Shown here: piece by piece, positions 1 to 64,000 of the stretch
Numbering within the stretch: position 1 is the stretch's first letter
Layout of the letters: each line of letters begins with the position of its first letter
Source: Candidatus Bathyarchaeia archaeon
GTDB lineage: Archaea; Thermoproteota; Bathyarchaeia; Bathyarchaeales; Bathycorpusculaceae
Direction of reading: 5' to 3'
Length of the DNA stretch: 64,000 nt
Assembly (NCBI GenBank): GCA_049972525.1
Contig: JBMFKI010000004.1
Location: 15,879 to 79,878 of the forward strand
The notes under the pieces: model-generated
The model's database searches: none
What the model saw: the letters and a program-made list of their open reading frames with translations, nothing else
Told to the model about the DNA's origin: nothing
Program-made: the position numbers and the translations under genes

Positions 1-633
1 TGTTTGGGCTTGAACTACAAGGATCATGCTGCTGAACAAAACGTGCCGATACCAGACGAACCGATAATATTTTTCAAACCAAGAACCACAATAATCGGAC
101 CGAACGAAAAAATAGTCAAACCAAGCTTTGTTAATCAGCTTGACTATGAAGCTGAACTTGCGGTGGTCATAGGGAGAAAAGCGAAGAATGTCAAAGTTTC
201 AGAGGCAAAAACATACATTTTCGGATATACGATAATGAATGATGTTTCAGCTAGGGACATACAATTCAAGGACAAGCAGTGGACAAGGGGGAAAAGTTTT
301 GACACGTTCGCCCCAACTGGGCCATGCATAACCACCATAAACCAAATTGAAGACACATCTAGCTTGTCCATCCGTACATGGGTTAACAGTGAGCTTCGCC
401 AAAATTCAACAACGAAGAACATGGTCTTCACAGTTGAGGAGGTTATACATCACCTAAGCCGAGTGATGACACTTGAACCGTGTGACATAATTGCAACTGG
501 AACACCTGCAGGTGTTGGTTTTGCCATGAAGCCGAAACCGAAATTTCTGCAAGACGGCGATGTGGTAAGAATAGAAATTGAAAATATCGGTGTGCTTGAA
601 AACACTGTTGCAGAGGAAAAAGAAGTTCGCTAG
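1..633 (+). CDS. Fumarylacetoacetate hydrolase (FAH) family protein, 5'-truncated by the window edge
   Basis: The frame is open from base 1, so the true start lies upstream. The translation (GLNYKDHAAE, DYEAELAVVIG, ATGTPAGVG) follows the FAH-fold / 2-keto-4-pentenoate hydratase-like pattern. Stop at 631-633. Confidence 0.8.
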   Translation, partial: CLGLNYKDHAAEQNVPIPDEPIIFFKPRTTIIGPNEKIVKPSFVNQLDYEAELAVVIGRKAKNVKVSEAKTYIFGYTIMNDVSARDIQFKDKQWTRGKSFDTFAPTGPCITTINQIEDTSSLSIRTWVNSELRQNSTTKNMVFTVEEVIHHLSRVMTLEPCDIIATGTPAGVGFAMKPKPKFLQDGDVVRIEIENIGVLENTVAEEKEVR

Positions 634-639
634 ACGCAT

Positions 640-2727
640 TCACCTTTCAACTGTAACTTTGCTTACGCCAGCTTCCTTCTCAAGTCTTATCACATGTTCA
701 GCTTTCTCAGCGAAGGCTTCGCTGTGCGTAACTGCTATTATTTGTTCTATAGCCTTTAAACGTGATATTGCCTCTGCCAAGCGGTCTATTGAACCGTCTT
801 CTCTTCCAAGGCTTTCTGTAGGTTCATCGAGAAGCAGCATGCTTAACCCGTGACCAGTTCTTGACTGCATAATCAGCTGCCCCAAACCAAGGCGATACGC
901 AAATGCAATAAGCGTTCTTTCTCCGCCAGACAAGTTGGAAACATCCCGTTCAACACCACTTTCGCTCTTTACGTACGGCGTGTAAGTTTCATCAATCATC
1001 ACGTTTAGGAGCGGCCCTTCCCCGCCCACAAGACTATCTAGGATTTGTTGAACAAAGCTTCTCAAGATGCTTATGAACTCGCTTCTCAGTTTCGGTTGGA
1101 TGCTGCGGTAGGCGTCACGTATATTGCCGATAACCTCGATGATTTTTCCAATCTTCTCCATCTGCTCAATCTTCTGCTGGGCATTATCTATTCTCTCCTT
1201 AACATCGTCTAAACGCTTAAGCAGCTCTTTCTTGCTGTTTTCCTTGCTTTTCAATTCGGATTCAAGCCTAAAAAACAGCTTATAGGCATAATCCCTCTGG
1301 TTTTTAGCATTTTCCAGCTGCGATAAGTCAAATTTGCCAATTTCAGCTCGAACGGTTTCCAATTGCACGCGCAACTCCCTCTCCAACCTTTGTTTTTCTT
1401 TAAATTCTCGTGTAAGTTCAGATAGCGCCTCTTCTTCCTTGCTGATATTTCCTTTCAAGTTTTCCAGCTGCAAATTAAGCGTTTGCAGATTGGAAAAGGC
1501 GTTGTTCGCTATGTTTCTTACACGCTGAAGCTCTTCGATTTCCCGTTGAAGCTCACTTGCGGTCTTTTGCCTCTCAACATTTTCAGCTTGGATTCTCTGA
1601 AGCAAACCGCTTTTGTACTCATCATTCAAGGGCTGCAAACAGAGGGGGCATCTACTTTCAGCTGAGAGCTCCGTGACCCTTTTCTGGTTTTCCCTCATGC
1701 CTTTTAGGGTTGACTCTTGCTCAGCCTTTAAGCTTGAAATTTGGTCGTCGAAGTATGTTAGGTACTGCCTTAAACTCTCAATCGGCTGATCTGGTGAGAT
1801 TCCAACCTCTTTAAGTTTAAACTTGCAAGATTCTATCTGTGCTTCTATTTGCGTTAAACGTTTTCTTATATTTTCAATTGTGCCTTTTCGCTGTTCAATT
1901 TTTTCCGCAATACTGGCTGATGCATCTTCGATGTTTGCTAAGCTTGTCTGTATCTGCGTTTCCTTCCTCCTATGCTCCTCAACCTGTGCCTTCAGTTCTT
2001 CAAGTCTTTTTAGCTTTAAATCAGCCTCTTCTAGCACCCTCTTCGCTTTTTCCAGTTCTCCGCTTTTCTCCTGCAGCTCGCTCTCAACTGCTGATAACTC
2101 TTCAACCGCTCGGTTGTATTCCGTCTTTAGCCTTTCAATTCCAACAACATCTGGATCTCCAGCATATGCTTTCCTTTCTCCCTCGTATTCTTTTACGTAT
2201 CCCGCGAGGTTACTCCATGCAGTCTCGTAGTCTGATAAGCCGAAAAGCTCGTCTAGGCGCCTCTGTCTTTCTCTCGGCGTGATGTCTAAAAGTTCCTTCA
2301 AGTGTTCTTGCCTAACCCAAACTATTTCACGGAAAATATCCTTATCCAAACCAGTTATTGCTCTTAGCTGTTCGGCGACAGCGTCGCCCTTTACGCTTGC
2401 TATTAAGGTTTCATCTTCGAAAAGTTTCAGTTCATCGAAGTCTTGGCTTATGCCCTTCCCACGCCTCTTTAGACCGCGAATTATTTTGTAGCTCTTACCG
2501 TTTTGGAAAAACTGGATGGTTACTCTACCACTTTCTGCGCCTTCGCGAAGAAGATACTCATAGCCCTTTCCTAGAGGTTCACCGAACAAGGCGAAGTCTA
2601 CAGCGTATAAAATGCTTGATTTTCCACATCCTAAACCGCCGACTAGGCAGTTGAACCCCTTTGTGAAGGGCACTGTTGACTTTACATGAGATCGGATATT
2701 CTCCAGCTGGATGATTTCAATTTTCAT
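640..2727 (-). CDS. rad50: DNA double-strand break repair ATPase Rad50 (short, 695 aa)
   Basis: Walker A GGLGCGKSS, a long E/K/L-rich coiled coil with a central zinc hook CPLC, ABC signature LSGGER, Walker B LLLDEPT and H-loop VTHS. It overlaps mre11 by 4 nt. Confidence 0.9.
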   Translation of the reverse strand: MKIEIIQLENIRSHVKSTVPFTKGFNCLVGGLGCGKSSILYAVDFALFGEPLGKGYEYLLREGAESGRVTIQFFQNGKSYKIIRGLKRRGKGISQDFDELKLFEDETLIASVKGDAVAEQLRAITGLDKDIFREIVWVRQEHLKELLDITPRERQRRLDELFGLSDYETAWSNLAGYVKEYEGERKAYAGDPDVVGIERLKTEYNRAVEELSAVESELQEKSGELEKAKRVLEEADLKLKRLEELKAQVEEHRRKETQIQTSLANIEDASASIAEKIEQRKGTIENIRKRLTQIEAQIESCKFKLKEVGISPDQPIESLRQYLTYFDDQISSLKAEQESTLKGMRENQKRVTELSAESRCPLCLQPLNDEYKSGLLQRIQAENVERQKTASELQREIEELQRVRNIANNAFSNLQTLNLQLENLKGNISKEEEALSELTREFKEKQRLERELRVQLETVRAEIGKFDLSQLENAKNQRDYAYKLFFRLESELKSKENSKKELLKRLDDVKERIDNAQQKIEQMEKIGKIIEVIGNIRDAYRSIQPKLRSEFISILRSFVQQILDSLVGGEGPLLNVMIDETYTPYVKSESGVERDVSNLSGGERTLIAFAYRLGLGQLIMQSRTGHGLSMLLLDEPTESLGREDGSIDRLAEAISRLKAIEQIIAVTHSEAFAEKAEHVIRLEKEAGVSKVTVER

Positions 2728-3929
2728 TGGAAAAGCTCCTCTAGGGTCTGCTTAACTTTTTCCTCCTGCTTTTTCGTGAGGGGCTCGATTAGGCTAACGG
2801 CTATGCGCGCTATTTTTTCAGCCTCTTCGCGGCTGTGGCGTTCAGAAAAAATCTGCAGAAAGTATTCGAAAGACTTCGTCTTTAAATCTTTAAGCTCTCC
2901 TTGAAATATTGAGCGGACAATGTCCTCCGAAACTTCGCTTTCGCGCAGCAATATTATTGGATGTACAATAAGCGCTTTTTCCGCAGCGCTTCTGATTTGG
3001 GCTACGTCAACCTCGGCGCGACTTGCCTCAACTGGTAGACTTCCCTTCAAAACTGGAATTATAATTACGCCTTCTTCATCTGCGCCTTTCACAAGTTGAA
3101 CTGCCAAATCAGTTATTTTCGAAGGCATCAGTCCCGTAAAATCTTGCTCTAAAACGACAAATTTGCGAGTTGACTCAAGCTCCACAAACTTTAAAGAAGC
3201 CCTCTTCGACTCGTCAACCCTAACATAGTAAAAGCCCTTTTTAATCCTAGCCTCATCATAATTGACTGTTTCCGTACACCCGCTGTAAACAAGTGTTCCA
3301 GACTTAAATTTCCCCTCATATGGCAAATGCACATGCCCCGCTGCATAATAATCAAAGCCATCTGGTAAAAGCTCTGGCGGTGCCTCAGCCTCCATGTAAG
3401 GCGGCTTAACGCTTGGAATATCTAAAGCCATGTGAAATACAAATATGTTAAAAAGCGATGGATCAGGCGTTGGCTTGTTCTGCTCCATAAAAACGGGAAG
3501 CTGCTCTTCGGTTTTGCGTCTTGTTCTAAAGTTTGGCACACCATAAACGTAGCAGCATTCCGGCTTAAGCCAACAAGCACCCTCATGTTTTGGCAGGTGG
3601 TAAATTAGTCCAGCACTGTCAAGCGGATTTAGGATCGTTCCCGTTATTATGTTTGGAGCTGAATCATGCGAACCGTCCACCGTTAAAACTGGAATTCCAG
3701 CATCTCTGAGGCGGCTAAAATTTCTAATAGCCATTTCAAGCGTCGCGTTTGATGGTCTAGCTTGGTGGAACAGGTCCCCTGCAATTATCATGAAGTCAGG
3801 CTTTAATTCTACGGCTTTATCCACTAACTCTCCAAAGGCTCTGTCAAAGTCTTCGCGCCTTTCCTCTAGGCCGTACTGCGAATAACCCAAATGCAAATCT
3901 GCAGCGTGAATGAAGTTGAAAGCCTTCAA
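2724..3929 (-). CDS. mre11: DNA repair nuclease Mre11
   Basis: Calcineurin-like phosphoesterase motifs in order: HAADLHLG, AGDLFH, VDGSHD, GHVH. It lies immediately upstream of and overlaps rad50, the conserved archaeal operon arrangement. Confidence 0.9.
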   Translation of the reverse strand: MKAFNFIHAADLHLGYSQYGLEERREDFDRAFGELVDKAVELKPDFMIIAGDLFHQARPSNATLEMAIRNFSRLRDAGIPVLTVDGSHDSAPNIITGTILNPLDSAGLIYHLPKHEGACWLKPECCYVYGVPNFRTRRKTEEQLPVFMEQNKPTPDPSLFNIFVFHMALDIPSVKPPYMEAEAPPELLPDGFDYYAAGHVHLPYEGKFKSGTLVYSGCTETVNYDEARIKKGFYYVRVDESKRASLKFVELESTRKFVVLEQDFTGLMPSKITDLAVQLVKGADEEGVIIIPVLKGSLPVEASRAEVDVAQIRSAAEKALIVHPIILLRESEVSEDIVRSIFQGELKDLKTKSFEYFLQIFSERHSREEAEKIARIAVSLIEPLTKKQEEKVKQTLEELFQ

Positions 3930-4079
3930 ATTTCTCTGCAGCTCCTAACAATGACGTTTTAGAATTGGTGAAAGCACTATTTTAAAATAACTTGACACAT
4001 CAAACACTTTTTAGCGAGATAGAAACATATAAACAGTTGCCCGAATTTTAAGTTAAGCATCAAAAGGATTGTAAAAGCA

Positions 4080-4898
4080 ATGCAGTGCGACAAATGCAAG
4101 AAGGAAGTGTTCCTACCATTCAAATGTCCATATTGTGGAGGCTACTTCTGCGCTGAACACCGCCTACCAGAAAACCACAATTGCCCACAAATAGACCATG
4201 TGCACGCGCCAACGCATATAACACCAACAATAGTCGTTCAAAATCAAGGACCAACCGAATATTCCGTGACATACGTTTCAGTTGAACCTCCCAAAAGGGG
4301 CAAAGTTCATTTCAGCATAAAAGAGGCCCAACACTTAGCCATAGCCACATTATTGGTTATAGGCATAGCTTTATCACTAATAGTTTTTCCAGGGTTTAAA
4401 ATAGAAATTATCGACCCAACCATAATCGCAGCATCAGCTACAATATTGGTCGTATCCTTCTTCGCCCATGAAATGGCACATAAAATTACAGCTCAAAAAC
4501 ATGGTTTTTGGGCGGAGTTTAGGCTGACTTTTATGGGAGCAATATTAACATTGTTCTCTATAATGTCACCCTACTTCAAGGTTATATCGCCTGGCGCAGT
4601 AATAGTTTCTGGACTGGCAGACAAGGAAACCCTTGGAAAAGTGTCAATCGCTGGACCAACAACCAATATAGCATTGTCAACAGCTTTTCTTGCAGCAAAC
4701 TTTTTCAGCGCCCAGAATGCTTTAGCTCCAATATTTTTGTTTGGTGCAGCTTTCAACGCTTGGATAGCCCTTTTTAACTTAATCCCGCTGGGAATACTTG
4801 ACGGCTTCAAAGTCTTCACGTGGAATAAGCGGATATGGATTTCAACCTTTGCAATAAGCCTACTTCTAACATGGTACTCCTACACGCTGATCTTTTAG
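4080..4898 (+). CDS. AN1-type zinc finger fused to an M50 (site-2 protease-like) membrane metalloprotease
   Basis: N-terminus CDKCKKEVFLPFKCPYCGGYFCAEHRLPENHNC follows the AN1 finger pattern. Several hydrophobic helices follow, then HEMAHK (HExxH) and NLIPLGILDG (M50 NxxPxxxLDG motif). Confidence 0.75.
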   Translation: MQCDKCKKEVFLPFKCPYCGGYFCAEHRLPENHNCPQIDHVHAPTHITPTIVVQNQGPTEYSVTYVSVEPPKRGKVHFSIKEAQHLAIATLLVIGIALSLIVFPGFKIEIIDPTIIAASATILVVSFFAHEMAHKITAQKHGFWAEFRLTFMGAILTLFSIMSPYFKVISPGAVIVSGLADKETLGKVSIAGPTTNIALSTAFLAANFFSAQNALAPIFLFGAAFNAWIALFNLIPLGILDGFKVFTWNKRIWISTFAISLLLTWYSYTLIF

Positions 4899-4980
4899 CA
4901 AAAACCACTTTAACCTTCGGAAAAAGTTATTTACTTAATTAAACCTTACAGATTAAACGTAAAATTTTCGTGATAGCAAC

Positions 4981-5271
4981 ATGGTAAACAGAGATAGACA
5001 CGACATAACATTCGCAATTTTGAAGAAAGCCATCCATGGAAAGAGGAAAACGGAAATAATGCGGGATGTAGGTTTGTCCTACATGCAGTCAAAACAATAT
5101 TTCACGATGCTCTTGGAGAAAGGTCTGCTGGAAATCAGCGGCGACAAGCTTAAGACAACAAAGAAGGGTTTAGAATTTATGGAGAAATGCGCGAACTGCT
5201 TGTTATACCATTGGGGCAAACAAAAAAGCAACGATGGCAATTGTGTTTATGAGAGCTCTATGGTTACATGA
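4981..5271 (+). CDS. Small winged-helix DNA-binding protein (putative transcription regulator)
   Basis: 96-aa ORF. The helix-turn-helix-like stretch KTEIMRDVGLSYMQSKQYFTMLLEKGLLEI resembles small archaeal wHTH proteins. It overlaps the convergent rps10 3' end by 25 nt. Confidence 0.5.
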   Translation: MVNRDRHDITFAILKKAIHGKRKTEIMRDVGLSYMQSKQYFTMLLEKGLLEISGDKLKTTKKGLEFMEKCANCLLYHWGKQKSNDGNCVYESSMVT

Positions 5272-5561
5272 ACTTCTTCTGGAACACGAATACGCATTAT
5301 GCGCCTCATAACTTGCCCTTCGGCATCAATGTATATGACGCGCTTATGGATGCGCATCTCCCATTTATCCCAAGTGGATGTTCCCTCGCCGCAGGGAGAC
5401 TTCAAAACCGGGACGCGTAACCTTTTAGTGGGCAGTGGGATGGGCCCGTTCATTTTAACCCCGGTTTTCTCGGCGATGGCCTTCAGTTCCCCACATACCT
5501 CTTCCAGCTTCTCGTAATCTGTGCTTGTTAAGCGTATTCTTGCCATTTTAGCCATCGCCAA
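5247..5561 (-). CDS. rps10: 30S ribosomal protein S10 (uS10)
   Basis: ARIRLTSTDYEKLEEVC...GPIPLPTKRLRVPVLKSPCGEGTSTWDKWEMRIHKRVIYIDA is a typical archaeal uS10 sequence. Size is about 100 aa. The start may be one of the in-frame Met codons at residues 1, 3 or 6. Confidence 0.9.
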   Translation of the reverse strand: MAMAKMARIRLTSTDYEKLEEVCGELKAIAEKTGVKMNGPIPLPTKRLRVPVLKSPCGEGTSTWDKWEMRIHKRVIYIDAEGQVMRRIMRIRVPEEVHVTIELS

Positions 5562-5741
5562 TCATTCCCGCAAGCTTTTCTAAACGGATTTGTTTGGTAA
5601 TTACCTTACAACAACAAGCCGCAAATAAAAACTTATCGACAGTTGCTTTTGAGTTGTTAACCCTAATTTTTCCACTTGCGTGTCTGGTTAATATATCATC
5701 TTGACAAAGTTTATTGAAAAGGAAGTAATAGTCCTAAGCAG

Positions 5742-6416
5742 ATGGAAGAGAGCAGAATGGTAGCCAAAAAATTGAGAGTTAAGGCTGTACTCTTGGACTT
5801 GGATGGTACAATAGTTGACTCTAGGGAAGCCTATCTAGAAGCGTTAAAACATGCTTTCTCCGCAACTGGACAAAACATGATGATTGAAAAGACGGCGCTT
5901 GAGATCCCTAAGAGACTGGAACAGAATTTGCCAATAAACGACTTGATAGGAAACGTGAACGCGCAACGGTTTTTGGAAGTATACCTCAAGTCCTATTATG
6001 AGGCAACAGCAGCAAAGACGAAGCCTATGCCGAAAATTTCAGAAACATTGGATAAACTTTCAGGTAGAGCAAAGCTGGCTTTGATAACTATGCGTTATGT
6101 TCCGAAGGAGAACGTGATTTCAGAACTTGAAGGATTCGGCTTATCAAAATACTTCCAGTATGTAGTTACGGCGCTTGACACCAAAAACCCTAAACCTTCT
6201 CCAGAAGCGCTGATACGGTGTGCTAAGCAGCTTTGCGTCGAACCTTGCGAGTGTGCAGTTGTAGGAGACTCTGTAGCTGATGTTAAAGCTGGGAAGAGGG
6301 CTGGCGCAAAGACTGTTGCTGTTTTAACTGGAATATTCTCCCTAAAAGAATTAAAGGCTGAAAAACCAGACCTAATTATTGAAAGCATCGATAAACTTCC
6401 AGATTTTATAGAATAA
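5742..6416 (+). CDS. HAD-superfamily hydrolase (phosphoglycolate phosphatase-like, subfamily IA)
   Basis: Motif I LLDLDGTIVDS and motif IV VGDSVADVKAGKRAG, with a helical cap between them. Confidence 0.75.
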   Translation: MEESRMVAKKLRVKAVLLDLDGTIVDSREAYLEALKHAFSATGQNMMIEKTALEIPKRLEQNLPINDLIGNVNAQRFLEVYLKSYYEATAAKTKPMPKISETLDKLSGRAKLALITMRYVPKENVISELEGFGLSKYFQYVVTALDTKNPKPSPEALIRCAKQLCVEPCECAVVGDSVADVKAGKRAGAKTVAVLTGIFSLKELKAEKPDLIIESIDKLPDFIE

Positions 6417-6534
6417 GCCTTTAAATTTGTCTGAAGATATTCTGTTTTTTGAAATATGGCTGAAAATTACTTAAAAATCTTATAGAAGCAACCATAAATA
6501 AAGCTTAATTAAAAGCTCAACACCTAATTTAAAC

Positions 6535-7176
6535 ATGGAGAAGGCTTCAGAGCGGGAGTGTCAAATGAACTTCATTGAAATACTGTTGTCTGAAAGACTC
6601 AAAAACATAAACCCCTCATTAGACATATTCGGCTCAGACCGCAAAGTGCTTCAAGTGGCATGTCAAGACCTAACGAACTATCTTAAAGTTCACTGGAACC
6701 TAATAGGAAAAGAGGCGAATGACTGCGAAACGGCAGAACGCCTAGAAAAGTTTTTCAACGAAAATCCACGCGAACTGGAAGAGTTCCTTGACATTTGGAC
6801 GGAAATATGGTTTAAGAAGTGGAAGGAACGCGTAAAACTGCTTATAGGAAACGAAAATTCAAAAAGGTGGGACAAAGTTACGAAAATTCTAAGCGACGCA
6901 GAACCATTATGGCGTAGACTTTCAAACCGTCAGGAGATGCAGGAAATAGTCGTTTCCACACTTGTGAAAAATGGCGAGATATGTGGCACAGCAATCTTGG
7001 CGGAGAACCTCCTAAAAATGGAGTTGGGAGAAAGAAAGAGGGAATATGCCAACGACGCAGAGCACATAGTAAAAATTGTTAACTCCACATTAAGAAAGGC
7101 AAGAGAATTGACAAGAAGCAGTGGACCACTAATTTACGTCAAAATTGATAGGGGCTACTACAATTTTACACATTAA
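6535..7176 (+). CDS. Hypothetical protein (no recognisable family)
   Basis: 213-aa ORF in an otherwise unoccupied interval. It is charged and helical-looking, with no motif I can name. Confidence 0.4.
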   Translation: MEKASERECQMNFIEILLSERLKNINPSLDIFGSDRKVLQVACQDLTNYLKVHWNLIGKEANDCETAERLEKFFNENPRELEEFLDIWTEIWFKKWKERVKLLIGNENSKRWDKVTKILSDAEPLWRRLSNRQEMQEIVVSTLVKNGEICGTAILAENLLKMELGERKREYANDAEHIVKIVNSTLRKARELTRSSGPLIYVKIDRGYYNFTH

Positions 7177-7187
7177 AAATGGCAAAA

Positions 7188-7385
7188 TTAACGAAGCCTT
7201 TCTTTATGAATGTTCCTTGTTTTCCACGAATACTCCTTGATAGATTTCGTTTCTCCGTAACCGCACGCTGCGCACCTTTTCTTCGTTACGTTATATGCTC
7301 TTCTGCCGCATCGTCTACAACGAATATGGAGAGTTTTTCCGGCGCGTTTGCCGAAAGAGGGCGTGCCTTTTCCCAAAAGATTCAC
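7188..7385 (-). CDS. rpl37e: 50S ribosomal protein L37e (eL37)
   Basis: [10 protein letters not shown]...[23 protein letters not shown] is the zinc-ribbon eL37 signature. It overlaps the upstream Sm gene by 4 nt, the conserved archaeal Sm-L37e operon. Confidence 0.9.
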
Positions 7386-7609
7386 CTTGGAGGTGGCGAA
7401 ATTAGGACAACGTTATCCCCGCGGACAATTATCAAGCCAAGCTTCTTCACGCTTTCATTGTTTGTAGTGTCCTCTGTTTCTTCTAAAACGAGGTTTAAAT
7501 GCTGGTCGAAACCCTTCAATCTTCCACGTAGGCTTTTCCCACCCTTCAAGCGTACAAGAACTATTTTACCCAGGTTTTGTTCAAGAATCTCCGTTGTCAT
7601 CTCACTCAT
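7382..7609 (-). CDS. Sm-like archaeal protein (SmAP/LSm)
   Basis: Sm1/Sm2 motifs: [31 protein letters not shown]...[11 protein letters not shown]. 75 aa. Confidence 0.9.
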
Positions 7610-7686
7610 TCAGGACCCTCAAACCACATTTTATGTCTTTTATACTTAAACTTATACCATTTAAACCTATCTAAGGAGAAAGCCAA

Positions 7687-8190
7687 ATGTCCGCAAAATT
7701 TAGAAGACATTTTCTAAAAGCAAAGGATTTAAGGACGCTAATAAACGACGCCTCAAAAAAGCTGAAAATCAATTTAGAGCAAACGTTAAAGGGCAAGCTA
7801 AACGCTGAGGTTATCGAAGCCGATGGCGCTGAAGTATACTTGCTGAATGGTAAAGCATTATTGGCTAAGGTGGATGGAAATCTCTTTCCAACGCTTACCT
7901 TTACAGAATACCTAAACTCAGCGCCTAAAGTAGTTGTCGATATGGGCGCTGTCCCGCATGTCTGTAATGGGGCGGATATTATGGCGCCAGGAATCAAAAA
8001 TTTTATTGGAGAATTTAAAGGCGGCGATTTTGTTCTCGTTGTGGATGAAAAATATGGTAAGCCATTAGCTGTTGGCGAAATACTGTTTGACGCGGAAAGA
8101 GTTGCCGAAATCAAGCATGGTAGGGTTGTTAAAAACGTTCACTTTGTCGGCGACGAAGTGTGGAGTGTCATAAAGCGGGTTAAAGGTTAA
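7687..8190 (+). CDS. PUA-domain RNA-binding protein (MCT-1/Tma20-like)
   Basis: C-terminal PUA pattern VVVDMGAVPHVCNGADIMAPGI...KPLAVGE...VKNVHFVGDEVW. 167 aa. Confidence 0.8.
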   Translation: MSAKFRRHFLKAKDLRTLINDASKKLKINLEQTLKGKLNAEVIEADGAEVYLLNGKALLAKVDGNLFPTLTFTEYLNSAPKVVVDMGAVPHVCNGADIMAPGIKNFIGEFKGGDFVLVVDEKYGKPLAVGEILFDAERVAEIKHGRVVKNVHFVGDEVWSVIKRVKG

Positions 8191-8303
8191 GCTGGAATCC
8201 ATATTTCAGATTCATAAGACAATTATCTGTAATAGAAATTTAGACCTGAAATTAAGAAACACTTAAACTGTAGAAAAGAGAATAAAATTTAGAGAGGAGA
8301 AAA

Positions 8304-8660
8304 TTGCCGGGTTTAGGTGGAATCCTGCGCAAGTCAAAAAGGGAAGAAAAAGCGGAATTGAAGGGTGCTTCTGGCAAGACATACCTTAAGGCTATGCCTC
8401 TCAGAGACTTGTCGGATCTTGACAACGTGAAGGCCGAGGTGAAATCTGGCAACATACTAATTCTTAGAATAACCCCTCTCGCAAGCAAAAGCGTAGATGA
8501 TGTTAAACGCGCTGTGAATGAGTTGTGCGAGTTTGCCGAATCTTTAGGCGGGGACATTGCAAGACTTGGAGAAGAACGTGTGGTTATTTGTCCCCCGAAT
8601 GTTAAGATTTGGCGAGAAAAAACTCCAGTTTCAAAGGAACCTATGGTCACAGCAGCCTGA
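8304..8660 (+). CDS. sepF: Cell division protein SepF-like (DUF552)
   Basis: 118 aa with a TTG start. The core LRDLSDLDNVKAEVKSGNILILRITPL...DIARLGEERVVICPPNVKI matches the archaeal SepF fold pattern. Confidence 0.6.
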   Translation: MPGLGGILRKSKREEKAELKGASGKTYLKAMPLRDLSDLDNVKAEVKSGNILILRITPLASKSVDDVKRAVNELCEFAESLGGDIARLGEERVVICPPNVKIWREKTPVSKEPMVTAA

Positions 8661-10566
8661 AAGTCTCCATGACGGAAGGCGCAAACGCTTGCAAACCCAT
8701 CCTTTTCTGAAGGAAGTTTGCAATGCTCAGGCATTTTGCTTTTTCGCCGTGACAAACTATTACTCTCTCTGGTTCTGGCTTGAGGCTTGATATGTAATTG
8801 ATTATTTGTTTTCTATCCGAGTGCCCTGAAAAGCCTTCAATAGATTCCACGCGCAGCCTTACTTTTATAACATCCATTTTACCTTCGCTGTTCAGAAGCG
8901 TAACTTCGTTTAAGCCCTTTTGGACGCGCCTTCCAAGAGTGCCTTCTATCTGATAACTGACGAAAATCACCGTGTTCGCTTCGCTTTCAGCCAACGCCTT
9001 AAAATACTCTATCACTGGCCCACCTTCAAGCATTCCAGAAGTTGCCAAGATTATGCATGGTTCTCCGTCGATCACATCTTGTCTGACGTTGGGATGTTCA
9101 ACAACCGTGAAGTAATCTGACTGGAACGGGTTAATGCCCTCATGTAAAATGCTGTTACGCACTTCTCTGCCTAAATATTCTGGATAAGCCGTGTGAATAG
9201 CCGTGGCTTCTGAAATCATCCCTTCAATGAATACTGGAGCTTCCTTCATTAACCCACGCTTCATGTAGCCGTCGATGATTAGCATTATTTCCTGAGCTCT
9301 GCCAACCGCGGGTACCGGAATCAAAACTTTGCCCCTACGCTCAAGGGTCTCATTTATAATCGTTGTTAGACGCTCTTCAGCTTCAACTCTCGACGGCATA
9401 ATGTCCTCTGGACCGCCATAAGTGCTTTCGGTGATAACAGTTTCAACCCTTGGAAACTCTCTTGTTGCGGCTTCGAGAAGCATTGTTCTTGCAAACTTGT
9501 AATCGCCAGTATAGACTATGTTATGTAACCCTTCGCCTATATGTAAGTGCACGAGAGAGGAGCCTAAAATGTGACCAGCATTATGAAGCGTTAATCGAAT
9601 GTCTGGAGCTATGTCCGTAACTACGCCGTAGCGCAGTGGAATCGTGTGTAAAACGCATTCTCTCACATCTTTCTGGTCGTATGGCGACATTATCCCCTGT
9701 TTGCTAGCTACATCCAGATAGTCAAGTTGAAGGAGCGTCATCAAATTGGATGTTGGAGCTGAACAGTATACTGGTCCATCATAACCATACTTGTAAAGGA
9801 AAGGAACAAGCCCGCAATGGTCAAGATGCGCGTGGCTTATCACAACAGCATCTAAAGAGTCAAGTTCAAACTCTGGATTGTCAAGCCTTGGAAAAGACTC
9901 AAAGGGCTTTGAAGAACCGGGGTTTATACCGCAATCAAGAAGCACGCTGCTCTCACGTGTTTGAACTAGAAAAGCTGACCTTCCAACTTCTTGGGCTCCT
10001 CCGAGAACAGTTATTCGGACGTCTCCGACCTCGTATATTTGTGGTCTAAAAATTCGCTCGCCTATTGTGCGCAGTATTCGTTCCCTCTCCTTGCTTTCTG
10101 AATGGAGGTAATGCCGCATGTGCGTAATAATCTTTGAACGCAACGGCGGACTCCTTAAGACATGTGGGCGCCACTTGGTCTGCCTAATTATTTCCTGTAA
10201 TACGGCACCATTTTTCCCTATGACAAGCCCTGGCTTTTTTGCTTCAATTATTATTTCACCTAGGCTTGGGTCAAAGTTTATGTCTGTTACCTCTGCTTCA
10301 GATGGAATTATCACCCTCGCTATTTTTTCAGCATCACCTTCTGGAAGCCTCACCGAGGGGTCAGAGCGCACAACTATTCTTTTTCTTATCACGTTAACTA
10401 TGTCTGCAATTAGACTGCTTTGCTCAACAAGCAACTCTGGTCTTTTGGTGTAGACGGCAAGCGTTGAACCTTCATACTCTATCCTGGTCACTTCAACCTC
10501 TTTTGGAACATGCTCCAGTATGTAGTGGCTTATTTCGATTTTATCCTTATCAGAGTTAGGTGTCAC
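8647..10566 (-). CDS. aCPSF1 / FttA-type beta-CASP ribonuclease with N-terminal KH domains
   Basis: 639 aa. Two N-terminal KH-like segments (GLVIGKNG) are followed by the metallo-beta-lactamase motif HAHLDHCG and a beta-CASP region. This is the typical archaeal aCPSF1 length and order. Confidence 0.9.
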   Translation of the reverse strand: MTPNSDKDKIEISHYILEHVPKEVEVTRIEYEGSTLAVYTKRPELLVEQSSLIADIVNVIRKRIVVRSDPSVRLPEGDAEKIARVIIPSEAEVTDINFDPSLGEIIIEAKKPGLVIGKNGAVLQEIIRQTKWRPHVLRSPPLRSKIITHMRHYLHSESKERERILRTIGERIFRPQIYEVGDVRITVLGGAQEVGRSAFLVQTRESSVLLDCGINPGSSKPFESFPRLDNPEFELDSLDAVVISHAHLDHCGLVPFLYKYGYDGPVYCSAPTSNLMTLLQLDYLDVASKQGIMSPYDQKDVRECVLHTIPLRYGVVTDIAPDIRLTLHNAGHILGSSLVHLHIGEGLHNIVYTGDYKFARTMLLEAATREFPRVETVITESTYGGPEDIMPSRVEAEERLTTIINETLERRGKVLIPVPAVGRAQEIMLIIDGYMKRGLMKEAPVFIEGMISEATAIHTAYPEYLGREVRNSILHEGINPFQSDYFTVVEHPNVRQDVIDGEPCIILATSGMLEGGPVIEYFKALAESEANTVIFVSYQIEGTLGRRVQKGLNEVTLLNSEGKMDVIKVRLRVESIEGFSGHSDRKQIINYISSLKPEPERVIVCHGEKAKCLSIANFLQKRMGLQAFAPSVMETFRLL

Positions 10567-10579
10567 TTCTTAAACATCC

Positions 10580-11218
10580 TCAACTAGACAGTAACCTTTT
10601 CTTCTCCTTATCGTTCAGTTCACGGTAGCCTTTTCCGTCTATAACTGCAACGTTAAAGCTGTCACCGCTTGCAGCGTCCCGCTTCATAGCAGAGTTTACA
10701 GCCTTAACAACCATTGGCAGAAACTCCTCTACGGTAACATCCTCGCGGTATCTGTCCTCTAAAATTCCATAAGCTATAGGCGAACCAGAACCAGTGGCAA
10801 CACACTTTTCTTCAGTTAGGCTTCCAAATGGATCAAGAGAGTAGACATGCGGACCGTTCTCGTCAACCCCGCCTATAAGAATCTGAGTTAGAAGAGGTGC
10901 ATATCTAGCTGAAAACAGTATGTTTGCAATCAGTCTTGCTCCAGAACTCACTGGTAGAGGTCTTCCCATGTTCAACTTGTATATTTGCGCGTTTGCCGTT
11001 AGTATGTCAACAGTCCTTTGGGCATCCGCAAGCGAACCAGCAATAGTCATCGCCAGATGGTCATCTATCCTGTATATTTTTTTGCCGTGCTTGTGGGCTA
11101 CGTAAAAGCCCATAGTTACTCGCGTGTCTGAGGCCAGTATTACACCGTCTTTGCATACGACGCCTATGGTGGTTGTTCCCTTAAGCGTCAACTTATCAAC
11201 TGCGTCCTTACTTATCAT
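10580..11218 (-). CDS. psmB: Proteasome subunit beta
   Basis: Propeptide followed by GTTTIGVVCKDGVILASDTR (Thr nucleophile context). 212 aa. Confidence 0.9.
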   Translation of the reverse strand: MISKDAVDKLTLKGTTTIGVVCKDGVILASDTRVTMGFYVAHKHGKKIYRIDDHLAMTIAGSLADAQRTVDILTANAQIYKLNMGRPLPVSSGARLIANILFSARYAPLLTQILIGGVDENGPHVYSLDPFGSLTEEKCVATGSGSPIAYGILEDRYREDVTVEEFLPMVVKAVNSAMKRDAASGDSFNVAVIDGKGYRELNDKEKKRLLSS

Positions 11219-11404
11219 CCCATTTTTCTCCCAAAACCTAAATAACTGCAGAATACTTCGCTAGGAAACAGCATCATTAAATCACACCGTGACATTTATT
11301 AACATTACGGTTAAGTGGAGAGAAATCAATAGCATTTAAATGCTAAAACACTCATTAAAATAAGGTTCGTATAGGCTGGTAAATGAAAGCAACTAGAGTT
11401 TAGA

Positions 11405-12472
11405 GTGGTTGATTTGCCTCTAAATCATCATCACATGCAGCTTCCAAGAGAGGTAATCGTTGGAGATGGCACCTTACAACGTGTTTCAGAAATCTCGCTG
11501 AAACTCGGTTTCACGAGATCCGCACTAATAGTTGCAGGCTCAAAAACCTACGAGATAGCTGGAAAAAACGTGAAGGAACTCCTCGAGAAGGAAGGCTTGA
11601 AAGTTGACACGGTGCTTGTTAAATCCGCGACTGTTAATGATGTTGAGGCTGTAGAGGAGAAAATCAAGTTTTTTAAACCGCAAGCTGTTTTCGGCGTAGG
11701 CGGCGGAACAAAGATTGATGTTGCAAAGTTAAGTTCAGCCCGTCAACAAGTTCCATTTATAAGCATCCCGACGACAGCATCCCATGATGGAATAGCAAGT
11801 CCACTTTCCTCCATCAAAGGGTTTGAAAAGCCATACTCCGTTATGGCTCAAGCGCCAGTAGCAATCATAGCGGACACGAACATAATAATTCAGTCGCCTT
11901 GGCGTTCAATAATAAGCGGATGTGGAGACGTAATTGCAAAATTCACAGCTGTAAGAGACTGGAAACTTGCACATAAAGAGAAAAATGAGTATTATGGAGG
12001 TTACGCTGCAAGCCTAGCTCTGATGAGCGCGAAACTCCTCATTGAAAACGCTCATGCAATTAAACCAGACAGCGAAGAAGGTTTACGCATTCTCATCGAA
12101 GCTCTGATAAGCTGTGGGGTTGCAATGAGCATTGCTGGAAGCAGCCGACCGTGCAGCGGTTCAGAACACCTCTTCAGCCACGCATTAGACATCATAGCAT
12201 CTTCTTCGCACGGGTTGCATGGCGAACAATGTGGTGTCGGAACAATAATTATGGCTTATCTACATAAGGCAAACTGGAAACGCATAAGGGAAACCCTAAA
12301 AAAGATTGGAGCGCCAACAAACGCGAAAGAGTTGAACGTGAAGGAAGAAGATATCTTAAAGGCTTTAGAGCTTGCCGCAAACCTAAGACCGGAAAGATAT
12401 ACAATTCTTAACAAGCTTAACTTAAATCGCGAAGACTATGAGAGAGTTGCGCAAACAACAGGGGTTATATAA
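11405..12472 (+). CDS. egsA: sn-Glycerol-1-phosphate dehydrogenase [NAD(P)+]
   Basis: Iron-type alcohol dehydrogenase fold with GVGGGTKIDVAK, IPTTASHDGIAS and SEHLFSHALD, the archaeal G1PDH pattern. The start may instead be the internal Met at 11435. Confidence 0.85.
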   Translation: MVDLPLNHHHMQLPREVIVGDGTLQRVSEISLKLGFTRSALIVAGSKTYEIAGKNVKELLEKEGLKVDTVLVKSATVNDVEAVEEKIKFFKPQAVFGVGGGTKIDVAKLSSARQQVPFISIPTTASHDGIASPLSSIKGFEKPYSVMAQAPVAIIADTNIIIQSPWRSIISGCGDVIAKFTAVRDWKLAHKEKNEYYGGYAASLALMSAKLLIENAHAIKPDSEEGLRILIEALISCGVAMSIAGSSRPCSGSEHLFSHALDIIASSSHGLHGEQCGVGTIIMAYLHKANWKRIRETLKKIGAPTNAKELNVKEEDILKALELAANLRPERYTILNKLNLNREDYERVAQTTGVI

Positions 12473-12492
12473 AGACTAGGCGCGGGCGAGAG

Positions 12493-13200
12493 CTAAGTTT
12501 TTGTTTCCTTTTTAGGTTCAGCCTTAAAGGTTTCAGTGAACTTTACAGTTGCTATCTCCGGAAAGAACTTTTGTATATCCACGGCTATTCCCCGTTTTGC
12601 CACCTGAATCCCTTCTAGGTAGAAGGCTTCTTCTGGCATTTCTATGCTAACAGCCTTTGCCTTAACCGTAAACTTGAACTTGCTTCCTTCCACTGTTGGA
12701 ACTCTGCGGTGAATGAGCGCCTCAACTTTCTCCTCCACGGTTTCAAGCTTCTTCTTAACGGTAACCTCGTAAACAAGCGTTTTTCCAGCTAGTGGAGGAT
12801 TAAAGTCTAATAGGACCCTTCCAGCTCCTATGGCACGCACTGTCGCCAGCTTTCCATCGTATTCCACGCGCATTCCTAGGCTTGGGGTTATTCCCTTATC
12901 TGTCAAATGCCTCAATGGAACGCGCCTAACTTTTTCTGGATCTCTAGATCCGAACGCTTTATCTGGCGGTATCTCAATAACAGATTGCTTACCAACTTCC
13001 ATATTTGTTAGGCTTTCATCCAACGCTTTTAGAACCCAACCTTCTCCTACGACAACAAGTTTAGGTTCGTAGATTTCTCCTTCCTTGTACAATCGCTCCT
13101 TTTTGGCTATATCCTCCATTGTTGTGTCGAAAACTTCTCCTGTTTCCTTCACTTTTGCAACATAGTCGATAAGTATGAAGTCGCCTTTTTGTAAAGACAT
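12493..13200 (-). CDS. FKBP-type peptidyl-prolyl cis-trans isomerase (long archaeal type)
   Basis: N-terminus KGDFILIDYVAKVKETGEVFDTT, an IF/flap insert, then AGKTLVYEVTV and an extra C-terminal domain. 235 aa. Confidence 0.85.
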   Translation of the reverse strand: MSLQKGDFILIDYVAKVKETGEVFDTTMEDIAKKERLYKEGEIYEPKLVVVGEGWVLKALDESLTNMEVGKQSVIEIPPDKAFGSRDPEKVRRVPLRHLTDKGITPSLGMRVEYDGKLATVRAIGAGRVLLDFNPPLAGKTLVYEVTVKKKLETVEEKVEALIHRRVPTVEGSKFKFTVKAKAVSIEMPEEAFYLEGIQVAKRGIAVDIQKFFPEIATVKFTETFKAEPKKETKT

Positions 13201-13306
13201 GTACTTTCATCCTTTATGGCATTGCATGTAGCTTTAAACTCTAATAAAAACTTTCTTCATACTTCTACTAAAATTTATTAGCGTGTTACGTTCATCATAA
13301 ACTGCA

Positions 13307-14095
13307 ATGATAACCCTAGACGACTTGTTTGCAGAGAACCCCTACCTAATAACGATATTATGGATCACCGTTGTAGCCGCTGCCGCGCTAATCATTGAAA
13401 GAGTTTTCACAAGATGGCTAAGACAAGTTATAAAGAAGAAAGAAATCCCACCAGCAGCTGGAAATGGGATCTTGCTAACTGAAAGAATCATAATTCTAAT
13501 AGGCGTTACAATAGCGCTTTTGCATGTGGGAGGATTACCATCAGAAACGATCATAAGCCTTTCCGCCGTCGGAGGCGCTGCGGTTGGGTTTGCATCCACA
13601 AGAACTATTGGAAACCTAATAGCTGGACTTTTCATCTTTGTGACGCGCCCCTTCCGCGTTGGAGATTATGTTCGCATAGATAGCATCGAAGGAATCGTAC
13701 AGGAAATAACGTTGAACTACGCGAAGATTTTAACGATTTCAGGTAACATTGTTTCGATAAGCACCCAAAACATCTTAGATAAGGACATAACTAACTACCG
13801 TTTTACTAAAGAGGAATCGCGCATGTTCCGCTACGGATTTGAGATAGCCTTTGACCACACCTTATCCGTGGATGAACTTGAAAAGATGCTGGACGCTGTT
13901 CTTGAAAGGTATGCTGGAAAAATGCCAAAAAAACCAGACTACCAACCAACAGGGATAACCGCATTCGCGAGAAGCTACAAAATTTACATTTACACCGAAA
14001 ATGCAGAGGACATCTTCATATTTTACCCAAAGATCATGCGGGAGATAATCCAAGCATGGGACGAAGCGAAAGCGAAGCTACCTAAGCAAGCGTAG
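13307..14095 (+). CDS. Small-conductance mechanosensitive channel (MscS family)
   Basis: Three N-terminal hydrophobic helices, then GNLIAGLFIFVTRPFRVGDYVRI. Confidence 0.8.
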   Translation: MITLDDLFAENPYLITILWITVVAAAALIIERVFTRWLRQVIKKKEIPPAAGNGILLTERIIILIGVTIALLHVGGLPSETIISLSAVGGAAVGFASTRTIGNLIAGLFIFVTRPFRVGDYVRIDSIEGIVQEITLNYAKILTISGNIVSISTQNILDKDITNYRFTKEESRMFRYGFEIAFDHTLSVDELEKMLDAVLERYAGKMPKKPDYQPTGITAFARSYKIYIYTENAEDIFIFYPKIMREIIQAWDEAKAKLPKQA

Positions 14096-14157
14096 CATTA
14101 GGTTTTTAAGTTTATATAACTGGAGAAATCCGTTAAATCAGAATAGAAGGCTAAACG

Positions 14158-15360
14158 TTGGCTGAAGAGAAATCAAATGCAAACGCCCGCAAGGCTGCAT
14201 ACTTCGGCATTTTATCCCTGGGCACAATAAGCTTGATGGGAGACATAATCTATGAAGGCTCAAAAGGCATAGTTCCAAGTTACCTTGCATATTTGGGTGC
14301 ATCAATAGCCATAATAAGCTTCATTGGTGGAGTAGGCGAATTTTTAGGCTATACGATGAGGCTTGTGGGTGGATATTTAGCTGATACAACTCGCAACTAC
14401 TGGATTTTCGTGTTCTTGGGCTACAGTCTAATAGTTTCAATTCCACTTATAGGGCCTTTAGGTACGTTTGGCTTGGGGATGATAATAGCTCTAGTTCTGC
14501 TTGAAAGATTTGGAAAAGCCATAAGATCGCCTTCACGAGACACCCTACTATCAATACTAAGTAAGAATATTGGCGCTGGAAAAGCCTTCGGTTTACATGA
14601 ACTTTTAGACCAGATAGGTGCAGTGCTTGGTCCAGTCATCGTATTTGTCCTAATGTTCGTGAGCACTAACAATTACGGTTACACTTTCACTTTTCTATTT
14701 GTGCCGTTTGCTGTGCTCCTGATGGTTTTGACTTACACATACAGGAAACTAAGCCGGAAAGTGATTGTTGCAGAATCGCAGGCAGCTGGTGGAAAAGCGA
14801 AACTTACAAAAGAATTTTACATTTACGCTTTTGCTGTTTTCTTCAACACCATGGGGCTTATTCCATACACGCTCATACTAGGCAAGGCCTCAGATATTCT
14901 CCCGCTGGAAGAGCAGTGGATTATACCGCTAATGTATACGCTTATTCAAGGGGTGGACGCGCCAGCCGCTTTGATTTCTGGATATGCCTATGACAAGTTT
15001 GGAATAAGGATTCTTGTTTCGCCCTTTCTCATTTCAATAGTTCCATCCGTGCTGGCAGTTGCAAACAGCGAGATGTTAACGTTATGGGTTGCCGCTATCT
15101 TCTTTGGTTTGGTGCTTGGGATGCATGAGTCGGTTTACCGCGCTGCAGTATCAGAGTTCACACCGATTACTTCAAGAGGCATGGCTTATGGAATTTTCAA
15201 CACCATGTACGGCGTAGGTTTCCTTGTAAGTGGCGGATTATACGGCTTATTTATGGCGCTAAGCGTACCATTCATATTCATGACATGTTATGCTGTGGTA
15301 ATTCAGTTGACAGCGATATATTTGCTGCTTAAGGCTTGGAGGCTTAAGCATCAAAATTGA
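14158..15360 (+). CDS. MFS-type transporter
   Basis: 400 aa with about 12 hydrophobic segments in a 6+6 arrangement and a central basic loop (RKLSRK). Confidence 0.6.
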   Translation: MAEEKSNANARKAAYFGILSLGTISLMGDIIYEGSKGIVPSYLAYLGASIAIISFIGGVGEFLGYTMRLVGGYLADTTRNYWIFVFLGYSLIVSIPLIGPLGTFGLGMIIALVLLERFGKAIRSPSRDTLLSILSKNIGAGKAFGLHELLDQIGAVLGPVIVFVLMFVSTNNYGYTFTFLFVPFAVLLMVLTYTYRKLSRKVIVAESQAAGGKAKLTKEFYIYAFAVFFNTMGLIPYTLILGKASDILPLEEQWIIPLMYTLIQGVDAPAALISGYAYDKFGIRILVSPFLISIVPSVLAVANSEMLTLWVAAIFFGLVLGMHESVYRAAVSEFTPITSRGMAYGIFNTMYGVGFLVSGGLYGLFMALSVPFIFMTCYAVVIQLTAIYLLLKAWRLKHQN

Positions 15361-15869
15361 CTTGCTTGATGTATTTTGGCGGAATGCTTTTGCATAAATA
15401 GACTTTATCAGTTGCTCTAAAGAATCTTAAACCATCTTTTCTGGCGGTTTCAGCGTCTATCCTAAGATCGCTGGTCTGCTTGTTCTTCGCATCCCCATCT
15501 TCGCTTCATCGGTTTTAGTCCCTCCTTCAAAATCTTCGAGGCTACGTTGGGCGTTGATCTGTGATAGAGCACTTTTACGGTTTTATCCTCTTCAAGCTTA
15601 ATCTCCACTAGAATGGTGTGCCCGTATAAGGCTCTAATTTTGTTTCCGACAACCTCAAAGCGTTTTTTACCACTTTTCTCAGCAATCACCAAAACAAAAT
15701 TTTTGTCCACGCCGAAACGCCGATTAAGTTTTTCTATAAGCTTGTCTAAATAAACAAAACCATATTCATCCATAACCAAGTCTCCAGGGTTATGTCTCAA
15801 AAGATAACTCATGTGCCTGCTCACCTTAACTCGCAAGTTATTCTCGATAAGCTTTCCCCACCATCGCAT
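15344..15869 (-). pseudogene. kptA: RNA 2'-phosphotransferase (KptA/Tpt1), apparently frameshifted
   Basis: ORF 15462..15869 encodes the KptA N-terminal part (VSRHMSYLLRHNP...KILKEGLKPMKR), then unrelated codons and a stop. A second frame (15344..15505) continues with the KptA C-terminus SEDGDAKNKQTSDLRIDAETARKDGLRFFRATDKVYLCKSIPPKYI. The expected R-x-x-VHLS junction segment is absent. Confidence 0.6.
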
Positions 15870-15900
15870 TCGTTTAACGCTTCGGCCAGTCGATTATAAA

Positions 15901-16578
15901 TCAGATTTTATTGAACTTTACGCGTGAATCACTGTGTGCGTACTTCATCCACTCATCTAATATTGGCTGAAAACCCAACTTGACATATGACTCGTAAACT
16001 TCTTCAAGCTTCTGTAGACACCGCTTCAAAAGGTCTTCAAGTATTATTTTCTTTTTAAGCTTCTCTTTAAGTGAAGTTACGATGGGTTTTAGCTCTTCTG
16101 GAAACTCTTTTGAAACCGCGGAGTTTGCATTTATACCTATGCCAACTACCGTGTAGTTCACATTTTCGCCTACGCTGTTAACTTCAGTAAGTATTCCACA
16201 GACCTTTTTTCCATCGAGCAGTACATCGTTAGGCCACTTGGTTTCGACGCTTAAACAGTAATTTTCATGTAAAGTTTTGGCAATCGCCAAGCCAGCGGCT
16301 ATTAGGATTCCAACCACCTCGTTAACTTTCATTTTCGGCCTTAAAATAAGAGAAAAATACAGTCCACCCTTTGGCGAAAACCATTTTTGCCCACGTCTTC
16401 CACGCCCAGCAGTCTGCTCCTCAGCTATTACAATAGTGCCTTCAGCGGCGCCATAACGCGCCAACTTCTTAGCAAAATTGTTTGTGGAATCCACTTTATG
16501 CAGCAGAATTATCGTTTTTCCAAACTTTTTTGTTTGTAAGCCTTCTTGGATTTTGTCAGCGTTCATAAGCAAATACAA
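15901..16578 (-). CDS. Biotin--protein ligase (class I, no HTH; C-terminal domain appears missing)
   Basis: GRGRRGQKWFSPKGGLYFSLILRP (biotin-binding loop) and KWPNDVLLDGKKVCGIL. The ORF ends at ...DSRVKFNKI, where the small C-terminal beta domain normally begins. Confidence 0.8.
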   Translation of the reverse strand: MYLLMNADKIQEGLQTKKFGKTIILLHKVDSTNNFAKKLARYGAAEGTIVIAEEQTAGRGRRGQKWFSPKGGLYFSLILRPKMKVNEVVGILIAAGLAIAKTLHENYCLSVETKWPNDVLLDGKKVCGILTEVNSVGENVNYTVVGIGINANSAVSKEFPEELKPIVTSLKEKLKKKIILEDLLKRCLQKLEEVYESYVKLGFQPILDEWMKYAHSDSRVKFNKI

Positions 16579-16580
16579 GC

Positions 16581-16985
16581 CTAGGGCTTTTCCACAAGCT
16601 CTAATAAAACGCCATGCGTACTTTTTGGGTGGATAAAAGCGATTTTTGCCCCTTCGGCGCCCATCTTCGGCTTTTCATCAACTAAGATTATGCCTTTACG
16701 TTTGAACTTTTCCAAGGTGACGCTTATATCGTCAACTTTAACAGCAATGTGATGTATGCCTTCTCCTCGGTTTCCAAGAAACTTTGCAACAGGGCTGTCG
16801 CTGCCAATTGGTTCAAGAAGCTCGATTTGTGTTTCATCGCCAGACGACAGAAACGCAACTTTAACTTTTCTTTCAGTTAAAACGTGTATGCCTTCAAGCT
16901 TAAAGCCTAAAATTTCGCTGTAAACTTTTATGGTTTCTTCTAAATTTTTCACTGCAACGCCGACATGATCAACACCAATGAACAT
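16581..16985 (-). CDS. mce: Methylmalonyl-CoA epimerase (VOC/glyoxalase fold)
   Basis: 134 aa: [13 protein letters not shown]...[13 protein letters not shown]...[14 protein letters not shown] is the typical epimerase pattern. Confidence 0.8.
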
Positions 16986-17171
16986 TTTTCTTTTTAGCTC
17001 CTATTCATTTTAGACGTTAAAAGCCATATCAAACACTGCAATAAAAGCTTGCTGTAATGTACTGCAACTTGCATTTTAAATTTGTAAACGTTTCAATATT
17101 GGGAAAAATGGAAAAACTATAAAGGTTAGGTCGTAAAATCTAAGTTTCTTAAAACGTGGAGAACTTCAAAG

Positions 17172-18872
17172 ATGGAAAAACACACGCATGACATAGTTAT
17201 AGTTGGCGCTGGACTTGCAGGGTTAAGGGCTGCAGTTGCCGCCGCGGAAAAAAGTAAGAAACTGGATATAGCAGTGGTGTCGAAGCTTCACCCGATACGC
17301 TCGCATTCAGTCTGTGCGCAAGGCGGAACAGCGGCTGTAATGCGTGAAAAAGACTCCTTTGATTTGCATGCTTTCGATACTATTAAAGGTGCAGACTACC
17401 TCGCAGACCAAGATGCCGTGGAATTCTTTGTGAGACAAGCACCTAAAGAAATAATTTTAACAGAACATTGGGGGCTGCCATGGAGCAGAACAGCGGATGG
17501 AAAAATAGATCAACGCCCATTCGGCGGTCACAGTTTTCCAAGGGCATGTTTCGCGGCGGACATGACTGGCTTCCATGAGATGCACACGCTTTATGGAAAA
17601 GCAACATCATATAGCAACGTGAAATTTTATGACGAATGGTTCGCAACCTCGCTAATAGTTGAAGATAACACAGCGGTTGGTCTGACAGCGATAGAGCTTA
17701 AGACTGGCGAGATGCATGCATTCAAAGCGAAAGCAATTGTGATGGCTACTGGAGGACACGAGCGCATATATGAATTCACAACATTTTCCTACACAACAAC
17801 TGGCGACGGAATGGCGATGGCATACCGCGCGGGAGTGCCACTTGAAGACATGGAGTTCGTTCAATTCCACCCAACAGGCTTGGTTCCGTCAGGAGTGCTA
17901 ATCACAGAGGGCGCTAGGGGAGAAGGGGGATACCTACTAAACGGTAAGGGAGAACGCTTCATGAAGAATTATGCTCCAGAGAAGATGGAGCTTGCCCCAC
18001 GTGACGTTGTTTCAAGAGCAGAACAGACAGAAATACTTGAAGGAAGAGGTTTTGAAGGACCATATGGACCATACATAGCCTTGGACTTAACACATCTTGG
18101 CGAGGAAAAAATAAACGAGCGTTTACCGTTAATACGTGAAGTCGCCATAAAACTAGGAGGAGTTGACCCAGTTAAGGAGTACATACCAATAAGGCCAGCA
18201 GCGCACTATTCCATGGGTGGAATAAAAGCCAACATAAAAACAGAAACACCAGTCGCTGGATTATATGCCGCTGGCGAATGCTCATGCATAAGCATCCACG
18301 GCGCAAACAGGCTTGGAACAAACTCGACAGCGGAATGCCTAGTTTTCGGAGCAGTTGCTGGGGAAGAAGCTGCAAAACACGCTTTGTCAACCAGTTTTAA
18401 GGAAATCCCAGGGGAGAAGCTTGCTTTAGAGGAAAAACGTGTCTATGACGGAATTTTGGGCAGTGAGGGGGGAGAGAAAGTTTCGGCTATTAGGGATGAA
18501 ATGCGCCGCACAATGAACGAGAAGGTATGGATTTTTAGAAGGGGCGACCAGCTTGAAGAAGCCCTAAAAAAGATAGGGGAACTTAAAAATCGATCCAAAC
18601 GGATAAAAGTTGAGGATAAACGCGGACCATTCAACAGCGGGCTCACGGAAGCCTTACAGCTCGACTTCATGCTAGACTTGGCAGAAGTCACTGTATACTG
18701 CGCGCTCGCCAGAACCGAGTCCCGCGGAGCACACACACGAAGAGACTATCCAAAAAGAGATGACGCAAACTGGCTTAAACACACATTAGCATACCGCACA
18801 CGAGACGGACCAAGACTCGAGTACATTCCAGTCACAATAACAAAGTGGACGCCAGCTGCAAGAACCTACTAG
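17172..18872 (+). CDS. tfrA: Fumarate reductase / succinate dehydrogenase flavoprotein subunit (TfrA-like)
   Basis: FAD motifs [30 protein letters not shown] and HGANRLG. No membrane-anchor genes are adjacent. Confidence 0.85.
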
Positions 18873-18894
18873 TCATAGGGGGCGTGTAAAGGAC

Positions 18895-20460
18895 ATGAAC
18901 GTTAAAGTTGAAAAAGTTGTTGAGTTTAAAATTCACCGTTACGACCCAGAAGATAAGAGGCATTATGTATCCAAATATAAAGTGCCGATACGCAAGGGCA
19001 CGACGGTGCTTGACGCGTTAAGCTATATTAGGGACAACCTGGACGAAACATTGAGTTTTAGGCATTCATGCAGAATGGGCATATGTGGAAGCTGCGGAGT
19101 CAACATAAACGGAAAACCCATGTTAGCATGCTACACGCAAGTGCTTGATCTAAACTCAGACTCGCTTGAGATCGCCCCACTTTCAAACTTGCCTGTGATA
19201 AAGGATTTAGTAGTGGATACTGAACCGTTCTTTGAAGCTTTCAAGAAAATTAAGACCGTATTGATAAAACCTGAAACAGAACTTGTAAAGATGGTTGAGT
19301 TCGTTCAATCGCCGATAGACCTTAAAAAATACTGGGACTTAACACTGTGTACAAAGTGTTCAATTTGCTATTCAGCATGCCCCGCGGCAATAGATGAAAA
19401 ATTCCTTGGACCCTCAGCGCTAACAGCAAATTACAGGTTCCTCGCAGATTCAAGAGATGAAGGAGCAGATGAAAGGTTAAAACCCATGGCGAATAACATA
19501 TGGCTCTGCACACAGTGTAACTCATGCACGCTCTTCTGTCCGAAACAAGTTGACTGCGCAAGCGCCCTGGTTAATGACCACTGTTTGCTGGTTGAAGCTG
19601 GGAACATTCCAAGAACAGTTAAGGATGTGCTTGAAAGCGTTTACAAATACAATAACCCTATGGGAACGCATCAAAGCAAGAGGATGGATTGGGCTAAAGG
19701 ATTGAACGTTAAGTCTTACCCATTAGTTACTGAAGCTGAGGTCTTACTGTTTGTTTGCTGCTCGAATGCCTTTGACGCTAGAAATCAAGAAACTGCAAGG
19801 ATTACGGCTTCGATACTCGATAAGTTGGGTGTCAGTTATGCAACTTTAGGCTCTGAAGAATGGTGCTGCGGAGACCACATACTAAGGATGGGCGAAAAGG
19901 GATTATTCGAAGTTTTAGCAGAACACAACATTTCAATGTTCAAAAAATTCAATGCCGAAAAAATTCTAACATTGTCACCGCACTGCTACAACACGTTTAA
20001 GAATGATAAGCCATACAGCGAAGCAAATCTAAACGTGCAGCATTACACGCAGTTTTTAGCTGAAGCAATAAGCTCAGGTAAGCTTAAACTTTCAAAAACT
20101 GTTAAAAGGCGAGTGGCTTATCACGATCCATGCTTCCTAGGTAAACGAAACAACATATTTGATGAACCAAGGCGGATTCTGCAGACAATAAACGGTTTAG
20201 AGCTTGTTGAAATGAGAAGAACGAGGCAAAGCAGCTTCTGCTGTGGTGGCGGCGCTGGGAGAGTCTGGACTGAAGAGGCTCCCGCTGAAAAGAGACCAGC
20301 AGTTGAAAGGGTTAAGGAAGCGTTGGAGTTGAACGTTGACACAATAGCAGTAGCGTGTCCCTACTGCATCACAACACTTGAGGACGCCATCAAAGTGTTA
20401 GATGTTGAAGGCAAAATCGCCGTTAAGGATATCCTTGAACTCGTAAAAGAAGCAATTTGA
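18895..20460 (+). CDS. tfrB: Fumarate reductase iron-sulfur subunit fused to an HdrD-like CCG-domain module (TfrB-like)
   Basis: The N-terminal SdhB-type part has CRMGICGSCG ([2Fe-2S]), CTKCSICYSACP and CTQCNSCTLFCP. The C-terminal half has two CCG motifs (WCCGDH, FCCGGGAG) and ACPYC, and is clearly homologous to the HdrD-like protein at 50625..51746. Confidence 0.75.
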   Translation: MNVKVEKVVEFKIHRYDPEDKRHYVSKYKVPIRKGTTVLDALSYIRDNLDETLSFRHSCRMGICGSCGVNINGKPMLACYTQVLDLNSDSLEIAPLSNLPVIKDLVVDTEPFFEAFKKIKTVLIKPETELVKMVEFVQSPIDLKKYWDLTLCTKCSICYSACPAAIDEKFLGPSALTANYRFLADSRDEGADERLKPMANNIWLCTQCNSCTLFCPKQVDCASALVNDHCLLVEAGNIPRTVKDVLESVYKYNNPMGTHQSKRMDWAKGLNVKSYPLVTEAEVLLFVCCSNAFDARNQETARITASILDKLGVSYATLGSEEWCCGDHILRMGEKGLFEVLAEHNISMFKKFNAEKILTLSPHCYNTFKNDKPYSEANLNVQHYTQFLAEAISSGKLKLSKTVKRRVAYHDPCFLGKRNNIFDEPRRILQTINGLELVEMRRTRQSSFCCGGGAGRVWTEEAPAEKRPAVERVKEALELNVDTIAVACPYCITTLEDAIKVLDVEGKIAVKDILELVKEAI

Positions 20461-20571
20461 CAACAAGCTTTCCCAATTTTTAATCTAACTACTTGCAAAA
20501 AGGCGCAGATACATTAATATAACTTATAATACAAATTATATGATTCAATTTAAACTAAGTTTGGAGGAAAA

Positions 20572-22455
20572 ATGATGCACGGCTATGCTGGTCGAGTACT
20601 CCACGTAGATTTAGCAACAGGAAAAACACATGTTGAACCATTAAATGAGGATTACGCAAAAAAATACATCGGCGGAATAGGCTTAGGAATGCGCCTATGG
20701 CTTGACCATTCACAAGCAGGAGTCGACCCATTCAGCCCAGAAAACCCTTTGATTCTAACAGTAGGTCCAATAGCTGGCACCGTCTGGCCCACAGGTGGAA
20801 ATGGACATGCCTTCATTTCGAAATCGCCACAAAGTTTTGGAATAGGTGAATCGAAATCCCACGGCTCCTTCGGTGCTGAAGTGAAAAGGGCTGGATACGA
20901 TGCTGTGATCTTTAAGGGTAGGGCTGAAAAACCCGTTTACGTGTGGATTGACGATGACTCGGTTCAGCTTCTCAATGCTTCGCATTTAATGGGAAAGTCT
21001 CCAGCAGACACAGAAGATGCGATAAAGGATGAGTTGGGCGACTACTACATTCGCGTTGCAGCCATAGGTCCGGCGGGAGAGAAACTGGTTCGAATAGCAT
21101 GCATAATAAATGAAAAGACAAGGGCTGCTGGCAGATGCGGATTGGGTGCCGTTATGGGTTCGAAGAATATTAAGGCAATTGCTGTTCGCGGAACACACGA
21201 TGTCAGCGTCGCGAAGCCAGATGAGTTTCTCGAGTTTGTCAAGGAGTTTCACGAAAGAATGAAAGGCCCAGCCACACAAAAATATAGAACATTAGGTACA
21301 CCTGAAAATGTTCTAGTTCACAACGCTCTACACTGCATGCCAACAAGAAACTATAACAACGCACATTTTGATATGGCGGAAAAAGTAAGCGGAGAAGCCC
21401 TAAACGAAAGGTTTGTGGCGAAAATTATTGGTTGCAGTTCGTGCGCCATGCGATGCGAACATATTGCTGTTGTTCCCGAAGGACCATACAAGGGTGCCAT
21501 GGCTCGAGTTGAATATGAGCCGTTATGGGCTTTGGCACCCTACTGTGGAATAGATCGCCTTGACGCTGTAATTAAGGGAATAGAACTTTGCAATTATTAT
21601 GGGATAGACGCTATAGGCGCTGGCGTTATAGTTGGCTTTGCCATGGACTGCTACGAAAATGGAATATTAACACTGGAAGACCTTGACGGGATAGACGCCA
21701 GATTCGGCAATCATGAAGCCATGGTCAAACTTGTAGAAAAAATGGGCAAACGTGAAGGGATAGGCGACATCCTTTCAGAAGGAGTGAAATTCGCCGCTGA
21801 AAAGATAGGAAAAGGAGCAGAAAAACTAGCACAGCACATCAAAGGAGTGGAAGTTACTGGCTACGACCTTCGATCCCTAAAAACAGCTGCTTTAGGCTTT
21901 GCCGTTTCCTTCCGTGGAGCAGACCATAACAGACATGGAGCCTACGCCTTTGACGTTAAGGGAAAAGTCAACCGTTTAGTTGCTGAGAAGGGTAGAGGAA
22001 GAATGGTTAAAGACATCGAGGACATATACACCATTATCGACTCCTTAATCATTTGCAAATTCTCAAGGGGAACGTACTACAAGGAATTCGAAGACTTAGC
22101 TAAACTTTACACGCTTGTTACCGGCTTCGAAACAACACCACAAGAGATGAAACTTAAGGGCGAAAGGATAAACAACCTTGCAAGGGTATGCAACGTCAGA
22201 GAAGGCTTCAGTAGAAAGGATGACACCCTACCATACAAAGTTATGCATCTTCCAATACCAGATGAAGGACCATCAAAAGGAGCTTATGTAACACAAGAAG
22301 AATTAGACTTGCTTTTAGACGACTACTATGAAGCCAGAGGATGGAACAAAGATGGCATACCAACCGCGGAGAAGCTGAAGGAACTCGCCATGGAAGATTT
22401 GATTCCAATAATTGAAAGAAAAATTGGAAAAAGCGGAGGAAAACTGGAGGAATAG
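20572..22455 (+). CDS. aor: Aldehyde:ferredoxin oxidoreductase family (tungstopterin enzyme)
   Basis: 627 aa. The N-terminus GYAGRVLHVDLATGK...YIGGIGLG is typical of the AOR family, with a Cys-containing [4Fe-4S] region (CSSCAMRCEH). Confidence 0.85.
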   Translation: MMHGYAGRVLHVDLATGKTHVEPLNEDYAKKYIGGIGLGMRLWLDHSQAGVDPFSPENPLILTVGPIAGTVWPTGGNGHAFISKSPQSFGIGESKSHGSFGAEVKRAGYDAVIFKGRAEKPVYVWIDDDSVQLLNASHLMGKSPADTEDAIKDELGDYYIRVAAIGPAGEKLVRIACIINEKTRAAGRCGLGAVMGSKNIKAIAVRGTHDVSVAKPDEFLEFVKEFHERMKGPATQKYRTLGTPENVLVHNALHCMPTRNYNNAHFDMAEKVSGEALNERFVAKIIGCSSCAMRCEHIAVVPEGPYKGAMARVEYEPLWALAPYCGIDRLDAVIKGIELCNYYGIDAIGAGVIVGFAMDCYENGILTLEDLDGIDARFGNHEAMVKLVEKMGKREGIGDILSEGVKFAAEKIGKGAEKLAQHIKGVEVTGYDLRSLKTAALGFAVSFRGADHNRHGAYAFDVKGKVNRLVAEKGRGRMVKDIEDIYTIIDSLIICKFSRGTYYKEFEDLAKLYTLVTGFETTPQEMKLKGERINNLARVCNVREGFSRKDDTLPYKVMHLPIPDEGPSKGAYVTQEELDLLLDDYYEARGWNKDGIPTAEKLKELAMEDLIPIIERKIGKSGGKLEE

Positions 22456-22459
22456 AAAA

Positions 22460-22966
22460 ATGGTTAAAATTCACGAAAGAAAATTCGTCGCTGCAGACCC
22501 AGACAAGTGCGTTGGCTGTCAAGTCTGTGAATACATCTGCTCATTTACAAAAGAGAAGTCCTTTAATCCGCTGAAGTCGCGAATAAGAGTCGTTCGACTG
22601 AATCCTCTGGTGAACGTGGCGATAACTTGCCGATTATGCGAAGACCCCCCATGCGTCGCTGCATGCCCCAGAGATGCCCTAACACAGTCCGAAGAAACAG
22701 GCATAATAATGGTGGACGAAGATAAATGCAATGGATGCGGATGGTGCATTGAAGCATGTGACTACGGGGCAATAATGATACATCCAGAGAAAAAAGTCGT
22801 GTTTGTCTGCGACCTATGCAAAGACAAGGGCGAGCCCCAATGCGTTAAGTGGTGTCCTGAAGAGGCGTTAGACTTTGTTACAAGCGATGTCCTCGCCCAG
22901 AAAGCTAGGATTGCGGCCACAAAGAAGCTTTTCCAAGAAGCAATGAAAGTAGCAACTAGAACATAA
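22460..22966 (+). CDS. Multi-cluster 4Fe-4S ferredoxin (AOR-associated electron-transfer subunit)
   Basis: Four Cys clusters: CVGCQVCEYIC, CRLCEDPPCVAACP, CNGCGWCIEAC, CDLCKDKGEPQCVKWCP. The ATG at 22460 follows a GGAGG 5 nt after the aor stop. The track ORF begins at 22412, inside aor. Confidence 0.75.
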   Translation: MVKIHERKFVAADPDKCVGCQVCEYICSFTKEKSFNPLKSRIRVVRLNPLVNVAITCRLCEDPPCVAACPRDALTQSEETGIIMVDEDKCNGCGWCIEACDYGAIMIHPEKKVVFVCDLCKDKGEPQCVKWCPEEALDFVTSDVLAQKARIAATKKLFQEAMKVATRT

Positions 22967-23003
22967 AGGTGCCATTTCCATTTTTTATTTCTGGAAAGCT
23001 GAC

Positions 23004-23498
23004 TTACGAGAGAGCACTAAAAAGTAAATCAGCAATTTTTTTGGCTGACGCCTCAACTTCCCTAGTTAAACCTTCTCCAAACTCGGCATTTTTGGGCTGT
23101 ATAAGCAGTAAAGCGATTTTTGCGCCAGTTGCTTTTGAGACGTATTCACAAAAAACACGTAGTGGAAGCACATGCGTCGAAAAAGCCGGGAACGTTGCAA
23201 GGTTTTCTGAGTGTAGAAGTTTTGCCTCACCTGGCTTCAGATTTAAAATTGCTGCGTCTACTAGTAGGATGTGGGTTGGGTTGAAGTCTATTATTTGCTG
23301 TATGAAACTTTCTGGGACTGTTTCACATTCTATAAGATACACCTTTTCAGAAACTTTGCCGCGTAGATTTTGGACGATTTTTACCCCAACAAAATCGTCC
23401 ATGCGTATTGGATTTCCAATCCCAGCGATAACTATTTTCCGCGCTTTTGAAAGCCACTTTTTCAACTCACTTTCAAGATTATGCTTTTTATCAGTCAA
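23004..23498 (-). CDS. [NiFe] hydrogenase maturation endopeptidase
   Basis: IAGIGNPIRMDDFVGVKIV motif (GxGNxxxxDD) and a downstream STHVLP histidine. 164 aa, 39 nt downstream of mvhA. Confidence 0.8.
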   Translation of the reverse strand: MTDKKHNLESELKKWLSKARKIVIAGIGNPIRMDDFVGVKIVQNLRGKVSEKVYLIECETVPESFIQQIIDFNPTHILLVDAAILNLKPGEAKLLHSENLATFPAFSTHVLPLRVFCEYVSKATGAKIALLLIQPKNAEFGEGLTREVEASAKKIADLLFSALS

Positions 23499-23537
23499 TT
23501 GAAGTCTCCATCAAAAGAAAGTAAGGGAAAAAGATTT

Positions 23538-24992
23538 TTACCTTTCCACGGTTTTGAGCAGTTGCTTCTTGCTGTTGTAGATTTCTATTGTCAGTGGCAT
23601 CTGCCCAACCGCAAAATGCGTGGCGCATCCGAAACATGGGTCGTAAGCCCTAAAAGCCATCTCAACCATGTTAAGTATTGTATGGTCAACTTTGTCGCCG
23701 TGTATTAAGCCCTTAGCCGCATTCCTAATAGACATGTTTATGGATGGACTGTTATTAACCGTTGCAACTATCAGGTTCACATCCTTAATAAGCGCATTCT
23801 CATCCAAAACGTAATGGTGAATCAATGTCCCCCTCGCTGCTTCAACTACACCTATGCCCTCTCCTGGTTCGCCTGGCTTGTTGCGCACATCCTTGCTCGT
23901 TATTTCAGGATCTTTGCTCAATTCTAAGGCTCTCTCGGAAGCGTAAAGCAATTCGATAAGCCTAGCCCAATGATAGGCAAGCGTTGAGTGAACTGGTTTT
24001 CCGCCAAGCGTCTTATACATGAATTCATACTCCTCCTGCGCCAGTGGCGTTGCCATGCCATCTGCAGCGTTAAGCCTTCCAAGAGGCCCAACACGGTACG
24101 CACCACTTTCCGGACCGTCAATGAAGCCTTTCCATCCAATTTTCTTCAAATATGGAAACTTAACGTAAGTCCATTCTTCAACATGTTCACCAATGTGATC
24201 AAGATAGTCTTTAGCTTCGAACTTCAAGAACTCCATGCCATGCGGGTCTACCACCCTAATCTTGCCATCGTAAAAGTTCACATTGTTGTTTTCGTCAACT
24301 AACCCCATGTAATAGGTCTTCAGCGTGTACGCGTCGCTCCTAATCAAGTCGACGTATTTGCTGTTCCCGAGAACAAGGTCGTGGAAAAGCTTGAGCGAAA
24401 ACTTTGCAAAGTTCACAGTTGAAGAAGCCATTTTCTCAATTTCGCTCCGTTCTTCTTCGCTTAATGGCTTAGAGATTCCGCCTGGTAATCCACAGACAGG
24501 ATGCGTGGCTTTTCCGCCAATTATTTCCGTTATTCTTTGACCATAAGCCCTATGCTTTATGACTTCTTTGCCGATGTCTAATCCAGCCTTTTCAATGACG
24601 CCTATAATATTTCTTTTTTCCGGAGGAGCGTCTGGTCCGACTATAAAGTCTGGTCCACCCAAATAATAGAAGTGCAACGTGTGGTCATAAATAAAATAGC
24701 CGCAGTACATGAGCTCCCTAAGTTTTTTAGCCGCTGACGGTGGATCCACGTTGAACGCTGCATCTAAGGTTTTTGTTCCAGCCATGTGATGAGCTACTGG
24801 ACATACGCCGCAGATTCTACTCGTCAAAAGTGGCATATCCTCAGCTTTTCTTCCTATGCAAAACTTTTCGAAGCCTCTAAGCTCTGGAATTTGCATGTAA
24901 GCATTTTCCACTTCGCCTTCATCGTTTAGGAATATGGCTATTTTCCCGTGTCCTTCAAGCCTTGTTATCGGGTCGATGATAACCTTTTTCAT
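23538..24992 (-). CDS. mvhA: F420-non-reducing (Mvh-type) [NiFe] hydrogenase large subunit, copy 1
   Basis: RLEGHGKI, N-terminal Ni ligands RICGVCPVAH, C-terminal DPCFGCATH followed by a cleavable extension. Confidence 0.9.
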   Translation of the reverse strand: MKKVIIDPITRLEGHGKIAIFLNDEGEVENAYMQIPELRGFEKFCIGRKAEDMPLLTSRICGVCPVAHHMAGTKTLDAAFNVDPPSAAKKLRELMYCGYFIYDHTLHFYYLGGPDFIVGPDAPPEKRNIIGVIEKAGLDIGKEVIKHRAYGQRITEIIGGKATHPVCGLPGGISKPLSEEERSEIEKMASSTVNFAKFSLKLFHDLVLGNSKYVDLIRSDAYTLKTYYMGLVDENNNVNFYDGKIRVVDPHGMEFLKFEAKDYLDHIGEHVEEWTYVKFPYLKKIGWKGFIDGPESGAYRVGPLGRLNAADGMATPLAQEEYEFMYKTLGGKPVHSTLAYHWARLIELLYASERALELSKDPEITSKDVRNKPGEPGEGIGVVEAARGTLIHHYVLDENALIKDVNLIVATVNNSPSINMSIRNAAKGLIHGDKVDHTILNMVEMAFRAYDPCFGCATHFAVGQMPLTIEIYNSKKQLLKTVER

Positions 24993-25972
24993 TTTCTCAT
25001 AATCCTCCTTCGCAGAATTGAAGCTGGCAAAGCGTACATGTAAAACGTGCCAATTGGATCCTTTATTTGGCTGATCAGTTTTTCAACTTCCTCCTCTGTG
25101 TACTTCTCTTTCTCTTCCTCTAACCCCAATATGGAAGCTAAAGCGCTTATCATCGCAGCTCCCTGTTCTGGCGAGTTCGGGCATGGTCCACCGCATCCTG
25201 TGCATGGCATGTTAGCCTTTAGGCATCTTGCACTACATCCGCCTCTCGTGGCTGGTCCCATGCATATTATTCCCTGTTCAAGCAAGCATCTTTCAGGGTC
25301 CGGTGTCTTTTCATAAACCCTATATATCTTAGAGATTTTCTTGTTTTCTTTCTTTCTTGGACATTCATCACAAACCGATTTAAGTGGTGCTAGAACAGAA
25401 CCTTTAGGTGGCAATTCGCCCTTTGCTATAACGTCTAATGCGTAAAGTGTGCGTTCAACAGCTGGTGGGCAGCCCGGAACATAATAGTCCACGTCCACTG
25501 TTTGGTCAAGTGTTCTAACTGTATCGTAAAATTCTGGAATTTCTAATTCGCCTTCTTTAACAGTTACTTTTGGTTTCGGTACAGTTCCATTTGGGTTTAC
25601 CGTTGAAAATGTTGTTTTGTAAACTTTCTCGAAAATCTCCTCTTTATTGGTCATGTTTGCCAGTCCTGGGATACCGCCAAGTTGGGCGCAAGCACCATAA
25701 GCAACTAAAAATTTTGATTTTTGCCTTAGAAGTTTAGCCATGTGTTCTTGTTCGCTGTTGCGTATTCCACCGTTGAAGAAGCACACGTCTATGTATTTGT
25801 CTGGCATTTCTTCGACGTCTTTGTATTTTATGTCCATTGCAACTGGCCAGAAAACTATGTCAGCTAATTGTAAAACGTCCAGTATTTTCTCGTTTATGTC
25901 TAAAACTGCGATTTCGCAGCCTCCACAACTTGCAGCCCAATAGAATGCGAATTTCAATTTTGCTTTGGCCAT
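24989..25972 (-). CDS. mvhG: Mvh-type [NiFe] hydrogenase small subunit, copy 1
   Basis: FYWAASCGGCEIAVLD, GCPP, and distal cluster cysteines CMGPATRGGCSARCLKANMPCTGCGGP. It overlaps mvhA by 4 nt. Confidence 0.85.
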   Translation of the reverse strand: MAKAKLKFAFYWAASCGGCEIAVLDINEKILDVLQLADIVFWPVAMDIKYKDVEEMPDKYIDVCFFNGGIRNSEQEHMAKLLRQKSKFLVAYGACAQLGGIPGLANMTNKEEIFEKVYKTTFSTVNPNGTVPKPKVTVKEGELEIPEFYDTVRTLDQTVDVDYYVPGCPPAVERTLYALDVIAKGELPPKGSVLAPLKSVCDECPRKKENKKISKIYRVYEKTPDPERCLLEQGIICMGPATRGGCSARCLKANMPCTGCGGPCPNSPEQGAAMISALASILGLEEEKEKYTEEEVEKLISQIKDPIGTFYMYALPASILRRRIMRK

Positions 25973-25973
25973 C

Positions 25974-26867
25974 TTAATTCTCTCCTTTTTGAATTTGATT
26001 TAAAAGTTCGGATGGTTTCACTCTAAGCTCGTTTAATCCAAGTTCTTCTGGTGAAAAGCCCATGGCTAAGCCTAACAGTTGAGGATAGTGCAGAACTGGT
26101 ATGCCAAACTTTTCGTTAAAGGCTCTCTCTATTCTAGGCTGGTTCATATCAAACATCATGTGGCAGAAGGGGCAAGCCGTAATTAACGCTTGAGCCTTCA
26201 CTGCCCTAACGTGGTCAAGTTTTTCTTTAGCCATCTGGAATGGAACCTCCTCGTTTACGCCGATTATTGGATTTCCGCAGCATTCAGTTTCATCCATATA
26301 GTCCAAACACTGCGCACCAGTAAGCCTAATCAAGTTTTTAAGCAGCGTTGGATTTTCTGGGTCGTCGCCGTGTTTAACATATTTTGCTGGACGAACGAGG
26401 TGGCATCCTGAATGTTGGGCTACGGAAAGATTAGTTAATGGTCTCTTAACAGAATCCCTTATCTTCTCAAAGCCAACATCCTCAGCGAGCACATGAACAA
26501 GATGTTTAACTTCTATTGTCCCTTTGAACTCCATGCCAATTTCCTTTAAATGAGCGTTCACTTCTTCCCTCAGTTTCTTATCTTCTTTCAACATTTTGTT
26601 TGTTTCATTTAAACTGCAGAAGCATCCATTACAGAGTGTTAAAATGTTCAAGTTCTGTTGTTCTGCTACACAGAGGTTGCGTGCAGCCAAAGTTATCATT
26701 AAGTCATGGTTTATTGCGTCCATTGGGTATCCACAACAGTTAAACGTTGGCATCTCGACCAATTCTACGCCTAATTTGTCGAGGACTTTTCTCGCAGAAA
26801 TTTCGTAGCTCGAAAGTCTATATGGGATAACGCATCCCAGAAATATCAGATATTTTGGTTTTGACAT
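25974..26867 (-). CDS. hdrB: Heterodisulfide reductase subunit B-like (two CCG domains), copy 1
   Basis: FLGCVIPYR...NCCGYP...CNGC and SGCH...ECCGNP...CPFC, which are two complete CCG cysteine motifs. Confidence 0.85.
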   Translation of the reverse strand: MSKPKYLIFLGCVIPYRLSSYEISARKVLDKLGVELVEMPTFNCCGYPMDAINHDLMITLAARNLCVAEQQNLNILTLCNGCFCSLNETNKMLKEDKKLREEVNAHLKEIGMEFKGTIEVKHLVHVLAEDVGFEKIRDSVKRPLTNLSVAQHSGCHLVRPAKYVKHGDDPENPTLLKNLIRLTGAQCLDYMDETECCGNPIIGVNEEVPFQMAKEKLDHVRAVKAQALITACPFCHMMFDMNQPRIERAFNEKFGIPVLHYPQLLGLAMGFSPEELGLNELRVKPSELLNQIQKGEN

Positions 26868-26868
26868 T

Positions 26869-27423
26869 TCAGCTTTTCACCTTCTCAAAAGTTTTCACGT
26901 TTTCAAGTATTTTCGAGGAACCTGTAACTTCGAAGATTTTTGCAATTTCTTCCAGATTCGGCTTTGGCAACGGTGGAAGCCCAAGCTCCATCCTCTTTTT
27001 GTGGCGTGATTCCAAAATCTCGTATACATAGCCTCCCTTTAGAAGGTTAGATGCGAGTTCCCTGTAAACTAATGGCATGGCGCCTTTTTCCTTTACTGAA
27101 AGGTTTCGCAAAACACGTACTATGCCAGCAATTTCCACTCCTTGGGGACAGTGGTCAACGCATGTGAAGCATGATGAACATAGCCACAAGGCTTTATCCA
27201 GCAAAAGCCTATCCTTCAAGCCTAATTGGACCATGCGGGCTATTCGGCGTGGTCTGTAAAACTCGCTGAATCTTGCTATGGGGCAGTCAGCCGTGCATGT
27301 GCCACATTGGAAGCAAAGCATTATTCTTTCTGCACCATGCTTCTTGCTCATTTCATACTTAAATTTCAGGTTCATTTCCTCAGCTTTTATAACACTCGGA
27401 ACATATTCCTGTGCTTCACTCAC
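26869..27423 (-). CDS. hdrC: Heterodisulfide reductase subunit C-like (2x[4Fe-4S]), copy 1
   Basis: CFQCGTCTADCP and CSSCFTCVDHCP. 184 aa, 1-nt spacing to hdrB. Confidence 0.8.
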   Translation of the reverse strand: MSEAQEYVPSVIKAEEMNLKFKYEMSKKHGAERIMLCFQCGTCTADCPIARFSEFYRPRRIARMVQLGLKDRLLLDKALWLCSSCFTCVDHCPQGVEIAGIVRVLRNLSVKEKGAMPLVYRELASNLLKGGYVYEILESRHKKRMELGLPPLPKPNLEEIAKIFEVTGSSKILENVKTFEKVKS

Positions 27424-27859
27424 CTTGTTTTCCTCCCATTTTCAAAGGGTTTGGACCAAGCTTCTTAATCTGTTCAACCATGTCTCGGACTACGGCTGCA
27501 AATTTGTCTCCCTCGCCGGCGGAAACCCATTCCAGCCGCACACGTTCGGGTTCTATCCCAAAATCTTTAAGCACTTTCTTTAATAGCGTTACTCTTCGCA
27601 AAGCCTTAAAATTACCACTAAGATAGTGGCAGTCGGATGGAAGGTGGCAGCCAGCCACCAAAACACCGTCAGCTCCATTTTTCAAGGCTTCTATTATGAA
27701 GGCTGGGTCTATTCTTCCACTACACATAACGCGGATAACACGGATGTTCGGTGGGTATTGGATTCGACTTACACCAGCCAAGTCTGCACCAGCATAGGCA
27801 CACCAGTTGCATAGAAAACCAACAATTTTTGGTTCAAAATCCGTTTTGGCTTCGCTCAT
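27416..27859 (-). CDS. mvhD: MvhD (hydrogenase delta / [2Fe-2S] adaptor subunit)
   Basis: IVGFLCNWCAYAGADLAG...VMCSGRIDP...AGCHLPSDCHY is the canonical MvhD/FlpD pattern. 147 aa. It overlaps both neighbouring genes. Confidence 0.85.
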   Translation of the reverse strand: MSEAKTDFEPKIVGFLCNWCAYAGADLAGVSRIQYPPNIRVIRVMCSGRIDPAFIIEALKNGADGVLVAGCHLPSDCHYLSGNFKALRRVTLLKKVLKDFGIEPERVRLEWVSAGEGDKFAAVVRDMVEQIKKLGPNPLKMGGKQGE

Positions 27860-30800
27860 TTGGCAACCACCTCCATCTCCTTTAAGACAGCCCTAACCTG
27901 GGCGAGAATCTCCTCAGTTGTGAAGTGCCCGAGGGTTATGGCCTTTGTTGGGCATGCTGTTCCGCAGACTCCGCAGCCCTTACACAAGGCTTCAATCACA
28001 TGGGCAACCACTTTGCCATCTTTCTCCTTCATCTCAATCGCACTGTAGGGGCATAGAAATTCACAGATTCTGCATCCACTACATAAATCTTCATCTACAC
28101 TTGCCACGATTCCTTCCATTTCAAGGGCTTTCTTCGAAAGTATTGTGGCTGCTCTTGCTGCGGCTGCACATGCTTGGGAAATGCTCTCCTCAATGTATTT
28201 TGGCGAGTGAGCCATTCCGCATAGGAAGACACCGTCCGTCTGGAAGTCCACTGGGCGAAGCTTCATGTGCGCCTCCAAGAAGAAGCCATCCTTTGTCAGT
28301 GGCACTTTTAGCATTTCGGCTATGCGCTTATTGTCTGGGTTAGGGATGGTTGCGGCACTTAAAATGACGTAGTCTGGCTCCAACTGAACCTCTTGCTTCA
28401 ATACCGGCTCGCAGAAGGAGACTTTCAGCTTTCCGCCCTCTTTTGTGACTTTTGGCTTGCTTTCGTCTGAATAGTTTATGAAGATGACGCCTTTGGCTGC
28501 TGCCTCCCGGTAGTACTCCTCCTTAAAGCCGTAACTCCTAACATCCTTGTAGAGGACGTAAACATCAACGTCTGGGTTAAGCTCCTTAATCTTCAAAGCG
28601 TTTTTGATGGCTTGCCCACAGCATATACGTGCACAGTTGGGGCGCTCCTCGTTCCTTGCGCCAACACACTGAATCATAACAACTTTTTTGGCTTTGAACT
28701 CGCCTTTGGCAATTTTCTCCTCCAACTCGTGCTGGGTCATGACTCTGGGGTCTTCGCCATACAAGTATTCTTTTGGCTTATACTCAACGGCACCAGTTGC
28801 AACAATGACTACACCATGCTCCACCAGTTTTTCCTCGCCACTGCTCAGCCTTATTTTTGATTTGAAGTTGCCGATGAAACCGCTTACCTCCATAACCTCC
28901 GCGCCTAAATAAACGTGGATAAGCTTGTTTTCCATAACAGCCCTAACAAGCCTCTTCAAGTGCTCCTGTGGGTCTTCGCCCTCAAGCAAGTAATAGATTT
29001 TCCTTAAGTGTCCGCCAAGCTCCTTTTCGCGTTCAACAAGGTGAACCTCAAAGCCTTGGTTGGCTAATTCTAGCGCTGCGGTCATCCCTGAGACCCCACC
29101 ACCAATTACGAGTCCTGCTGGAGTGACATTGACTGTCGGGTTTTTCAGCGGTTTTAGAAGCCTCGCCTTTGCGACGACGGAGCGGACGAGGTCTTTTGCT
29201 TTTTCAGTTGCCGCATCTGGCTCGTGCATGTGAACCCAGCTGCACTGGTCTCGGATGTTTGCCATCTCGAATAGGTATGGGTTTAGGCCAGCCTCTCGGA
29301 GGGTTTCTCTGAAAAGCGGTTCATGGGTTCTTGGCGTGCATGAAGCCACAACAACACGGTTTAGGTTGTACTCCTTAATCTTCTCCCTAATCCGCTTCTG
29401 GGTGTCATCTGAACAAGTGTAAAGGTTATCCTCGGCATAAACAACATTCGGAAGCTTTTTGGCGTATTCTACAACTTCTGGAACCCGGACTATTCCGCCT
29501 ATGTTTATGCCGCAGTGGCATATGAAAACGCCTATGCGGGGCTCTTCTTGGCTAACGTCCCGTTCTGGCGGATACTCCTTAACGGTTATGAGCTTGCCAC
29601 GTTCTGGGGCTATTATTGCCATGGCTTTCGCTGCGGCGCCACTCGCTTGGGCAACACTTTCCGGAATATCCTTAGGCGAGCTGAAGGCTCCGCAAACGTA
29701 TATGCCTGGCTTTGAAGTTTCTAGCGGTGTGAAGGTATTGGTTTCGCAGAAGCGGTACTTGTTGAGCTTTATGCCTAAAGCCTTGGCTAGTTTTTCCACG
29801 TCCTTTGGAGGTTGCATTCCGGTGGAGAGCACAACCATGTCGAACTCCTCAACCCGTGGAGTTTCATCCTCTCCAACATAGTGCACAAGCAAGTTGCAGG
29901 TCGCTGGGTCTTCGGTTATGCTGGCAACCCTTGAACGCACAAAATGGATGCCATACTCCTCCTGAGCCCGCTTATAGTAGGCGTCAAACTCCTTACCATA
30001 AGCCCTAATATCCATATAGAAAATCGTACAGTCCAACTTTGTTGGCACGTGTTCTTTGGCTATAATGGCTTCCTTAATGCTGTACATGCAACAAGCAGCA
30101 GAACAATAATTGTTCCCAAGCTGAGCATCCCGAGAACCAACACACTGTACAAAGGCAATTTTTCGTGGAATCTCGCCGTCAGAAGGTCTCAAAACAATCC
30201 CGCCGTAGGGTCCAGAAGCGCTCAGTATGCGTTCGAACTCTATGCTTGTCACAACATTTGCGTATCGCCCATAACCATACTCGCTCTTAAGCCGTGCATC
30301 AAAGGGTTCAAAACCGGGAGCCAAAATCACAGCGCCAACATTTAGAACAATTTCGCTGTCTTTCTGGTCATATTCAACGGCGTTCGCCTTACAAACCTCT
30401 TGACATGTTCTACAACCAATGCATTTTTCGCGGTCTATTTTGAAGCGTAGTGGAACTGCCTGTGGAAATTCGACGTAGACGGCGCTTCTGTCCGTTAACC
30501 CCTTATTGTAGGTGTCTATGGCTTCAACGGGGCATTTTTGTGCACAAAGCCCACAACCATTACATTTTTCCTCGTTTATGTAGCGGCTTCTTTTTCGAAT
30601 CTTCACTTCGAAGTTTCCAGCCTCACCGCTTAAGCCCAGCACTTCGCTGTTCGTAATTAAGGAAATGTTGGGATGCCTCCCAGCAGCAACAAGCTTAGGA
30701 GCCAAAATACACATTGAACAGTCATTTGTTGGAAAAGTCTTGTCCAATTGAGCCATAACACCGCCGATGCTGGGCGACTGGTCAACCATGTACACTTTAA

Positions 30801-30888
30801 AGCCTGAATCAGCCAAGTCTAAGGCCGCCTGTATTCCAGCAACGCCTCCGCCTACAACAAGAACTGCTCCTACTTTTCCTTCAGCCAT
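27856..30888 (-). CDS. hdrA: Tandem-fused HdrA-like flavoprotein (1010 aa, two FAD modules)
   Basis: Module 1: VVGGGVAGIQAALDLA, FPTNDCSMCIL, and an inserted ferredoxin (CNGCGLCAQKCP, CIGCRTCQEVC). Next comes the canonical HdrA N-domain IGVFICHCGINIGG...ASCTPR...DQCSW. Module 2: VIGGGVSGMTAALELA, without the inserted ferredoxin. The C-terminal ferredoxin has CSGCRICEFLCP and CKGCGVCGTACP. Confidence 0.85.
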   Translation of the reverse strand: MAEGKVGAVLVVGGGVAGIQAALDLADSGFKVYMVDQSPSIGGVMAQLDKTFPTNDCSMCILAPKLVAAGRHPNISLITNSEVLGLSGEAGNFEVKIRKRSRYINEEKCNGCGLCAQKCPVEAIDTYNKGLTDRSAVYVEFPQAVPLRFKIDREKCIGCRTCQEVCKANAVEYDQKDSEIVLNVGAVILAPGFEPFDARLKSEYGYGRYANVVTSIEFERILSASGPYGGIVLRPSDGEIPRKIAFVQCVGSRDAQLGNNYCSAACCMYSIKEAIIAKEHVPTKLDCTIFYMDIRAYGKEFDAYYKRAQEEYGIHFVRSRVASITEDPATCNLLVHYVGEDETPRVEEFDMVVLSTGMQPPKDVEKLAKALGIKLNKYRFCETNTFTPLETSKPGIYVCGAFSSPKDIPESVAQASGAAAKAMAIIAPERGKLITVKEYPPERDVSQEEPRIGVFICHCGINIGGIVRVPEVVEYAKKLPNVVYAEDNLYTCSDDTQKRIREKIKEYNLNRVVVASCTPRTHEPLFRETLREAGLNPYLFEMANIRDQCSWVHMHEPDAATEKAKDLVRSVVAKARLLKPLKNPTVNVTPAGLVIGGGVSGMTAALELANQGFEVHLVEREKELGGHLRKIYYLLEGEDPQEHLKRLVRAVMENKLIHVYLGAEVMEVSGFIGNFKSKIRLSSGEEKLVEHGVVIVATGAVEYKPKEYLYGEDPRVMTQHELEEKIAKGEFKAKKVVMIQCVGARNEERPNCARICCGQAIKNALKIKELNPDVDVYVLYKDVRSYGFKEEYYREAAAKGVIFINYSDESKPKVTKEGGKLKVSFCEPVLKQEVQLEPDYVILSAATIPNPDNKRIAEMLKVPLTKDGFFLEAHMKLRPVDFQTDGVFLCGMAHSPKYIEESISQACAAAARAATILSKKALEMEGIVASVDEDLCSGCRICEFLCPYSAIEMKEKDGKVVAHVIEALCKGCGVCGTACPTKAITLGHFTTEEILAQVRAVLKEMEVVAK

Positions 30889-30891
30889 CTT

Positions 30892-31638
30892 TTATCGCAC
30901 CTCCAAAGCCTTATACAATGGTGTGTAACCTTCAACATGGTCTAGGGCTATCATACCCTTCCGTCGCATGTTGGTTATGTGCCTCAAAACGGCAGAGGGC
31001 TTAATCCCAAGAATTTGGGCTAACTCCTTAACAGAGCGTGGCTTAACCCTTGTCAAGTAGTGAATTTTGTAGCGGATGAACTCAGCCCTAACAATATCGT
31101 CCAATAAGGCGTCAAACTCTTCTTCTGATATTTTCTCGCCGTAGGCGTTCATGAATTCGGTTAGCTCTTCTTCTCTCCCCAGTAAAACGCGGAGTCTAAA
31201 GGCTGAGGTTGCCTCCTTAGCCGCTGTGAGGTTAGCTAAAAGCTCCTCCTTCCCCAGTGGAGAGTTTCCAAGCTTCCAAACTTCTTCTGAAAACTCCTTG
31301 GCATAGTGGCTGAAGCCTTTATCCTCCAAAGGTGAAACCAGAAGAAGCTTCAACCTTTCAGGCTCAAGTTCAGCCAAAGCCAACAATTTCTTCAACATTT
31401 TAACTGCTCGTTCCGCATGGAGGTTTCCGTCGACAAAGTGGCAGTCTGGAGGCTTGCATCCGACAAGTAAGATACCATCTGCTCCGTTAATGAAGGTTTC
31501 AAGAACAAGTGCTTGGTCCATTCTCCCAACACACATAACGCGGATAATGTTAACGTTGTATGGAACACGCATTTCTTCTTCGCAGAAAGTCCAGTTGCAC
31601 ATGAAACAAACAATTTTTGGTGGGTTAGAAGACTCCAT
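30892..31638 (-). CDS. MvhD-type domain fused to a C-terminal winged-helix DNA-binding domain
   Basis: The N-terminal 120 aa align with MvhD (IVCFMCNWTFC...VMCVGRMD...VGCKPPDCHF...LEPERL). The C-terminal SVKELAQILGIKPSAVLRHITNMRRKGMIALDHVEGYTPLYKAL has a MarR/ArsR-like wHTH pattern. Confidence 0.65.
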   Translation of the reverse strand: MESSNPPKIVCFMCNWTFCEEEMRVPYNVNIIRVMCVGRMDQALVLETFINGADGILLVGCKPPDCHFVDGNLHAERAVKMLKKLLALAELEPERLKLLLVSPLEDKGFSHYAKEFSEEVWKLGNSPLGKEELLANLTAAKEATSAFRLRVLLGREEELTEFMNAYGEKISEEEFDALLDDIVRAEFIRYKIHYLTRVKPRSVKELAQILGIKPSAVLRHITNMRRKGMIALDHVEGYTPLYKALEVR

Positions 31639-31645
31639 TCCAATT

Positions 31646-33361
31646 TCACCTCTCCATGGCTGTTAAAACCATGGTTAGAATCTGCTCGTTGGAAAGCTTC
31701 TTCATGGTTATGGCTCTTTCTGGGCATCTTGCAGCACACAAGCCGCAGCCCTTGCAAAGCTCCTCGTCCACTTGAGCTACACCCTTCTCATTCTTTTTGA
31801 TGGCGCCAACTGGACATACGACCGCGCAGACGTTGCAGCCCACACACTTGCCCTCGTCAACAACAGCCTTATCGCCCTCGCACAAGTCCATGCTTGCGAG
31901 GCACTCGGCACACGGTCCACATCCCAAACAGCGGAAAGCCTCAAATCTTGCTTGACGCTTCAGCTTTTCAAGATATTCCCTCGCCTCCTCAAAGCTTAAG
32001 TGAGGCTTTTCCAGTGGAGGTTCGTATCTGCGCTCCTTCTTTTTAACGTAACCCCAATTCTTAACCCACGTCGTCTCCTCAATCTTCTCTTCTCTCGCGA
32101 TTCTTGGGTCTTGTCCGCGAAGGTAAAGGTGAATGGAAACCGCCGCTTTTTTGCCTGCTCCAACAGCCTCAATTATGTTTGCTGGTCCAGTAGCCATGTC
32201 GCCTCCAGCGAAAACACCCTTCACGTTTGTTTCCATAGTTGTAAAGTCAACTTTTATTGAAGGCGCTCTTGCCTCTTTGTCTAGGAGTTCTGGCGGCACA
32301 CATGACAATTCTAGAACTTGTCCAAGCGCGGGTATGACCATGTCAACCTCGTACTGATGCTCTGAAAAGCTTATTGGAATTGGCTTTCTTCTTCCGCTTT
32401 TGTCTGGCTCACCGAGCCGCATCCTTAAGCATTCAACAGCCTTAACCTTGCCATTTTCGCCTATTATCTGCTTTGGCGCAACCAAAAAGTAGAATTTAAC
32501 GCCGTCTCTTTCGGCTTCTGCTATCTCATGTGGCAATGCGGGCATTTCCTCGCGTGAGCGCCTATACAATATTATAACTTCTTTTGCACCAAGCTTCTTT
32601 GCGGTTCTCGCCGCGTCTATGGCTGTGTTTCCGCCGCCTATGACGGCAACTCGCTCTCCAACTTTTATTGGCTCGCCGAGCGATATAGCCCTCAAAAAGT
32701 CAACAGCGTTTACTACACCTTCAAGTTCTTCGCCTGGAACGTTCAATTTCATTCCCTTTTGTGTGCCAATTGCAAGGAAAATTGCCTTGTAGCCATCTTT
32801 GCGTAGGCTTTCAAGTGTTATGTCCTTTCCAAATTCCACGCCAGTCTTTATTTCCACGCTCAAATCTTTTATGTAGGCTATTTCATTCGTCACAACAAAC
32901 TTTTCAAGGCGAAAGTTTGGTATGCAGTAGCGCATCATCCCGCCAGGTTCAGCCATCCGCTCAAAAACAGTTACTGGATAACCGAGTTTTGCAAGTTCGT
33001 AGGCTGCTGTTAAGCCCGCTGGTCCAGCGCCTATTATGGCAACTTTTTCGCTGTATTTTTTGGGTATTGGTTCTGGCTTTACGCGACCTTGTTCTCTTTC
33101 AATGTCCGCCACAATTCTTTTTAGTGCACGTATTGCTACTGCTTGGTCAACGTTTGTTCTTGCACATGCGTCTTCGCATGGGCTGAAGCATACGCGTCCG
33201 CAGATTGCTGGGAATGGCATGTCCTTGCGTATGATTTCTACAGCTTCTCTGAATTTGCCTCTTTGAATTAGTGAGACGTATCCTTGAACGTTTACGTGGG
33301 CTGGGCATGCAGAGCGGCATGGCGGTAGTTTCTTTACTTTTGTTTGGTTATTATTTGTCAT
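31646..33361 (-). CDS. GltD/NfnB-like NAD(P)H-binding FAD oxidoreductase with C-terminal 2x[4Fe-4S] ferredoxin domain
   Basis: N-terminus CRSACPAHVNVQGY...ICGRVCFSPCEDAC, then [12 protein letters not shown] and VIGGGNTAIDAA. The C-terminal extension has CLGCGPCAEC, CVGCNVCAVVCP and CKGCGLCAARCP. Confidence 0.8.
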   Translation of the reverse strand: MTNNNQTKVKKLPPCRSACPAHVNVQGYVSLIQRGKFREAVEIIRKDMPFPAICGRVCFSPCEDACARTNVDQAVAIRALKRIVADIEREQGRVKPEPIPKKYSEKVAIIGAGPAGLTAAYELAKLGYPVTVFERMAEPGGMMRYCIPNFRLEKFVVTNEIAYIKDLSVEIKTGVEFGKDITLESLRKDGYKAIFLAIGTQKGMKLNVPGEELEGVVNAVDFLRAISLGEPIKVGERVAVIGGGNTAIDAARTAKKLGAKEVIILYRRSREEMPALPHEIAEAERDGVKFYFLVAPKQIIGENGKVKAVECLRMRLGEPDKSGRRKPIPISFSEHQYEVDMVIPALGQVLELSCVPPELLDKEARAPSIKVDFTTMETNVKGVFAGGDMATGPANIIEAVGAGKKAAVSIHLYLRGQDPRIAREEKIEETTWVKNWGYVKKKERRYEPPLEKPHLSFEEAREYLEKLKRQARFEAFRCLGCGPCAECLASMDLCEGDKAVVDEGKCVGCNVCAVVCPVGAIKKNEKGVAQVDEELCKGCGLCAARCPERAITMKKLSNEQILTMVLTAMER

Positions 33362-33467
33362 TTTTAAATCATCTTAGGAATAATTCTATGAGCCTCTTCG
33401 AATATATTAGTGCATTTACGCTAAAATTGACACATATTTAACATAAAAAGAAAAGGAGAAAAATAGT

Positions 33468-34058
33468 TTATTCTCGAAGTCTTCCTTCAAGTTTGCTTAC
33501 CCATTTATTGTATTCACGGGCGCCCAACAACTTTTTAAGTTCCTGCTCCAGAGTTAGCGAGTTGTTAGGCTTAATTTCCACAATCCATCCTTCGCCGTAT
33601 GGGTCTTCATTAACTAAGTTTGGCTCATTTTTCAGTTTCTCGTTCACTTTAACTATTTTGCCGCTTACTGGTGCATATAGGTCAAACATGAACATCCATG
33701 TTTCTGCAACGCCGAATGGCTCCATATGACTTATTTCCTTTCCAACAGGTTCAGTCATTATGTTCGCTATGCCTTTCAAATGTCTCTGCGCGTAATCTGA
33801 AACGCCCACTCTAATGTTTCCCTCTGGCGTCACCTGTGCCCATGTGTGCTTTGGCGTGTACAGAAGAAGCTCAGGCGTTAAAAGCAATTCCTTTCGTTTT
33901 TCCGCTGGTATCCCCTCCGCACGCATCAGGTCTTCGAGGCGTAGGCGGATTGCTTCTGAAACGAATTCTGATATGCTTCTGTAGCGCCCCGTTTTGATTG
34001 CTTCTTCAATCTGTTTTATTAGTTCTTGTCTTATGCTTACGGTTTTCCATTCAGACAT
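33468..34058 (-). CDS. Ribbon-helix-helix domain fused to a GcvH-like (lipoyl-carrier fold) domain that lacks the lipoyl lysine
   Basis: N-terminus VSIRQELIKQIEEAIKTGRYRSISEFVSEAIRLRLEDL is CopG/RHH-like. The C-terminus YTPKHTWAQV...VGVSDYAQ...GVAETWMFMFDLYAPVSGKIVKVN...EDPYGEGWIVEIK is GcvH-like. M124 (33693-33695) sits where GcvH has the lipoyl Lys (ESVK). The ATG at 34058 lies 9 nt after GGAGGA. The track ORF starts at TTG 34064. Confidence 0.65.
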   Translation of the reverse strand: MSEWKTVSIRQELIKQIEEAIKTGRYRSISEFVSEAIRLRLEDLMRAEGIPAEKRKELLLTPELLLYTPKHTWAQVTPEGNIRVGVSDYAQRHLKGIANIMTEPVGKEISHMEPFGVAETWMFMFDLYAPVSGKIVKVNEKLKNEPNLVNEDPYGEGWIVEIKPNNSLTLEQELKKLLGAREYNKWVSKLEGRLRE

Positions 34059-34064
34059 TTCCAA

Positions 34065-34183
34065 TCATCCTCCTTTACAGCTGAATTATATATAGCATAA
34101 GCGTCAAATATATATCTGGTGCATATATTTTATATTATAGTAAATACAATATATAAATTCAGACGGAAAATAATACATTGAAA
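34065..34183 (-). promoter_or_regulatory. AT-rich intergenic region with four TATATA-type elements upstream of the RHH-GcvH-like gene (candidate promoter/operator)
   Basis: ATATAT(A) cores lie near 34088, 34108, 34123 and 34150. GGAGGA is at 34068-34073 on the minus strand. At least one element is placed to act as the archaeal TATA box. Confidence 0.3.
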
Positions 34184-34456
34184 CTATTCCTTAGATTCCC
34201 TTCCAAAACTTAGCAAATTCCAAACACGCTCATGAAAATAATAAAGAACTGTTTTAAAAACGAGTTCAGATATTCCAACAATGCCGCCTAAAGTCCAGTC
34301 TCCCTTACTAAAGATTACAACCAAAAGAATCGTTGTTAAAGTTGCTACAATTCTCCACGAAATAGTCTTTGCCAAACTTCTAACTGGTTTTTCCAAACTC
34401 AAAATCTCCTCTTCAAAAGTAGAGTATTCAAAACCATAATTAAACTTTTGATGCAC
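34184..34456 (-). CDS. Small membrane protein, DUF2061-like
   Basis: C-terminal SLAKTISWRIVATLTTILLVVIF...GGIVGISELVFKTVLYYFHERVWN resembles DUF2061. The track ORF extends to 34594 but would overlap the divergent gene at 34525. An internal GTG at 34456 is a more plausible start. The start remains uncertain. Confidence 0.45.
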   Translation of the reverse strand: MHQKFNYGFEYSTFEEEILSLEKPVRSLAKTISWRIVATLTTILLVVIFSKGDWTLGGIVGISELVFKTVLYYFHERVWNLLSFGRESKE

Positions 34457-34524
34457 AGAAACAGAAAAATATAGGCCCTGTATAAAAGCATGTACAGTAA
34501 ATACTATATAAACGGTGAAAACTT

Positions 34525-35601
34525 TTGGAAAGTAGAAAAGTACAAAAAGTAGGCTACTCAACCTTAACAGTTTCACTTCCAAGTGAATGGGCAAAACAGA
34601 ATAACATTAACCCAGGAGACCTAGTTTTCATGATGCCTGAAAGGGATGGGACACTAAAGATCATGCCAAGTCAATTTGCACTAAAAGAAGAAGCAGAAGA
34701 ATATGTGATAAATGCTGATGCTTGCGACGAAAATGGAATGCTTGAAAGAATAATTGTTGGAAGTTACATGCTTGGAAGAGACGTTTTAAGGGTTGTATCT
34801 TCAACGAGAATAAGCAAAGTACATGTGGATGAGGTTAGAGGAATCGTTCCTAAACTAATTGGTCTCGGAATTTTGGAGGAAACACCAAAAAGTGTGCTGT
34901 TGCAATGTTCAGTTGACCCGTCAAAATTCAAACTTGACATGCTGATTAGGCGTTTATCCCTAATTGCCTCAACAATACTTTCAGAGGCGATGCAGGCCTT
35001 CCTAGAAGGCAAAGAGGACTTGGCGATCGAAGCCATCAGCCGTGAAGACGAAGCTGATACAATTTATTACCTTGCTGTTCGCCTGTTGCTTTCTGCGCAG
35101 GCTAAACCAGAAATAGCAGAGCAGATAGGTGCGACGGATGTCCTTTTCATTCCGGCAACGAGGCTTATACTCCAATATTTAGAGTTAATCGCAGATTACT
35201 CTGAAGATATAGCCAAAAAAATTGTTGAGCTAAAGATTTACCGTAACAGAATTCCAGCAGACATCGTGCAGAGAATTTACCACATTGGCGAGCTAGCTCA
35301 AACAATCTTTCAGAAAGCCTTAGACTGTATTTTTACGCGAGACCTTCGCGTAGCCAATGGAGTTTTGGAAATGAAGGAGGTTCTAGAAAGAGAGGCTGAA
35401 AGACTAATGCACGAAGCTCCTGAAATTCCATACTTAAGAGCTTACATTTCATGCCTAACAAAAATCGCAGACAAAGGCGCAACGATTGCGGATATAGCCA
35501 TAAACAGAGCCCTTGAGCAGCCTAAGAAAGATGTAGAGAACATTGTCCGCATGGTAAAACATGTGCGCTCAATTCCCTTATCGACGAAAAAGGAACAGTA
35601 A
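34525..35601 (+). CDS. AbrB/SpoVT-domain plus PhoU-repeat regulator (archaeal phosphate-uptake-regulator-like)
   Basis: N-terminus KVQKVGYSTLTVSLPSEWAKQNNINPGDLV follows the AbrB-type swapped-hairpin pattern. Two PhoU-like helical repeats follow. TTG start. Confidence 0.7.
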   Translation: MESRKVQKVGYSTLTVSLPSEWAKQNNINPGDLVFMMPERDGTLKIMPSQFALKEEAEEYVINADACDENGMLERIIVGSYMLGRDVLRVVSSTRISKVHVDEVRGIVPKLIGLGILEETPKSVLLQCSVDPSKFKLDMLIRRLSLIASTILSEAMQAFLEGKEDLAIEAISREDEADTIYYLAVRLLLSAQAKPEIAEQIGATDVLFIPATRLILQYLELIADYSEDIAKKIVELKIYRNRIPADIVQRIYHIGELAQTIFQKALDCIFTRDLRVANGVLEMKEVLEREAERLMHEAPEIPYLRAYISCLTKIADKGATIADIAINRALEQPKKDVENIVRMVKHVRSIPLSTKKEQ

Positions 35602-35689
35602 AAATTGCTTCATTTATGATTTAGTTTTGACACAAGAAGCCTTAAGTGCATGTATGTAAATATTGTAAATATGGAGAGGCTTGAGATAG

Positions 35690-36157
35690 ATGAGTAGTTT
35701 TGAGGAAGCCCTCCGAAATATAGATGTTTTCTGCAGAGTTTTAGTGAAGAAGATTGCTGAAAGCGAGGAAGATAAAAGCGACATCCTTGTGGAGCCTATG
35801 GAGAAGCTCCTTTACAAGAAATACATAATAAGCGAACAAGTAGAACCAAGTCCAGCGAAACATTTAATTCCGCTGCCACAACTTGAGGAACCTCTCATAG
35901 ATGTTTTTGAGGATGAAAGCTACGTTAAAATTCTAATACAGTGTAGATGCAAGGATCAAAAGATAACGGTTCACATGGATGTGGACGGTATAGAAATCTG
36001 CAACAAAGTATGCCATAAAAGGGATGATGGAAACGAAGTTTGCGTTGACGAGTGTAGGAAGTTAACGCTTCCAGTTGAACACTTGAAAATTGAGAGCATG
36101 ATTACAAAGTGCAATAATAATGAAGCATTTGAAATAGAAATTCCAAAAGGAAACTGA
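35690..36157 (+). CDS. Hypothetical Cys-rich protein with possible Hsp20/alpha-crystallin-like core
   Basis: EPLIDVFEDESYVKILIQ...ITVHMDVDGIEI...LTLPVEHL...NNNEAFEIEIPK loosely follows the ACD strand pattern, with a Cys-rich insert (CNKVCH...CVDEC). Confidence 0.3.
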   Translation: MSSFEEALRNIDVFCRVLVKKIAESEEDKSDILVEPMEKLLYKKYIISEQVEPSPAKHLIPLPQLEEPLIDVFEDESYVKILIQCRCKDQKITVHMDVDGIEICNKVCHKRDDGNEVCVDECRKLTLPVEHLKIESMITKCNNNEAFEIEIPKGN

Positions 36158-36177
36158 TAGAGTTTAAGCGTATTGCC

Positions 36178-36378
36178 TTATTGCTGACTTTCCTCTCTTC
36201 GCCTTATTCTACCTCTGCATTTTTCTTCTTCGCTGCATTTCATACAAGTGTAAATTACGTCGAACTCGCTTTTGCTTGGGTTTGACGGATTTACGAAAAA
36301 CGCGAAGCATTCTTCACCTTTCTTTATTGTAGCTCCGCAACAAAAGCACTTATGCTCTTTAAGGGCGGTTACTTTCAT
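36178..36378 (-). CDS. Small zinc-ribbon protein (hypothetical)
   Basis: 66 aa with CFCCG...CMKC cysteine pairs and a basic tail. It occupies an otherwise empty interval. Confidence 0.35.
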   Translation of the reverse strand: MKVTALKEHKCFCCGATIKKGEECFAFFVNPSNPSKSEFDVIYTCMKCSEEEKCRGRIRRREESQQ

Positions 36379-36475
36379 AACTTATTCCCAAAATTGAAAT
36401 TACGCTTTGGACTATTAAACACTTATTCAGCAATTTTGGAAAAACAAATGAACAAAAGTGGAGATAGAGACGATT

Positions 36476-37351
36476 TTAGCCTATTTTGCTGAGCACTGGG
36501 TCTAATTTTACTTTGTGAAATTCAGGTGCAAGCTCTTTTGGATTTACACCCAAGCTTATGCTTAAAAGTTCAGCGTAGTGTATTACGGGTATATTGTATT
36601 CTTCTTTGTATGTTGTTTTTATCAGCATTTGCCCAAGGTCTAACGTTAGGAAACAGAATGGACAAAGCGTTGATATACAGTCGGCTCCAACCCTAGAGGC
36701 GTTAACGATTTTGTCTCTTGCTATGGCTAAAGCCACATCGTCAGCATAACCCCTTAAAAGACCACCGCAACATTTCAGCTTATTCCTATACCAGATGCTT
36801 TCAGCACCTATAGCCTCAACCAAATTGTCGAAGATTTTCGGGCGCTCTGGGTCGTCAAACCTTAGAAGGGCGCTTGGTCTTAGTAGGTGGCATCCAGAAA
36901 AGGCTGCAACCTTAAGTTTGCTCAGTGGCTTCGTTACGTTTTTCTTTAGGTTGTTTACGCCAATATCGTTCATCAAAACTTGGAGGTAGTGCCGCACTTC
37001 CTTGTTTCCCTTAAATTCTTTCCCAACATTTGAAAGGATTTTGTTAACCCTCTTCTTTAGTCCTTGCTTTTCTTTAAGGAGGGTGTTTGCCATCGCAAGT
37101 GATTCGAAGCATCCCGTGCACAAAGTAACGATGTTAAGATCTGCTTCTTCGGCTAGACAGATGTTGTACGCTGCAATTGCCAAGCTTGTTTCTAGGTCTA
37201 TTGACTGTAATGGTGGCGGAGCGCAGCACGTCATTTTTTCCAAATCTACGAGTTCTATTCCAAGTTTTGTTAGGGATTTTCGTGCTGCCAATTCGTAATG
37301 CGGTTGCCGCGCGGGTATCGTGCAACCCAAAAATAAAGCATAGCTCGTCAC
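36476..37351 (-). CDS. hdrB: Heterodisulfide reductase subunit B-like, copy 2 (divergent)
   Basis: FLGCTIPAR...TCCAPP...CTGC (first motif has CCA instead of CCG) and SGCH...KCCGG...CPFC. It is only distantly similar to copy 1. Confidence 0.8.
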   Translation of the reverse strand: MTSYALFLGCTIPARQPHYELAARKSLTKLGIELVDLEKMTCCAPPPLQSIDLETSLAIAAYNICLAEEADLNIVTLCTGCFESLAMANTLLKEKQGLKKRVNKILSNVGKEFKGNKEVRHYLQVLMNDIGVNNLKKNVTKPLSKLKVAAFSGCHLLRPSALLRFDDPERPKIFDNLVEAIGAESIWYRNKLKCCGGLLRGYADDVALAIARDKIVNASRVGADCISTLCPFCFLTLDLGQMLIKTTYKEEYNIPVIHYAELLSISLGVNPKELAPEFHKVKLDPVLSKIG

Positions 37352-37866
37352 TACGTCTCACCCTTCTTAAACTGGATTTTGTCGAACTCCGTTGCCGAAA
37401 GAATTTTTTTCACGGCTTCGACGCCTGCTGGCTTAAGCGGTGGCAAACCGTATTCTGCCCGCTTTTTCTCAAGGAATTTCGACATTTGAACTATGCGCCC
37501 TTCGCTTGCAAGCCCAGCTGCAAATTCCGAGTAGATGTTTGGTATGTTTCCCTCGCGGATGGCCATGTTTCTTAAGGCATAAATTACGTCGGCTACTTCG
37601 ACCTTTTGTGGACAACGTTCTTGGCAGTTATAGCACGAAGAACAGAGCCATATGGCATCGCCGGATAAGACTTCATCCCTTAACCCAAGAAGCGCCAACC
37701 TAATGACTTCTCTCGGATTGTATTTTTCTGTTATTTTTGCCACTGGGCAGCTTGCGGCGCATGTTCCACACTGATAGCATAGGGTTATCGTTTCTCCGCC
37801 AAGTCTGCTAGTAATCTCTTTGGCGAAATTCTTTGCGAATGGTTTCGTTTGCGTTTCCTCTGCCAT
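37351..37866 (-). CDS. hdrC: Heterodisulfide reductase subunit C-like, copy 2
   Basis: CYQCGTCAASCP and CSSCYNCQERCP. 1-nt overlap with hdrB copy 2. Confidence 0.8.
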   Translation of the reverse strand: MAEETQTKPFAKNFAKEITSRLGGETITLCYQCGTCAASCPVAKITEKYNPREVIRLALLGLRDEVLSGDAIWLCSSCYNCQERCPQKVEVADVIYALRNMAIREGNIPNIYSEFAAGLASEGRIVQMSKFLEKKRAEYGLPPLKPAGVEAVKKILSATEFDKIQFKKGET

Positions 37867-37888
37867 AGCGTTTATTCTCCTCTCTGGT

Positions 37889-40312
37889 TTAGGCTACGTG
37901 CAGCGCGCCTAGCTTCTCTACTCTCTCAGTCATCGCTCTCGCAACTTCGGCGAACTTGTCTCCTTCTATGTAAACCATGTTGAACATTTCAAGGCGTTCT
38001 GGTTCTATGCCATACTCCTTCAGCAGCATTTTTGCAAGCTCAACCTTCCTTTGCGCCTTTTGGCTTCCAACTTCATAGTGGCAACCGTCTGGCTTACATC
38101 CTACAACCATTACTCCCTGAGCGCCAGCCTTAAAGGCTTCAAGTATCTGCTGAACTTGAAGAATGCCCGTGCATGGAACTCGCATTGTCCTTACGTTTGC
38201 TGGATACTTCAGCATAGCCATTCCAGAAGAGTCAACTGCAGCGTGACCGCATTCGGAGCAGCATAAAGCCAAAATTAAAGGCTTTGATGTTCCATTAACA
38301 GATAATAACGCTTTCATCTGCGCTGAAATTTGGCTCGGTTTCAAGTGGCGAAGTTCTATTGCACCTACTGGACACGTACCCACGCAGACGCCGCAGCCCT
38401 CGCACAAGAGGTCGTCAACATGCGCAACAAGGTGTCCATCAGCCTTTTCTGTCAGGGTTATTGCTCCGTATGGGCAGGTTACTGGACAGAATTCGCAGTC
38501 TCCGCAGTAATCCTCATTTACGTGAGCTGTCTTCTGGTCTTTAACTATTTTGCCGTTTAGAAGGAACTTTGCAGTTTTAACCGCTGCTGAGTGAGCTTGA
38601 AGCGATGTTGTTGGCGCATCCTTCGGAAATGTTGCTCCACCACAGATGAATATACCTTTCTTCTTCGTTTCTGTAGGTCGAAGTTTCGCGTTGTATTCTT
38701 TGAAGAAACCGTCCTTGTCGATTTCCAACCCCAACATTTCCGCGAGTTGTTTCGTGTCTTCAACTGGCACCATCGCGGGTGACAGAACGACGAGGTCTGC
38801 TTCCAGTTCTAGGAATCTTCTTAACAGTTCATCTTCAACATCGACTATTAGCAGTTTTGCCTCTGGGTCGTACAGAATTTCCGTAGGTCTACCCTTAACA
38901 AATTTTATTCCCATCTCTCTTGCACGTTCATAATAGTATTCGTGTTCTCTTCCAGTTGTTCTAATGTCAATGTAACATATTGTTATATCCGCATCTGGAT
39001 AAGCCGACTTAATAAGCGTTGCATGTTTCAGCGATATCATACAGCAAATGCTTGAGCAGTATGGGTTCCAACGCCTATCCCTAGAACCAACGCATTGTAT
39101 GAAAACTATGCGCTTTGCTGGCTTTTTGTCTGAAGGACGAATTATCATGCCGTTTGTCGGTCCGAAACCGTCAATCATCCTTGCAAGTTCAAGCTGCGTT
39201 ATAACGTCTGGATATTCACCGTAATGATACTCCTTTATCACGCTTGGGTCGTATTCCCTAAAGCCAGTTGCGACTATTATGCTGCCGACATTAAGCGTCA
39301 CCTTCTTACTCTTCTGATTCAATTCAATGGCTTTTGTCGGACAGACGTCAACGCATTTTGCGCACTCTTCAAATTTGCATGCCTCAGCGTCTATGACATA
39401 TACTGGCGGGTAAACAAGCGGCGTGTTTATGTAAATTGCTTTTCGATTCTTTAGTCGTGCATTGTACTTGTCTGGAACTTCAACTGGACAGACGGATGCA
39501 CATAAGTTGCATGCAACACATTTTTCCTCGTTAACATATCGCGGTTTTCTTTCAACAGTAACCTTATAGTTTCCAGGTGCACCTTCAACTTTTAAAATTC
39601 TAGAGTTTGTCAGCACATTTAGGTTTGGAATTTCAGAAAAGCCAGAACGGTAAACGCATTTTCGCGAAGTGTGCGTTATTGTTTTAACGTCTGAAGTTGG
39701 TGATTGAATGCATATTGCACAGTCGTCTGTTGGGAAGAACCTTCCAGCCTTTGCGGCTAATCCGCCTAGGAATGGTTCTTTCTCTACCAAGTAAACCTCA
39801 AAGCCCATGTCCGCCAGGTCCTCGGCTGCCTGCATTCCTGCCAGCCCGCCGCCTATGACTAAGACGGATTTTACGGCTGGAAATTCAAGTTTCTCTATAG
39901 GCTCTGCAAGTTTGACGCGTTCTGTTGCGGCTAAGAGCATAGCCTTCGCCTTTTCTGTAGCTTCTTTTGGAGAGTCTCTGTGCGGCCATGCGCAGTGGTC
40001 TTTTATGTCTATAACTTCCACAAAGTTTGGGTTAAGTCCAGCGTTTTCAACGGCTTCAACTATATTTATTTCGCCAAGTTTTGGGATGCTTTCAGCAACG
40101 ACGACGCGGTTTATTTTCCCGTTTTTCACGGCGTCCACTATCGTTTTAAGCCCTTGACCTCGCCAAAATTCGCTTCCAACCGCCATAAGAGAGACTCCTG
40201 GAACCTTTTTCAAGTAGCCCGCTATTTCCTCGAAGTTTAGGATTTCCGTTAACTGTTTTCCACAGTCGGAAAGGAATATTCCAATTTTGGCTTCTTCCAT
40301 TTTCCCACTCAC
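37889..40312 (-). CDS. hdrA: HdrA-MvhD fusion protein (807 aa)
   Basis: VIGGGLAGMQAAEDLA, FPTDDCAICI, inserted ferredoxin (CVACNLCASVCP, CAKCVDVCP), C-terminal ferredoxin (CGDCEFCPVTCP, CEGCGVCVGTCP). A complete MvhD domain follows: LALCCSECGHAA...VPCTGIL...VGCKPDGCHY. Confidence 0.85.
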   Translation of the reverse strand: MSGKMEEAKIGIFLSDCGKQLTEILNFEEIAGYLKKVPGVSLMAVGSEFWRGQGLKTIVDAVKNGKINRVVVAESIPKLGEINIVEAVENAGLNPNFVEVIDIKDHCAWPHRDSPKEATEKAKAMLLAATERVKLAEPIEKLEFPAVKSVLVIGGGLAGMQAAEDLADMGFEVYLVEKEPFLGGLAAKAGRFFPTDDCAICIQSPTSDVKTITHTSRKCVYRSGFSEIPNLNVLTNSRILKVEGAPGNYKVTVERKPRYVNEEKCVACNLCASVCPVEVPDKYNARLKNRKAIYINTPLVYPPVYVIDAEACKFEECAKCVDVCPTKAIELNQKSKKVTLNVGSIIVATGFREYDPSVIKEYHYGEYPDVITQLELARMIDGFGPTNGMIIRPSDKKPAKRIVFIQCVGSRDRRWNPYCSSICCMISLKHATLIKSAYPDADITICYIDIRTTGREHEYYYERAREMGIKFVKGRPTEILYDPEAKLLIVDVEDELLRRFLELEADLVVLSPAMVPVEDTKQLAEMLGLEIDKDGFFKEYNAKLRPTETKKKGIFICGGATFPKDAPTTSLQAHSAAVKTAKFLLNGKIVKDQKTAHVNEDYCGDCEFCPVTCPYGAITLTEKADGHLVAHVDDLLCEGCGVCVGTCPVGAIELRHLKPSQISAQMKALLSVNGTSKPLILALCCSECGHAAVDSSGMAMLKYPANVRTMRVPCTGILQVQQILEAFKAGAQGVMVVGCKPDGCHYEVGSQKAQRKVELAKMLLKEYGIEPERLEMFNMVYIEGDKFAEVARAMTERVEKLGALHVA

Positions 40313-41766
40313 CTTTTTATTTCTCTAATTAACTGCCTCTTATTATCGTAAATTTCAATTTCCATTGGCATTTGTCCAACCGCAAAATGCGTGGCGCATG
40401 CAAAGCATGGGTCGTAAGCCCTAAAAGCCATCTCAACCATGTTCAATACTCCATCGGTGACGCTTCCCTCTTTTATCAGCGCCTTCGCGGCATTCTTTAT
40501 TGATATGCATATGCTTGGTGCATTATGCGTTGTAGCCACGATCAGGTTAACTTTTTTGGCTAAGGCTTTCTCGTCAAGTATGTAATGGTGGATAAGTGTT
40601 CCCCTTGCAGCCTCAACTATGCCAACGCCTTCACTTGGCTTTCCAGGCTTATTCCTAATATCTTTGCTTGTTATTTCAGGGTCTGTTACAAGCTCTAATG
40701 CACGTTCAGCTGCATACAGAAGCTCTATTAGCCTAGCCCAGTGATAAGCTAAGGTATTGTGGACTGGTTTTCCGCCGAGGGTTTTATACATTCTTTCGTA
40801 TTCAGCCTGTGCCAAAGGAGTTGCCATGCCATCTGCGGCGTTAAGCCTTCCAAGAGGCCCAACACGGTAAAGCCCGCTTTGCGGTCCGCCAACCAAGCCT
40901 TTCCATCCAATTTTCTTTAAGTATGGCAGTTTCACGTACGTCCACGGTTCCACATGCTCTTCAATCACGTTTAGGTATTCTTTCGGTTTGAATTTCACAA
41001 ACTCTTTCCCATAGGGGTCAACAACACGTACATCGCCGTCATAAAAGTTTACATGGTTGTTCTTGTCAACTAAGCCCATGTAGTAGGTTTGCAACGTGTA
41101 GGCTTCGCTTTTTATAAGGTTTACATAGTCCGTGTTTTTCAGCACTATGTCGTCGAAGAGTTTTAAGCTAAATTTTCCAAATTCAAGACAGCTTCTAACC
41201 ATCTTTTCAATTTCCCGCCTCTCCTCTTCGGACAATGGTTTTGAAATGCCTCCTGGTATGCAAGCGCTAACTGGATGCGTTGCCTTCCCGCCTAGAATCT
41301 CTGTTATCCTTTGCCCGTAAGCTCTATGCTTTATGACTTTTTTGCCAATTTCTAGTCCAGCTTTTTCTATGACGCCCAAAACATTTCGCTTTTCTGGCGG
41401 TGCGTTTGGTCCTACGACGAAATCTGGTCCACCTAAATAGTAGAAGTGCAATGTGTGGTCGTAAATAAAGTAGCCACAATACATGAGTTCGCGGAGTTTT
41501 TTGGCTGTTTCTGTTGGCTCAACATTGAATGCTGCATCTAAGGCTTTTGCGCCTGCCATGTGGTGTGCAACTGGGCATACGCCGCAGATTCTCGTTGTTA
41601 TTATTGGTAGATCTTCAGCTCTTCTTCCCTCGCAGAACCTTTCGAAGCCTCTTAATTCTGGAACTTGGAAGTAAGCTTCCTCCACGTTTCCAGCGTCGTT
41701 CAAGAATATTGTTATTTTTCCGTGTCCCTCAAGCCTTGTGATTGGGTTTATAACTATCTCCTTCAT
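40309..41766 (-). CDS. mvhA: Mvh-type [NiFe] hydrogenase large subunit, copy 2
   Basis: RLEGHGKI, RICGVCPVAH, DPCFACATH. By eye it is roughly three-quarters or more identical to copy 1. Confidence 0.9.
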   Translation of the reverse strand: MKEIVINPITRLEGHGKITIFLNDAGNVEEAYFQVPELRGFERFCEGRRAEDLPIITTRICGVCPVAHHMAGAKALDAAFNVEPTETAKKLRELMYCGYFIYDHTLHFYYLGGPDFVVGPNAPPEKRNVLGVIEKAGLEIGKKVIKHRAYGQRITEILGGKATHPVSACIPGGISKPLSEEERREIEKMVRSCLEFGKFSLKLFDDIVLKNTDYVNLIKSEAYTLQTYYMGLVDKNNHVNFYDGDVRVVDPYGKEFVKFKPKEYLNVIEEHVEPWTYVKLPYLKKIGWKGLVGGPQSGLYRVGPLGRLNAADGMATPLAQAEYERMYKTLGGKPVHNTLAYHWARLIELLYAAERALELVTDPEITSKDIRNKPGKPSEGVGIVEAARGTLIHHYILDEKALAKKVNLIVATTHNAPSICISIKNAAKALIKEGSVTDGVLNMVEMAFRAYDPCFACATHFAVGQMPMEIEIYDNKRQLIREIKR

Positions 41767-41767
41767 T

Positions 41768-42703
41768 CTACTTCACCTTCCTCCGCAGAATAGAATTAGC
41801 CAAAGAATACTTGTAGAAAGTTCCAATAGGGTCAACGATCTGCTCGATGACTTTTGAGTCTGCGGCTATTGACGCGAAAGCGCTTACCATTGCTGCGCCC
41901 TGTTCTGTCACTCTTGGCGTTGGTCCACCGCATCCCGTGCATGGCACATTAGCCTTTAGACACTGTGCACTGCATCCGCCTCTTGTTGCGGGTCCCATGC
42001 ATATTACGCCTTGGTCTAGGAAGCAGGTTTTGAAATCGTCCTCTATCTCGTATATTCTCTTTATTTGCGTGATTTTTCTATCTTTTTTCTCTCTTGGACA
42101 TTCGTCACATACCGACTTGTTCAGTAGGAAACTTGCGCCTTTTGGCGGCAGTTTACCGCTTACTATTGCGTCTAGGGCTTCTATTATCCGCGGAACTGGT
42201 GGTGGACAACCCGAAATAAAGTAGTCAACATCAACTGTTTGAGTTAAAGTTTTGACAGTGTCATAAAACTCTGGCAGCTCAAGTTCACCTTCCCTAACAT
42301 TTAGGCGAGTTTGAGGAATAATCATCTGCGGATTTTTCGTAGATGGTGTTTCGAAATAGGCCCTTTCAAAGATTTTCTCTTTATTCCACAAGTTTCCAAG
42401 CCCTATTACGCAGCCGTCGCAAGCGCACGAGCCAAAAGCTACAAGAACTTTAGACTTTTGCCTTAGGAGCTTTGCCATCTGCTCTTGCTCACTGTTACGA
42501 ATTGCACCGTTAAAGAAACAGACATCTATGCTTTTATCTGGCATGTTTTCAACATCTTTGTATTTTATGTCCATGGCTACTGGCCAAAAGACTATGTCGG
42601 CTTTCGCTACCACATCAAGGATTTTCTCGTTTATGTCCAGTACAGCAATTTCGCAGCCGCCACAACTGGCAGCCCAATAAAACGCGAATTTTAGCTTCTC
42701 CAT
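41768..42703 (-). CDS. mvhG: Mvh-type [NiFe] hydrogenase small subunit, copy 2
   Basis: FYWAASCGGCEIAVLD, GCPP, CMGPATRGGCSAQCLKANVPCTGCGGP. Confidence 0.85.
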   Translation of the reverse strand: MEKLKFAFYWAASCGGCEIAVLDINEKILDVVAKADIVFWPVAMDIKYKDVENMPDKSIDVCFFNGAIRNSEQEQMAKLLRQKSKVLVAFGSCACDGCVIGLGNLWNKEKIFERAYFETPSTKNPQMIIPQTRLNVREGELELPEFYDTVKTLTQTVDVDYFISGCPPPVPRIIEALDAIVSGKLPPKGASFLLNKSVCDECPREKKDRKITQIKRIYEIEDDFKTCFLDQGVICMGPATRGGCSAQCLKANVPCTGCGGPTPRVTEQGAAMVSAFASIAADSKVIEQIVDPIGTFYKYSLANSILRRKVK

Positions 42704-42832
42704 TTCTGCACCAGCTTGACATTCAATAAAGTGTTGATAATCACATTTCTATGATTTAAATTTAGCCATAGTAAATAGAGAAAATATTATGAGAAAGTAA
42801 ATTATATTTAAGGCATTTTTAACGCATACCGC

Positions 42833-45643
42833 CTAACTGCTAACAGCCTCTGCCTCCTTCTGCTCCTGCTGCGTAGAGCTAAACGCCAGATTTTGTGTTT
42901 CTTTTGAGGCTTGTTCTGTTTTTAGGCATTGCAAAGGCAATTCCTCTTCTTTCAGATTTAGGACCCCCTTAACTGTGCCGTCCTCCATGTACTTAAGTTC
43001 AAAGCCCATCTTCCTCACAAGGTTTATAGCCCTATAATTGTCCGGAAGCATTATACCGTAAAGCGTTTCAACACCCATATCCTTGCATATCTCAATAACG
43101 TAATCAACCATCTTTGTGCCAAGCCCCAGCCCCTGCCACGGATCAGCCACTATAAAGGCTATTTCGCCAGACTTTCTGTCTGGTTCTAAGCTAACTCTTG
43201 TAACGCCCAGTATTCTTCTTCGCCCATCCTCGTTAAGCTCGGCGACTATGGCTATTTCCCTATCATAGTCGATGTTGCAGTAGCGCACGCGCACCTCATG
43301 CGGCGTGTCCTTAATTATCTGGAAGAACCTATAGCGTATGGATTCTTCTGAGAAGTTTTGGAACATTTCGAGCCATAATGGTTCATCTTCAGGCTTTATT
43401 GGCCTTAGGAGTACTGTGCGTCCGTCACGCATCCGCCACAATGTCTCATATTTCTTGGGATACGGGCTTATAACAAGGTGCTGATGTGGCTCAAGCCTTT
43501 GGAATACAAGTTGCTTGTCAATCACGATTCTTGCGTCAAGGGCATAGGCGTCCTTCTCATTGACCAGAAGCGGATTTATGTCAACCTCCTTTAACTGTGG
43601 AAAATCGACAAGCAACTGCGAGAAAAGTAAGATTATTTCTTCAAGCCGCTTTACGTTTGCTGGAGGCACGTTCCGATAGCCCTTCAAAAGCTGATAAACC
43701 TTTGTTTCCTCCATTAGACGCCTAACCAACGTCTGGTTTAACGGTGGAAGTCCTATGGAAAAATCTTTAAACAGCTCTACGCCTATGCCGCCCATGCCGA
43801 AAAGAATTACTGGTCCAAAAAGTGGGTCAGTTTTTGCCCCAAGTATGACTTCGTATCCTTGCCTCTTTATCATTGGTTGAACGGTGACGCCGAGAATTTC
43901 CGCTTCTGGATTATAGTTTTTTGCATTGCGTATAATCTGCTCGAATGCCTCTCTAACTTCCGCTTCACTCTTTAGGTCAAGGAAAACTCCGCCAGCGTCA
44001 GTCTTGTGAACAATCTGCGGAGACAGGATTTTAAGCACAACAGGGTAACCGATCTGACATGCGAAGGCTGCAGCTTCATCTGCAGTTTTCGCTATAAGTG
44101 TTTTCACGGATGGAAAGCCGTAGTACTCCAGCATCTTTTTTGCTTCAACCTCTGTTAGAAGCTCACGGTTTTCCATGGCAGCATTTCTCATTATGACTTG
44201 AATTGGACGTTTTGGTGGTGAAACGTCAACTGGGAGCTCTTCTGGAGTTTCATACAACAATTCAAGGTTGCGCTTGTACTGGTACATGTAAAGGTAAGTC
44301 TTTATTGCTTGTTCTGGCGTTGAGTATGTTGGAATATCGTTTTCGTTGAAAATACGATTAGCTTCTTCCACGGCCGCGTAACCCATAAATGATGTAAGCA
44401 CTGTCTTGTTTTGGTACGCCATGTTTTTGTAAACTTCAACTATGCCCTTCGCTATTTCAACTGGTTCTGCAACCGCTTGAGCAGTGTAAATTATTAGGAT
44501 GCCGTCGACATTCTCGTCTTTTAAGCAAGCCTCAAAAACCGCCTTGTAGCGGTCAGCCTTTGCATCACCTAAAATGTCTATAGGGTTTCCTCGGCTCCAG
44601 TAATGCGGCAATATGCTGTTAAGAAACTCCATGGTTTTTGGACTAAGCTTCGCCAGTTTTCCTCCCCTTGCAATGAGTGCATCGGTAGCCATGACGCCTG
44701 GACCTCCAGCGTTGGTGATTATTGCAAGGTTTGGACCCTTCGGGAGTGGTTGTAAACCTAAAACTTCTGCACAGTTGAATAGGTCTGCTATTTCCTCGAC
44801 GCGTACAATTCCTGCACGCTTAAACGCTGCATCATAGACGTCGTCTTCTCCGGTCATTGAACCAGTGTGCGAAGCAGCAGCCTTTGCACTCTCACCGAAT
44901 TTTCCTGCCTTAACAACAATTATTGGTTTCGTTCTTGCAAAGTGTCTAGCGGCGCTCATGAATTTCCTAGCGTCTGTTATCCCTTCAACATACATGAGTA
45001 TACTTCTAGTCTTCGGGTCTGTTCCAAAATAGTCTATTAAATCGCCAAAATCCACATCAATCATCGAGCCTACGGAGACGAAGTTGCTGAAGCCAATGTT
45101 CTCATGCATAGCCCAATCAAGTATTGCCGCACCCAAAGCGCCACTTTGGCTTATAAAAGCAATGTTGCCCTGCTTAGGCATCTTGCTTATGAAAGTTGCG
45201 TTCAGCTTGTTGCTTGGGCGGATTATTCCCAAACAGTTTGGTCCAACAATGCGCAAGTCATACTTCTTCTTTATCTCCAAAATTTTGTCTTCTAATGCTT
45301 TACCTTCTGGACCAACTTCCTTAAAACCAGCGCTTATTATGATTATGCCCTTTATTCCAGCCTTTCCACATTGCTCAACAATGTCTGGAACGGTTTTCGC
45401 CGGAGTGGCGATGATGGCCAAATCAACAGTTTCTGGAATCTGCTCTACAGACTGATACGCTTTTAACCCCAAAACCTCACTCTTGTGAATGTTGACAGGG
45501 TGAAGTTTACCCTCAAAACCAAAATCCATAAAGTTCTTCATCAAAGCGTATCCAACGCTTCCTTCTTCGTCGCTTGCGCCTATTATTGCTACACTTTTAG
45601 GGCTGAAAATCTTATCAAGATAAGTTGTAACCAAATCGACCAA
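42833..45643 (-). CDS. ADP-forming acyl-CoA synthetase (alpha-beta fused) with C-terminal GNAT acetyltransferase domain (Pat-like architecture)
   Basis: CoA-binding N-terminus SVAIIGASDEEGSVG, phosphohistidine loop AASHTGSMTG, ATP-grasp region, then a GNAT core ADPWQGLGLGTKMVDYV. 936 aa. Confidence 0.8.
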   Translation of the reverse strand: MVDLVTTYLDKIFSPKSVAIIGASDEEGSVGYALMKNFMDFGFEGKLHPVNIHKSEVLGLKAYQSVEQIPETVDLAIIATPAKTVPDIVEQCGKAGIKGIIIISAGFKEVGPEGKALEDKILEIKKKYDLRIVGPNCLGIIRPSNKLNATFISKMPKQGNIAFISQSGALGAAILDWAMHENIGFSNFVSVGSMIDVDFGDLIDYFGTDPKTRSILMYVEGITDARKFMSAARHFARTKPIIVVKAGKFGESAKAAASHTGSMTGEDDVYDAAFKRAGIVRVEEIADLFNCAEVLGLQPLPKGPNLAIITNAGGPGVMATDALIARGGKLAKLSPKTMEFLNSILPHYWSRGNPIDILGDAKADRYKAVFEACLKDENVDGILIIYTAQAVAEPVEIAKGIVEVYKNMAYQNKTVLTSFMGYAAVEEANRIFNENDIPTYSTPEQAIKTYLYMYQYKRNLELLYETPEELPVDVSPPKRPIQVIMRNAAMENRELLTEVEAKKMLEYYGFPSVKTLIAKTADEAAAFACQIGYPVVLKILSPQIVHKTDAGGVFLDLKSEAEVREAFEQIIRNAKNYNPEAEILGVTVQPMIKRQGYEVILGAKTDPLFGPVILFGMGGIGVELFKDFSIGLPPLNQTLVRRLMEETKVYQLLKGYRNVPPANVKRLEEIILLFSQLLVDFPQLKEVDINPLLVNEKDAYALDARIVIDKQLVFQRLEPHQHLVISPYPKKYETLWRMRDGRTVLLRPIKPEDEPLWLEMFQNFSEESIRYRFFQIIKDTPHEVRVRYCNIDYDREIAIVAELNEDGRRRILGVTRVSLEPDRKSGEIAFIVADPWQGLGLGTKMVDYVIEICKDMGVETLYGIMLPDNYRAINLVRKMGFELKYMEDGTVKGVLNLKEEELPLQCLKTEQASKETQNLAFSSTQQEQKEAEAVSS

Positions 45644-45806
45644 CCATCCCAGCTTGGATGTGGATGTGAAAAGGAAGCAGAAATTAAAACTTTATGCCAC
45701 ATAAATCACATTTTGCTTGCAAAAATGCAGTGAAAACTATAGGGGAGGGGTTAGAAATCGAATAGACCTCCTAGGCAGCTACAATTCGCCTTTATCGAAA
45801 ACTAAA

Positions 45807-48037
<2,231 letters not shown>

Positions 48038-48045
<8 letters not shown>

Positions 48046-49270
48046 TTTTCTTTGCCTCCGAAGTTTCAATTTTTAAAGCAGGCATCAAAGCTATCTTCTT
48101 GAAAAACTCCTCAAATTTCTTGTTGAATTCTCCAACACAACGAGGTGAAACCGTGAAAAGCTCAAAACGTTCAAGAAGCCCCCTCTTTTTCAGAAAATCT
48201 TTAAGCACATCCACATTTCTCTCGGCTGTTTCCCTTCCCTCTTGAAGTTTGCAGTCCTCAGCCGAGCAGACAACAGCCATTACGCCGTCAAAGCCGCTGT
48301 GCAAAGCTTCAACAACATGAACTGGGTCAAGAGACTTAAAACATGGAATCTCCATGGCTACAGCTCTCTTCTTGAAAAGTAGGCATTCTGGGTCGTCTAG
48401 GCACGAAAAGTCTGACCATTGACAGCAGAAAACGAGGATCGATGGAAAGTTGGCTTCCGCCTTCAATTTTCTGGCAGCTTCGCCATAAAGCCTTATCAAC
48501 CTGCTAATGTTTTCAAACTCGAAACCCTCAACCTGAATTGCCAAATGTGGACAAACGAGTGCGCAGGCGCCGCATCCCATGCACGCTTCTTGAATTATTT
48601 TTGGCGTTGCAAACTCTTCAGCTTCTATCGCGCCGTATGGACATATGAAAACGCATTTGTCGCAGCCGACGCATTTTTCAGTGTCGTAAACAGCTTTATG
48701 CGAGTACTTAATAACCTTCAAAGCGTCTTTACTGAAGCCCAACTGCTCAAGCACGGCCTTGCCAAGCATAAGCCTTCTAGTGTTGATTTTTGTTCCCCTT
48801 TTAAAGCGGCAGAACTCGTCTTCACATTGTATGGAAACAACATATTTTACGCCAGAGTTCAAAGCCTTAAAAATAAATTCTGTCGGCACCCGCCCTGAGC
48901 ACGGTATACGTAGGGGAATATAATCCCTTATTTTCAAGCCTTGGCTTTCAAGTATTTCTTCAATTTTGCATGTTGCTGGCGAGTTGCCGCGGCACATGAG
49001 AACAAGTGTGTCGCTTCCTTTTTTCTCGCGTATGCGGTTAAGATATCCTATCAGATTATCATAACTGTAATAGACAATTTCTATGGCAAGCGAGGGACAA
49101 GCACTGTAGCAGATTCCGCAAACTTGGCACTTCTGAATGTCAATTTCGAAGTTGCCGCTTTCCAAATCCCGCCTTATAGCCTCATAGGGGCAGACGGAAT
49201 AACAAACTGCACATTTACTGCAATAATCCTGATTTATGCGTACAGCGGCTGCACACGCCTCCTCACTCAT
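48038..49270 (-). CDS. Duplicated [2x4Fe-4S ferredoxin + MvhD-like domain] protein
   Basis: Repeat 1: CSKCAVCYSVCP, CQVCGICYSACP, then LVLMCRG...IPCSGRVP...IQCEDEFC. Repeat 2: CVGCDKCVFICP, CMGCGACALVCP, then LVFCCQW...IPCFKSLD...VVCSAEDC. Its stop overlaps the nfnA-like GTG start by 8 nt. The alternative GTG start is at 49285. Confidence 0.7.
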
Positions 49271-49374
49271 GAAACATTTCTCCACCGTTCTAGTGAAACT
49301 TGCCTTATGATTAATACATAGGCTTAGAAGATTTTTGAGGCATCTCCAATGATATAATAGTTTTGGAGCACAAC

Positions 49375-50310
49375 CTATGGTTTATAATAGTAAGGTCTAC
49401 GAATAAAGCCATAAGCTTCAACAGCCGCGGTTATGCCTTGACCAACAGCTGTTCCAACTTGCTTCACCGGGTGATTCGTAACGTCTCCAGCAGCGTAAAC
49501 CCCAGGAATGTTTGTTCTTTGACGAATGTCAACTATGATGTAGCCTTCTTCATTTACAGCTACGCCTGCTTCTTTGGCTATTTGGCTGTTCGGGTCTTCG
49601 CCTGCTTGGATGAAGACGCCGTCAACGGGCAGTTCTTTGATTTCGTCAGTTCTATTATTGAAAATTACAGCTTTATTTACGAGTTTTTCGCCCTTAATCT
49701 CCTTAACCTCAGTGTTCCACAAAATCTCCACATTATCCTTTCCTTTCAAAGCGTTCACAAGCGCTTCCTCAGCTCTAAATGCCTCCCGCCTATGAGAAAC
49801 TTTAACTTCTCCTGCAAGCTCAGCTATATACAAAGCTGTCACAACAGCAGCGTTTCCACCGCCAACAACAAGCACACGCTTACCCTTAAACAATGGCCCA
49901 TCACAAATGCCACAGTAACTTACCCCCCTTCCAAGAAATTCTCTCTCACCAGGAACGCCTAATTCGCGATAACGCGAACCAGAAGCAATTATTAAGGCCT
50001 TCGCCTCATAAGTGGTTCTATTAGTTTTCACCAACTTCTTTTCACCTTTCAAGTCTAAGCTTGAGACCCCCTCAAACTCGCGTATGGTGACACCAGCTTT
50101 CCTGCAGTGCGCCGCCATCCTCTGGGCTAACTCTACGCCAATTATACTTTCGAAGCCTGGATAATTCTCTATTTTGGGGGCGTCAGCAGCTGTGCCTCCA
50201 ACAATTTTTTCCTCCAAAATCAACGTTTTAAGTCCGCTTCTCGCGCCGTAGATTCCAGCTGCTAATCCCGCGGCGCCGCCGCCCACGATTATCAGTTCCC
50301 AATTTTCCAT
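49375..50310 (-). CDS. trxB: Thioredoxin-disulfide reductase-like flavoprotein
   Basis: IVGGGAAGLAAGIY, redox CxxC in YCGICDGPLF, second Rossmann VVGGGNAA, and GVYAAGD. The ATG at 50310 is 9 nt from GGAGG. Confidence 0.75.
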   Translation of the reverse strand: MENWELIIVGGGAAGLAAGIYGARSGLKTLILEEKIVGGTAADAPKIENYPGFESIIGVELAQRMAAHCRKAGVTIREFEGVSSLDLKGEKKLVKTNRTTYEAKALIIASGSRYRELGVPGEREFLGRGVSYCGICDGPLFKGKRVLVVGGGNAAVVTALYIAELAGEVKVSHRREAFRAEEALVNALKGKDNVEILWNTEVKEIKGEKLVNKAVIFNNRTDEIKELPVDGVFIQAGEDPNSQIAKEAGVAVNEEGYIIVDIRQRTNIPGVYAAGDVTNHPVKQVGTAVGQGITAAVEAYGFIRRPYYYKP

Positions 50311-50406
50311 GAGGTACATCCTCCTTTTCTAATACTTTTGTTGTTTGCGCTTATCAAGCGTTCGCATTGTTTTAACTGCCTTCACCAATTTCAAAATTGA
50401 GTTCGC

Positions 50407-50625
50407 TTATTTCTGTTTCGTAGCATCGTTGGCATAGCCATCAAAATTTTCATACTCATCTTCATTAATTCCACTACCGCAAACTGAGCAGTAAAACTTC
50501 TTTCCGCCTTCCTCTTCGGAAACCTTACGCTTCTTCTTTTTCTGTTTCCCAAGCAAATCGCTAAATAATTTAGCCGCCACATTAACGTAAAACCATTTTG
50601 AACACAAATCAATAAAGGTTGACAC
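50407..50625 (-). CDS. Possible small Lys-rich protein with a single CxxC (very uncertain)
   Basis: 72-codon ORF with a GTG start overlapping the hdrD-like stop by 1 nt (TAGTG). No recognisable family, and it could be non-coding. Confidence 0.2.
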   Translation of the reverse strand: MSTFIDLCSKWFYVNVAAKLFSDLLGKQKKKKRKVSEEEGGKKFYCSVCGSGINEDEYENFDGYANDATKQK

Positions 50626-51746
50626 TATATTGCTTGAGCAACAAGTTCGGCGATATCCATAACTTGGATTTTACCTTCATTACCAGTTGTTTTCACAGCA
50701 TCCTCAATTGTCAAGAGACAGAATGGACAAGCTACGGCTAATATTTCAGCGCCAGAGGCCACGGCGTCTTTGACGCGTATTTCCGCAAGCCTTGGTCCTG
50801 GAATGTCAACCCACATCCTTCCGCCTCCTCCCTCACAGCATAGGCTTCTGGCTCTTGAGCGGTCAAACTCTAAAAGTGTCACGCCCGGAATGCTTTCGAT
50901 AACTTTGCGCGGTTCTTCGTATATGCCATTTTGCTTGCCTAGGAAGCATGGGTCATGGTAAATCACTTTCTTTTCCACTTCCTTTGTGAATGTCAGTTTC
51001 TTCTCATCTACCAGTTTGGCTAGCAGCTGTGAGTGGTGTAGCGGTTCAAAGTTTGATTGGTTGTAGCGGTTTTTGAAAGCATGAAAGCCGTGTGGACAGT
51101 TTGTAACGACTTGTTTAACTGCGTATTTATTGAAAATCTTCATGTTCTCCTCGACTAAGAATTCGAATAAGCCCTTTTCGCCCATGCCGTAAACTTCGCT
51201 TCCACAACAGTTTTCCTCTTCGCCTAAAACTCCAAAGTTTACTCCCGCTTTTTGAAGGCTTAAGACGAGACTTTTCGCAACGTTTTGGACACGTGGATCA
51301 TAAGCCGACGTGCAACCTACATAGTATAGAATTTCTGCACCTTGAGAGATGTGTTTGACGTTTAAGCCTTGACTCCATTCGGCACGTTTGCTGCGAATTC
51401 TAGCCCACGGATTCCCATTTTTGAATATGCTTTCCAAAGCGTCGCGAATTGTTGGCGCTATCTGACCCTCTTCAACAGCCATGCTTCTAATGTCAATCAA
51501 AAATTCGTAGGGGTTCAAATCCTTGGGACAGCGAACACCACAAGTTGAGCACGTTGTGCAGCTCCACAACTCGTTTTGAGAGTGAATGGTTAGCCTGCCA
51601 AGAGCAGAAACTTCACGCATATAACGTCTAATGTTTAGGTTAGCCTTCTTTGAAACTGGGCAGCTGCCCGTGCACATTCCACATTGTATGCATTCAAGCA
51701 GCTTATGTTTTTGAATGAGCTCTTGAACGTTCATTCTAAACGTCAC
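50625..51746 (-). CDS. hdrD: HdrD-like iron-sulfur/CCG-domain oxidoreductase (soluble)
   Basis: CIQCGMCTGSCP, CTTCSTCGVRCP, then two CCG motifs (NCCGSE, LCCEGGGG) and ACPFC. No long hydrophobic segment. The alternative ATG start is at 51734. Confidence 0.8.
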   Translation of the reverse strand: MTFRMNVQELIQKHKLLECIQCGMCTGSCPVSKKANLNIRRYMREVSALGRLTIHSQNELWSCTTCSTCGVRCPKDLNPYEFLIDIRSMAVEEGQIAPTIRDALESIFKNGNPWARIRSKRAEWSQGLNVKHISQGAEILYYVGCTSAYDPRVQNVAKSLVLSLQKAGVNFGVLGEEENCCGSEVYGMGEKGLFEFLVEENMKIFNKYAVKQVVTNCPHGFHAFKNRYNQSNFEPLHHSQLLAKLVDEKKLTFTKEVEKKVIYHDPCFLGKQNGIYEEPRKVIESIPGVTLLEFDRSRARSLCCEGGGGRMWVDIPGPRLAEIRVKDAVASGAEILAVACPFCLLTIEDAVKTTGNEGKIQVMDIAELVAQAI

Positions 51747-51818
51747 TTTGACTGATTTTTGGGAGTAAGATTTTTAATAAGTGTTTTCCTTCTATGAGTC
51801 AAAACGCACCATTAAATA

Positions 51819-54200
51819 ATGGAGATCATCCTCATGGAGAAGAAGAATCAGCGCATTGGAATTTTTGTTTGCGAGTGCGGCGGGAACATAGGCGACGTGG
51901 TGGACGTTAAGGCTGTCGTTGAAGCTGTTAAAAACTGGAAAAGTGTCGTCGTAGCTAAACAGCACAAGTATTTGTGTTCAAAACCAGCTCAAGAAATGAT
52001 AATAGAAGCCATAAAAAAGAACAATCTGGACCGCGTTATCGTTGCAAGTTGCACACCACGCATGCACTTGCCCACTTTCCAAAGCGTCTTAGAAAGGGCT
52101 GGATTAAACCCTTACATGCTCGAGTTCGTAAATATCCGCGAACAAAGCTCATGGGTTCACGGCCCACACGCATCAGCAGAAGCCACAAGAAAAGCTATAA
52201 GCCTTATCCGAGGCGGATATGAACGAAGTTTCGAGCTTGAACCACTAGAACCAGTAAGCGAGAAAGGCTCAAGGGAAATCCTCATAGTCGGCGGGGGAAT
52301 AGCTGGTATAACAGCTGCACTTGAGCTTGGATATTTGGGTTATAAGGTTCACCTTGTTGAGCGAAAGCCAAGCATAGGCGGTAACATGGCGAAACTTACA
52401 AAGGTTTTCCCCACTTTAGACTGCGCCCAATGTATCTTAACGCCGAGAATGGCTGAAGTTGGAAGAAACCAAAATGTCAACTTGCTCACATACGCTGAAG
52501 TGCAGGAAGTAAGCGGGCGACCTGGCAATTATAAGGTTAAGGTTTTCATGAAGCCTAGAGGTGTTGACGTTGAAAAATGCAGAAGCTGCGGCGTATGCGC
52601 AAAAGTTTGCCCAGTTACCGTTCCAGACGAATTTAATGAAGGCTTAGCTCAAAGAAAAGCAGCTTACATAGAGTTTCCGCAGGCTGTACCATCAGCCTAC
52701 ACTATAGATTTCAACGCCTGCAACAAATGCCGAAAATGCGAACAGCTTTGCCCAGCAAAAGCCATAAACATAGACGACCAAGGCAAGGTCGTTGAACTAA
52801 ACGTTGGCGCAATAATCCTAGCTGCGGGATATCAGCTTTATGATGCGCGGAAACTGGAAATTTATGGTTATGGCACGTATAAAGATGTTATAACAATGAT
52901 GGAACTTGAAAGACTCACATCAGCAACTGGACCAACAGGAGGCTTCGTTAAAAAGGCTGATGGAAGTGATGTGCGGAAAATGGCGATTGTCCTCTGCGCT
53001 GGTTCACGTGACAAGAATTACATTCCATATTGCAGCCGCATATGCTGCATGTACTCACTTAAACAGGCTTTTGTACTTAAGAAAATGCTCGGAATAGACG
53101 TTACAATCTACTACATCGACATTAGAGCAACTGGAAAAGGTTATGAGGACCTGTATTGGCGAGACCAAGAGGCAGGCGTCCTCTTCATCAAGGGTAAAGT
53201 AGCTGAAATCTACAGGAACAACGCCAATGGTAAGCTTGTGGTTTTGGCTGAAGACACGTTGACAGGCGAGGTGCGTGAAGACGAGTACGACATGGTTGCC
53301 TTGGCTACGCCAATGGTTCCATCAGCTGGGCTTAAAGAACTAGCCGAAAAGATGAAAGTGGCTGTTGGCGAAGACGGTTTCATAACTGAAAAGCATCCAA
53401 AACTTGACCCTGTAGATTCACTTGTTGCTGGAATATTCGCTTGCGGTTGCACACTAAGCCCGAAAGATGTGAGGGACACTGTTTCGGATGGTTTAGGCGC
53501 AGCAGCCAAGGCTGCACTCTTCCTAAAAAGTGAATATGTAACAACAAGTCCGGAAAAAGCCTATGTCATTACGGATTTGTGTAACGGATGCCAAGCATGC
53601 ATACCTGTATGTCCAGTTAACGCAATAAGGATGGTTGAAGGCAAAGCGAAGATAGACCCATTCCAATGCACTGGATGTGGCGCGTGCGTACCAACATGTC
53701 CACAAGAGGCAATAGACTTCAAGAACGCAACGACAAAGCAGATTCTCGCCACTTTAAGGGGGGTTTTAGCTGAAAAGCAGGCTGGCGAAGTGCGAATAAT
53801 AGCCTTCGTCGACAAGAACGTTGGGTATACTGGAATGGACTTCTTGGGGTTGGATAGAACTAACTATCCGGAAAACATTCGCATCGTGGCTGTTCCCTCA
53901 ACAGCAATTTTAGGACTGAAACATGTTCTATACGCTTTTGCTTACGGTGCTGACGGCATCCTCGTAATTGAGGGGCAAGAGGAAATTGACGAAAAATTCA
54001 CGAAAAAACGAATGATTGACATGGGAAGGGAACTGGCCAAATACGGCATAGAATCAATGCGGGTGCGCTATAGCTATGTTCCGCTGCCAGTTTACAAGAA
54101 GGCAGCAGAACTTTTTACAATGTTCACTGATAGAATAAAGAAGTTTGGACCAGTCGCTGAGGAAAAAAGAAATAACATAAAGCAGCAACTAAAAATTTAA
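51819..54200 (+). CDS. hdrA: HdrA-like flavoprotein with C-terminal cysteine-less MvhD-like domain (793 aa)
   Basis: N-domain IGIFVCECGGNIG...ASCTPR...EQSSW, VGGGIAGITAALEL, FPTLDCAQCIL, inserted ferredoxin (CRSCGVCAKVCP, CNKCRKCEQLCP), C-terminal ferredoxin (CNGCQACIPVCP, CTGCGACVPTCP). The tail then aligns to MvhD but has no cysteines. Confidence 0.8.
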   Translation: MEIILMEKKNQRIGIFVCECGGNIGDVVDVKAVVEAVKNWKSVVVAKQHKYLCSKPAQEMIIEAIKKNNLDRVIVASCTPRMHLPTFQSVLERAGLNPYMLEFVNIREQSSWVHGPHASAEATRKAISLIRGGYERSFELEPLEPVSEKGSREILIVGGGIAGITAALELGYLGYKVHLVERKPSIGGNMAKLTKVFPTLDCAQCILTPRMAEVGRNQNVNLLTYAEVQEVSGRPGNYKVKVFMKPRGVDVEKCRSCGVCAKVCPVTVPDEFNEGLAQRKAAYIEFPQAVPSAYTIDFNACNKCRKCEQLCPAKAINIDDQGKVVELNVGAIILAAGYQLYDARKLEIYGYGTYKDVITMMELERLTSATGPTGGFVKKADGSDVRKMAIVLCAGSRDKNYIPYCSRICCMYSLKQAFVLKKMLGIDVTIYYIDIRATGKGYEDLYWRDQEAGVLFIKGKVAEIYRNNANGKLVVLAEDTLTGEVREDEYDMVALATPMVPSAGLKELAEKMKVAVGEDGFITEKHPKLDPVDSLVAGIFACGCTLSPKDVRDTVSDGLGAAAKAALFLKSEYVTTSPEKAYVITDLCNGCQACIPVCPVNAIRMVEGKAKIDPFQCTGCGACVPTCPQEAIDFKNATTKQILATLRGVLAEKQAGEVRIIAFVDKNVGYTGMDFLGLDRTNYPENIRIVAVPSTAILGLKHVLYAFAYGADGILVIEGQEEIDEKFTKKRMIDMGRELAKYGIESMRVRYSYVPLPVYKKAAELFTMFTDRIKKFGPVAEEKRNNIKQQLKI

Positions 54201-54325
54201 ATTCATTTTTCTTCCACACTTCATGCATTTCTCTACGTGTTGATGTGGAAAAACTAGAAAAGAAAGCAAAAATTATATGAAAATGGTTTGTTTATCCTCT
54301 CTTCAATTTGGAGAGGAGAAAAGCT

Positions 54326-55114
54326 TTGGACATAATTGTTTGTGTTAAACACGTCCCAGAAACCGCTGAGGCGGAGCTAAAAATTGATGTAAACGGAAAA
54401 ACCATAGAAAAGTCGGGATTGGTCTTTGACATCAACGAGTGGGACGACTACGCATTAGAGGAGGCAGTGCGCATAAAAGAGAAACTGGGCGGAACGGTCA
54501 CAGCGATAACAGTTGGCGCTGAAGATTCTGACAGTACACTGCGCAAGTGCTTAGCCCGCGGCGCAGACAGAGCAATACGCTTAACAGACCCAAAATTTGA
54601 GGGCTCAGATGGCTACGCAACAGCAAAACTACTCTGCAGCGTAATCAAGAACATGCATTACGATTTGATTTTGACCGGTTTTCAGGCTGGAGATGACGGT
54701 TACTCAATGGTTGGTCCAATACTGGCTGAGTTGCTTGGAATACCGCACGCAACGCTTGTTAAAAAAATTGAGTTGAGCGCTGACACTGCAAGGGTTAATC
54801 GTGAACTTGAAGGTGGATTGGAAGAAGTTGTTGAGGTTAAGCTTCCAGCACTTTTCGCTGTTCAAACAGGCATAAATGAGCCACGCTACGTTTCGATAAT
54901 GGGCATCCGCAAGGCAATGCAGAAAGAGATAAAAGTCATGAATTTAGCGGAAACAGGCTTAAGCGAAGCGGATGTTGGTGAAGCGGGTTCATGGCTCAAA
55001 ATAGAGAAACTTTACGTTCCTCCAGTTGAAAAACAAGCAGAATTCCTCAAAGGAAGCCCAGACGAAGTTGCAGCGAAAATTGTTGAAATCCTCAAGTCAA
55101 GGGGGCTGATATAA
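54326..55114 (+). CDS. etfB: Electron transfer flavoprotein beta subunit
   Basis: LDIIVCVKHVPE... is the typical EtfB N-terminus, followed by DLILTGFQAGDDG. The TTG at 54326 lies 7 nt after GGAGAGGAG. The track ORF starts at TTG 54308. Confidence 0.85.
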   Translation: MDIIVCVKHVPETAEAELKIDVNGKTIEKSGLVFDINEWDDYALEEAVRIKEKLGGTVTAITVGAEDSDSTLRKCLARGADRAIRLTDPKFEGSDGYATAKLLCSVIKNMHYDLILTGFQAGDDGYSMVGPILAELLGIPHATLVKKIELSADTARVNRELEGGLEEVVEVKLPALFAVQTGINEPRYVSIMGIRKAMQKEIKVMNLAETGLSEADVGEAGSWLKIEKLYVPPVEKQAEFLKGSPDEVAAKIVEILKSRGLI

Positions 55115-55115
55115 A

Positions 55116-56105
55116 ATGGCGGAAATTTTCGTTTTAACAGAACATAGGCAAGGGCAGATACGGGACATAACGTATGAGATGCTGACGAAGGGCAAGGAGA
55201 CAGCTGAAAAGTTAAACGCTGAGCTAACTGCGGTTATGCTTGGCAAGGATGTTAAGGAAAAGGCGAAGGAACTTTCTGAATACGCTGAAAAAGTTTTGGT
55301 TGTTGAAAATGCTAAACTTGAAAACTTCAATTCTGAAGTTTACCAAAAGGTGCTCTCAAACCTAATCAGAGAACAAAAGCCAACATTAACAATGGTTGGA
55401 CACACTTCTTATGGCGTGGAACTTGCCCCAAGACTTGCAGCATCGCTTAATATTCCGTTAGCAACAGACTGCATAGATCTAACATTTGAAGGTAAAAACC
55501 TCACGGTTACTAGGCAGATGTACGGAGGAAAAGTTAACGTTAAGGCTACGCTTAAAGAGGCAGAAGGCTACATGGTCACTGTGCGCCAAGCAGCCTTCAC
55601 AGCCAAAAAACCCCAGCCACCACTAAACGGCGAAATAATAGAAAAACCAGCACTATTAACAGAGGAAATAACGGCAAAACGCTTTGTAGAATATGTTCTG
55701 CCGCCACCTGGAGGCGTAGACATAACAGCAGCAGAGAAGCTTGTCGGCATTGGAAGAGGCATAAAAGACCAGGCGAACATGCCTATAATTGAAGAGTTTG
55801 CAAAGGCTTTAGGCGCTGTGCTTGCGTGCTCAAGACCAGTTGTGGATAAGGGTTGGCTTCCAAGCGACCGTCAAGTGGGCAGTTCAGGAAAAACCGTGAA
55901 ACCGAAACTTTACATAGCGGTTGGCATAAGCGGTGCCTTCCAGCATGTTCTAGGAATGAAGAACTCTGATTTGATTATAGCAATAAACAAAGATCCAAAC
56001 GCGCCGATATTTAACTTCTCAGACTACGGCATAGTGGATGACTTATTCAAGGTTATTCCAGCGCTAAAGAATAAGATAAACGAGTTAAAAGAACAAAAAG
56101 CATAG
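55116..56105 (+). CDS. etfA: Electron transfer flavoprotein alpha subunit
   Basis: C-terminal FAD motif PKLYIAVGISGAFQHVLGM...IIAINKDPNAPIF. The start is 1 nt after the etfB stop. Confidence 0.85.
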   Translation: MAEIFVLTEHRQGQIRDITYEMLTKGKETAEKLNAELTAVMLGKDVKEKAKELSEYAEKVLVVENAKLENFNSEVYQKVLSNLIREQKPTLTMVGHTSYGVELAPRLAASLNIPLATDCIDLTFEGKNLTVTRQMYGGKVNVKATLKEAEGYMVTVRQAAFTAKKPQPPLNGEIIEKPALLTEEITAKRFVEYVLPPPGGVDITAAEKLVGIGRGIKDQANMPIIEEFAKALGAVLACSRPVVDKGWLPSDRQVGSSGKTVKPKLYIAVGISGAFQHVLGMKNSDLIIAINKDPNAPIFNFSDYGIVDDLFKVIPALKNKINELKEQKA

Positions 56106-56133
56106 CCTACTACTCAACCGGAGGAAGAAACAA

Positions 56134-57288
56134 ATGGAGTTTAAAATGACAGAGGAACAGCTTGAAATCAAAAAGGCAGCCAAAGAGTTCGCGGAAAAGG
56201 AGTTCACACCAGAACTAGCACTAGAATACGACCAAAAAGAAGAGTTCCCAATGACACTATATAAAAAGGCTGCACAGCTGGGTTTTACGGGAATGCGCAT
56301 ACCACAAGAATATGGCGGACAAGGCTACGGCGTGCTTGAAGATTGCATAGTCGTAGAAGAATTTTGCAGAGTGGACCCTGGACTAGGCGTGGCGGTATCC
56401 CTTGGAAACCTAATGGTTCCAGATGTTCTCCTAAAACATGGCACGGAACAGCAAAAAGAGAAGTATATTCCGCCACTGGCGAAAGGCGAAAAAGTAGCTG
56501 CAGCAGCCTTCACAGAGCCGGAACATGGAAGCGACATAACACGGATGAATACAACCGCAATAAAAAGTGGAAACGAGTGGATAATTAATGGCAACAAACA
56601 GTTCATAACAAATGCGCCAATAGCAGACACGTTCATAATACTGTGTCAAACAGACCCGAACGCCCAGCCATCACACAGAGGACAAAGCCTGTTTCTAGTA
56701 GAAAAGGGCATGTCAGGACTGGATGCAACGAAGTTGCATAGGAAGATGGGGATAAAACCATGCGTTACTGGCTCACTTGCACTCAGCGACTTAAGAGTGC
56801 CGGAAGCAAACCTTGTCGGCGAATTGAATAAGGGATTCTATTATGCTTTGGAGCTTTTTGACGGAACAAGAATAACAGTTGCAGCCCAAGCCGTAGGCAT
56901 GGCACAAGGAGCATTTGAACGTGCATTGAACTATGCGAGAACACGAAAACAGTTCGGTCAACCAATAATAAACTTTCAAGCAGTGTCATTCAAGTTAGCT
57001 GAGATGACGATGAAGATTGAGGCTGCCCGCTTGATGACGTATAAGGCTGCTTGGCTTTATGACAACGAAAAGCCTAACCCCGCGGCAACATCAATGGCTA
57101 AAGCCTACGCGAGTCGTGTGGCAATGGAAGTTACAGATGATGCTATACAAATCCTTGGTGGATATGGATATTTGGCTGATTACCATGTTGAACGTTTCCA
57201 CCGCTGCGCAAAGATAACGGAAATCTATGAGGGCACAACGGAAGTTCAGAAACTAACAATAGTCAATTTCCTACAGAAACAGGCGTAA
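56134..57288 (+). CDS. Acyl-CoA dehydrogenase, copy 1
   Basis: 384 aa: AAFTEPEHGSD, FITNA and the catalytic-Glu region IYEGTTEVQ. GGAGG lies 9 nt upstream. Confidence 0.9.
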   Translation: MEFKMTEEQLEIKKAAKEFAEKEFTPELALEYDQKEEFPMTLYKKAAQLGFTGMRIPQEYGGQGYGVLEDCIVVEEFCRVDPGLGVAVSLGNLMVPDVLLKHGTEQQKEKYIPPLAKGEKVAAAAFTEPEHGSDITRMNTTAIKSGNEWIINGNKQFITNAPIADTFIILCQTDPNAQPSHRGQSLFLVEKGMSGLDATKLHRKMGIKPCVTGSLALSDLRVPEANLVGELNKGFYYALELFDGTRITVAAQAVGMAQGAFERALNYARTRKQFGQPIINFQAVSFKLAEMTMKIEAARLMTYKAAWLYDNEKPNPAATSMAKAYASRVAMEVTDDAIQILGGYGYLADYHVERFHRCAKITEIYEGTTEVQKLTIVNFLQKQA

Positions 57289-57392
57289 CAATCCACACTT
57301 TCTTCTTTCTATTTTAAACTTACTGACGTGTTATTTCAAAACTTTTATACTCTTTCAACCACATTTACATTCTCTAAAAAGGAGGAGATATT

Positions 57393-58583
57393 TTGGCGGT
57401 TGGAAAAATCCAAAAAGCGGTAGTTATAGGTTCTGGAGCTATGGGACATGGAATCGCGCAGCTTCTAGCAATGACTGGACACAATGTTACAATGGTTGAC
57501 GTAAGCGACGAGTTTCTCCAAAAGGGTATGGAGAAAATCAAATGGAGCCTTGAAAAGTTTGTTGAGAAGAAAAGGATTAGACGTGAAGACGCTGACGCTG
57601 CATTAGCTAGGATAAGCACAACAACAAGTTACGAGCAGGCGGCGAAAGACATTGACTTAGCAATAGAGGCAGTCCCGGAAAACATAGAGCTGAAAAAGAA
57701 GGTTTTCGCAACAGTTGACGCAGTGGCGCCTCCGCAAGCGATTTTAGCGTCAAACACTTCAACGCTGAGCATAACGGAGATGGGAAAAGCCACAAAACGC
57801 TCAGACAAAGTTGCTGGAATGCACTTCTTCAATCCACCGCAACTAATGGCTCTTGTGGAAGTGATAAAAGGTGAAGGAACAAGCCAAGAAACGCTAAACA
57901 CACTTGTAGAGCTTGCAAAAAAGCTTGGAAAAACGCCAGTAGTAGTGCGGAAAGACGTTAGGGGCTTTATAGTCAACAGAATTTTAGGCGCAGTTTTCAA
58001 CGAGGCATTCTGGGCTTACTATAGAGGAGAAACGACAAAGGAAGGAATAGATGCTTCAGTAAAATATACGGGTGGTTTTCCAATGGGATGGTTTGAACTT
58101 GCAGACTTTGTTGGTCTGGACATAGCTTATGAAGTTGGTAAAATACTCTATGATGCCTACGGTGAGAGAATGAAGCCATGCGCAGAAGTGATTGAACCAC
58201 TAGTAAAGGAACGCAAGTTCGGACAAAAAACAGGCGTAGGCTTCTACGACTGGACAAAGGGGAGACCACGCATACCATTCAACCTACTCGAGGAATACGA
58301 TGTTGAAAGATCGTGGGCTGTAGCCGCAAACGAGGCGGCATGGCTCATACATGATGATGCCGCAAACCCAGAAGACATAGATACTGGAATGAAGCTCGGC
58401 ACTTATTGGCCTTCAGGTCCCTGCGAATACGCTGACAAGGTTGGTTTAGATGTTATACTGAGCAAATTGAAGGAGCTGTATACCAAATATAACATAGAAA
58501 TGTATAAGCCCTGTCCGCTGCTTGAAGATTACGTTAGCAAGGGCTGGACTGGGAAAAAGGCCGGTAGGGGGTTCTACCAATGA
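57393..58583 (+). CDS. 3-Hydroxyacyl-CoA dehydrogenase
   Basis: Rossmann VIGSGAMGHGIAQ, NTSTLSITE, HFFNPP, and an extended C-terminal dimerisation domain. TTG start after GGAGGAG. Confidence 0.85.
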   Translation: MAVGKIQKAVVIGSGAMGHGIAQLLAMTGHNVTMVDVSDEFLQKGMEKIKWSLEKFVEKKRIRREDADAALARISTTTSYEQAAKDIDLAIEAVPENIELKKKVFATVDAVAPPQAILASNTSTLSITEMGKATKRSDKVAGMHFFNPPQLMALVEVIKGEGTSQETLNTLVELAKKLGKTPVVVRKDVRGFIVNRILGAVFNEAFWAYYRGETTKEGIDASVKYTGGFPMGWFELADFVGLDIAYEVGKILYDAYGERMKPCAEVIEPLVKERKFGQKTGVGFYDWTKGRPRIPFNLLEEYDVERSWAVAANEAAWLIHDDAANPEDIDTGMKLGTYWPSGPCEYADKVGLDVILSKLKELYTKYNIEMYKPCPLLEDYVSKGWTGKKAGRGFYQ

Positions 58584-59734
58584 AATTCGAATTGACGGAA
58601 GAGCAAATTGGAATTGTAAACGCCGTTAGAGAATTTTGCCAAAAAGAGTTTAAGCCAGAACTAGCCTTGGAGCTTGACAAGAAAGAAGAGTTTCCAATTG
58701 AAATCTACAAGAAAGCGGCACAACTGGGTTTCACAAGCATGTTCTTCCCAGAGGAGTACGGTGGGCAAGGCTATGGGCTTCTAGAAGTATGCCTAGTTAT
58801 CGAAGAAATGTGCCGTGCAGACTCCTCATTAGGAGTGGCCGTTTCTAGTGGAAATTTCGGAAGCGATTTGATACTGGCTCATGGAACAAAGGAACAGAAG
58901 GAGAAGTATCTGCCCCCAATATGCAAAGGAGATTTCATATCAGCAGCAGCCTTCACAGAGCCGAACGTGAGTGGAAGCGACATAACACGCATGGAAACGA
59001 CAGCAACAAAATATGGAAACGAATGGTGGATAAATGGGACAAAAACTTTCATAACAAACGCGCCAATGGCAGACTTCATAGTTGTCCTAACACAAACAGA
59101 CACAAAAGTGAGGCCAACATATAGAGGTGAAACACTGTTCGTAGTTGACAAGGGCACGTCTGGACTGGAAACAACGAAACTTCACAACAAAATGGGGATC
59201 AGGTGCTCGGTAACAGGCGAAGTTAAATTTGACAACGTCAAGGTGACAGACGCAGACATCGTTGGGGAACTAAACAGAGGATTCTACTACTCAATGGAGT
59301 TCTTCGACAAAACAAGAGTAGGCGTAGCAGCCCAAGCCGTAGGCATGGCACAAGGAGCATGGGAAATCGCCTTCAAATATGCAAAGCAAAGAGAAGCTTT
59401 CGGACAGCCAATACTGCAACATGAACTTATAGGTTGTGGATTAGCAGAAGCCATGACGAAAATTGAGGCTGCAAGATGGCTAACTTATAGGGCTGCTTGG
59501 CTCATAGATGCTGGAAAGATGGATCCGATGGCAACGGCGATGGCGAAGCAATACGCAGGCAAGGTTGCAATGGAAGTCACCGATTTCGCAATTCAAACGC
59601 TTGGCGGATATGGATATTTGGGCGACTACCGTGTTGAGCGCTACCATAGAGACGCAAAGATAACTGAAATTTACGAGGGAACAAGCGAAATCCAGAAGCT
59701 AACAGTGCTGAAGTATCTGCTCAGGAAATTCTAA
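58580..59734 (+). CDS. Acyl-CoA dehydrogenase, copy 2
   Basis: Paralog of 56134..57288, with AAFTEPNVSGSD, FITNA and IYEGTSEIQ. It overlaps the upstream gene by 4 nt. Confidence 0.9.
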   Translation: MKFELTEEQIGIVNAVREFCQKEFKPELALELDKKEEFPIEIYKKAAQLGFTSMFFPEEYGGQGYGLLEVCLVIEEMCRADSSLGVAVSSGNFGSDLILAHGTKEQKEKYLPPICKGDFISAAAFTEPNVSGSDITRMETTATKYGNEWWINGTKTFITNAPMADFIVVLTQTDTKVRPTYRGETLFVVDKGTSGLETTKLHNKMGIRCSVTGEVKFDNVKVTDADIVGELNRGFYYSMEFFDKTRVGVAAQAVGMAQGAWEIAFKYAKQREAFGQPILQHELIGCGLAEAMTKIEAARWLTYRAAWLIDAGKMDPMATAMAKQYAGKVAMEVTDFAIQTLGGYGYLGDYRVERYHRDAKITEIYEGTSEIQKLTVLKYLLRKF

Positions 59735-59786
59735 GACATGAAAAGTGATAATAATTGCACACAACAAAATAGAGGATGGTGAAAAG

Positions 59787-60575
59787 ATGAGTAAAGCATA
59801 TGAAACTGTAAAAGTGGAGAGGGAACAAAGCGTATTGTGGATAACACTGAACAGGGCGCATAGGCTTAACGCCTTCAACGATGTCCTACTTGAAGAGCTA
59901 GGCGACGCTTTAGATACTGCTGAAAAAGATCCGTCAGTTAGGTGCGTCATAATAACAGGCGAAGGCGACAGAGCCTTCAGCGCGGGCGCAGACGTAACAA
60001 TGTTTCCTAAAGCAACACCAGCCAAAGCAGAAGAATTCTCAAGATTGGGACAGAAGACCTTCGGAAAAATAGAGGAGATGTCAAAACCAGTAATTGCGGC
60101 GATAAACGGCTTCGCCTTAGGCGGAGGGCTAGAGCTAGCCCTAGCATGTGACTTTAGAATAGCAGCGGAACATGCGGAACTTGGAAGCCCAGAAATAGGT
60201 TTAGGTTTAATTCCAGGATGGGGCGGAACACAGAGGCTCGTCAGAATTGTAGGCTTAGCAAAGGCGAAGGAGATGGTTATGCTTGGCGAGCGAATCAAAG
60301 CGGAAGATGCCCTAAAAATTGGTTTAGTTCACAAGGTTGTGCATTTTGACAAGCTTAAAGATGAAACCCGATCCTTGGCGAACAAGATTGCTGAAGGGCC
60401 ACCGATAGCCATGAAATATGCGAAGCATGCCATAAACTTTGGAACACAAGTTCCATTGGAAGTTGGATTGCGCCTAGAGTCTGGGCTTATGGGCTTGGCG
60501 TTTTCAACCGAAGACTTGAAAGAAGGCGTGGAAGCGTTCATGTCGCGACGCAAAGCTGAATTCAAAGGAAAGTAA
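59787..60575 (+). CDS. Enoyl-CoA hydratase (crotonase family)
   Basis: ITLNRAHRLNAF, FSAGADV, AAINGFALGGGLELALACDFRIA. The ATG at 59787 is preferred over the track start at 59745. Confidence 0.85.
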   Translation: MSKAYETVKVEREQSVLWITLNRAHRLNAFNDVLLEELGDALDTAEKDPSVRCVIITGEGDRAFSAGADVTMFPKATPAKAEEFSRLGQKTFGKIEEMSKPVIAAINGFALGGGLELALACDFRIAAEHAELGSPEIGLGLIPGWGGTQRLVRIVGLAKAKEMVMLGERIKAEDALKIGLVHKVVHFDKLKDETRSLANKIAEGPPIAMKYAKHAINFGTQVPLEVGLRLESGLMGLAFSTEDLKEGVEAFMSRRKAEFKGK

Positions 60576-60653
60576 GCGTGAACATAAGCATCAATAACTT
60601 TTTCTCCATCTTACCCTTTTTTGATTTAATGTTTAAAATCAGATGTGGTTAAA

Positions 60654-61826
60654 ATGAGAAAAGTAGCAGTAATAGGAGTTGGAAACTCCAAGTTCGGCGT
60701 TAGAAACGACGTAAACATCGCAGAAATAGCTTACGAGGCTGTTAAGCCATCGCTTGAAGATGCAGGAGTAACCGCCAGAGACATAGAATTTGTAGCTCTT
60801 GGCTCTGTAGGTGCTGGCGCCTGGTATGAGGAACTTCTCCCAGCAGTCGTTACAGCAGAATACTGCGGTTTAACAAAGGCTGGTTTAGTTCGCTGTGAAG
60901 CTGCATGTGCCAGCAGTAGCGCAGCCTTCTTCACTGCTTACTCGGCTATTGCAAGTGGCCAAGTGGAAATAGCAATGGCTTTAGGCGTTGAAAAAATGCG
61001 TGAAATTGATACACCCACTGCTATGGAGTGGATTGGAAGAGCGGGCTATTACCTTTGGGAGTTTCACAATTTTGGAATGACGTTCCCGGCCTACTATGCT
61101 ATGCACGCCACGGCGCACATGGCAAAGTTCGGAACCACTGAGGAAGACTTGGCTTTAGTGGCTGTTAAAAATCATAAGTATGGCTCTATGAACCCCATAG
61201 CGCATTTCCAAAACAGGATAACAGTGGATGATGTGCTTTCATCAATGGTTATAGCTTCGCCTCTTAAGCTGTTTGATTGCTGTCCCATAACGGATGGTGC
61301 AGCATCGATAATTCTCGCTTCAGAAGAAAAAGCTAGGCAATTGGGCGTTGACACTCCGGTGTGGGTTGCTGGGATAGGCTACTCTTCTGGAACAGCAAAC
61401 CTAAGCAGAAGACTTGATTATGTTGGTTTAGAGTCAAGCGTTTACGCTTCGCAGATGGCTTATAAAATGGCTGGTGTAACGCCAAACCAAATAGACTTCG
61501 CAGAGGTTCACGACTGCTTTACAATAGCAGAGATAATGGCTTACGAAGACATCGGATTCTGCAAAAAAGGGGAAGGGGCAAAGCTCATCCGTGAGGGACA
61601 AACAGAAATTGGCGGAAAAATCCCAGTAAACGTGGATGGTGGTTTAAAGGCGAAGGGTCATCCTATAGGTACAACTGGTTGTTCAATGATATACGAATTA
61701 ACAAAGCAGCTTAGGGAAGAAGCCGTAGAAAAAAGCAGGCAGGTTCCACTGAAAAACTACATTGGATTGGCGCATAACGTTGGTGGAACTGGGCATTACT
61801 GTTACGTGACTATCTTAAGGAGGTGA
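60654..61826 (+). CDS. Thiolase (archaeal acetyl-CoA C-acyltransferase type)
   Basis: VAVIGVGNSKFG, active-site region CEAACASSSAAF, DCFT, GHPIGTTG. The ATG at 60654 is preferred over GTG 60645. Confidence 0.85.
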   Translation: MRKVAVIGVGNSKFGVRNDVNIAEIAYEAVKPSLEDAGVTARDIEFVALGSVGAGAWYEELLPAVVTAEYCGLTKAGLVRCEAACASSSAAFFTAYSAIASGQVEIAMALGVEKMREIDTPTAMEWIGRAGYYLWEFHNFGMTFPAYYAMHATAHMAKFGTTEEDLALVAVKNHKYGSMNPIAHFQNRITVDDVLSSMVIASPLKLFDCCPITDGAASIILASEEKARQLGVDTPVWVAGIGYSSGTANLSRRLDYVGLESSVYASQMAYKMAGVTPNQIDFAEVHDCFTIAEIMAYEDIGFCKKGEGAKLIREGQTEIGGKIPVNVDGGLKAKGHPIGTTGCSMIYELTKQLREEAVEKSRQVPLKNYIGLAHNVGGTGHYCYVTILRR

Positions 61827-61830
61827 ATAC

Positions 61831-62259
61831 ATGTCTGCTATGCCTTCTATAAAGTCGAGAGAGATTAAAATTGTGCAGGAGATACCGATAAGTAAAACTT
61901 TGAGGTTTTGGGAAGGCTTAAAAAATGGAAAAGTTTACGCGACGAAATGCGCTAAATGTGGAAAAATCTATTTTCCGCCAGTAGCAGACTGCCCAGAATG
62001 CCTAACATCGAACATGGAATGGACTGAGCTAAGCAACGAAGCAGAGATTGAAACATTCACGCATGTTGTTGCAAGACCAACATCATTCCTGCAGAGTAAA
62101 CCATACACGGTTGCAATTGGAAGGCTTAAAGAAGGCGTGAGAGTGCTTGCATGGCTGACGGGATTTAAACTTTCACAAGTTAAAGTCGGAATGAAAGTTA
62201 AGCTTACAGCCAAAACAACGCCAGAGGGAAACCTAACATACGAGTTCGTTCCACCATAA
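61831..62259 (+). CDS. DUF35 zinc-ribbon/OB-fold protein (thiolase partner)
   Basis: CAKCGKIYFPPVADCPEC rubredoxin-like ribbon followed by an OB-fold segment. It lies directly downstream of the thiolase, as is typical in archaea. Confidence 0.8.
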   Translation: MSAMPSIKSREIKIVQEIPISKTLRFWEGLKNGKVYATKCAKCGKIYFPPVADCPECLTSNMEWTELSNEAEIETFTHVVARPTSFLQSKPYTVAIGRLKEGVRVLAWLTGFKLSQVKVGMKVKLTAKTTPEGNLTYEFVPP

Positions 62260-62302
62260 CAAAATCCTCCATTTTCTTTTTCAAAACGCGAAATGTTGTA
62301 AA

Positions 62303-63115
62303 TTAAAGCTTCTTCAATGTTTCCTTTATCCAGCTTAATGTTTCAGTTATAAGAGTTCTCTCCTTCCCTTTGTAAACGTGATCAGCTGAATCGATAACTA
62401 CAAGTTTTTTAGGTTCCTTTGCAGAGTTGAATATCGCCTTTGCCTCGTCCACTCCGACTATAACGTCCCTATCGCCAATCACGATTAGTAAGGGAACGCC
62501 TTCAAGCTTTGAAACAGCTTCAAGCTCGTCCAGCTTCATTAATTTCTCTCTGACATATCTTGGGCGTAGCGGTATACCGTAAACCTCAAGCTTATAAAAC
62601 CTTGAAACGTCAAGAAGTTTATCAATCCATGAAAGAAGCAGGAAAAGCCATAAGCCAATTCTTCCTCTAGTATTCATAACAAATTTTTTGACGTTGTAAT
62701 TGTGGTTTTTTGGCGTTGACCACAAAACAAGCCCCTTTAAACGTTTGTCGCCTTGAACAGCGTAGATAGACACTGCACCGCCTAGACTATGACCTACAAC
62801 GAAAATTTTTTCCGAGGCGACCTCTTGCCTAGAAGCCAAATAATTCAATGCACATTTAACATCTTCTTGTTCGCCAAGGCCATAATCAAAAGTTCCGTCG
62901 CTTTTCCCCGTTCCTCTGAAATCAAAAAGAAGCGAGACAAACCCGTTTTTACATGCCTCTTCTGCTAGGTCAGAATAAATTTTCAGCAAATGAAAACCTT
63001 GAGCGTTCATTCCATGGCAAATCAGCAGCGCCGGGGCTGGGACAATTTCAGGAAAGTAGATTTCACCGTAAAGCCTCATTCTGGCGCATTCTATCCAAAC
63101 TTTTTCTGTTCTCAA
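62303..63115 (-). CDS. Alpha/beta hydrolase
   Basis: LLICHGMNAQG (oxyanion region), nucleophile elbow GHSLGG, and late D and H residues (GDRD, DH). The track ORF to 63295 overlaps the divergent fadD-like start. A TTG at 63115 or ATG at 63079 is more plausible. Confidence 0.7.
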   Translation of the reverse strand: MRTEKVWIECARMRLYGEIYFPEIVPAPALLICHGMNAQGFHLLKIYSDLAEEACKNGFVSLLFDFRGTGKSDGTFDYGLGEQEDVKCALNYLASRQEVASEKIFVVGHSLGGAVSIYAVQGDKRLKGLVLWSTPKNHNYNVKKFVMNTRGRIGLWLFLLLSWIDKLLDVSRFYKLEVYGIPLRPRYVREKLMKLDELEAVSKLEGVPLLIVIGDRDVIVGVDEAKAIFNSAKEPKKLVVIDSADHVYKGKERTLITETLSWIKETLKKL

Positions 63116-63156
63116 GCATGTCCATCCATGGAAAGTATTATTACATCCTTCAATTG

Positions 63157-63171
63157 CTATATTTAAAAATA
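63157..63171. promoter_or_regulatory. Candidate shared TATA/BRE element in the divergent hydrolase / acyl-CoA synthetase intergenic region
   Basis: CTATATTTAAAAATA lies 15-29 nt upstream of the ATG at 63186. This spacing suggests a leaderless or very short-leader transcript. Confidence 0.3.
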
Positions 63172-63185
63172 GGGTTGACAGAGTT

Positions 63186-64000
63186 ATGCCAACTAAAAGA
63201 AAAAGGGAAAAAGCGAAGGAAGTTGAGAAACCGTCGGAAAAACCCCTAGAAAAGCCATGGTTCAAGTTTTGGCCTGAAGGCGTTCCAAAACACATCGACT
63301 ATCCTGAGATTCCGCTTTTTGATTTTTTGAGGAAAACCGCTGAAAAATATCCAGACAATATTGCACTCGTGTACTTTGATAACAAGATAACCTATAAAGA
63401 GCTGGATTTAGCAACCGACAAGTTTGCAACAGCCTTAACTGATTTTGGAGTGAAAAAGGGTGACAAGGTAGCTATCTTTCTTCCTAACGTCCCACAATTT
63501 ATAATTGCGTATTATGGCGCAATCAAGACTGGCGCAATTGTGACGGCTATAAGTCCACTATACAAGGAGCGTGAAGTGGAGCATCAACTTAACGATTCAG
63601 AGGCGGAAACGGTAGTTGTTTTGGATATGCTTTACCCAATAATCGAAAAGGTGTGGGAGAAAACAAAGCTGAAGATGGTGATTGTAACTGGGCTTAAGGA
63701 TTACATGCCGTCGATGACAGCGTTTCTAGGCTCTTTGCTTGGAAAGATACCATCACACAAGGTTGAACGTAAACCAAACGTATACTTCTTCAAAGAACTT
63801 CTAAGCAAATATGAGGCAAAGCCTCCAGTTGTCGAAATTAACCCTAAGGAAGACTTAGTGGCGCTTCAGTATACTGGCGGAACTACTGGAACTTCAAAAG
63901 GTGCTATGTTAACGCATATGAACCTTGTTTCAAACGCTATAATGTGCAGAGCTTGGCTCAAAGATGCTCAGGAAGGAAACGAGGTTTTCTTAGCTGTTTT
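63186..64000 (+). CDS. Long-chain/medium-chain acyl-CoA synthetase (AMP-forming), 3'-truncated by window edge
   Basis: Not in the ORF track because there is no stop in the window. The manual translation from ATG 63186 gives MPTKRKREKAKE...PWFKFWPEGVPKHIDYPEIPLFDFLRKTAEKYPDNIALVY...LQYTGGTTGTSKGAMLTH, the AMP-binding signature. Confidence 0.85.
   Translation, partial: MPTKRKREKAKEVEKPSEKPLEKPWFKFWPEGVPKHIDYPEIPLFDFLRKTAEKYPDNIALVYFDNKITYKELDLATDKFATALTDFGVKKGDKVAIFLPNVPQFIIAYYGAIKTGAIVTAISPLYKEREVEHQLNDSEAETVVVLDMLYPIIEKVWEKTKLKMVIVTGLKDYMPSMTAFLGSLLGKIPSHKVERKPNVYFFKELLSKYEAKPPVVEINPKEDLVALQYTGGTTGTSKGAMLTHMNLVSNAIMCRAWLKDAQEGNEVFLAV

Follow-up and report, generated by a model that had tools for sequence, protein, structure and literature searches.

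The window analysed here is a stretch of 64 kb from a hot-spring Bathyarchaeia MAG. Profile HMMs confirmed, each in its place, almost every part that the original prediction had listed: two [NiFe] Mvh hydrogenases (two pairs of large and small subunits, each on the minus strand), HdrA in three variants (1010, 807 and 793 aa), four proteins that each contain two CCG stretches (all by Pfam), and two GltD/NfnB-type modules, a thioredoxin reductase and an AOR (Pfam and NCBIfam). The six MvhD-type domains predicted were also found by Pfam FlpD in the expected arrangement, distributed over five proteins (one free-standing, one fused to a winged helix-turn-helix, two at HdrA C-termini and two in one polyferredoxin). 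Only five of them contain cysteines, and a [2Fe-2S] cluster is possible only in these five, since the domain of the 793-aa HdrA has none. A motif scan of the CCG proteins found two complete motifs in each of HdrB1 and HdrB2, and one complete plus one partial motif of four cysteines in both the HdrD-like protein and TfrB.

Operon 1 comprises 10 genes on the minus strand, from 34058 to 23004, in the order RHH-GcvH-like, GltD-Fd, MvhD-wHTH, fused double HdrA, MvhD, HdrC, HdrB, MvhG, MvhA and HycI. By their coordinates, neighbouring genes between GltD-Fd and MvhA1 are separated or overlap by at most 8 nt, and 39 nt lie before the final gene, a HycI-type hydrogenase maturation protease (23004-23498, minus strand; Pfam HycI). 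An ORF on the plus strand at the same position belongs to no family. The six-gene core from HdrA to MvhA is whole in 49 of 53 species-level loci, GltD-Fd is kept in 45 and the GcvH-like gene lies upstream in 50.

The hydrogenase large subunit MvhA1 (23538-24992; Pfam NiFeSe_Hases) carries the motifs RICGVCPVAHH and DPCFGCATH plus a C-terminal extension, has VhuA as its top NCBIfam match (447 bits, below the cut-off of 800) and is 77% identical to MvhA2 of operon 2. It is preceded by the small subunit MvhG1 (24989-25972; Pfam Oxidored_q6, top NCBIfam match VhuG), by HdrB1 (25974-26867), which can be aligned from end to end with a methanogen HdrB of the PDB (E 1.8e-72) and scores 304 on TIGR03288 (cut-off 345), by HdrC1 (26869-27423; Pfam Fer4_8/Fer4_17), with 115 on TIGR03290 (cut-off 160), and by the free-standing MvhD1 (27416-27859; Pfam FlpD, E 8e-57), with five cysteines. 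The central gene, HdrA2x (27856-30888), encodes a fused double HdrA of type II that matches the HdrA of 5ODC in three stretches (E 1.4e-226). Its N-terminal half is an FAD domain with an inserted ferredoxin domain and Cys194/197. When the halves are aligned, Cys197 and the N-terminal domain are complementary between them, and both retain the equivalents of E356 and K409.

The first gene of the operon (33468-34058, minus strand) encodes a GcvH-like protein (Pfam GCV_H) with a weak RHH_1 match. Methionine replaces the lipoyl lysine and there is no cysteine, for which reasons it was rejected as a thiol or lipoyl carrier; the same column is methionine in 57 of 68 homologues, in which cysteine is usually absent. 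It is probably a regulator. Directly upstream (34059-34150, minus strand), an alignment of the 52 loci with extractable upstream sequence revealed a conserved stretch that looks like a promoter: it has two TATATAT boxes as well as a strong ribosome-binding site.

Two further proteins of this operon would form a second input module. GltD-Fd (31646-33361, minus strand; Pfam Fer4_20, Pyr_redox_2 and Fer4_21) is a GltD/NfnB-like NAD(P)H flavoprotein (527 on NF009410, above the cut-off of 516) that ends in a 2x[4Fe-4S] domain resembling the C-terminal ferredoxin domain of HdrA (49% identity to HdrA2x residues 925-998). MvhD-wHTH (30892-31638, minus strand) joins an MvhD domain (Pfam FlpD) to a winged helix-turn-helix with weak HTH_5, HTH_24 and MarR_2 matches. 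It has 681 homologue clusters, whose named sources are all Bathyarchaeia or Bathyarchaeota except one labelled Nitrososphaerota. Together, the ferredoxin domain of GltD-Fd and MvhD-wHTH would mimic the ferredoxin-domain-plus-MvhD end of the HdrA-MvhD fusion. Alternatively, MvhD-wHTH could be a [2Fe-2S] redox-sensing transcription factor for operon 1 and not a structural electron-transfer subunit, a role suggested by its basic, strongly conserved winged-helix region with weak ArsR/MarR-type matches and by an AF2 model (pLDDT 85) in which the helical C-terminal domain stands apart. We regard this as doubtful, because the N-terminal domain of the same model matches MvhD as a structural subunit in solved complexes (TM 0.81 to that of 5ODC), the gene lies within the operon, 3-7 nt away from GltD-Fd and HdrA2x, and in all arrangements an HdrA-type C-terminal ferredoxin domain comes before it. 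Besides, it directly precedes HdrA2x wherever the synteny table had both, the two are duplicated as a unit in three loci (L050, L057 and L077), and in L074, one case in 80, it is fused onto the end of an HdrA-like protein, although a sequencing error may have produced this fusion.

Between the two Mvh-Hdr operons lie, on the plus strand, an AbrB/MazE-PhoU-type regulator (34525-35601; Pfam) and a Cys-rich protein of 155 aa (35690-36157; Pfam) with about six conserved cysteines over 43 distinct homologue sequences, both syntenic in most loci. Operon 2 (42703 to 36178, minus strand) is a second Mvh-Hdr set that adjoins operon 1 in 30 of 53 loci. It consists of MvhG2 (41768-42703; Pfam), MvhA2 (40309-41766; Pfam, with NiFe-binding motifs), a type Ia HdrA-MvhD fusion (37889-40312; Pfam FlpD at residues 680-802), HdrC2 (37351-37866; Pfam Fer4_8; 129 on TIGR03290, cut-off 160) and HdrB2 (36476-37351; 326 on TIGR03288, cut-off 345). 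In alignments, the HdrA-MvhD fusion has alanine at E356 and has lost most cysteines of the N-terminal cluster, so it may not bifurcate; its MvhD domain has six cysteines. Downstream of hdrB2, a zinc-finger-like protein of 66 aa (36178-36378, minus strand) was recognised by tblastn, which found 30 further loci, and by its codon pattern (290/339/942 substitutions by codon position). It has seven invariant cysteines and an AF2 model with pLDDT 88, with weak resemblance to a PARP-type zinc finger. This protein lacks a gene call in both assemblies with gene calls that were inspected. On the other side of the operon, an ADP-forming acyl-CoA synthetase fused to a GNAT acetyltransferase (42833-45643, minus strand; Pfam, NCBIfam) is also found beside these clusters in L040/45/52/78, L082, L084, L089 and L091.

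The third unit (54200 to 45807) has an HdrA facing a set of five minus-strand genes, and the six-gene arrangement recurs whole on five further contigs and in part on one more. The HdrA, of 793 aa (51819-54200, plus strand; Pfam), ends in the cysteine-free MvhD-like domain, which is Cys-free in its orthologues too. Opposite lies the HdrD-like protein (50625-51746; Pfam, blastp and motif scan), made of an HdrC-like ferredoxin part and two CCG domains and 40% identical by blastp to the C-terminal part of TfrB; the divergent pairing is kept in L082, L084, L088, L089 and L090. It is followed by the thioredoxin reductase (49375-50319), strictly syntenic with this unit, which scores 345.3 on TIGR01292 (above the cut-off of 343.45) and has the motifs CGIC and HRREAFR, and by the polyferredoxin (48038-49285; Pfam FlpD x2), in which an HdrA-C-terminal-type ferredoxin domain plus an MvhD domain occurs twice, as seen from the internal repeat against HdrA-MvhD, with cysteines in both MvhD domains and at least 1453 homologue clusters. 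The last two genes encode an NfnA/PyrK-like FAD/NAD and 2Fe-2S subunit (47200-48069; Pfam DHODB_Fe-S_bind; 385 on NF004862, cut-off 220), overlapping its neighbours on both sides, and an NfnB/GltD-like subunit (45807-47219; Pfam Fer4_20 and Pyr_redox_2) scoring 650 on TIGR01316 (cut-off 472). The NfnA/PyrK-like partner had been missing from the original list.

At one flank, all on the plus strand, is a TfrA-like fumarate reductase/succinate dehydrogenase flavoprotein (17172-18872; Pfam FAD_binding_2 and Succ_DH_flav_C) that scores 901 on the SdhA/FrdA subfamily NF004724 of NCBIfam (cut-off 826) and 506 on the TfrA equivalog (cut-off 718). The TfrB-like gene (18895-20460; Pfam Fer2_3, Fer4_8 and CCG x2) joins an SdhB-like 2Fe-2S/4Fe-4S half to a two-CCG half, matches the TfrB model over its full length (7-521 versus 2-488 of 488) with 315 bits (cut-off 385), and has no membrane-anchor gene adjacent to it. 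Then come an AOR family aldehyde:ferredoxin oxidoreductase (20572-22455; Pfam AFOR_N and AFOR_C) and a 4Fe-4S dicluster ferredoxin (22460-22966; Pfam Fer4_11; 168 aa as called in L001). At the other flank, the adjacent beta-oxidation operon that had been predicted is present (54308-62259, plus strand; Pfam), with EtfB, EtfA, two acyl-CoA dehydrogenases, 3-hydroxyacyl-CoA dehydrogenase, enoyl-CoA hydratase, thiolase and a DUF35/OB-fold protein. EtfBA adjoins the 793-aa HdrA, but the six-gene unit of this HdrA lacks Etf in four of seven contexts and the Etf link is therefore lineage-local.

The gene order of the block was found again in dozens of independent Bathyarchaeia assemblies, and thus the clustering is not due to chance. 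Such a density, which had been called exceptional, is real but is the norm across the class Bathyarchaeia and no peculiarity of one genome, the cluster being present in at least 79 species-level genomes. That unrelated contigs were joined during assembly or binning might be suspected, as the source is a metagenome-assembled genome and the region is divided between two contigs in GCA_964451155.1. This is extremely improbable, and a chimera is excluded by two other assemblies: L001 matches 20892-41638 at 99.94% identity and PNIF01000018.1 bridges the junction (40367-59270, 99.96%), while other species show the same order.

With module identities, cofactor-binding motifs, operon structure and conservation directly observed, we consider it probable that the region is a conserved redox supercluster of Bathyarchaeia, in which co-located operons encode soluble flavin-based bifurcating or confurcating complexes of known module types. 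In operon 1, a group-3c-like [NiFe] hydrogenase (MvhAG with MvhD) and HdrBC would be arranged around the single-chain asymmetric double HdrA. The complexes would link H2 and NAD(P)H with two partners, ferredoxin and a thiol/disulfide couple, the latter at the CCG sites of HdrB, the HdrD-like protein and TfrB. Running forward, they would use H2 to produce reduced ferredoxin and thiols, and backward they would use thiols and reduced ferredoxin to produce H2 or NAD(P)H, the growth mode deciding between both. We infer the direction of operation and the partners of the complexes from gene order only.

The identity of the disulfide is where other explanations have to be weighed. The Hdr modules could be standard CoM-S-S-CoB paralogues in a Bathyarchaeon that has Mcr and metabolises alkanes or methane, with mcr and the CoM/CoB biosynthesis genes outside the window. 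Mcr together with beta-oxidation is known in some Bathyarchaeia (PMC8407382) and a beta-oxidation operon adjoins the block here; a GltD-linked hdrA-mvhADG cluster was described in methane/alkane-metabolising Bathyarchaeota (PMC12054007), and HdrB1 and HdrB2, both alignable to methanogen HdrB from end to end, retain all cluster ligands. We find this improbable, given that the cluster is present in at least 79 species-level Bathyarchaeia genomes whereas Mcr has been reported from few families only, that no scanned ORF of the 64-kb window matched the Mcr, Mtr or Fwd families, as originally predicted, and that HdrB, HdrC, HdrA, VhuA and TfrAB all fall under the NCBIfam methanogen equivalog cut-offs, although these scores may reflect phylogenetic distance and not a change of substrate. 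Moreover, the relatives L010, L017 and L067 (MvhD-wHTH identity 78-93%) have MAG names consistent, as isolate names only, with the set of 35 hot-spring MAGs published by Qi et al. 2021, which represent nine families, none of them the Mcr-bearing Family-7.3. It is also unlikely, in our opinion, that the CCG modules have sulfur species or persulfides bound to proteins as their substrates (sHdr/DsrK-type), or serve just for electron transfer or anchoring, with no small-molecule disulfide involved. Polysulfide and DsrE-linked roles were proposed for Bathyarchaeia hdr/sud genes (PMC11631310), and the incomplete CCG motif in both the HdrD-like protein and TfrB, the strict synteny of the thioredoxin reductase and the GcvH-like gene heading operon 1, superficially like sHdr-LbpA systems, would fit. 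However, this GcvH-like family mostly lacks the lipoyl lysine and usually has no cysteine, no DsrC-type, DsrE, TusA, Trx or Grx gene was found in the window, and both noncubane-cluster motifs are complete in HdrB1 and HdrB2, as in CoM-S-S-CoB enzymes.

Within the supercluster reading, the findings are compatible with Hdr modules serving a thiol/disulfide other than CoM-S-S-CoB, and a carrier other than CoM/CoB, as originally proposed, is plausible, but no candidate for it was found in the window. Given also the conserved and published inventory and the lineage-local Etf link, the earlier interpretation is weakened, and overall partly supported.

Compared with known systems, the gene order is of the Mvh-Hdr type instead of the hdrC1B1A-hyp-hdrC2B2 order of sHdr systems, which also counts against a sulfur or persulfide role. 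The suggestion that the block might already be characterised in a described lineage proved half true: dozens of species in the Bathyarchaeia share this hydrogenase-Hdr neighbourhood, which is no isolated case, and the hdr/mvh inventory of mcr-less Bathyarchaeia, with its unsettled heterodisulfide, is already published (PMC7886697, PMC8407382, PMC12054007), the disulfide being called unclear in PMC7886697. Fused complementary HdrA and a Bathyarchaeota GltD-linked HdrA beside mvhADG have been described as well (PMC9012536, PMC12054007). The modules, type II and type Ia HdrA, group-3c-like hydrogenase, Nfn-like and TfrAB-like, are known enzyme types throughout, and some of their arrangements are new.

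Between 17172 and 54200 the domain census bore out the count of Hdr, Mvh and Nfn-type parts made in the original prediction. When every plausible gene was taken from the ORF listing and compared with Pfam, we found FlpD/MvhD matches in five proteins (six domains), CCG matches in four proteins, two NiFeSe_Hases, two Oxidored_q6 and two GltD-type proteins (Fer4_20 plus Pyr_redox_2), plus an NfnA/PyrK-like partner. The Mcr, Mtr and Fwd families gave no match in the 64 kb, in agreement with the predicted lack of methanogenesis markers. The six MvhD-type domains that had been announced are all present, but only five of them, with 5–8 Cys, look cluster-competent, the one belonging to the 793-aa HdrA having no cysteine at all. 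The plus strand carries a TfrA-like fumarate-reductase flavoprotein (17172-18872), a TfrB-like subunit that combines 2Fe-2S, 4Fe-4S and two CCG stretches (18895-20460), an AOR (20572-22455) and a ferredoxin (about 22460-22966). These are followed by a tight ten-gene operon on the minus strand (operon 1, 34058 to 23004) in which, as a correction, mvhA1 is succeeded by HycI (23004-23498, minus strand), the plus-strand ORF there belonging to no family. A divergent regulator pair comes next, a PhoU/AbrB-type gene (34525-35601) and a 155-aa Cys-rich protein (35690-36157, +), then a second array on the minus strand (51746 to 36178), an HdrA on the plus strand (51819-54200) and finally EtfBA with the beta-oxidation operon (54308-62259).

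The proteins of the window are also encoded on GCA_964451155.1 (an NCBI MAG), GCA_002871255.1 and an ENA assembly, and contigs of other assemblies match positions 20892-41638 and 40367-59270 at 99.9% identity, so that an assembly chimera can be ruled out. The GC profile gave no compositional island across the block, and ARAGORN found no tRNA gene in the window. The left flank, with FttA, a proteasome subunit and a Fe-ADH_2-family gene, fits an archaeon; ordinary housekeeping genes there include the termination factor FttA itself (8647-10566, -) and an SMC/Rad50-like ATPase with a metallophosphoesterase, an Mre11-like pair (640-3929, -).

When one genome for each GTDB species was scanned with the alignment of MvhD-wHTH, the MvhD domain fused to a winged helix in operon 1, at least 79 loci were obtained (numbered L001 onwards here), nearly all titled Bathyarchaeia or Bathyarchaeota, a few Nitrososphaeria or Thermoproteota and one with a bacterial label. 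All window proteins were then compared with these loci by tblastn, counting only those with enough flank. The series HdrA2x-MvhD-HdrC-HdrB-MvhG-MvhA, HdrA2x being the double HdrA, was complete in 49 of 53 loci, with the GcvH-like gene upstream of this series in 50/53 and HycI and GltD-Fd, the GltD-ferredoxin fusion, in 45/53 each. The second Mvh-Hdr operon adjoins in 30 of the 53, and the AOR-associated ferredoxin is next door in 25 of 46. Linkage of TfrAB with AOR is kept in spite of a rearranged order in three loci (L024, L031 and L081). Homologues of MvhD-wHTH form 681 clusters and those of the two-MvhD polyferredoxin at least 1453, with the source, where named, almost always Candidatus Bathyarchaeia or Bathyarchaeota. 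The block is thus under selection and its clustering is non-random, but it is not exceptional: it is the norm of the class. A class ancestor with etfAB, hdrABC and hdrD has already been inferred (PMC8407382), and many fused HdrA proteins are described in TACK archaea (PMC11237513). As to previous characterisation, hdr/mvh inventories are published, but our literature search found no paper dissecting the supercluster, the MvhD-wHTH fusion, the RHH-GcvH-like gene or the Nfn-polyferredoxin-TrxR-HdrD unit.

The center of operon 1 is HdrA2x (27856-30888, -), 1010 aa long, which aligns with the solved HdrA (5ODC) in three stretches (E 1e-226). Its residues 1-445 comprise a thioredoxin-reductase/FAD domain, the inserted ferredoxin domain and Cys194/Cys197, and lack both the N-terminal FeS and the C-terminal ferredoxin domains. 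Everything an HdrA requires (FAD site, N-terminal FeS domain with its partner Cys197, inserted and C-terminal ferredoxin domains) is found in HdrA2x, split between the halves, and the equivalents of E356 and K409 are kept in both according to the alignment. Two thioredoxin-reductase/FAD domains in one chain, with Cys197 and the N-terminal FeS domain complementary, make it a type II HdrA. The partners are also well equipped. HdrB1 has two complete motifs (CX31CCX33CXXC and CX40CCX34CXXC), as does HdrB2 of operon 2 (CX31CCX34CXXC and CX39CCX34CXXC), and the Pfam matches of HdrC1 and HdrC2 are those of a two-[4Fe-4S] HdrC. Both large hydrogenase subunits, MvhA1 and MvhA2, show RICGVCPVAHH and DPCF(G/A)CATH, the small subunits match Oxidored_q6, and the HycI protease is encoded.

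Upstream of HdrA2x are GltD-Fd (31646-33361, -) and MvhD-wHTH (30892-31638, -), with 7 nt between them. The C-terminal 2x[4Fe-4S] domain of GltD-Fd shares 49% identity with its C-terminal ferredoxin counterpart in HdrA2x. The MvhD half of the MvhD-wHTH model fits the MvhD of solved Hdr complexes (TM 0.81) and was the only half matched, Foldseek giving no informative hit for the winged helix. In every locus of the synteny table with both genes, MvhD-wHTH lies directly 5' of HdrA2x. The pair is even tandemly duplicated in L050, L057 and L077, where no GltD-Fd was detected. In six loci an HdrA-type protein stands in place of GltD-Fd before MvhD-wHTH (L060, L061, L064, L071, L074 and L076); it is a second double HdrA of 1004 aa in L060, and in L074 (8318-10750, 810 aa) an HdrA-like protein carries MvhD-wHTH as an in-frame C-terminal fusion, one case in 80. 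GltD-Fd and MvhD-wHTH would thus form a second, NAD(P)H-linked input module, docking on the HdrA2x half devoid of a C-terminal ferredoxin domain, with MvhAG and MvhD1 serving the other half. The second nucleotide site of both GltD-type proteins reads GXGXXA (GGGNTA and GGGNVA), and this suggests a preference for NADPH on the contrast drawn in PMC12054007, where GXGXXG is linked to NAD+.

Operon 2 (42703 to 36178, -) couples a second hydrogenase to an 807-aa HdrA-MvhD fusion (37889-40312, -) in which Ala occupies the E356 position and most of the N-terminal cluster cysteines are gone. E356 is said to stabilise the bifurcating flavin, and judged by its residues this fusion may be non-bifurcating. 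Between both Mvh-Hdr operons the 155-aa protein, located 3' of the PhoU/AbrB-type regulator gene, recurs across 43 distinct homologue sequences; it has about six conserved cysteines and no family match, and by eye parts of it recall small heat-shock (Hsp20) proteins. On the other side of operon 2 we found a 936-aa protein (42833-45643, -) in which the alpha and beta parts of an ADP-forming acyl-CoA synthetase are joined to a GNAT acetyltransferase, an architecture like that of the Pat protein acetyltransferase. This fusion is found again next to such redox clusters in many Bathyarchaeia (L040/45/52/78, L082, L084, L089 and L091).

To judge the third unit (54200 to 45807), polyferredoxin homologues were read in seven contexts. 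The unit is complete in L082, L084, L088, L089, L090 and the window's own species, and partly kept in L083. Its 793-aa HdrA is always divergent from the HdrD-like gene, after which come TrxR, the polyferredoxin and NfnAB, and Etf adjoins it only in the window/L085, L082 and L088. For this reason we assign the HdrA to the Nfn-TrxR-HdrD unit and consider the Etf adjacency lineage-local, so that the wiring of Etf to the neighbouring HdrA was abandoned. The MvhD-like domain of this HdrA (residues about 655-793) has 0 Cys also in orthologues from four other contigs, and its sequence is highly conserved in those of L082-L085, which implies a structural role without a cluster; it would be a cluster-less relic or a docking domain. 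The polyferredoxin is an internal duplication of the HdrA C-terminal ferredoxin domain plus MvhD. TrxR, with CGIC and HRREAFR motifs, is barely above its equivalog cut-off. The HdrD-like protein shares 40% identity with the C-terminal part of TfrB, and each of the two has one complete CCG motif and one 4-Cys motif. The neighbours of the TfrAB-like genes are the AOR and a glyoxalase-fold protein. This last gene, possibly a methylmalonyl-CoA epimerase, and a lipoate/biotin ligase-family gene (15901-16578) occupy 15901-16985 (-), directly upstream of TfrA.

Which thiol/disulfide carrier these enzymes act on is a question on which the original prediction proposed something different from CoM-S-S-CoB. 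With the NCBIfam curated methanogen equivalog cut-offs as thresholds, no Hdr, Mvh or Tfr subunit reached its level: HdrB1 and HdrB2 score 304 and 326 (cut-off 345), HdrC1 and HdrC2 115 and 129 (160), and the three HdrA variants 1059, 785 and 854 (1100) with HdrA2, the best model for the 807-aa and 793-aa proteins (785 and 854). MvhA1 reaches 447 of 800 with the VhuA model and the VhuG score is 232 of 450, the TfrB-like protein gives 315 versus 385 and the TfrA-like one 506 versus 718. Only generic families were passed (SdhA/FrdA, NfnB/GltA-type, NfnA-type and TrxR). These scores are in keeping with enzymes specific to the lineage, acting on a substrate that need not be CoM-S-S-CoB, and could equally be explained by phylogenetic distance alone. 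HdrB1 does align full length with methanogen HdrB (E 2e-72), every cluster ligand being there. Plain CoM-S-S-CoB as the carrier appears quite unlikely to us. There is no Mcr or CoM/CoB biosynthesis gene in the 64-kb window, and in the literature searched we found nothing on CoM/CoB biosynthesis in Bathyarchaeota or on a Bathyarchaeum HdrABC. Mcr has been confined to Family-7.3, outside nine families holding hot-spring MAGs (PMC8407382), and three matched relatives appear, by their names, to belong to that hot-spring set outside the Mcr-bearing family. Polysulfide cycling has also been invoked (PMC11631310).

A tempting alternative was a lipoamide carrier of the sHdr/LbpA type, an idea that arose from the GcvH-like gene heading operon 1 (33468-34058, -) together with the ligase-family gene. 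It is ruled out by the sequences: the lipoyl Lys is replaced by Met in 57 of 68 Bathyarchaeia homologues, most of them without Cys, and the stretch ESVKAASDIY of E. coli GcvH corresponds to ETWMFMFDLY in the window protein. With lipoylation of this protein impossible, the ligase probably has nothing to do with the Hdr block. The N-terminal region gives a weak ribbon-helix-helix (RHH) match, which points to a regulator, and we read the protein as such. A strongly conserved, promoter-like stretch upstream of the gene (about 34059-34150) carries two TATATAT boxes, spaced by ~17 nt, and a strong ribosome-binding site (TAAAGGAGG). In L039/L046 the gene is among the best conserved, with 98-99% identity, most neighbours being at about 82-93% and some lower, and six loci have it in two tandem copies (L062, L066, L070, L072, L073 and L075). 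The search for small thiol proteins in the window was equally negative, a CxxC scan giving no Trx or Grx gene and Pfam scans no DsrC/DsrE/TusA-type family. A 72-aa CxxC ORF between the HdrD-like and TrxR genes (50407-50625, -) is called in same-species assemblies and not in the distant genomes examined, and is probably not a conserved gene. The 66-aa ORF at 36178-36378 (-), separated by 97 nt from the preceding hdrB2, is absent from the gene calls of L001/L002; its substitutions by codon position (290/339/942 over 30 loci, the third dominating) show clearly that it is coding. With seven invariant Cys, it comes after hdrB2 in 30 further Bathyarchaeia loci and belongs to no Pfam or NCBIfam family. 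Its AF2 model (pLDDT 88) weakly resembles PARP-type zinc fingers, and a zinc-binding accessory role is for this reason more likely than that of a redox carrier. The proposal of a different carrier is partly supported: the scores are compatible with it, but neither the GcvH-like protein nor the CxxC and Pfam searches provided one.

Building on module identities, cofactor motifs, operon structure and conservation, the following scheme can be proposed. The Hdr complex encoded by operon 1 would be asymmetric and receive electrons from both H2 and NAD(P)H, with one ferredoxin-reducing branch via the single inserted ferredoxin domain and one disulfide-reducing branch via HdrBC. Operon 2 would supply a second hydrogenase-linked Hdr that may not bifurcate. 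In the third unit, NAD(P)H/NAD(P)+ chemistry (Nfn-like protein and TrxR) would pass through the two-MvhD polyferredoxin to HdrA and the disulfide site of the HdrD-like protein, and the TfrAB-like enzyme could reoxidise thiols with fumarate. During fatty-acid or peptide fermentation the system might run in reverse, from thiols and reduced ferredoxin to H2, Etf and beta-oxidation genes adjoining it in the window's lineage; analogous confurcation schemes have been proposed for ANME (PMC9012536). A more far-reaching reading would be a methanogenesis-independent thiol/disulfide cycle of Bathyarchaeia with a carrier other than CoM/CoB. It would include a single-chain asymmetric HdrA fed at once by H2 (MvhAG-MvhD) and NADPH (GltD-Fd and MvhD-wHTH), and an Nfn-wired HdrA/HdrD-like/TrxR complex and a TfrAB-like fumarate reductase that feed or drain the same pool. 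Control would be exerted by two previously undescribed types of sensor-regulator, an RHH protein whose GcvH fold lacks the lysine and possibly the [2Fe-2S] MvhD-wHTH protein. We regard this reading, in its entirety, as rather improbable.

Bathyarchaeia are among the most abundant archaea of anoxic sediments, and the block bears on how they make reduced ferredoxin and discard electrons without methanogenesis. Published work calls the disulfide used by their Hdr unknown, and what is gained here sharpens that acknowledged open question and gives a defined target for heterologous expression, not the identity of the substrate. The kinds of part are known and their arrangements new, with conservation across a major uncultured class. 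We add a precise conserved set of genes that always travel together, exclude one carrier (lipoate on the GcvH-like protein) and describe oddities that constrain any model: the asymmetric single-chain HdrA, the GltD-Fd plus MvhD-wHTH module, the Cys-free MvhD domain and the Nfn-polyferredoxin-TrxR-HdrD unit.

Among known systems, TfrAB of Methanothermobacter is a thiol:fumarate reductase. Compared via NCBIfam models NF004900 and NF004898, the window pair has the same architecture, a flavoprotein and a fused SdhB-like/two-CCG subunit with no membrane anchor gene, and aligns full length to the TfrB model; it differs in its scores (506 vs 718 and 315 vs 385), the TfrA-like protein scoring better as generic SdhA/FrdA than as TfrA. 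NfnAB/SudAB (Thermotoga, Pyrococcus) is an NADH-dependent ferredoxin:NADP+ oxidoreductase. The putative window pair, NfnB/GltD-like and NfnA/PyrK-like, appears translationally coupled (20-nt overlap), and both proteins exceed the NCBIfam cut-offs (TIGR01316, 650 vs 472; NF004862, 385 vs 220). Unlike NfnAB/SudAB, it overlaps the preceding two-MvhD polyferredoxin in fixed synteny with TrxR, HdrD-like and HdrA genes, which suggests wiring into an Hdr-type complex rather than use of free ferredoxin.

The module set of operon 1 is that of MvhAGD-HdrABC from Methanothermococcus thermolithotrophicus (5ODC and related cryo-EM), with strong sequence matches, the same tight hdrA-mvhD-hdrC-hdrB-mvhG-mvhA order, canonical [NiFe] motifs and an HdrB with two complete CCG motifs. 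It differs from the methanogen complex in the single-chain asymmetric double HdrA, in the extra GltD-Fd, MvhD-wHTH and RHH-GcvH-like genes and in a host class mostly without Mcr. sHdr-LbpA has the order hdrC1B1A-hyp-hdrC2B2 without hydrogenase, which is not the order of operon 1, and needs the lipoyl Lys of a GcvH-like protein, which is missing here. HdrA2B2C2 of Methanosarcina acetivorans (type Ia; PMC5296606) shares the fused HdrA-MvhD architecture with the 807-aa and 793-aa proteins, whereas the former belongs to a hydrogenase operon, with Ala in place of E356, and the latter has the Cys-free MvhD-like domain and is paired with HdrD-like, TrxR, polyferredoxin and NfnAB-like genes.

The closest counterparts of HdrA2x are HdrA3/4 of ANME, MetFV-HdrABC-MvhD of Moorella and type II HdrA in general (PMC9012536, PMC12054007), also with two FAD domains per chain and complementary halves, both with E356 and K409 equivalents, following the logic of a chain that is its own heterodimer. 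By the published description, HdrA3/4 has the opposite order (PMC9012536), the half with Cys197 and no N-terminal domain coming first in HdrA2x. The partners of HdrA2x are a [NiFe] hydrogenase and a GltD-like protein, those of the others FdhB with a molybdopterin protein, or MetFV. In PMC12054007, which distinguishes HdrA types I, Ia, II and III, type II derives from a fusion of A6 plus A12, and A6, without N-terminal FeS and C-terminal ferredoxin domains, resembles by description the N-half of HdrA2x. The same paper reports a GltD-inserted type III HdrA beside mvhADG in Bathyarchaeota, proposes for it a role with NADH and hypothesises NAD(P)H/H2/disulfide coupling. What both systems share, within one class, is the association of a GltD-type NAD(P)H module with HdrA and MvhADG. 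In the window, however, GltD is encoded separately instead of being inserted in HdrA, ends in an HdrA-type ferredoxin domain of its own and precedes MvhD-wHTH; the HdrA beside it is type II and not type III, and the nucleotide motif is GXGXXA where type III is reported to have GXGXXG.

Follow-up and report, generated by a model that had tools for sequence, protein, structure and literature searches.

Known HdrA dimers and fused HdrA proteins

In the MvhAGD-HdrABC complex of Methanothermococcus thermolithotrophicus (5ODC), the canonical HdrA is a homodimer of two identical 650-aa chains with two complete circuits, and the N-domain cluster of each chain is completed by Cys197 of its partner. Fusions of complementary HdrA halves have also been described (Chadwick 2022; Kremp 2022; Lyu 2025), and their known genomic hosts are ANME, methanogens, TACK and Asgard archaea, acetogens and sulfate reducers. 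The type II HdrA of methane- and alkane-metabolising archaea (A3/A4; Chadwick 2022, Lyu 2025) carries two TrxR domains per chain, an A6-like part fused to an A12-like part, with Cys197 and the N-domain in complementary halves, and has been read as a self-contained heterodimer. In HdrA of Moorella thermoacetica (1487 aa; part of the MetFV-HdrABC-MvhD methylene-THF reductase) and HdrL of Desulfobacterium autotrophicum, the N-terminal half consists of a TrxR fold and a ferredoxin, and the C-terminal half of an N-domain, a TrxR fold and a C-terminal ferredoxin without an inserted ferredoxin; a GltD/NfnB domain lies inside the inserted ferredoxin of the first half. Moorella HdrA, which is built in this way, oxidises NADH.

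[quoted passage not shown] There, the FAD of TrxR1 is bifurcating (Lys280), the FAD of TrxR2 is non-bifurcating and structural, a disulfide between Cys59 and Cys62 sits 3.4 A away from the N-domain cluster, and electrons enter through the C-terminal ferredoxin and BamF. BamF itself (MvhD plus a winged helix-turn-helix, wHTH) touches the input module as a structural adaptor.

A fused double HdrA in Bathyarchaeia

The window analysed here is a 64,000-nt stretch of contig JBMFKI010000004.1 (GCA_049972525.1, Candidatus Bathyarchaeia archaeon), and all coordinates are positions in it. It contains a 1010-aa fused hdrA on the minus strand, with an ATG start, a Shine-Dalgarno-like GGAGGTG 5' of it and no internal stops; read on the plus strand, 27856-30888 has stops throughout. 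The features of the gene are as follows.

27856-30888, minus strand: fused double HdrA (BamE-type or "type II"), from the ORF and its translation, phmmer against PDB, and identity to BamE
29548-30888, minus strand: module 1 (aa 1-447), TrxR-like FAD fold, predicted bifurcating flavin site (match to HdrA 146-511/573)
30709-30735, minus strand: FPTNDCSMC, aa 52-60 (motif and alignment; C60 corresponds to HdrA Cys197)
30355-30588, minus strand: inserted 2x[4Fe-4S] ferredoxin domain, aa 101-178, predicted low-potential exit (motifs, Pfam Fer4, HdrA alignment)
30088-30144, minus strand: module-1 TrxR [4Fe-4S] ligands C249/C262/C266/C267, predicted route to HdrC/HdrB (HdrA alignment)
29119-29547, minus strand: N-terminal (MvhD-like) cluster domain of module 2, aa 448-590 (match to HdrA 2-153, 212 bits)
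28114-29118, minus strand: module-2 TrxR-like FAD fold, aa 591-925, predicted non-bifurcating structural flavin (HdrA alignment)
27859-28113, minus strand: C-terminal 2x[4Fe-4S] ferredoxin domain, aa 926-1010, predicted entry arm with MvhD (motifs, match to HdrA 568-651)

The protein shares all four domains of the solved HdrA (5odc_A; phmmer, E 1.4e-226), and the E-values of its HdrA matches are far beyond chance. The original prediction saw in it an HdrA pseudo-dimer within one covalent chain, asymmetric in its domains and with complementary losses, and for the domain content the motifs and PDB alignments bear this out. Each of the two FAD modules has its own GGGxxG motif (GGGVAG at aa 13, GGGVSG at aa 596). 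Module 1 aligns over aa 9-374 with HdrA 146-511 (TrxR fold and inserted ferredoxin); it holds the only copy of FPTNDCSMC and the inserted ferredoxin (CxxCxxCxxxC at aa 109 and 156), and has neither an N-domain nor a C-terminal ferredoxin. Its cluster ligands C249/C262/C266/C267 align with HdrA C386/C399/C403/C404.

Module 2 (aa 448-1010), taken alone, aligned to positions 2-235 and 321-651 of 5odc_A (E 6.2e-140), and the gap between these blocks is exactly the inserted ferredoxin domain of the solved HdrA. [quoted passage not shown] The sole N-domain (aa 448-599 against HdrA 2-153) and the sole C-terminal ferredoxin (within the match of aa 858-1003 to HdrA 506-651; CxxCxxCxxxC at aa 936 and 969) are both found here, as had been proposed. 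The N-domain, with its CHC motif at aa 457-459, was located close to the predicted position, although it starts at aa 448 rather than at about 453. The TrxR fold of module 2 lacks the Cys pair and the inserted ferredoxin (the counterpart of FPTNDCSIC is YYLLEGEDPQEH, with no Cys in it) and retains a four-Cys cluster (C741/752/756/757). By its sequence, the whole protein can be described as an HdrA6-like half joined to an HdrA12-like half. It scored below the NCBIfam cutoffs for both HdrA2 (NF040770; 1059.1 vs 1100) and HdrA (NF041778; 782.4 vs 1400).

Over aa 1-1004, the protein is colinear with and 51% identical to a Geobacter BamE orthologue encoded in a bamBCDEFGHI locus. The domain order (TrxR1 with the Cys pair, inserted ferredoxin, N-domain, TrxR2, C-terminal ferredoxin) is shared with BamE of G. 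metallireducens, as are the Lys (K272, Lys280 in BamE) and the Cys pair (C57/C60, Cys59/Cys62 in BamE). Relatives of 1300-1530 aa, with the Moorella-type insertion, are likewise colinear with it.

Distribution and conservation of the fusion

The fusion is not peculiar to this genome. Within Bathyarchaeia, more than 120 independent 90%-identity clusters from many assemblies contain the same colinear protein of 1006-1010 aa. About 100 of the best 150 representatives of 50%-identity clusters have the same colinear protein; the order of the six pieces is identical in 66 of these 150, and in most of the other 84 both halves are retained and their order is unchanged. Across archaeal and bacterial species genomes, more than 600 loci were found, most of them covering query residues ~1-1004. 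The order in all of the best 150 representatives examined (module 1, then module 2) differs from that given in the text of Chadwick 2022, where the half with the N-domain comes first; for ANME, the comparison is with this description only.

Ten loci carry the halves as adjacent module-1-like and module-2-like genes in the same order, with the break at aa ~445-448, the point at which the N-domain starts. Such pairs would fit an ORF that an assembly or frameshift error had merged from two neighbouring hdrA-like genes. Against this stand the colinear fusion conserved across hundreds of genomes and the linker (aa 431-447), which is variable, in frame and present throughout; the long ORF is thus not an assembly artefact, the second outcome that would have refuted the original prediction, and we give the merger practically no credence. 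Nor is the protein a recent tandem duplication: modules 1 and 2 are only 31-37% identical, vs 51% between the whole protein and BamE, and split pairs also exist, so the modules are old paralogues.

Conservation was counted in 26 diverse fused HdrAs. In module 1, C57 and C60 are kept in 25 of the 26, as are E219 and K272 (E356 and K409 of HdrA), and the four-Cys site is invariant (26/26). At 17 bacterial loci, an in-frame TGA (Sec) stands where C60 would be; the protein of the window, in a further difference from BamE, has no selenocysteine. Motif, alignment and this conservation, together with the BamE disulfide, mark C57 and C60 as a predicted redox-active Cys pair. The N-domain Cys residues 457, 459, 492 and 517 are invariant or nearly so among fused HdrAs, and overall conservation is as high in module 2 as in module 1. 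The four-Cys cluster of module 2 is again invariant (26/26), and K762 and E723, both present in the window, are kept in 18 and 19 of the 26, respectively.

The fused HdrA type is already described and widespread, and the gene of the window is an ordinary Bathyarchaeia example of it. The novelty implied by the original prediction does not hold, as complementary fusions have been published for ANME HdrA3/4, Moorella HdrA, type II HdrA and BamE; the conceptual gain is little, because fused complementary halves are documented both genomically and structurally (BamE).

Genomic context

The fused hdrA is the third of eight genes in a tight operon, with spacers of 0-8 nt or overlaps (the start of mvhD overlaps the stop of the fused hdrA), and an identical order was found in a second Bathyarchaeia genome (L001). 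The other seven genes, in operon order, are as follows.

31646-33361, minus strand: NfnB/GltD-like NAD(P)H flavoprotein, 571 aa, with an HdrA-type C-terminal 2x[4Fe-4S] tail (Pfam/NCBIfam matches)
30892-31638, minus strand: BamF-like adaptor of 248 aa, MvhD with a fused winged helix-turn-helix (FlpD and HTH Pfam)
27416-27859, minus strand: MvhD ([2Fe-2S] adaptor), 147 aa (Pfam FlpD, E 8e-57; VhuD and HdrA2 C-terminal matches)
26869-27423, minus strand: HdrC-like, 184 aa (TIGR03290, E 3.5e-33, under cutoff; Fer4_8)
25974-26867, minus strand: HdrB-like, 297 aa, two CCG domains (PF02754 x2; TIGR03288, 304 bits vs cutoff 345)
24989-25972, minus strand: MvhG-like [NiFe]-hydrogenase small subunit (VhuG model, E 8e-69; PF01058)
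23538-24992, minus strand: MvhA-like [NiFe]-hydrogenase large subunit (VhuA model, E 3.8e-134; PF00374)

HdrA, HdrB, HdrC, MvhA and MvhG of the operon all score under the NCBIfam equivalog cutoffs. The genes for MvhA, MvhG, MvhD, HdrB and HdrC all lie downstream of hdrA, so that MvhAGD and HdrBC adjoin HdrA as in the canonical complex. The operon encodes two MvhD-type adaptors, vs one canonical docking arm. In type II HdrA systems the partners are FdhB or inactive molybdopterin proteins together with F420, whereas here they would be the Mvh hydrogenase and the NfnB-like protein. The latter is 41% identical to the GltD domain lodged in the inserted-ferredoxin domain of the 1300-1530-aa fused HdrAs (about 30 of the best 150 representatives have this domain), and is a separate gene in the window, which thus has in "split" form what Moorella HdrA carries as a GltD insertion. 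The value of the finding is modest and local: abundant sediment Bathyarchaeia pair a BamE-type HdrA with an Mvh hydrogenase, HdrBC and an NfnB-like/BamF-like pair.

The identity to BamE and the adjoining BamF-like gene raise the question of whether the protein belongs to an aryl-CoA (class II benzoyl-CoA) reductase rather than to an Mvh/Hdr complex, the more so as an AOR-family gene and a ferredoxin lie at 20572-22966. In Bam, however, BamE is accompanied by BamD (an HdrCB fusion), BamBC (tungsten reductase) and BamGHI, and the operon has no homologues of BamB, BamC, BamD or BamGHI but separate HdrC and HdrB, MvhD, MvhG and MvhA. Upstream of hdrA, the BamF-like gene neighbours the NfnB-like one, and on the other side of hdrA comes a plain MvhD. 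The nearby AOR is on the opposite strand and nearest to ordinary aldehyde:ferredoxin oxidoreductases (437 bits; BamB only partially, 245 bits), and we rejected it and its ferredoxin as BamBC. Membership in an aryl-CoA reductase is very improbable.

Predicted electron path

The Cys197 equivalent (C60) is found only in module 1 and the N-domain only in module 2. The domain map, cofactor ligands, conservation pattern, operon and homology to BamE and the solved HdrA were read from the sequence; we infer how the halves would pack, which flavin bifurcates, and the likely partners and substrates. Most probably, the BamE-type HdrA folds within one chain into the equivalent of the HdrA dimer and has one complete circuit, in which the FAD of module 1 bifurcates and that of module 2 is mainly structural. 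Electrons from the MvhAG hydrogenase would enter through MvhD docked on the arm formed by the N-domain and C-terminal ferredoxin of module 2 and pass to the module-1 FAD. The high-potential electron might then move through the module-1 TrxR cluster to HdrC, HdrB and a disulfide. The low-potential electron would pass from the Cys57/Cys60 pair to the N-domain cluster of module 2 and on to the inserted ferredoxin, which may deliver it to ferredoxin and/or the NfnB-like NAD(P)-binding subunit. AF2, run on a shallow alignment, gave a weak model (mean pLDDT 64, pTM 0.63); in Foldseek, each half showed the HdrA fold, and the matches were to single HdrA chains only.

The canonical dimer has two circuits, whereas the single chain has one copy of each accessory domain; this asymmetry leaves one complete circuit per chain and fixes wiring and stoichiometry, with a single MvhD arm and a single ferredoxin exit. 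The suggested hard-wiring of the direction of bifurcation is not supported: thermodynamic direction is not set by the asymmetry, and HdrA-type modules are reported to run either way (bifurcation or confurcation).

A different assignment would make both flavins catalytic, with two bifurcation sites working one after the other or side by side and the NfnB-like and BamF-like proteins supplying the module-2 arm in trans. K762 and E723, the K409/E356 signature in module 2, are invariant among the Bathyarchaeia relatives; the constancy of the four-Cys cluster and the overall conservation of module 2 point the same way, as do the second MvhD-type adaptor and the NfnB-like tail, which resembles the C-terminal ferredoxin of HdrA, and for type II HdrA two FBEB reactions have been suggested (Lyu 2025). 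However, module 2 lacks the Cys pair, a partner N-domain cluster and the inserted ferredoxin, and so has no visible low-potential exit, and family-wide the K/E signature is less strictly kept. BamE keeps the module-2 Lys by sequence, although its second FAD is reported to be non-bifurcating and contacted by Gln, and the Rosetta-stone fusions place GltD at the inserted ferredoxin of module 1, not at module 2. We regard two catalytic flavins as unlikely. Decidedly doubtful, too, is a two-input Hdr machine, which would take H2 through MvhAG-MvhD at the canonical arm and take up or release NAD(P)H at a second arm, the one module 2 lacks, rebuilt in trans from the ferredoxin tail of the NfnB-like protein and the BamF-like adaptor, with both flavins redox-active and two coupled bifurcation/confurcation events. 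With this operon, the coupling of H2, NAD(P)H, ferredoxin and disulfide in an uncultured, acetogen-like archaeon gains a concrete wiring scheme that can be tested.

Neighbouring proteins with DNA-binding domains

The MvhD-wHTH protein and Geobacter BamF can be aligned over their full length (30% identity, E 3e-30). Together with the reported role of BamF as a structural adaptor, this argues against a plain redox-sensing transcription factor; a regulatory role may nevertheless exist. An upstream GcvH-like protein is unlikely to be a lipoate carrier of the sHdr style, since its lipoyl-Lys is replaced (ETWMF) and it bears an RHH DNA-binding head.

Domain architecture of the fused HdrA

The gene at 27856-30888 is a single unbroken open reading frame of 1010 aa on the minus strand, with an ATG start and GGAGGTG a few bases upstream; the plus-strand frame of this interval is full of stops. 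Motif scanning found two dinucleotide motifs (GGGVAG at aa 13 and GGGVSG at aa 596), only one copy of FPTNDCSMC (aa 52-60), and four CxxCxxCxxxC motifs (aa 109, 156, 936, and 969). Among all PDB sequences searched with phmmer, the top match was 5odc_A, the HdrA of the MvhAGD-HdrABC complex (E 1.4e-226), which aligned in three pieces.

Pieces of the fused HdrA aligned to HdrA (phmmer against 5odc_A)
aa 9-374, HdrA 146-511: thioredoxin-reductase (TrxR) fold with inserted ferredoxin
aa 448-599, HdrA 2-153: N-terminal cluster domain (N-domain)
aa 858-1003, HdrA 506-651: end of the TrxR fold and C-terminal ferredoxin

Because HMMER gives non-overlapping target pieces, module 2 (aa 448-1010) was searched separately; it matched HdrA 2-235 and 321-651 (E 6.2e-140), and the alignment left out exactly residues ~236-320, i.e., the inserted ferredoxin. 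Module 2 has YYLLEGEDPQEH, without cysteine, where HdrA has FPTNDCSIC. By alignment counting, C60, E219, and K272 of module 1 (aa 1-447) are equivalent to HdrA Cys197, E356, and K409, and each TrxR domain carries a [4Fe-4S] site (C249/262/266/267 in module 1, C741/752/756/757 in module 2). Every element of the domain description in the original prediction, a tandem HdrA with complementary losses, was correct; the strand had to be adjusted to minus, and the N-domain starts at aa 448, not ~453.

Conservation of the fusion

Over 120 clusters, 80-97% identical to the fused HdrA, came up in a word-indexed search; nearly all are 1005-1022 aa long, and those with a named source are from Bathyarchaeia/Thermoproteota MAGs of many projects. 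Of 1.84 billion 50%-identity representatives searched exhaustively with HMMER, 3,412 matched at E <= 1e-30, and the order of the pieces was scored in the best 150 of them: 66 showed the identical six-piece order, about 30 showed the same order with an NfnB/GltD domain within the inserted-ferredoxin domain, 6 had a C-terminal MvhD, 7 missed the inserted ferredoxin, and none of these 150 was a tandem form with reversed halves. When one genome per GTDB species was scanned, at least 600 loci matched; the 80 retained are 48-80% identical to the query and span its residues ~1-1004. Their hosts include Bathyarchaeia, Thermoplasmata/Methanomassiliicoccales, Asgard archaea, Chloroflexota, many Desulfobacterota (hosts also include the cultured Desulfospira joergensenii), Desulforudis, Elusimicrobia, and others. 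With the fusion conserved across clusters, representatives, and species genomes, an assembly artefact is excluded. A recent tandem duplication is ruled out as well, since the two modules are only 31-37% identical to each other.

In ten loci (L003, L004, L013, L017, L030, L035, L056, L057, L079, and L080) each half has a gene of its own; the two genes are neighbours in the order of the fusion, the first of ~430-455 aa and the second of ~555-620 aa. Their matches in the fused HdrA are aa 19-412 and ~445-1004, and the fusion junction is therefore a gene boundary. Within one locus, a fused copy often stands beside such a split pair.

Residue conservation and probable selenocysteine

Conservation was scored across 26 fused HdrAs that are 36-56% identical. 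C57, C60, E219, and K272 of module 1 are kept in 25 of the 26, whereas the module-2 equivalents are relaxed (K762 in 18, E723 in 19), and the position matching Gln768 of BamE, the fused-HdrA subunit of class II benzoyl-CoA reductase, is variable. Little or no variation was seen at the four-cysteine sites of both TrxR folds, at the cysteines of the N-domain, or at any ferredoxin cysteine, and the two TrxR folds are equal in overall conservation.

Seventeen bacterial fused-HdrA loci have an in-frame TGA at the C60 (Cys197) codon (FPTNDCSM*IL; named loci L023, L028, L030, L031, L033, L041, L044, L045, L048, L059, L066, L073, L074, L076, L077, and L080). It probably encodes selenocysteine at this redox-active position, so that naive ORF calls split these genes. 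The position matches U197, reported in the HdrA of M. maripaludis.

Relation to BamE and the proposed electron circuit

The 1018-aa BamE gene of the Geobacter bam locus (L065) encodes a protein with 51% identity to the window protein over aa 1-1004. The gene's neighbours on one side are homologues of BamB (1158 bits to PDB 4Z3W), BamC, and BamD, and on the other those of BamF, BamG, BamH, and BamI. According to a 2026 cryo-EM preprint on G. metallireducens, the N-terminal TrxR1 FAD of BamE has the bifurcating signature (Lys280 at N5), N-domain cluster E3 is 3.4 A away from a Cys59-Cys62 disulfide, the C-terminal ferredoxin clusters and BamF form the electron entry, and the inserted ferredoxin is the low-potential exit. 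Genomic inference of the same kind preceded this structure (Chadwick et al., PMC9012536); Lyu et al. 2025 define a "type II HdrA" in which A6-like and A12-like classes are fused, Kremp et al. 2022 mapped the same halves in the HdrAs of Moorella and Sporomusa, and a 2024 survey found duplicated HdrA fusions to be numerous in TACK and Asgard archaea. As independent genomic papers and the BamE preprint draw the same inference, the concept and architecture of a fused complementary HdrA are already known, and the present protein is a further case, in a Bathyarchaeia Mvh/Hdr/NfnB-like operon, of a widespread type. The pseudo-dimer reading in the original prediction was right, but it had been published and structurally shown for the 51%-identical homologue. 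In the fused HdrA3/4 of Chadwick et al. (PMC9012536), the N-terminal half is stated to have the N-domain and to lack Cys197, whereas the Cys197 half comes first in BamE, Moorella HdrA, and all tandem forms among the best 150 representatives; the mismatch is either a slip in that text or a different class.

An AF2 model, built on a shallow alignment (35 sequences at 80-97% identity), had a mean pLDDT of 64 and a pTM of 0.63, with every cluster-binding segment below 50. Foldseek with this model, against a library without a BamE entry, ranked HdrA chains first (5odi_A, E 2.6e-44, target TM 0.67). It is therefore by homology that we infer the probable packing of the two halves as an HdrA-type pseudo-dimer.

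Residue conservation, the TGA loci, and the BamE structure together support one complete circuit per fused HdrA. Electrons would enter through the module-2 arm (N-domain, C-terminal ferredoxin, and MvhD) and bifurcate at the module-1 FAD; the high-potential branch would run through C249/262/266/267 to HdrC/HdrB, and the low-potential branch would reach the inserted ferredoxin by way of C57/C60 and the N-domain cluster. What the asymmetry determines is the wiring and the stoichiometry; it does not set the thermodynamic direction, and the proposal that the fusion "hard-wires" the direction of bifurcation is without support.

Operon and partner subunits

Eight closely spaced minus-strand genes, separated or overlapping by 0-8 nt, form the operon, and the fused hdrA is the third of them.

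Genes of the operon
31646-33361, minus: NfnB/GltD-like flavoprotein with HdrA-like C-terminal 2x[4Fe-4S] tail
30892-31638, minus: MvhD fused to a winged HTH (wHTH), 248 aa
27856-30888, minus: fused HdrA, 1010 aa
27416-27859, minus: MvhD
26869-27423, minus: HdrC
25974-26867, minus: HdrB
24989-25972, minus: MvhG
23538-24992, minus: MvhA

All subunits fall below the NCBIfam equivalog cutoffs. A second Bathyarchaeia genome (L001) has the same gene order, including an upstream gene for an RHH domain fused to a GcvH-like domain. In the window this gene (33468-34064, minus) lies 106 nt upstream of the operon, a position conserved in L001; its lipoyl-lysine is replaced (ETWMF vs ESVKA), and the protein may be a regulator.

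MvhD-wHTH and Geobacter BamF align over their full lengths (30% identity, E 3e-30). The 2026 preprint describes BamF as an MvhD-type adaptor whose wHTH touches the electron-input module; MvhD-wHTH, too, is probably an adaptor and not a regulator. Its gene lies between two hdrA-type genes in the archaeal loci L002-L004, L011-L013, L017, and L056. Two MvhD-type adaptors are encoded in the operon, against a single canonical docking arm. One input module may substitute for the other; that the second of them serves module 2 seems unlikely.

The NfnB-like protein shares 41% identity with the GltD domain that relatives of 1300-1530 aa (P0121-P0138 and others) carry within their inserted-ferredoxin domain. 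In the Moorella/HdrL-type protein the GltD domain lies within the chain, whereas the window encodes a split form with a separate gene; Moorella HdrA oxidises NADH. Since the domain is fused in these relatives, a Rosetta-stone argument points to the NfnB-like subunit as a functional partner of the fused HdrA, most probably acting at the low-potential exit.

Other genes in the window

Further clusters and genes
17172-22966, plus: TfrA/TfrB-like thiol:fumarate reductase pair, then aldehyde:ferredoxin oxidoreductase (AOR) and a 4Fe-4S protein
36476-42703, minus: second Mvh/Hdr cluster (mvhG, mvhA, HdrA-MvhD fusion, hdrC, hdrB)
42833-45643, minus: ADP-forming acetyl-CoA synthetase (CoA-binding, ATP-grasp) with C-terminal GNAT acetyltransferase domain, a 936-aa fusion
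45807-54200: third redox cluster

With its three HdrA paralogues, which are of two types, the window is an "Hdr island". The HdrA-MvhD fusion of the second cluster (807 aa) is HdrA2-like (785 bits, below cutoff). The third redox cluster encodes NfnB (470 aa), an NfnA-like protein, a 314-aa TrxR-like flavoprotein, an HdrD-like protein (Fer4_8 and CCG), a 415-aa protein that looks like a free-standing HdrA arm (C-terminal ferredoxin plus MvhD), and the third HdrA-MvhD fusion (793 aa), divergently placed. On the plus strand, the AOR scored 437 bits to AOR vs 245 bits to BamB, so it is an ordinary AOR and not BamB-like; the TfrB of the same cluster has CCG domains.

What the first reader, a model, noticed from the sequence alone, without database searches (positions are those of the whole stretch)
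30892..31638. MvhD-type iron-sulfur domain fused to a winged-helix DNA-binding domain inside the hdr operon
The N-terminal 120 residues align position by position with the adjacent bona fide MvhD, and cysteines are retained at the corresponding positions (CNW..C, MC.GR, GC...DC). The C-terminal 60 residues read as a MarR/ArsR-like wHTH. The gene sits between the GltD-ferredoxin gene and tandem hdrA, with intergenic spacings of 7 and 3 nt. MvhD normally wires hydrogenase to HdrA through a [2Fe-2S] cluster. Fused to a DNA-binding domain, it could be a redox-state-sensing regulator of the bifurcating complex, or an adaptor that moonlights on DNA. I know of no characterised example.
Basis: partly seen in the sequence, partly recalled or inferred. 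Interest (0 to 1): 0.72.

Follow-up and report, generated by a model that had tools for sequence, protein, structure and literature searches.

The report
Long MvhD adaptor with docking winged-helix
The gene really does encode an iron-sulfur MvhD domain fused to a winged-helix domain, but it belongs to a widespread, already described class of extended electron-transfer adaptors (BamF type) in which the winged helix docks protein partners, so it is most likely an enzyme subunit and not a gene regulator.

Summary
ORF 30892-31638 (-) encodes 248 aa: a full FlpD/MvhD domain (E 5e-32), a conserved helical linker, and an ArsR-like winged helix. The winged helix passes the Pfam cut-offs and is confirmed by an AF2 model and Foldseek.

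The regulator reading is not supported. The protein is one of hundreds of ~250-aa "long MvhD" proteins found in Archaea and Bacteria. In about 70 Bathyarchaeia genomes it sits in the same slot, between a GltD-like NAD(P)H oxidoreductase and a fused-dimer HdrA. In seven unrelated contexts it again lies next to a gene for a ~1000-aa HdrA-type protein. Natural polypeptides fuse HdrA, MvhD-wHTH and GltD.

In bamBC(D)E-like clusters the homologue (38% identity, E 4e-52) occupies the bamF slot. BamF was annotated "hydrogenase delta subunit; HTH motif" in 2007. A 2026 cryo-EM preprint shows its winged helix contacting BamI.

Best reading: a [2Fe-2S] adaptor that tethers the GltD module to the tandem HdrA. 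This is a new member of a known kind. A PutA-like DNA role is not excluded, because the clade's winged helix is basic and the promoter carries a palindrome, but it is unlikely.

The parts
30892..31638 (-). Gene for the 248-aa long-form MvhD (MvhD domain, helical linker, wHTH); the stop codon is at 30892-30894.
   Evidence: ORF; Pfam; 681 homologues, of which the top 120 are all about 250 aa and mostly from Bathyarchaeia.
31267..31614 (-). FlpD/MvhD domain (aa 9-124). The predicted [2Fe-2S] ligands are C14, C36, C61 and C66. Clade-specific C11 and C19 are also present, and there is a 7-residue deletion after CNW.
   Evidence: FlpD E 5.2e-32. PDB MvhD 5odc_D matches at E 2e-21. Foldseek matches 5odh_D with target-normalised TM 0.79.
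31093..31266 (-). Conserved helical linker (aa 125-182) carrying the family motif AAK..FRLRVLLGRE..L.E..N.YGEK. It has no Pfam family.
   Evidence: Invariant columns A139, A140, F147, R148, R150, V151, L152, G154, R155, E156, L159, N164, Y166 and G167. The same motif is found in bacterial and archaeal long forms. Helices are predicted in the AF2 models.
30895..31092 (-). ArsR-like winged helix (aa 183-248): a long H1, H2, recognition-type H3 (PSAVLRHITNMRRKGMI) and a wing carrying the conserved motif G-x-(S/T)-P-x-Y. There is no C-terminal dimerisation helix.
   Evidence: HTH_5 at 24.5 bits (cut-off 22) and HTH_24 at 24.2 bits (cut-off 21.9). The AF2 model has pLDDT above 90 here. Foldseek top hits are ArsR/SmtB regulators. 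The net charge of about +9 was counted by hand from the sequence; the clade mean is +5.9.
31646..33361 (-). GltD/NfnB-like NAD(P)H oxidoreductase with a C-terminal 2x[4Fe-4S] ferredoxin domain (571 aa). This is the proposed electron-input module docked by the adaptor.
   Evidence: Fer4_20, Pyr_redox_2 and Fer4_21. NF009410 scores 527 bits against a cut-off of 516. It lies directly upstream of the adaptor gene in most of the 78 fetched Bathyarchaeia loci whose upstream flank is present.
27856..30888 (-). Fused-dimer (tandem) HdrA of 1010 aa, BamE-type or 'type II' HdrA.
   Evidence: Two Pyr_redox_2/FAD units plus Fer4 domains. It is 51% identical over 1008 aa to the tandem HdrA of an AFOR (BamB-like) cluster. 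The domain description of BamE is and that of type II HdrA.
27416..27859 (-). Ordinary short MvhD (147 aa).
   Evidence: FlpD E 8e-57.
23538..27423 (-). HdrC (26869-27423), HdrB (25974-26867), MvhG (24989-25972) and MvhA (23538-24992), which complete the operon.
   Evidence: The subunit names were assigned by reading the translations; these four proteins were not scanned against a family library. The gene order is conserved in the Bathyarchaeia loci.
33402..33433 (-). Promoter of the GltD/adaptor/HdrA operon: a TATA-like CTAATATAT (33402-33410) about 48 nt before the ATG, preceded by an operator-like element (33419-33433). In relatives this element is a covarying palindrome; the window copy (GTCAATTTTAGC) is imperfect.
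   Evidence: Alignment of 50 orthologous intergenic regions. No protein has been assigned to this element.
33468..34064 (-). RHH-GcvH-like protein. It is the conserved upstream neighbour and a candidate regulator, and is listed here for context.
   Evidence: RHH_1 at residues 8-44 and GCV_H at residues 67-190. The lipoyl-lysine position is Met.

Best explanation
The protein is a stoichiometric electron-transfer subunit, not a transcription factor. It is an extended, BamF-type MvhD adaptor.

Its N-terminal MvhD domain carries a [2Fe-2S] cluster, predicted to be ligated by C14, C36, C61 and C66, and sits on the fused-dimer HdrA. Its C-terminal helical linker and winged helix act as a protein-docking arm. 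This arm holds the electron-input module in place; here that module is most likely the GltD-like NAD(P)H oxidoreductase encoded 7 nt upstream.

The inferred electron path starts at NAD(P)H and the FAD of GltD. It continues through the [4Fe-4S] clusters of GltD and its ferredoxin domain to the [2Fe-2S] cluster of the adaptor, and ends at a flavin of the tandem HdrA. The second, short MvhD in the operon wires the MvhAG hydrogenase to the other adaptor site of the pseudo-dimeric HdrA. HdrBC is the high-potential branch.

Shown here: the domain architecture, the conservation of the four Cys, the synteny, the natural fusions, and full-length homology to proteins in the bamF slot of bam-like clusters. 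Inferred: cluster binding, which partner the winged helix touches, and the direction of electron flow.
For: 1. Fixed position. In the Bathyarchaeia loci where the flanks are present, the gene lies between the GltD-like gene and the tandem hdrA. The spacings in the window are 7 and 3 nt. Where the adaptor gene is duplicated (L055, L068), the tandem hdrA is duplicated with it.

2. The family is broad. A profile search finds 89 clusters (at 50% identity) with E <= 1e-30. Many are about 245-265 aa with the same linker and wHTH. The best 120 homologues of one bacterial member are 216-286 aa, all but two of them 245-286 aa. They come from Chloroflexota, Dehalococcoidia, Deltaproteobacteria, Methanomassiliicoccales, Theionarchaea and Bathyarchaeota.

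3. Natural fusions exist: HdrA::MvhD-wHTH (P0122, 810 aa), HdrA::MvhD-wHTH::GltD (P0141, 1737 aa, and P0159), an N-terminally incomplete polypeptide that starts in the ferredoxin domain and continues as MvhD-wHTH::GltD (P0149), and MvhD-wHTH::GltD (P0189, P0190).

4. Seven independent contexts all place the long form directly beside a gene for a ~1000-aa HdrA-type protein, or within one gene of it (P0160, where it follows an HdrD-like gene). Six of the seven have a GltD-type gene nearby.

5. In AFOR(BamB)-Fer4(BamC)-[HdrD(BamD)]-tandem HdrA(BamE) clusters the long form occupies the bamF slot. It is homologous to the window protein over its full length: 35% identity, E 1e-47, and 38% identity, E 4e-52. 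The neighbouring HdrA and GltD proteins are 51% and 47% identical to the window's.

6. Literature. Gmet_2083 bamF is annotated 'hydrogenase, delta subunit; HTH mo[tif]' (PMC1924859). The BCRII cryo-EM preprint describes BamE as a fused HdrA dimer. It describes BamF as an MvhD-homologous adaptor more than 100 aa longer than other MvhD proteins, whose wHTH interfaces with BamI.

7. The net charge of the wHTH is not conserved across the family (-6 to +12). The wing motif G-x-S/T-P-x-Y and the hydrophobic core are conserved, while the exposed positions of the recognition helix vary.

8. The protein ends about 10 residues after the wing, so the C-terminal dimerisation helix of ArsR regulators is absent.
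Against: The winged helix is a bona fide ArsR-like fold and passes two Pfam HTH cut-offs. In this clade it is strongly basic: about +9 by hand count here, clade mean +5.9. A conserved, covarying palindrome lies just upstream of the TATA box of the operon that contains the gene. No structure or interaction data exist for this complex. I could not obtain the G. metallireducens BamF sequence, so the link to BamF rests on synteny, on homologues in bam-like clusters and on the papers' descriptions. The structural evidence for BamF comes from a preprint. In BamF the wHTH partner is BamI and not a GltD protein, so the partner proposed here is an extrapolation.
Confidence: 0.75

Rival explanations
1. 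It is a free-standing redox-sensing transcription factor. The MvhD-type [2Fe-2S] domain senses redox state and the ArsR-like wHTH binds an operator to control the hdr/mvh operon.
For: An ArsR-like fold and HTH scores above the Pfam cut-offs. A basic wHTH in this clade. A conserved palindrome upstream of the operon's TATA box.
Against: The gene is never found apart from a neighbouring HdrA-type gene. It is repeatedly fused into HdrA and GltD polypeptides. The spacings of 3-7 nt inside the operon fit a stoichiometric subunit. There is no ArsR-type C-terminal dimerisation helix. NCBIfam HTH_metalloreg scores 23.7 bits against a cut-off of 55. The BamF precedent points the other way. A separate RHH-domain protein is encoded directly upstream and is the more obvious regulator.
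Confidence: 0.05
2. It is a PutA-like 'trigger' subunit. It is primarily an adaptor in the complex, but in Bathyarchaeia the unassembled or oxidised protein also binds nucleic acid through its basic wHTH, for example the palindrome before its own operon.
For: The clade-specific gain in positive charge, with a mean of +5.9 against about 0 to +3 in most other lineages. A covarying palindrome directly upstream of the TATA box. A clade-specific remodelling of the Cys motif (C11, C19 and the loop deletion) that might alter the redox behaviour.
Against: There is no direct evidence. The 12-bp palindrome has half-sites only about 6 bp apart. From general knowledge, that spacing suits an RHH beta-ribbon dimer better than two wHTH recognition helices. 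The exposed H3 positions, especially residue 216, are hypervariable within the clade. The positive charge could equally match an acidic protein partner.
Confidence: 0.1
3. It is an adaptor, but the wHTH docks on something other than the GltD module, for example the second (non-bifurcating) half of the tandem HdrA or the GcvH-like protein.
For: One context (P0125) has tandem HdrA genes on both sides and no GltD within the fetched stretch. In BamF the partner is BamI and not a GltD protein. A GcvH-type gene recurs near such clusters.
Against: Six of seven contexts and almost all Bathyarchaeia loci have the GltD gene adjacent. In natural fusions the wHTH is followed in the same polypeptide by the GltD module.
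Confidence: 0.2

Closest known systems
BamF of class II benzoyl-CoA reductase (Geobacter metallireducens Gmet_2083)
   Same: An MvhD-homologous [2Fe-2S] adaptor carrying a C-terminal extension of more than 100 aa with a winged helix. It is encoded next to, and works with, a fused-dimer HdrA (BamE). The wHTH has a structural docking role. Proteins in the bamF slot of bam-like clusters are 35-38% identical to the window protein over its full length.
   Different: BamF has a selenocysteine at the near-cluster position; the window protein has T17 there, with C19 two residues further on. BamF docks BamI of a NuoEFG/HydABC-type module, whereas here the neighbour is a GltD-like protein. The output module is HdrBC plus the MvhAG hydrogenase, not a tungsten BamBC module. 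The Gmet_2083 sequence itself was not compared.
MvhD / VhuD / ElpC of methanogen Hdr complexes (PDB 5ODC, 7BKB, 8RVU)
   Same: The same fold and the same four conserved Cys in the N-terminal 125 residues. The same role as electron connector to HdrA.
   Different: Those proteins are about 130-140 aa and have no linker or wHTH. They have the CNWC motif and the AYAGADLAG loop, which is deleted here.
HdrA2-type HdrA::MvhD fusions and 'type III' HdrA with a GltD insertion (PMC12054007)
   Same: MvhD and GltD modules physically joined to HdrA. A Bathyarchaeota cluster combining GltD, HdrA and mvhADG has been proposed to couple NADH, H2 and heterodisulfide.
   Different: Here GltD, the adaptor and HdrA are separate polypeptides. 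The adaptor's wHTH arm is not mentioned in the passages of that paper read here.
ArsR/SmtB-family winged-helix regulators (e.g. SmtB, CzrA, HlyU, SqrR)
   Same: The fold of residues about 183-248 and the sequence pattern of the H2-turn-H3 region.
   Different: No alpha5 dimerisation helix. It scores below the NCBIfam family cut-off. It is embedded in an enzyme operon and fused to an Fe-S domain. No evidence of DNA binding.
PutA (RHH domain fused to a flavoenzyme; a trigger enzyme)
   Same: From general knowledge, this is a precedent for a redox enzyme that carries a DNA-binding domain and regulates its own operon. It is the model for the residual moonlighting hypothesis.
   Different: A different fold and a different enzyme. 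The analogy was not tested here.

Membership tests
MvhD/FlpD (PF02662) [2Fe-2S] adaptor domain | A full-length, significant match to the FlpD profile. | tested here: met
   E 5.2e-32; residues 9-124 cover profile positions 1-123 of 123.
MvhD/FlpD (PF02662) [2Fe-2S] adaptor domain | The four family-invariant cysteines (MvhD C17, C46, C71, C77). | tested here: met
   C14, C36, C61 and C66 are present. These columns are Cys in 248/248, 273/275, 275/275 and 272/275 sequences and are invariant in the clade. That they ligate the cluster is an inference from conservation.
MvhD/FlpD (PF02662) [2Fe-2S] adaptor domain | The fifth, near-cluster Cys or Sec (the second Cys of CxWC). | tested here: not met
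   T17 occupies that column and a Cys lies two residues on (C19), after a 7-residue loop deletion. This Cys is also absent from 38 of 248 family members, so it is not strictly defining.
MvhD/FlpD (PF02662) [2Fe-2S] adaptor domain | The fold of solved MvhD structures. | tested here: met
   Foldseek matches 5odh_D at E 7.7e-9, target-normalised TM 0.79, rmsd 2.3 A over 130 columns. The model has pLDDT 84.6.
MvhD/FlpD (PF02662) [2Fe-2S] adaptor domain | It binds a [2Fe-2S] cluster and transfers electrons to HdrA. | not testable with these tools
   This needs UV-vis or EPR spectroscopy and enzyme assays.
BamF-type extended MvhD adaptor | A C-terminal extension of 100 aa or more ending in a winged helix. 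| tested here: met
   Residues 125-248. HTH_5 and HTH_24 score above their cut-offs. The wHTH model has pLDDT above 90. Foldseek matches the ArsR-like fold.
BamF-type extended MvhD adaptor | Encoded next to a fused-dimer (BamE-type) HdrA. | tested here: met
   The 1010-aa tandem HdrA starts 3 nt downstream. It is 51% identical to the tandem HdrA of an AFOR cluster. The adjacency is conserved in the Bathyarchaeia loci and in 7 of 7 other contexts, counting one that is one gene removed.
BamF-type extended MvhD adaptor | Full-length homology to proteins in the bamF slot of bamBC(D)E-like clusters. | tested here: met
   P0313 in a Chloroflexi AFOR-Fer4-HdrD-HdrAA cluster: 38% identity over 251 columns, E 4e-52. 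P0297: 35% identity, E 1e-47.
BamF-type extended MvhD adaptor | Direct sequence or structure match to G. metallireducens BamF (Gmet_2083). | not tested
   The sequence could not be obtained. There is no BamF chain in the PDB copies searched and no Geobacter entry among the top 120 homologues. The link rests on the papers' descriptions.
BamF-type extended MvhD adaptor | The wHTH contacts a subunit of the electron-input module. | not testable with these tools
   No multimer prediction is available. It is supported only indirectly by fusions with GltD and by synteny.
ArsR/SmtB-type wHTH transcription regulators | A winged-helix fold and an HTH profile match. | tested here: met
   HTH_5 at 24.5 bits against a cut-off of 22. 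Foldseek top hits are 3cuo, 1smt, 4omz and 6cdb.
ArsR/SmtB-type wHTH transcription regulators | The family-level curated model (NCBIfam HTH_metalloreg). | tested here: not met
   23.7 bits against a cut-off of 55.
ArsR/SmtB-type wHTH transcription regulators | A homodimer built from N- and C-terminal helices (alpha1/alpha5). | tested here: not met
   The protein ends about 10 residues after the wing and has no alpha5. Dimerisation itself was not testable.
ArsR/SmtB-type wHTH transcription regulators | Sequence-specific DNA binding. | not testable with these tools
   A conserved palindrome exists upstream of the operon but cannot be assigned to this protein.

The most novel reading that the evidence does not exclude
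In Bathyarchaeia the docking winged helix of this adaptor has become strongly basic and the Cys motif around the cluster has been remodelled. The subunit could therefore double as a PutA-like trigger protein. When it is unassembled, or when its cluster is oxidised, it might bind the covarying palindrome that lies directly upstream of the TATA box of its own operon. That would couple the state of the bifurcating complex to transcription.
Probability: 0.08. Interest if true: 0.75.

Novelty: new member of a known kind. Interest (0 to 1): 0.3.

Why it matters
As a regulator it would have been a new type of redox sensor, but the evidence points to an ordinary, poorly annotated enzyme subunit.

The useful outcomes are practical. 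First, databases label hundreds of ~250-aa 'hydrogenase iron-sulfur subunit' proteins without noting the docking arm. The trio of long MvhD, fused-dimer HdrA and GltD-like protein is a recurring electron-input module shared by benzoyl-CoA-reductase-like clusters and by archaeal Mvh/Hdr clusters.

Second, the Bathyarchaeia operon predicts an asymmetric HdrA pseudo-dimer served by two different adaptors, one for an NAD(P)H module and one for a hydrogenase. That is a concrete target for structural work on how these uncultured archaea balance H2, NAD(P)H, ferredoxin and a disulfide.

Tried and rejected
- A Foldseek search of the full-length model against the PDB returned only short MvhD chains for the N-terminal half. 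BamF is in neither the PDB sequence copy nor the structure copy.
- I tried to reach G. metallireducens BamF through a homologue search seeded with a bacterial long form. No Geobacter entry appeared among the 120 listed hits.
- The papers opened for the identity of the MvhD cluster ligands gave no residue numbers, so the ligands were inferred from conservation.
- The sigma-70 promoter and terminator scan showed no enrichment over shuffles, and it is not appropriate for an archaeon.
- A search for inverted repeats in 33350-33480 found none with seeds of 6 or more. The repeats found upstream of the GcvH-like gene are AT-rich and of low information. The operator-like element became visible only by comparing 50 orthologous intergenic regions.
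- A profile of the C-terminal module against PDB sequences gave only weak ArsR/MarR hits with E of 0.02 or worse, plus one spurious ketol-acid reductoisomerase hit.
- The idea that the wHTH is a decaying relic was rejected. The domain has many invariant residues and is modelled with pLDDT above 90.
Full report
**What is there**

The window carries a minus-strand operon. In order it encodes:
- an RHH-GcvH-like protein (33468-34064);
- a GltD-like NAD(P)H oxidoreductase with a C-terminal 2x[4Fe-4S] domain (31646-33361);
- the 248-aa protein in question (30892-31638);
- a 1010-aa tandem HdrA (27856-30888);
- a normal 147-aa MvhD (27416-27859);
- HdrC, HdrB, MvhG and MvhA (23538-27423).

The last four names come from reading the translations; those four proteins were not scanned against a family library.

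Pfam finds a complete FlpD/MvhD domain at residues 9-124 (E 5.2e-32). It also finds two HTH families just above their curated cut-offs at residues 193-231: HTH_5 at 24.5 bits against 22, and HTH_24 at 24.2 bits against 21.9. The NCBIfam ArsR/SmtB model stays far below its cut-off, at 23.7 bits against 55.

The full-length AF2 model is confident (pLDDT 84.6, pTM 0.84). Its N-terminal half superposes on solved MvhD chains, with target-normalised TM 0.79. Residues 128-248 modelled alone give a canonical winged helix with pLDDT above 90. The nearest solved folds are ArsR/SmtB regulators.

The correction concerns the alignment with MvhD. There is a 7-residue deletion after CNW, and the second Cys of CNWC is replaced by T17, with C19 two residues further on. 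The four Cys that are essentially invariant across about 250-275 MvhD-type sequences are retained as C14, C36, C61 and C66. The second Cys of CNWC is dispensable in 38 of 248 family members. The preprint describes a non-ligand cysteine near the MvhD cluster, which is a selenocysteine in BamF. I take this dispensable Cys to be that residue.

**How widespread it is**

The protein has 681 homologues. The best 120 are all about 210-260 aa, 60-94% identical, and nearly all from Bathyarchaeia, so the window is from a member of that class. A scan of one genome per species found full-length orthologues at 45-96% identity in 77 genomes. Where the flanks are present, the order is RHH-GcvH, GltD, adaptor, tandem HdrA, MvhD, HdrC, HdrB, MvhG, MvhA. 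In two genomes (L055, L068) the adaptor and the tandem hdrA are duplicated together.

A profile search over 1.84 billion representative proteins shows that the architecture is not confined to this clade. There are 89 clusters at E <= 1e-30. Many are 245-265-aa proteins with a canonical CNWCSYAGADLAG MvhD domain followed by the same linker motif (RLRxLxGK...GNVYGEK) and wHTH.

A search seeded with one bacterial member returned 120 best hits of 216-286 aa, all but two of them 245-286 aa. They come from Chloroflexota, Dehalococcoidia, Deltaproteobacteria, Methanomassiliicoccales, Theionarchaea and Bathyarchaeota. The wHTH signal recurs in these proteins at varying strength, for example HTH_5 at 35 bits in P0293.

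**What it travels with**

Natural polypeptides join the parts:
- HdrA::MvhD-wHTH (P0122, 810 aa);
- HdrA::MvhD-wHTH::GltD (P0141, 1737 aa, and P0159);
- an N-terminally incomplete polypeptide that starts in the ferredoxin domain and continues as MvhD-wHTH::GltD (P0149);
- MvhD-wHTH::GltD (P0189 from Chloroflexota, and P0190).

I looked at seven independent genomic contexts. In all of them the long MvhD lies directly beside a gene for a ~1000-aa HdrA-type protein, or within one gene of it (P0160, where it follows an HdrD-like gene). In six there is a GltD-type gene nearby. The Methanomassiliicoccales context mirrors the window: GltD-HdrA fusion, long MvhD, tandem HdrA, short MvhD, then an FrhB-type donor.

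Two contexts are class II benzoyl-CoA-reductase-like clusters: AFOR (BamB) - Fer4 (BamC) - [HdrD-like (BamD)] - tandem HdrA (BamE) - long MvhD - GltD. The proteins in the bamF slot are homologous to the window protein over its whole length: 35% identity with E 1e-47, and 38% identity with E 4e-52. The neighbouring tandem HdrA and GltD proteins are 51% and 47% identical to the window's.

**Comparison with what is known**

Butler et al. [quoted passage not shown] The 2026 cryo-EM preprint on the Geobacter BCRII complex (10.64898/2026.04.10.717634) makes three relevant statements:
- BamE is a fused HdrA dimer.
- BamF is an MvhD-homologous adaptor more than 100 residues longer than other MvhD proteins.
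- The winged helix-turn-helix of BamF interfaces with BamI and so links the input module to the HdrA-type core.

That is the architecture and the gene neighbourhood found here. A survey of HdrA types describes tandem ('type II') HdrA. It also describes a Bathyarchaeota HdrA-GltD cluster with mvhADG, proposed to couple NADH, H2 and the heterodisulfide (PMC12054007).

**Most likely mechanism**

The protein is a stoichiometric [2Fe-2S] adaptor. Its MvhD domain sits on the tandem HdrA. Its linker and winged helix form a docking arm for the electron-input module, most likely the adjacent GltD-like protein.

A fused HdrA pseudo-dimer offers two non-equivalent adaptor sites. The operon encodes two different adaptors: the long one next to GltD, and the short one next to HdrCB and MvhGA. 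I infer that one site is wired to NAD(P)H and the other to H2.

These points are inferences. Cluster binding, the identity of the partner and the direction of electron flow are not shown.

**What keeps a DNA role alive, and why I rate it low**

The winged helix of this clade is basic. I count about +9 for the window protein by hand; the clade mean is +5.9. In other lineages the charge ranges from -6 to +12 and mostly lies around 0 to +3.

Comparing 50 orthologous intergenic regions shows a conserved TATA box about 50 nt before the GltD start. It is preceded by a palindrome whose two halves covary: GTTAAGCTTAAC, GCGTTAAACTTAACGC, AAGTCAAGTTTGACTT and GCTAAGTTTAGC. The window copy, GTCAATTTTAGC, is imperfect.

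This element cannot be assigned to the adaptor:
- An RHH-domain protein is encoded immediately upstream in nearly every genome.
- The half-sites are only about 6 bp apart. From general knowledge, that suits an RHH ribbon better than a pair of wHTH recognition helices.
- The adaptor lacks the ArsR C-terminal dimerisation helix.
- The exposed recognition-helix positions vary within the clade.

Across the whole family the conserved features of the domain are its hydrophobic core and a wing motif, G-x-S/T-P-x-Y. They are conserved even where the domain is acidic, which fits a conserved protein contact. I give the pure-regulator reading 0.05 and a PutA-like dual role about 0.1.

**Verdict**

This is a new member, in Bathyarchaeia Mvh/Hdr operons, of the BamF-type extended MvhD adaptors. 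It has a clade-specific remodelling of the near-cluster Cys motif. Interest is modest (0.3). The value lies in better annotation and in pointing to a two-adaptor tandem-HdrA complex worth solving.

Noticed in passing
window 33468-34064 (-): The conserved upstream neighbour is a ribbon-helix-helix domain (residues 8-44) fused to a GcvH-like domain (residues 67-190). Its lipoyl-lysine position is Met (AETWMFMFDLYAP aligned with ESTKSVSDLYAP), so it cannot be lipoylated. Some relatives carry two tandem copies (for example L059, L064, L068, L070). It is a candidate regulator or sensor of the hdr operon.
   Followed up: partly
window 33402-33433 (-); loci L001-L073, GcvH-GltD intergenic region: A conserved archaeal promoter: a TATA-like CTTAATATAT about 50 nt before the GltD start, preceded by a palindrome whose halves covary between genomes (GTTAAGCTTAAC, GTCAAGCTTGAT, GCGTTAAACTTAACGC, GCTAAGTTTAGC), plus an upstream direct repeat of ATGTTA-type. 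The binding protein is unknown.
   Followed up: partly
window 34137-34150 (-); upstream of the RHH-GcvH gene in the loci: A different conserved palindrome, ATAGTAnnTACTAT (the window copy is ATTGTATTTACTAT), lies among several TATA-like boxes upstream of the RHH-GcvH-like gene. This suggests a second operator distinct from the one before GltD.
   Followed up: no
window 36476-42703 (-): A second, more conventional Mvh/Hdr cluster: MvhG-like (41768-42703), [NiFe] large subunit (40309-41766), an 807-aa HdrA::MvhD fusion (37889-40312), and ORFs read as HdrC (37351-37866) and HdrB (36476-37351) from their translations. The genome therefore has both a fused short-MvhD system and the long-adaptor system.
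   Followed up: partly
loci L055, L068 (adaptor + tandem hdrA duplicated); L048, L076 (tandem hdrA + short mvhD duplicated): Some Bathyarchaeia carry two consecutive adaptor-plus-tandem-HdrA pairs in front of a single hdrCB-mvhGA set. This suggests modular expansion of the bifurcating core.
   Followed up: no
proteins P0130, P0132, P0152, P0166, P0172, P0173, P0175, P0194, P0199, P0209: Many database entries for long MvhD proteins begin at 'MCSGRVDP', which is profile position 34. Their 90% clusters also contain full-length versions of 257-263 aa. The pattern fits N-terminal truncation by gene callers at an in-frame UGA (selenocysteine in CNWU), as reported for BamF and VhuD. The DNA was not checked.
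   Followed up: partly
proteins P0156, P0204, P0211, P0245, P0253, P0254, P0267: Proteins of about 110-125 aa match only the linker and wHTH module. They could be fragments on short contigs or genuinely split genes, in which the docking arm would be a separate polypeptide.
   Followed up: no
loci L079-L081, L086, L087: In the bacterial clusters the GltD-like gene is followed by a conserved 296-306-aa protein with no precomputed Pfam hit. In L080 this protein shows weak similarity to part of HdrA (24.5% identity over 269 aa). It may be a further subunit of the input module that Bathyarchaeia lack or have replaced by the ferredoxin domain of GltD.
   Followed up: no
window 42833-45643 (-): A 936-aa fusion of an ADP-forming acyl-CoA synthetase-like region (CoA_binding, Succ_CoA_lig, ATP-grasp_5) with a C-terminal GNAT acetyltransferase. 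From general knowledge this resembles Pat-type protein acetyltransferases. It lies directly beside the second hydrogenase cluster.
   Followed up: no
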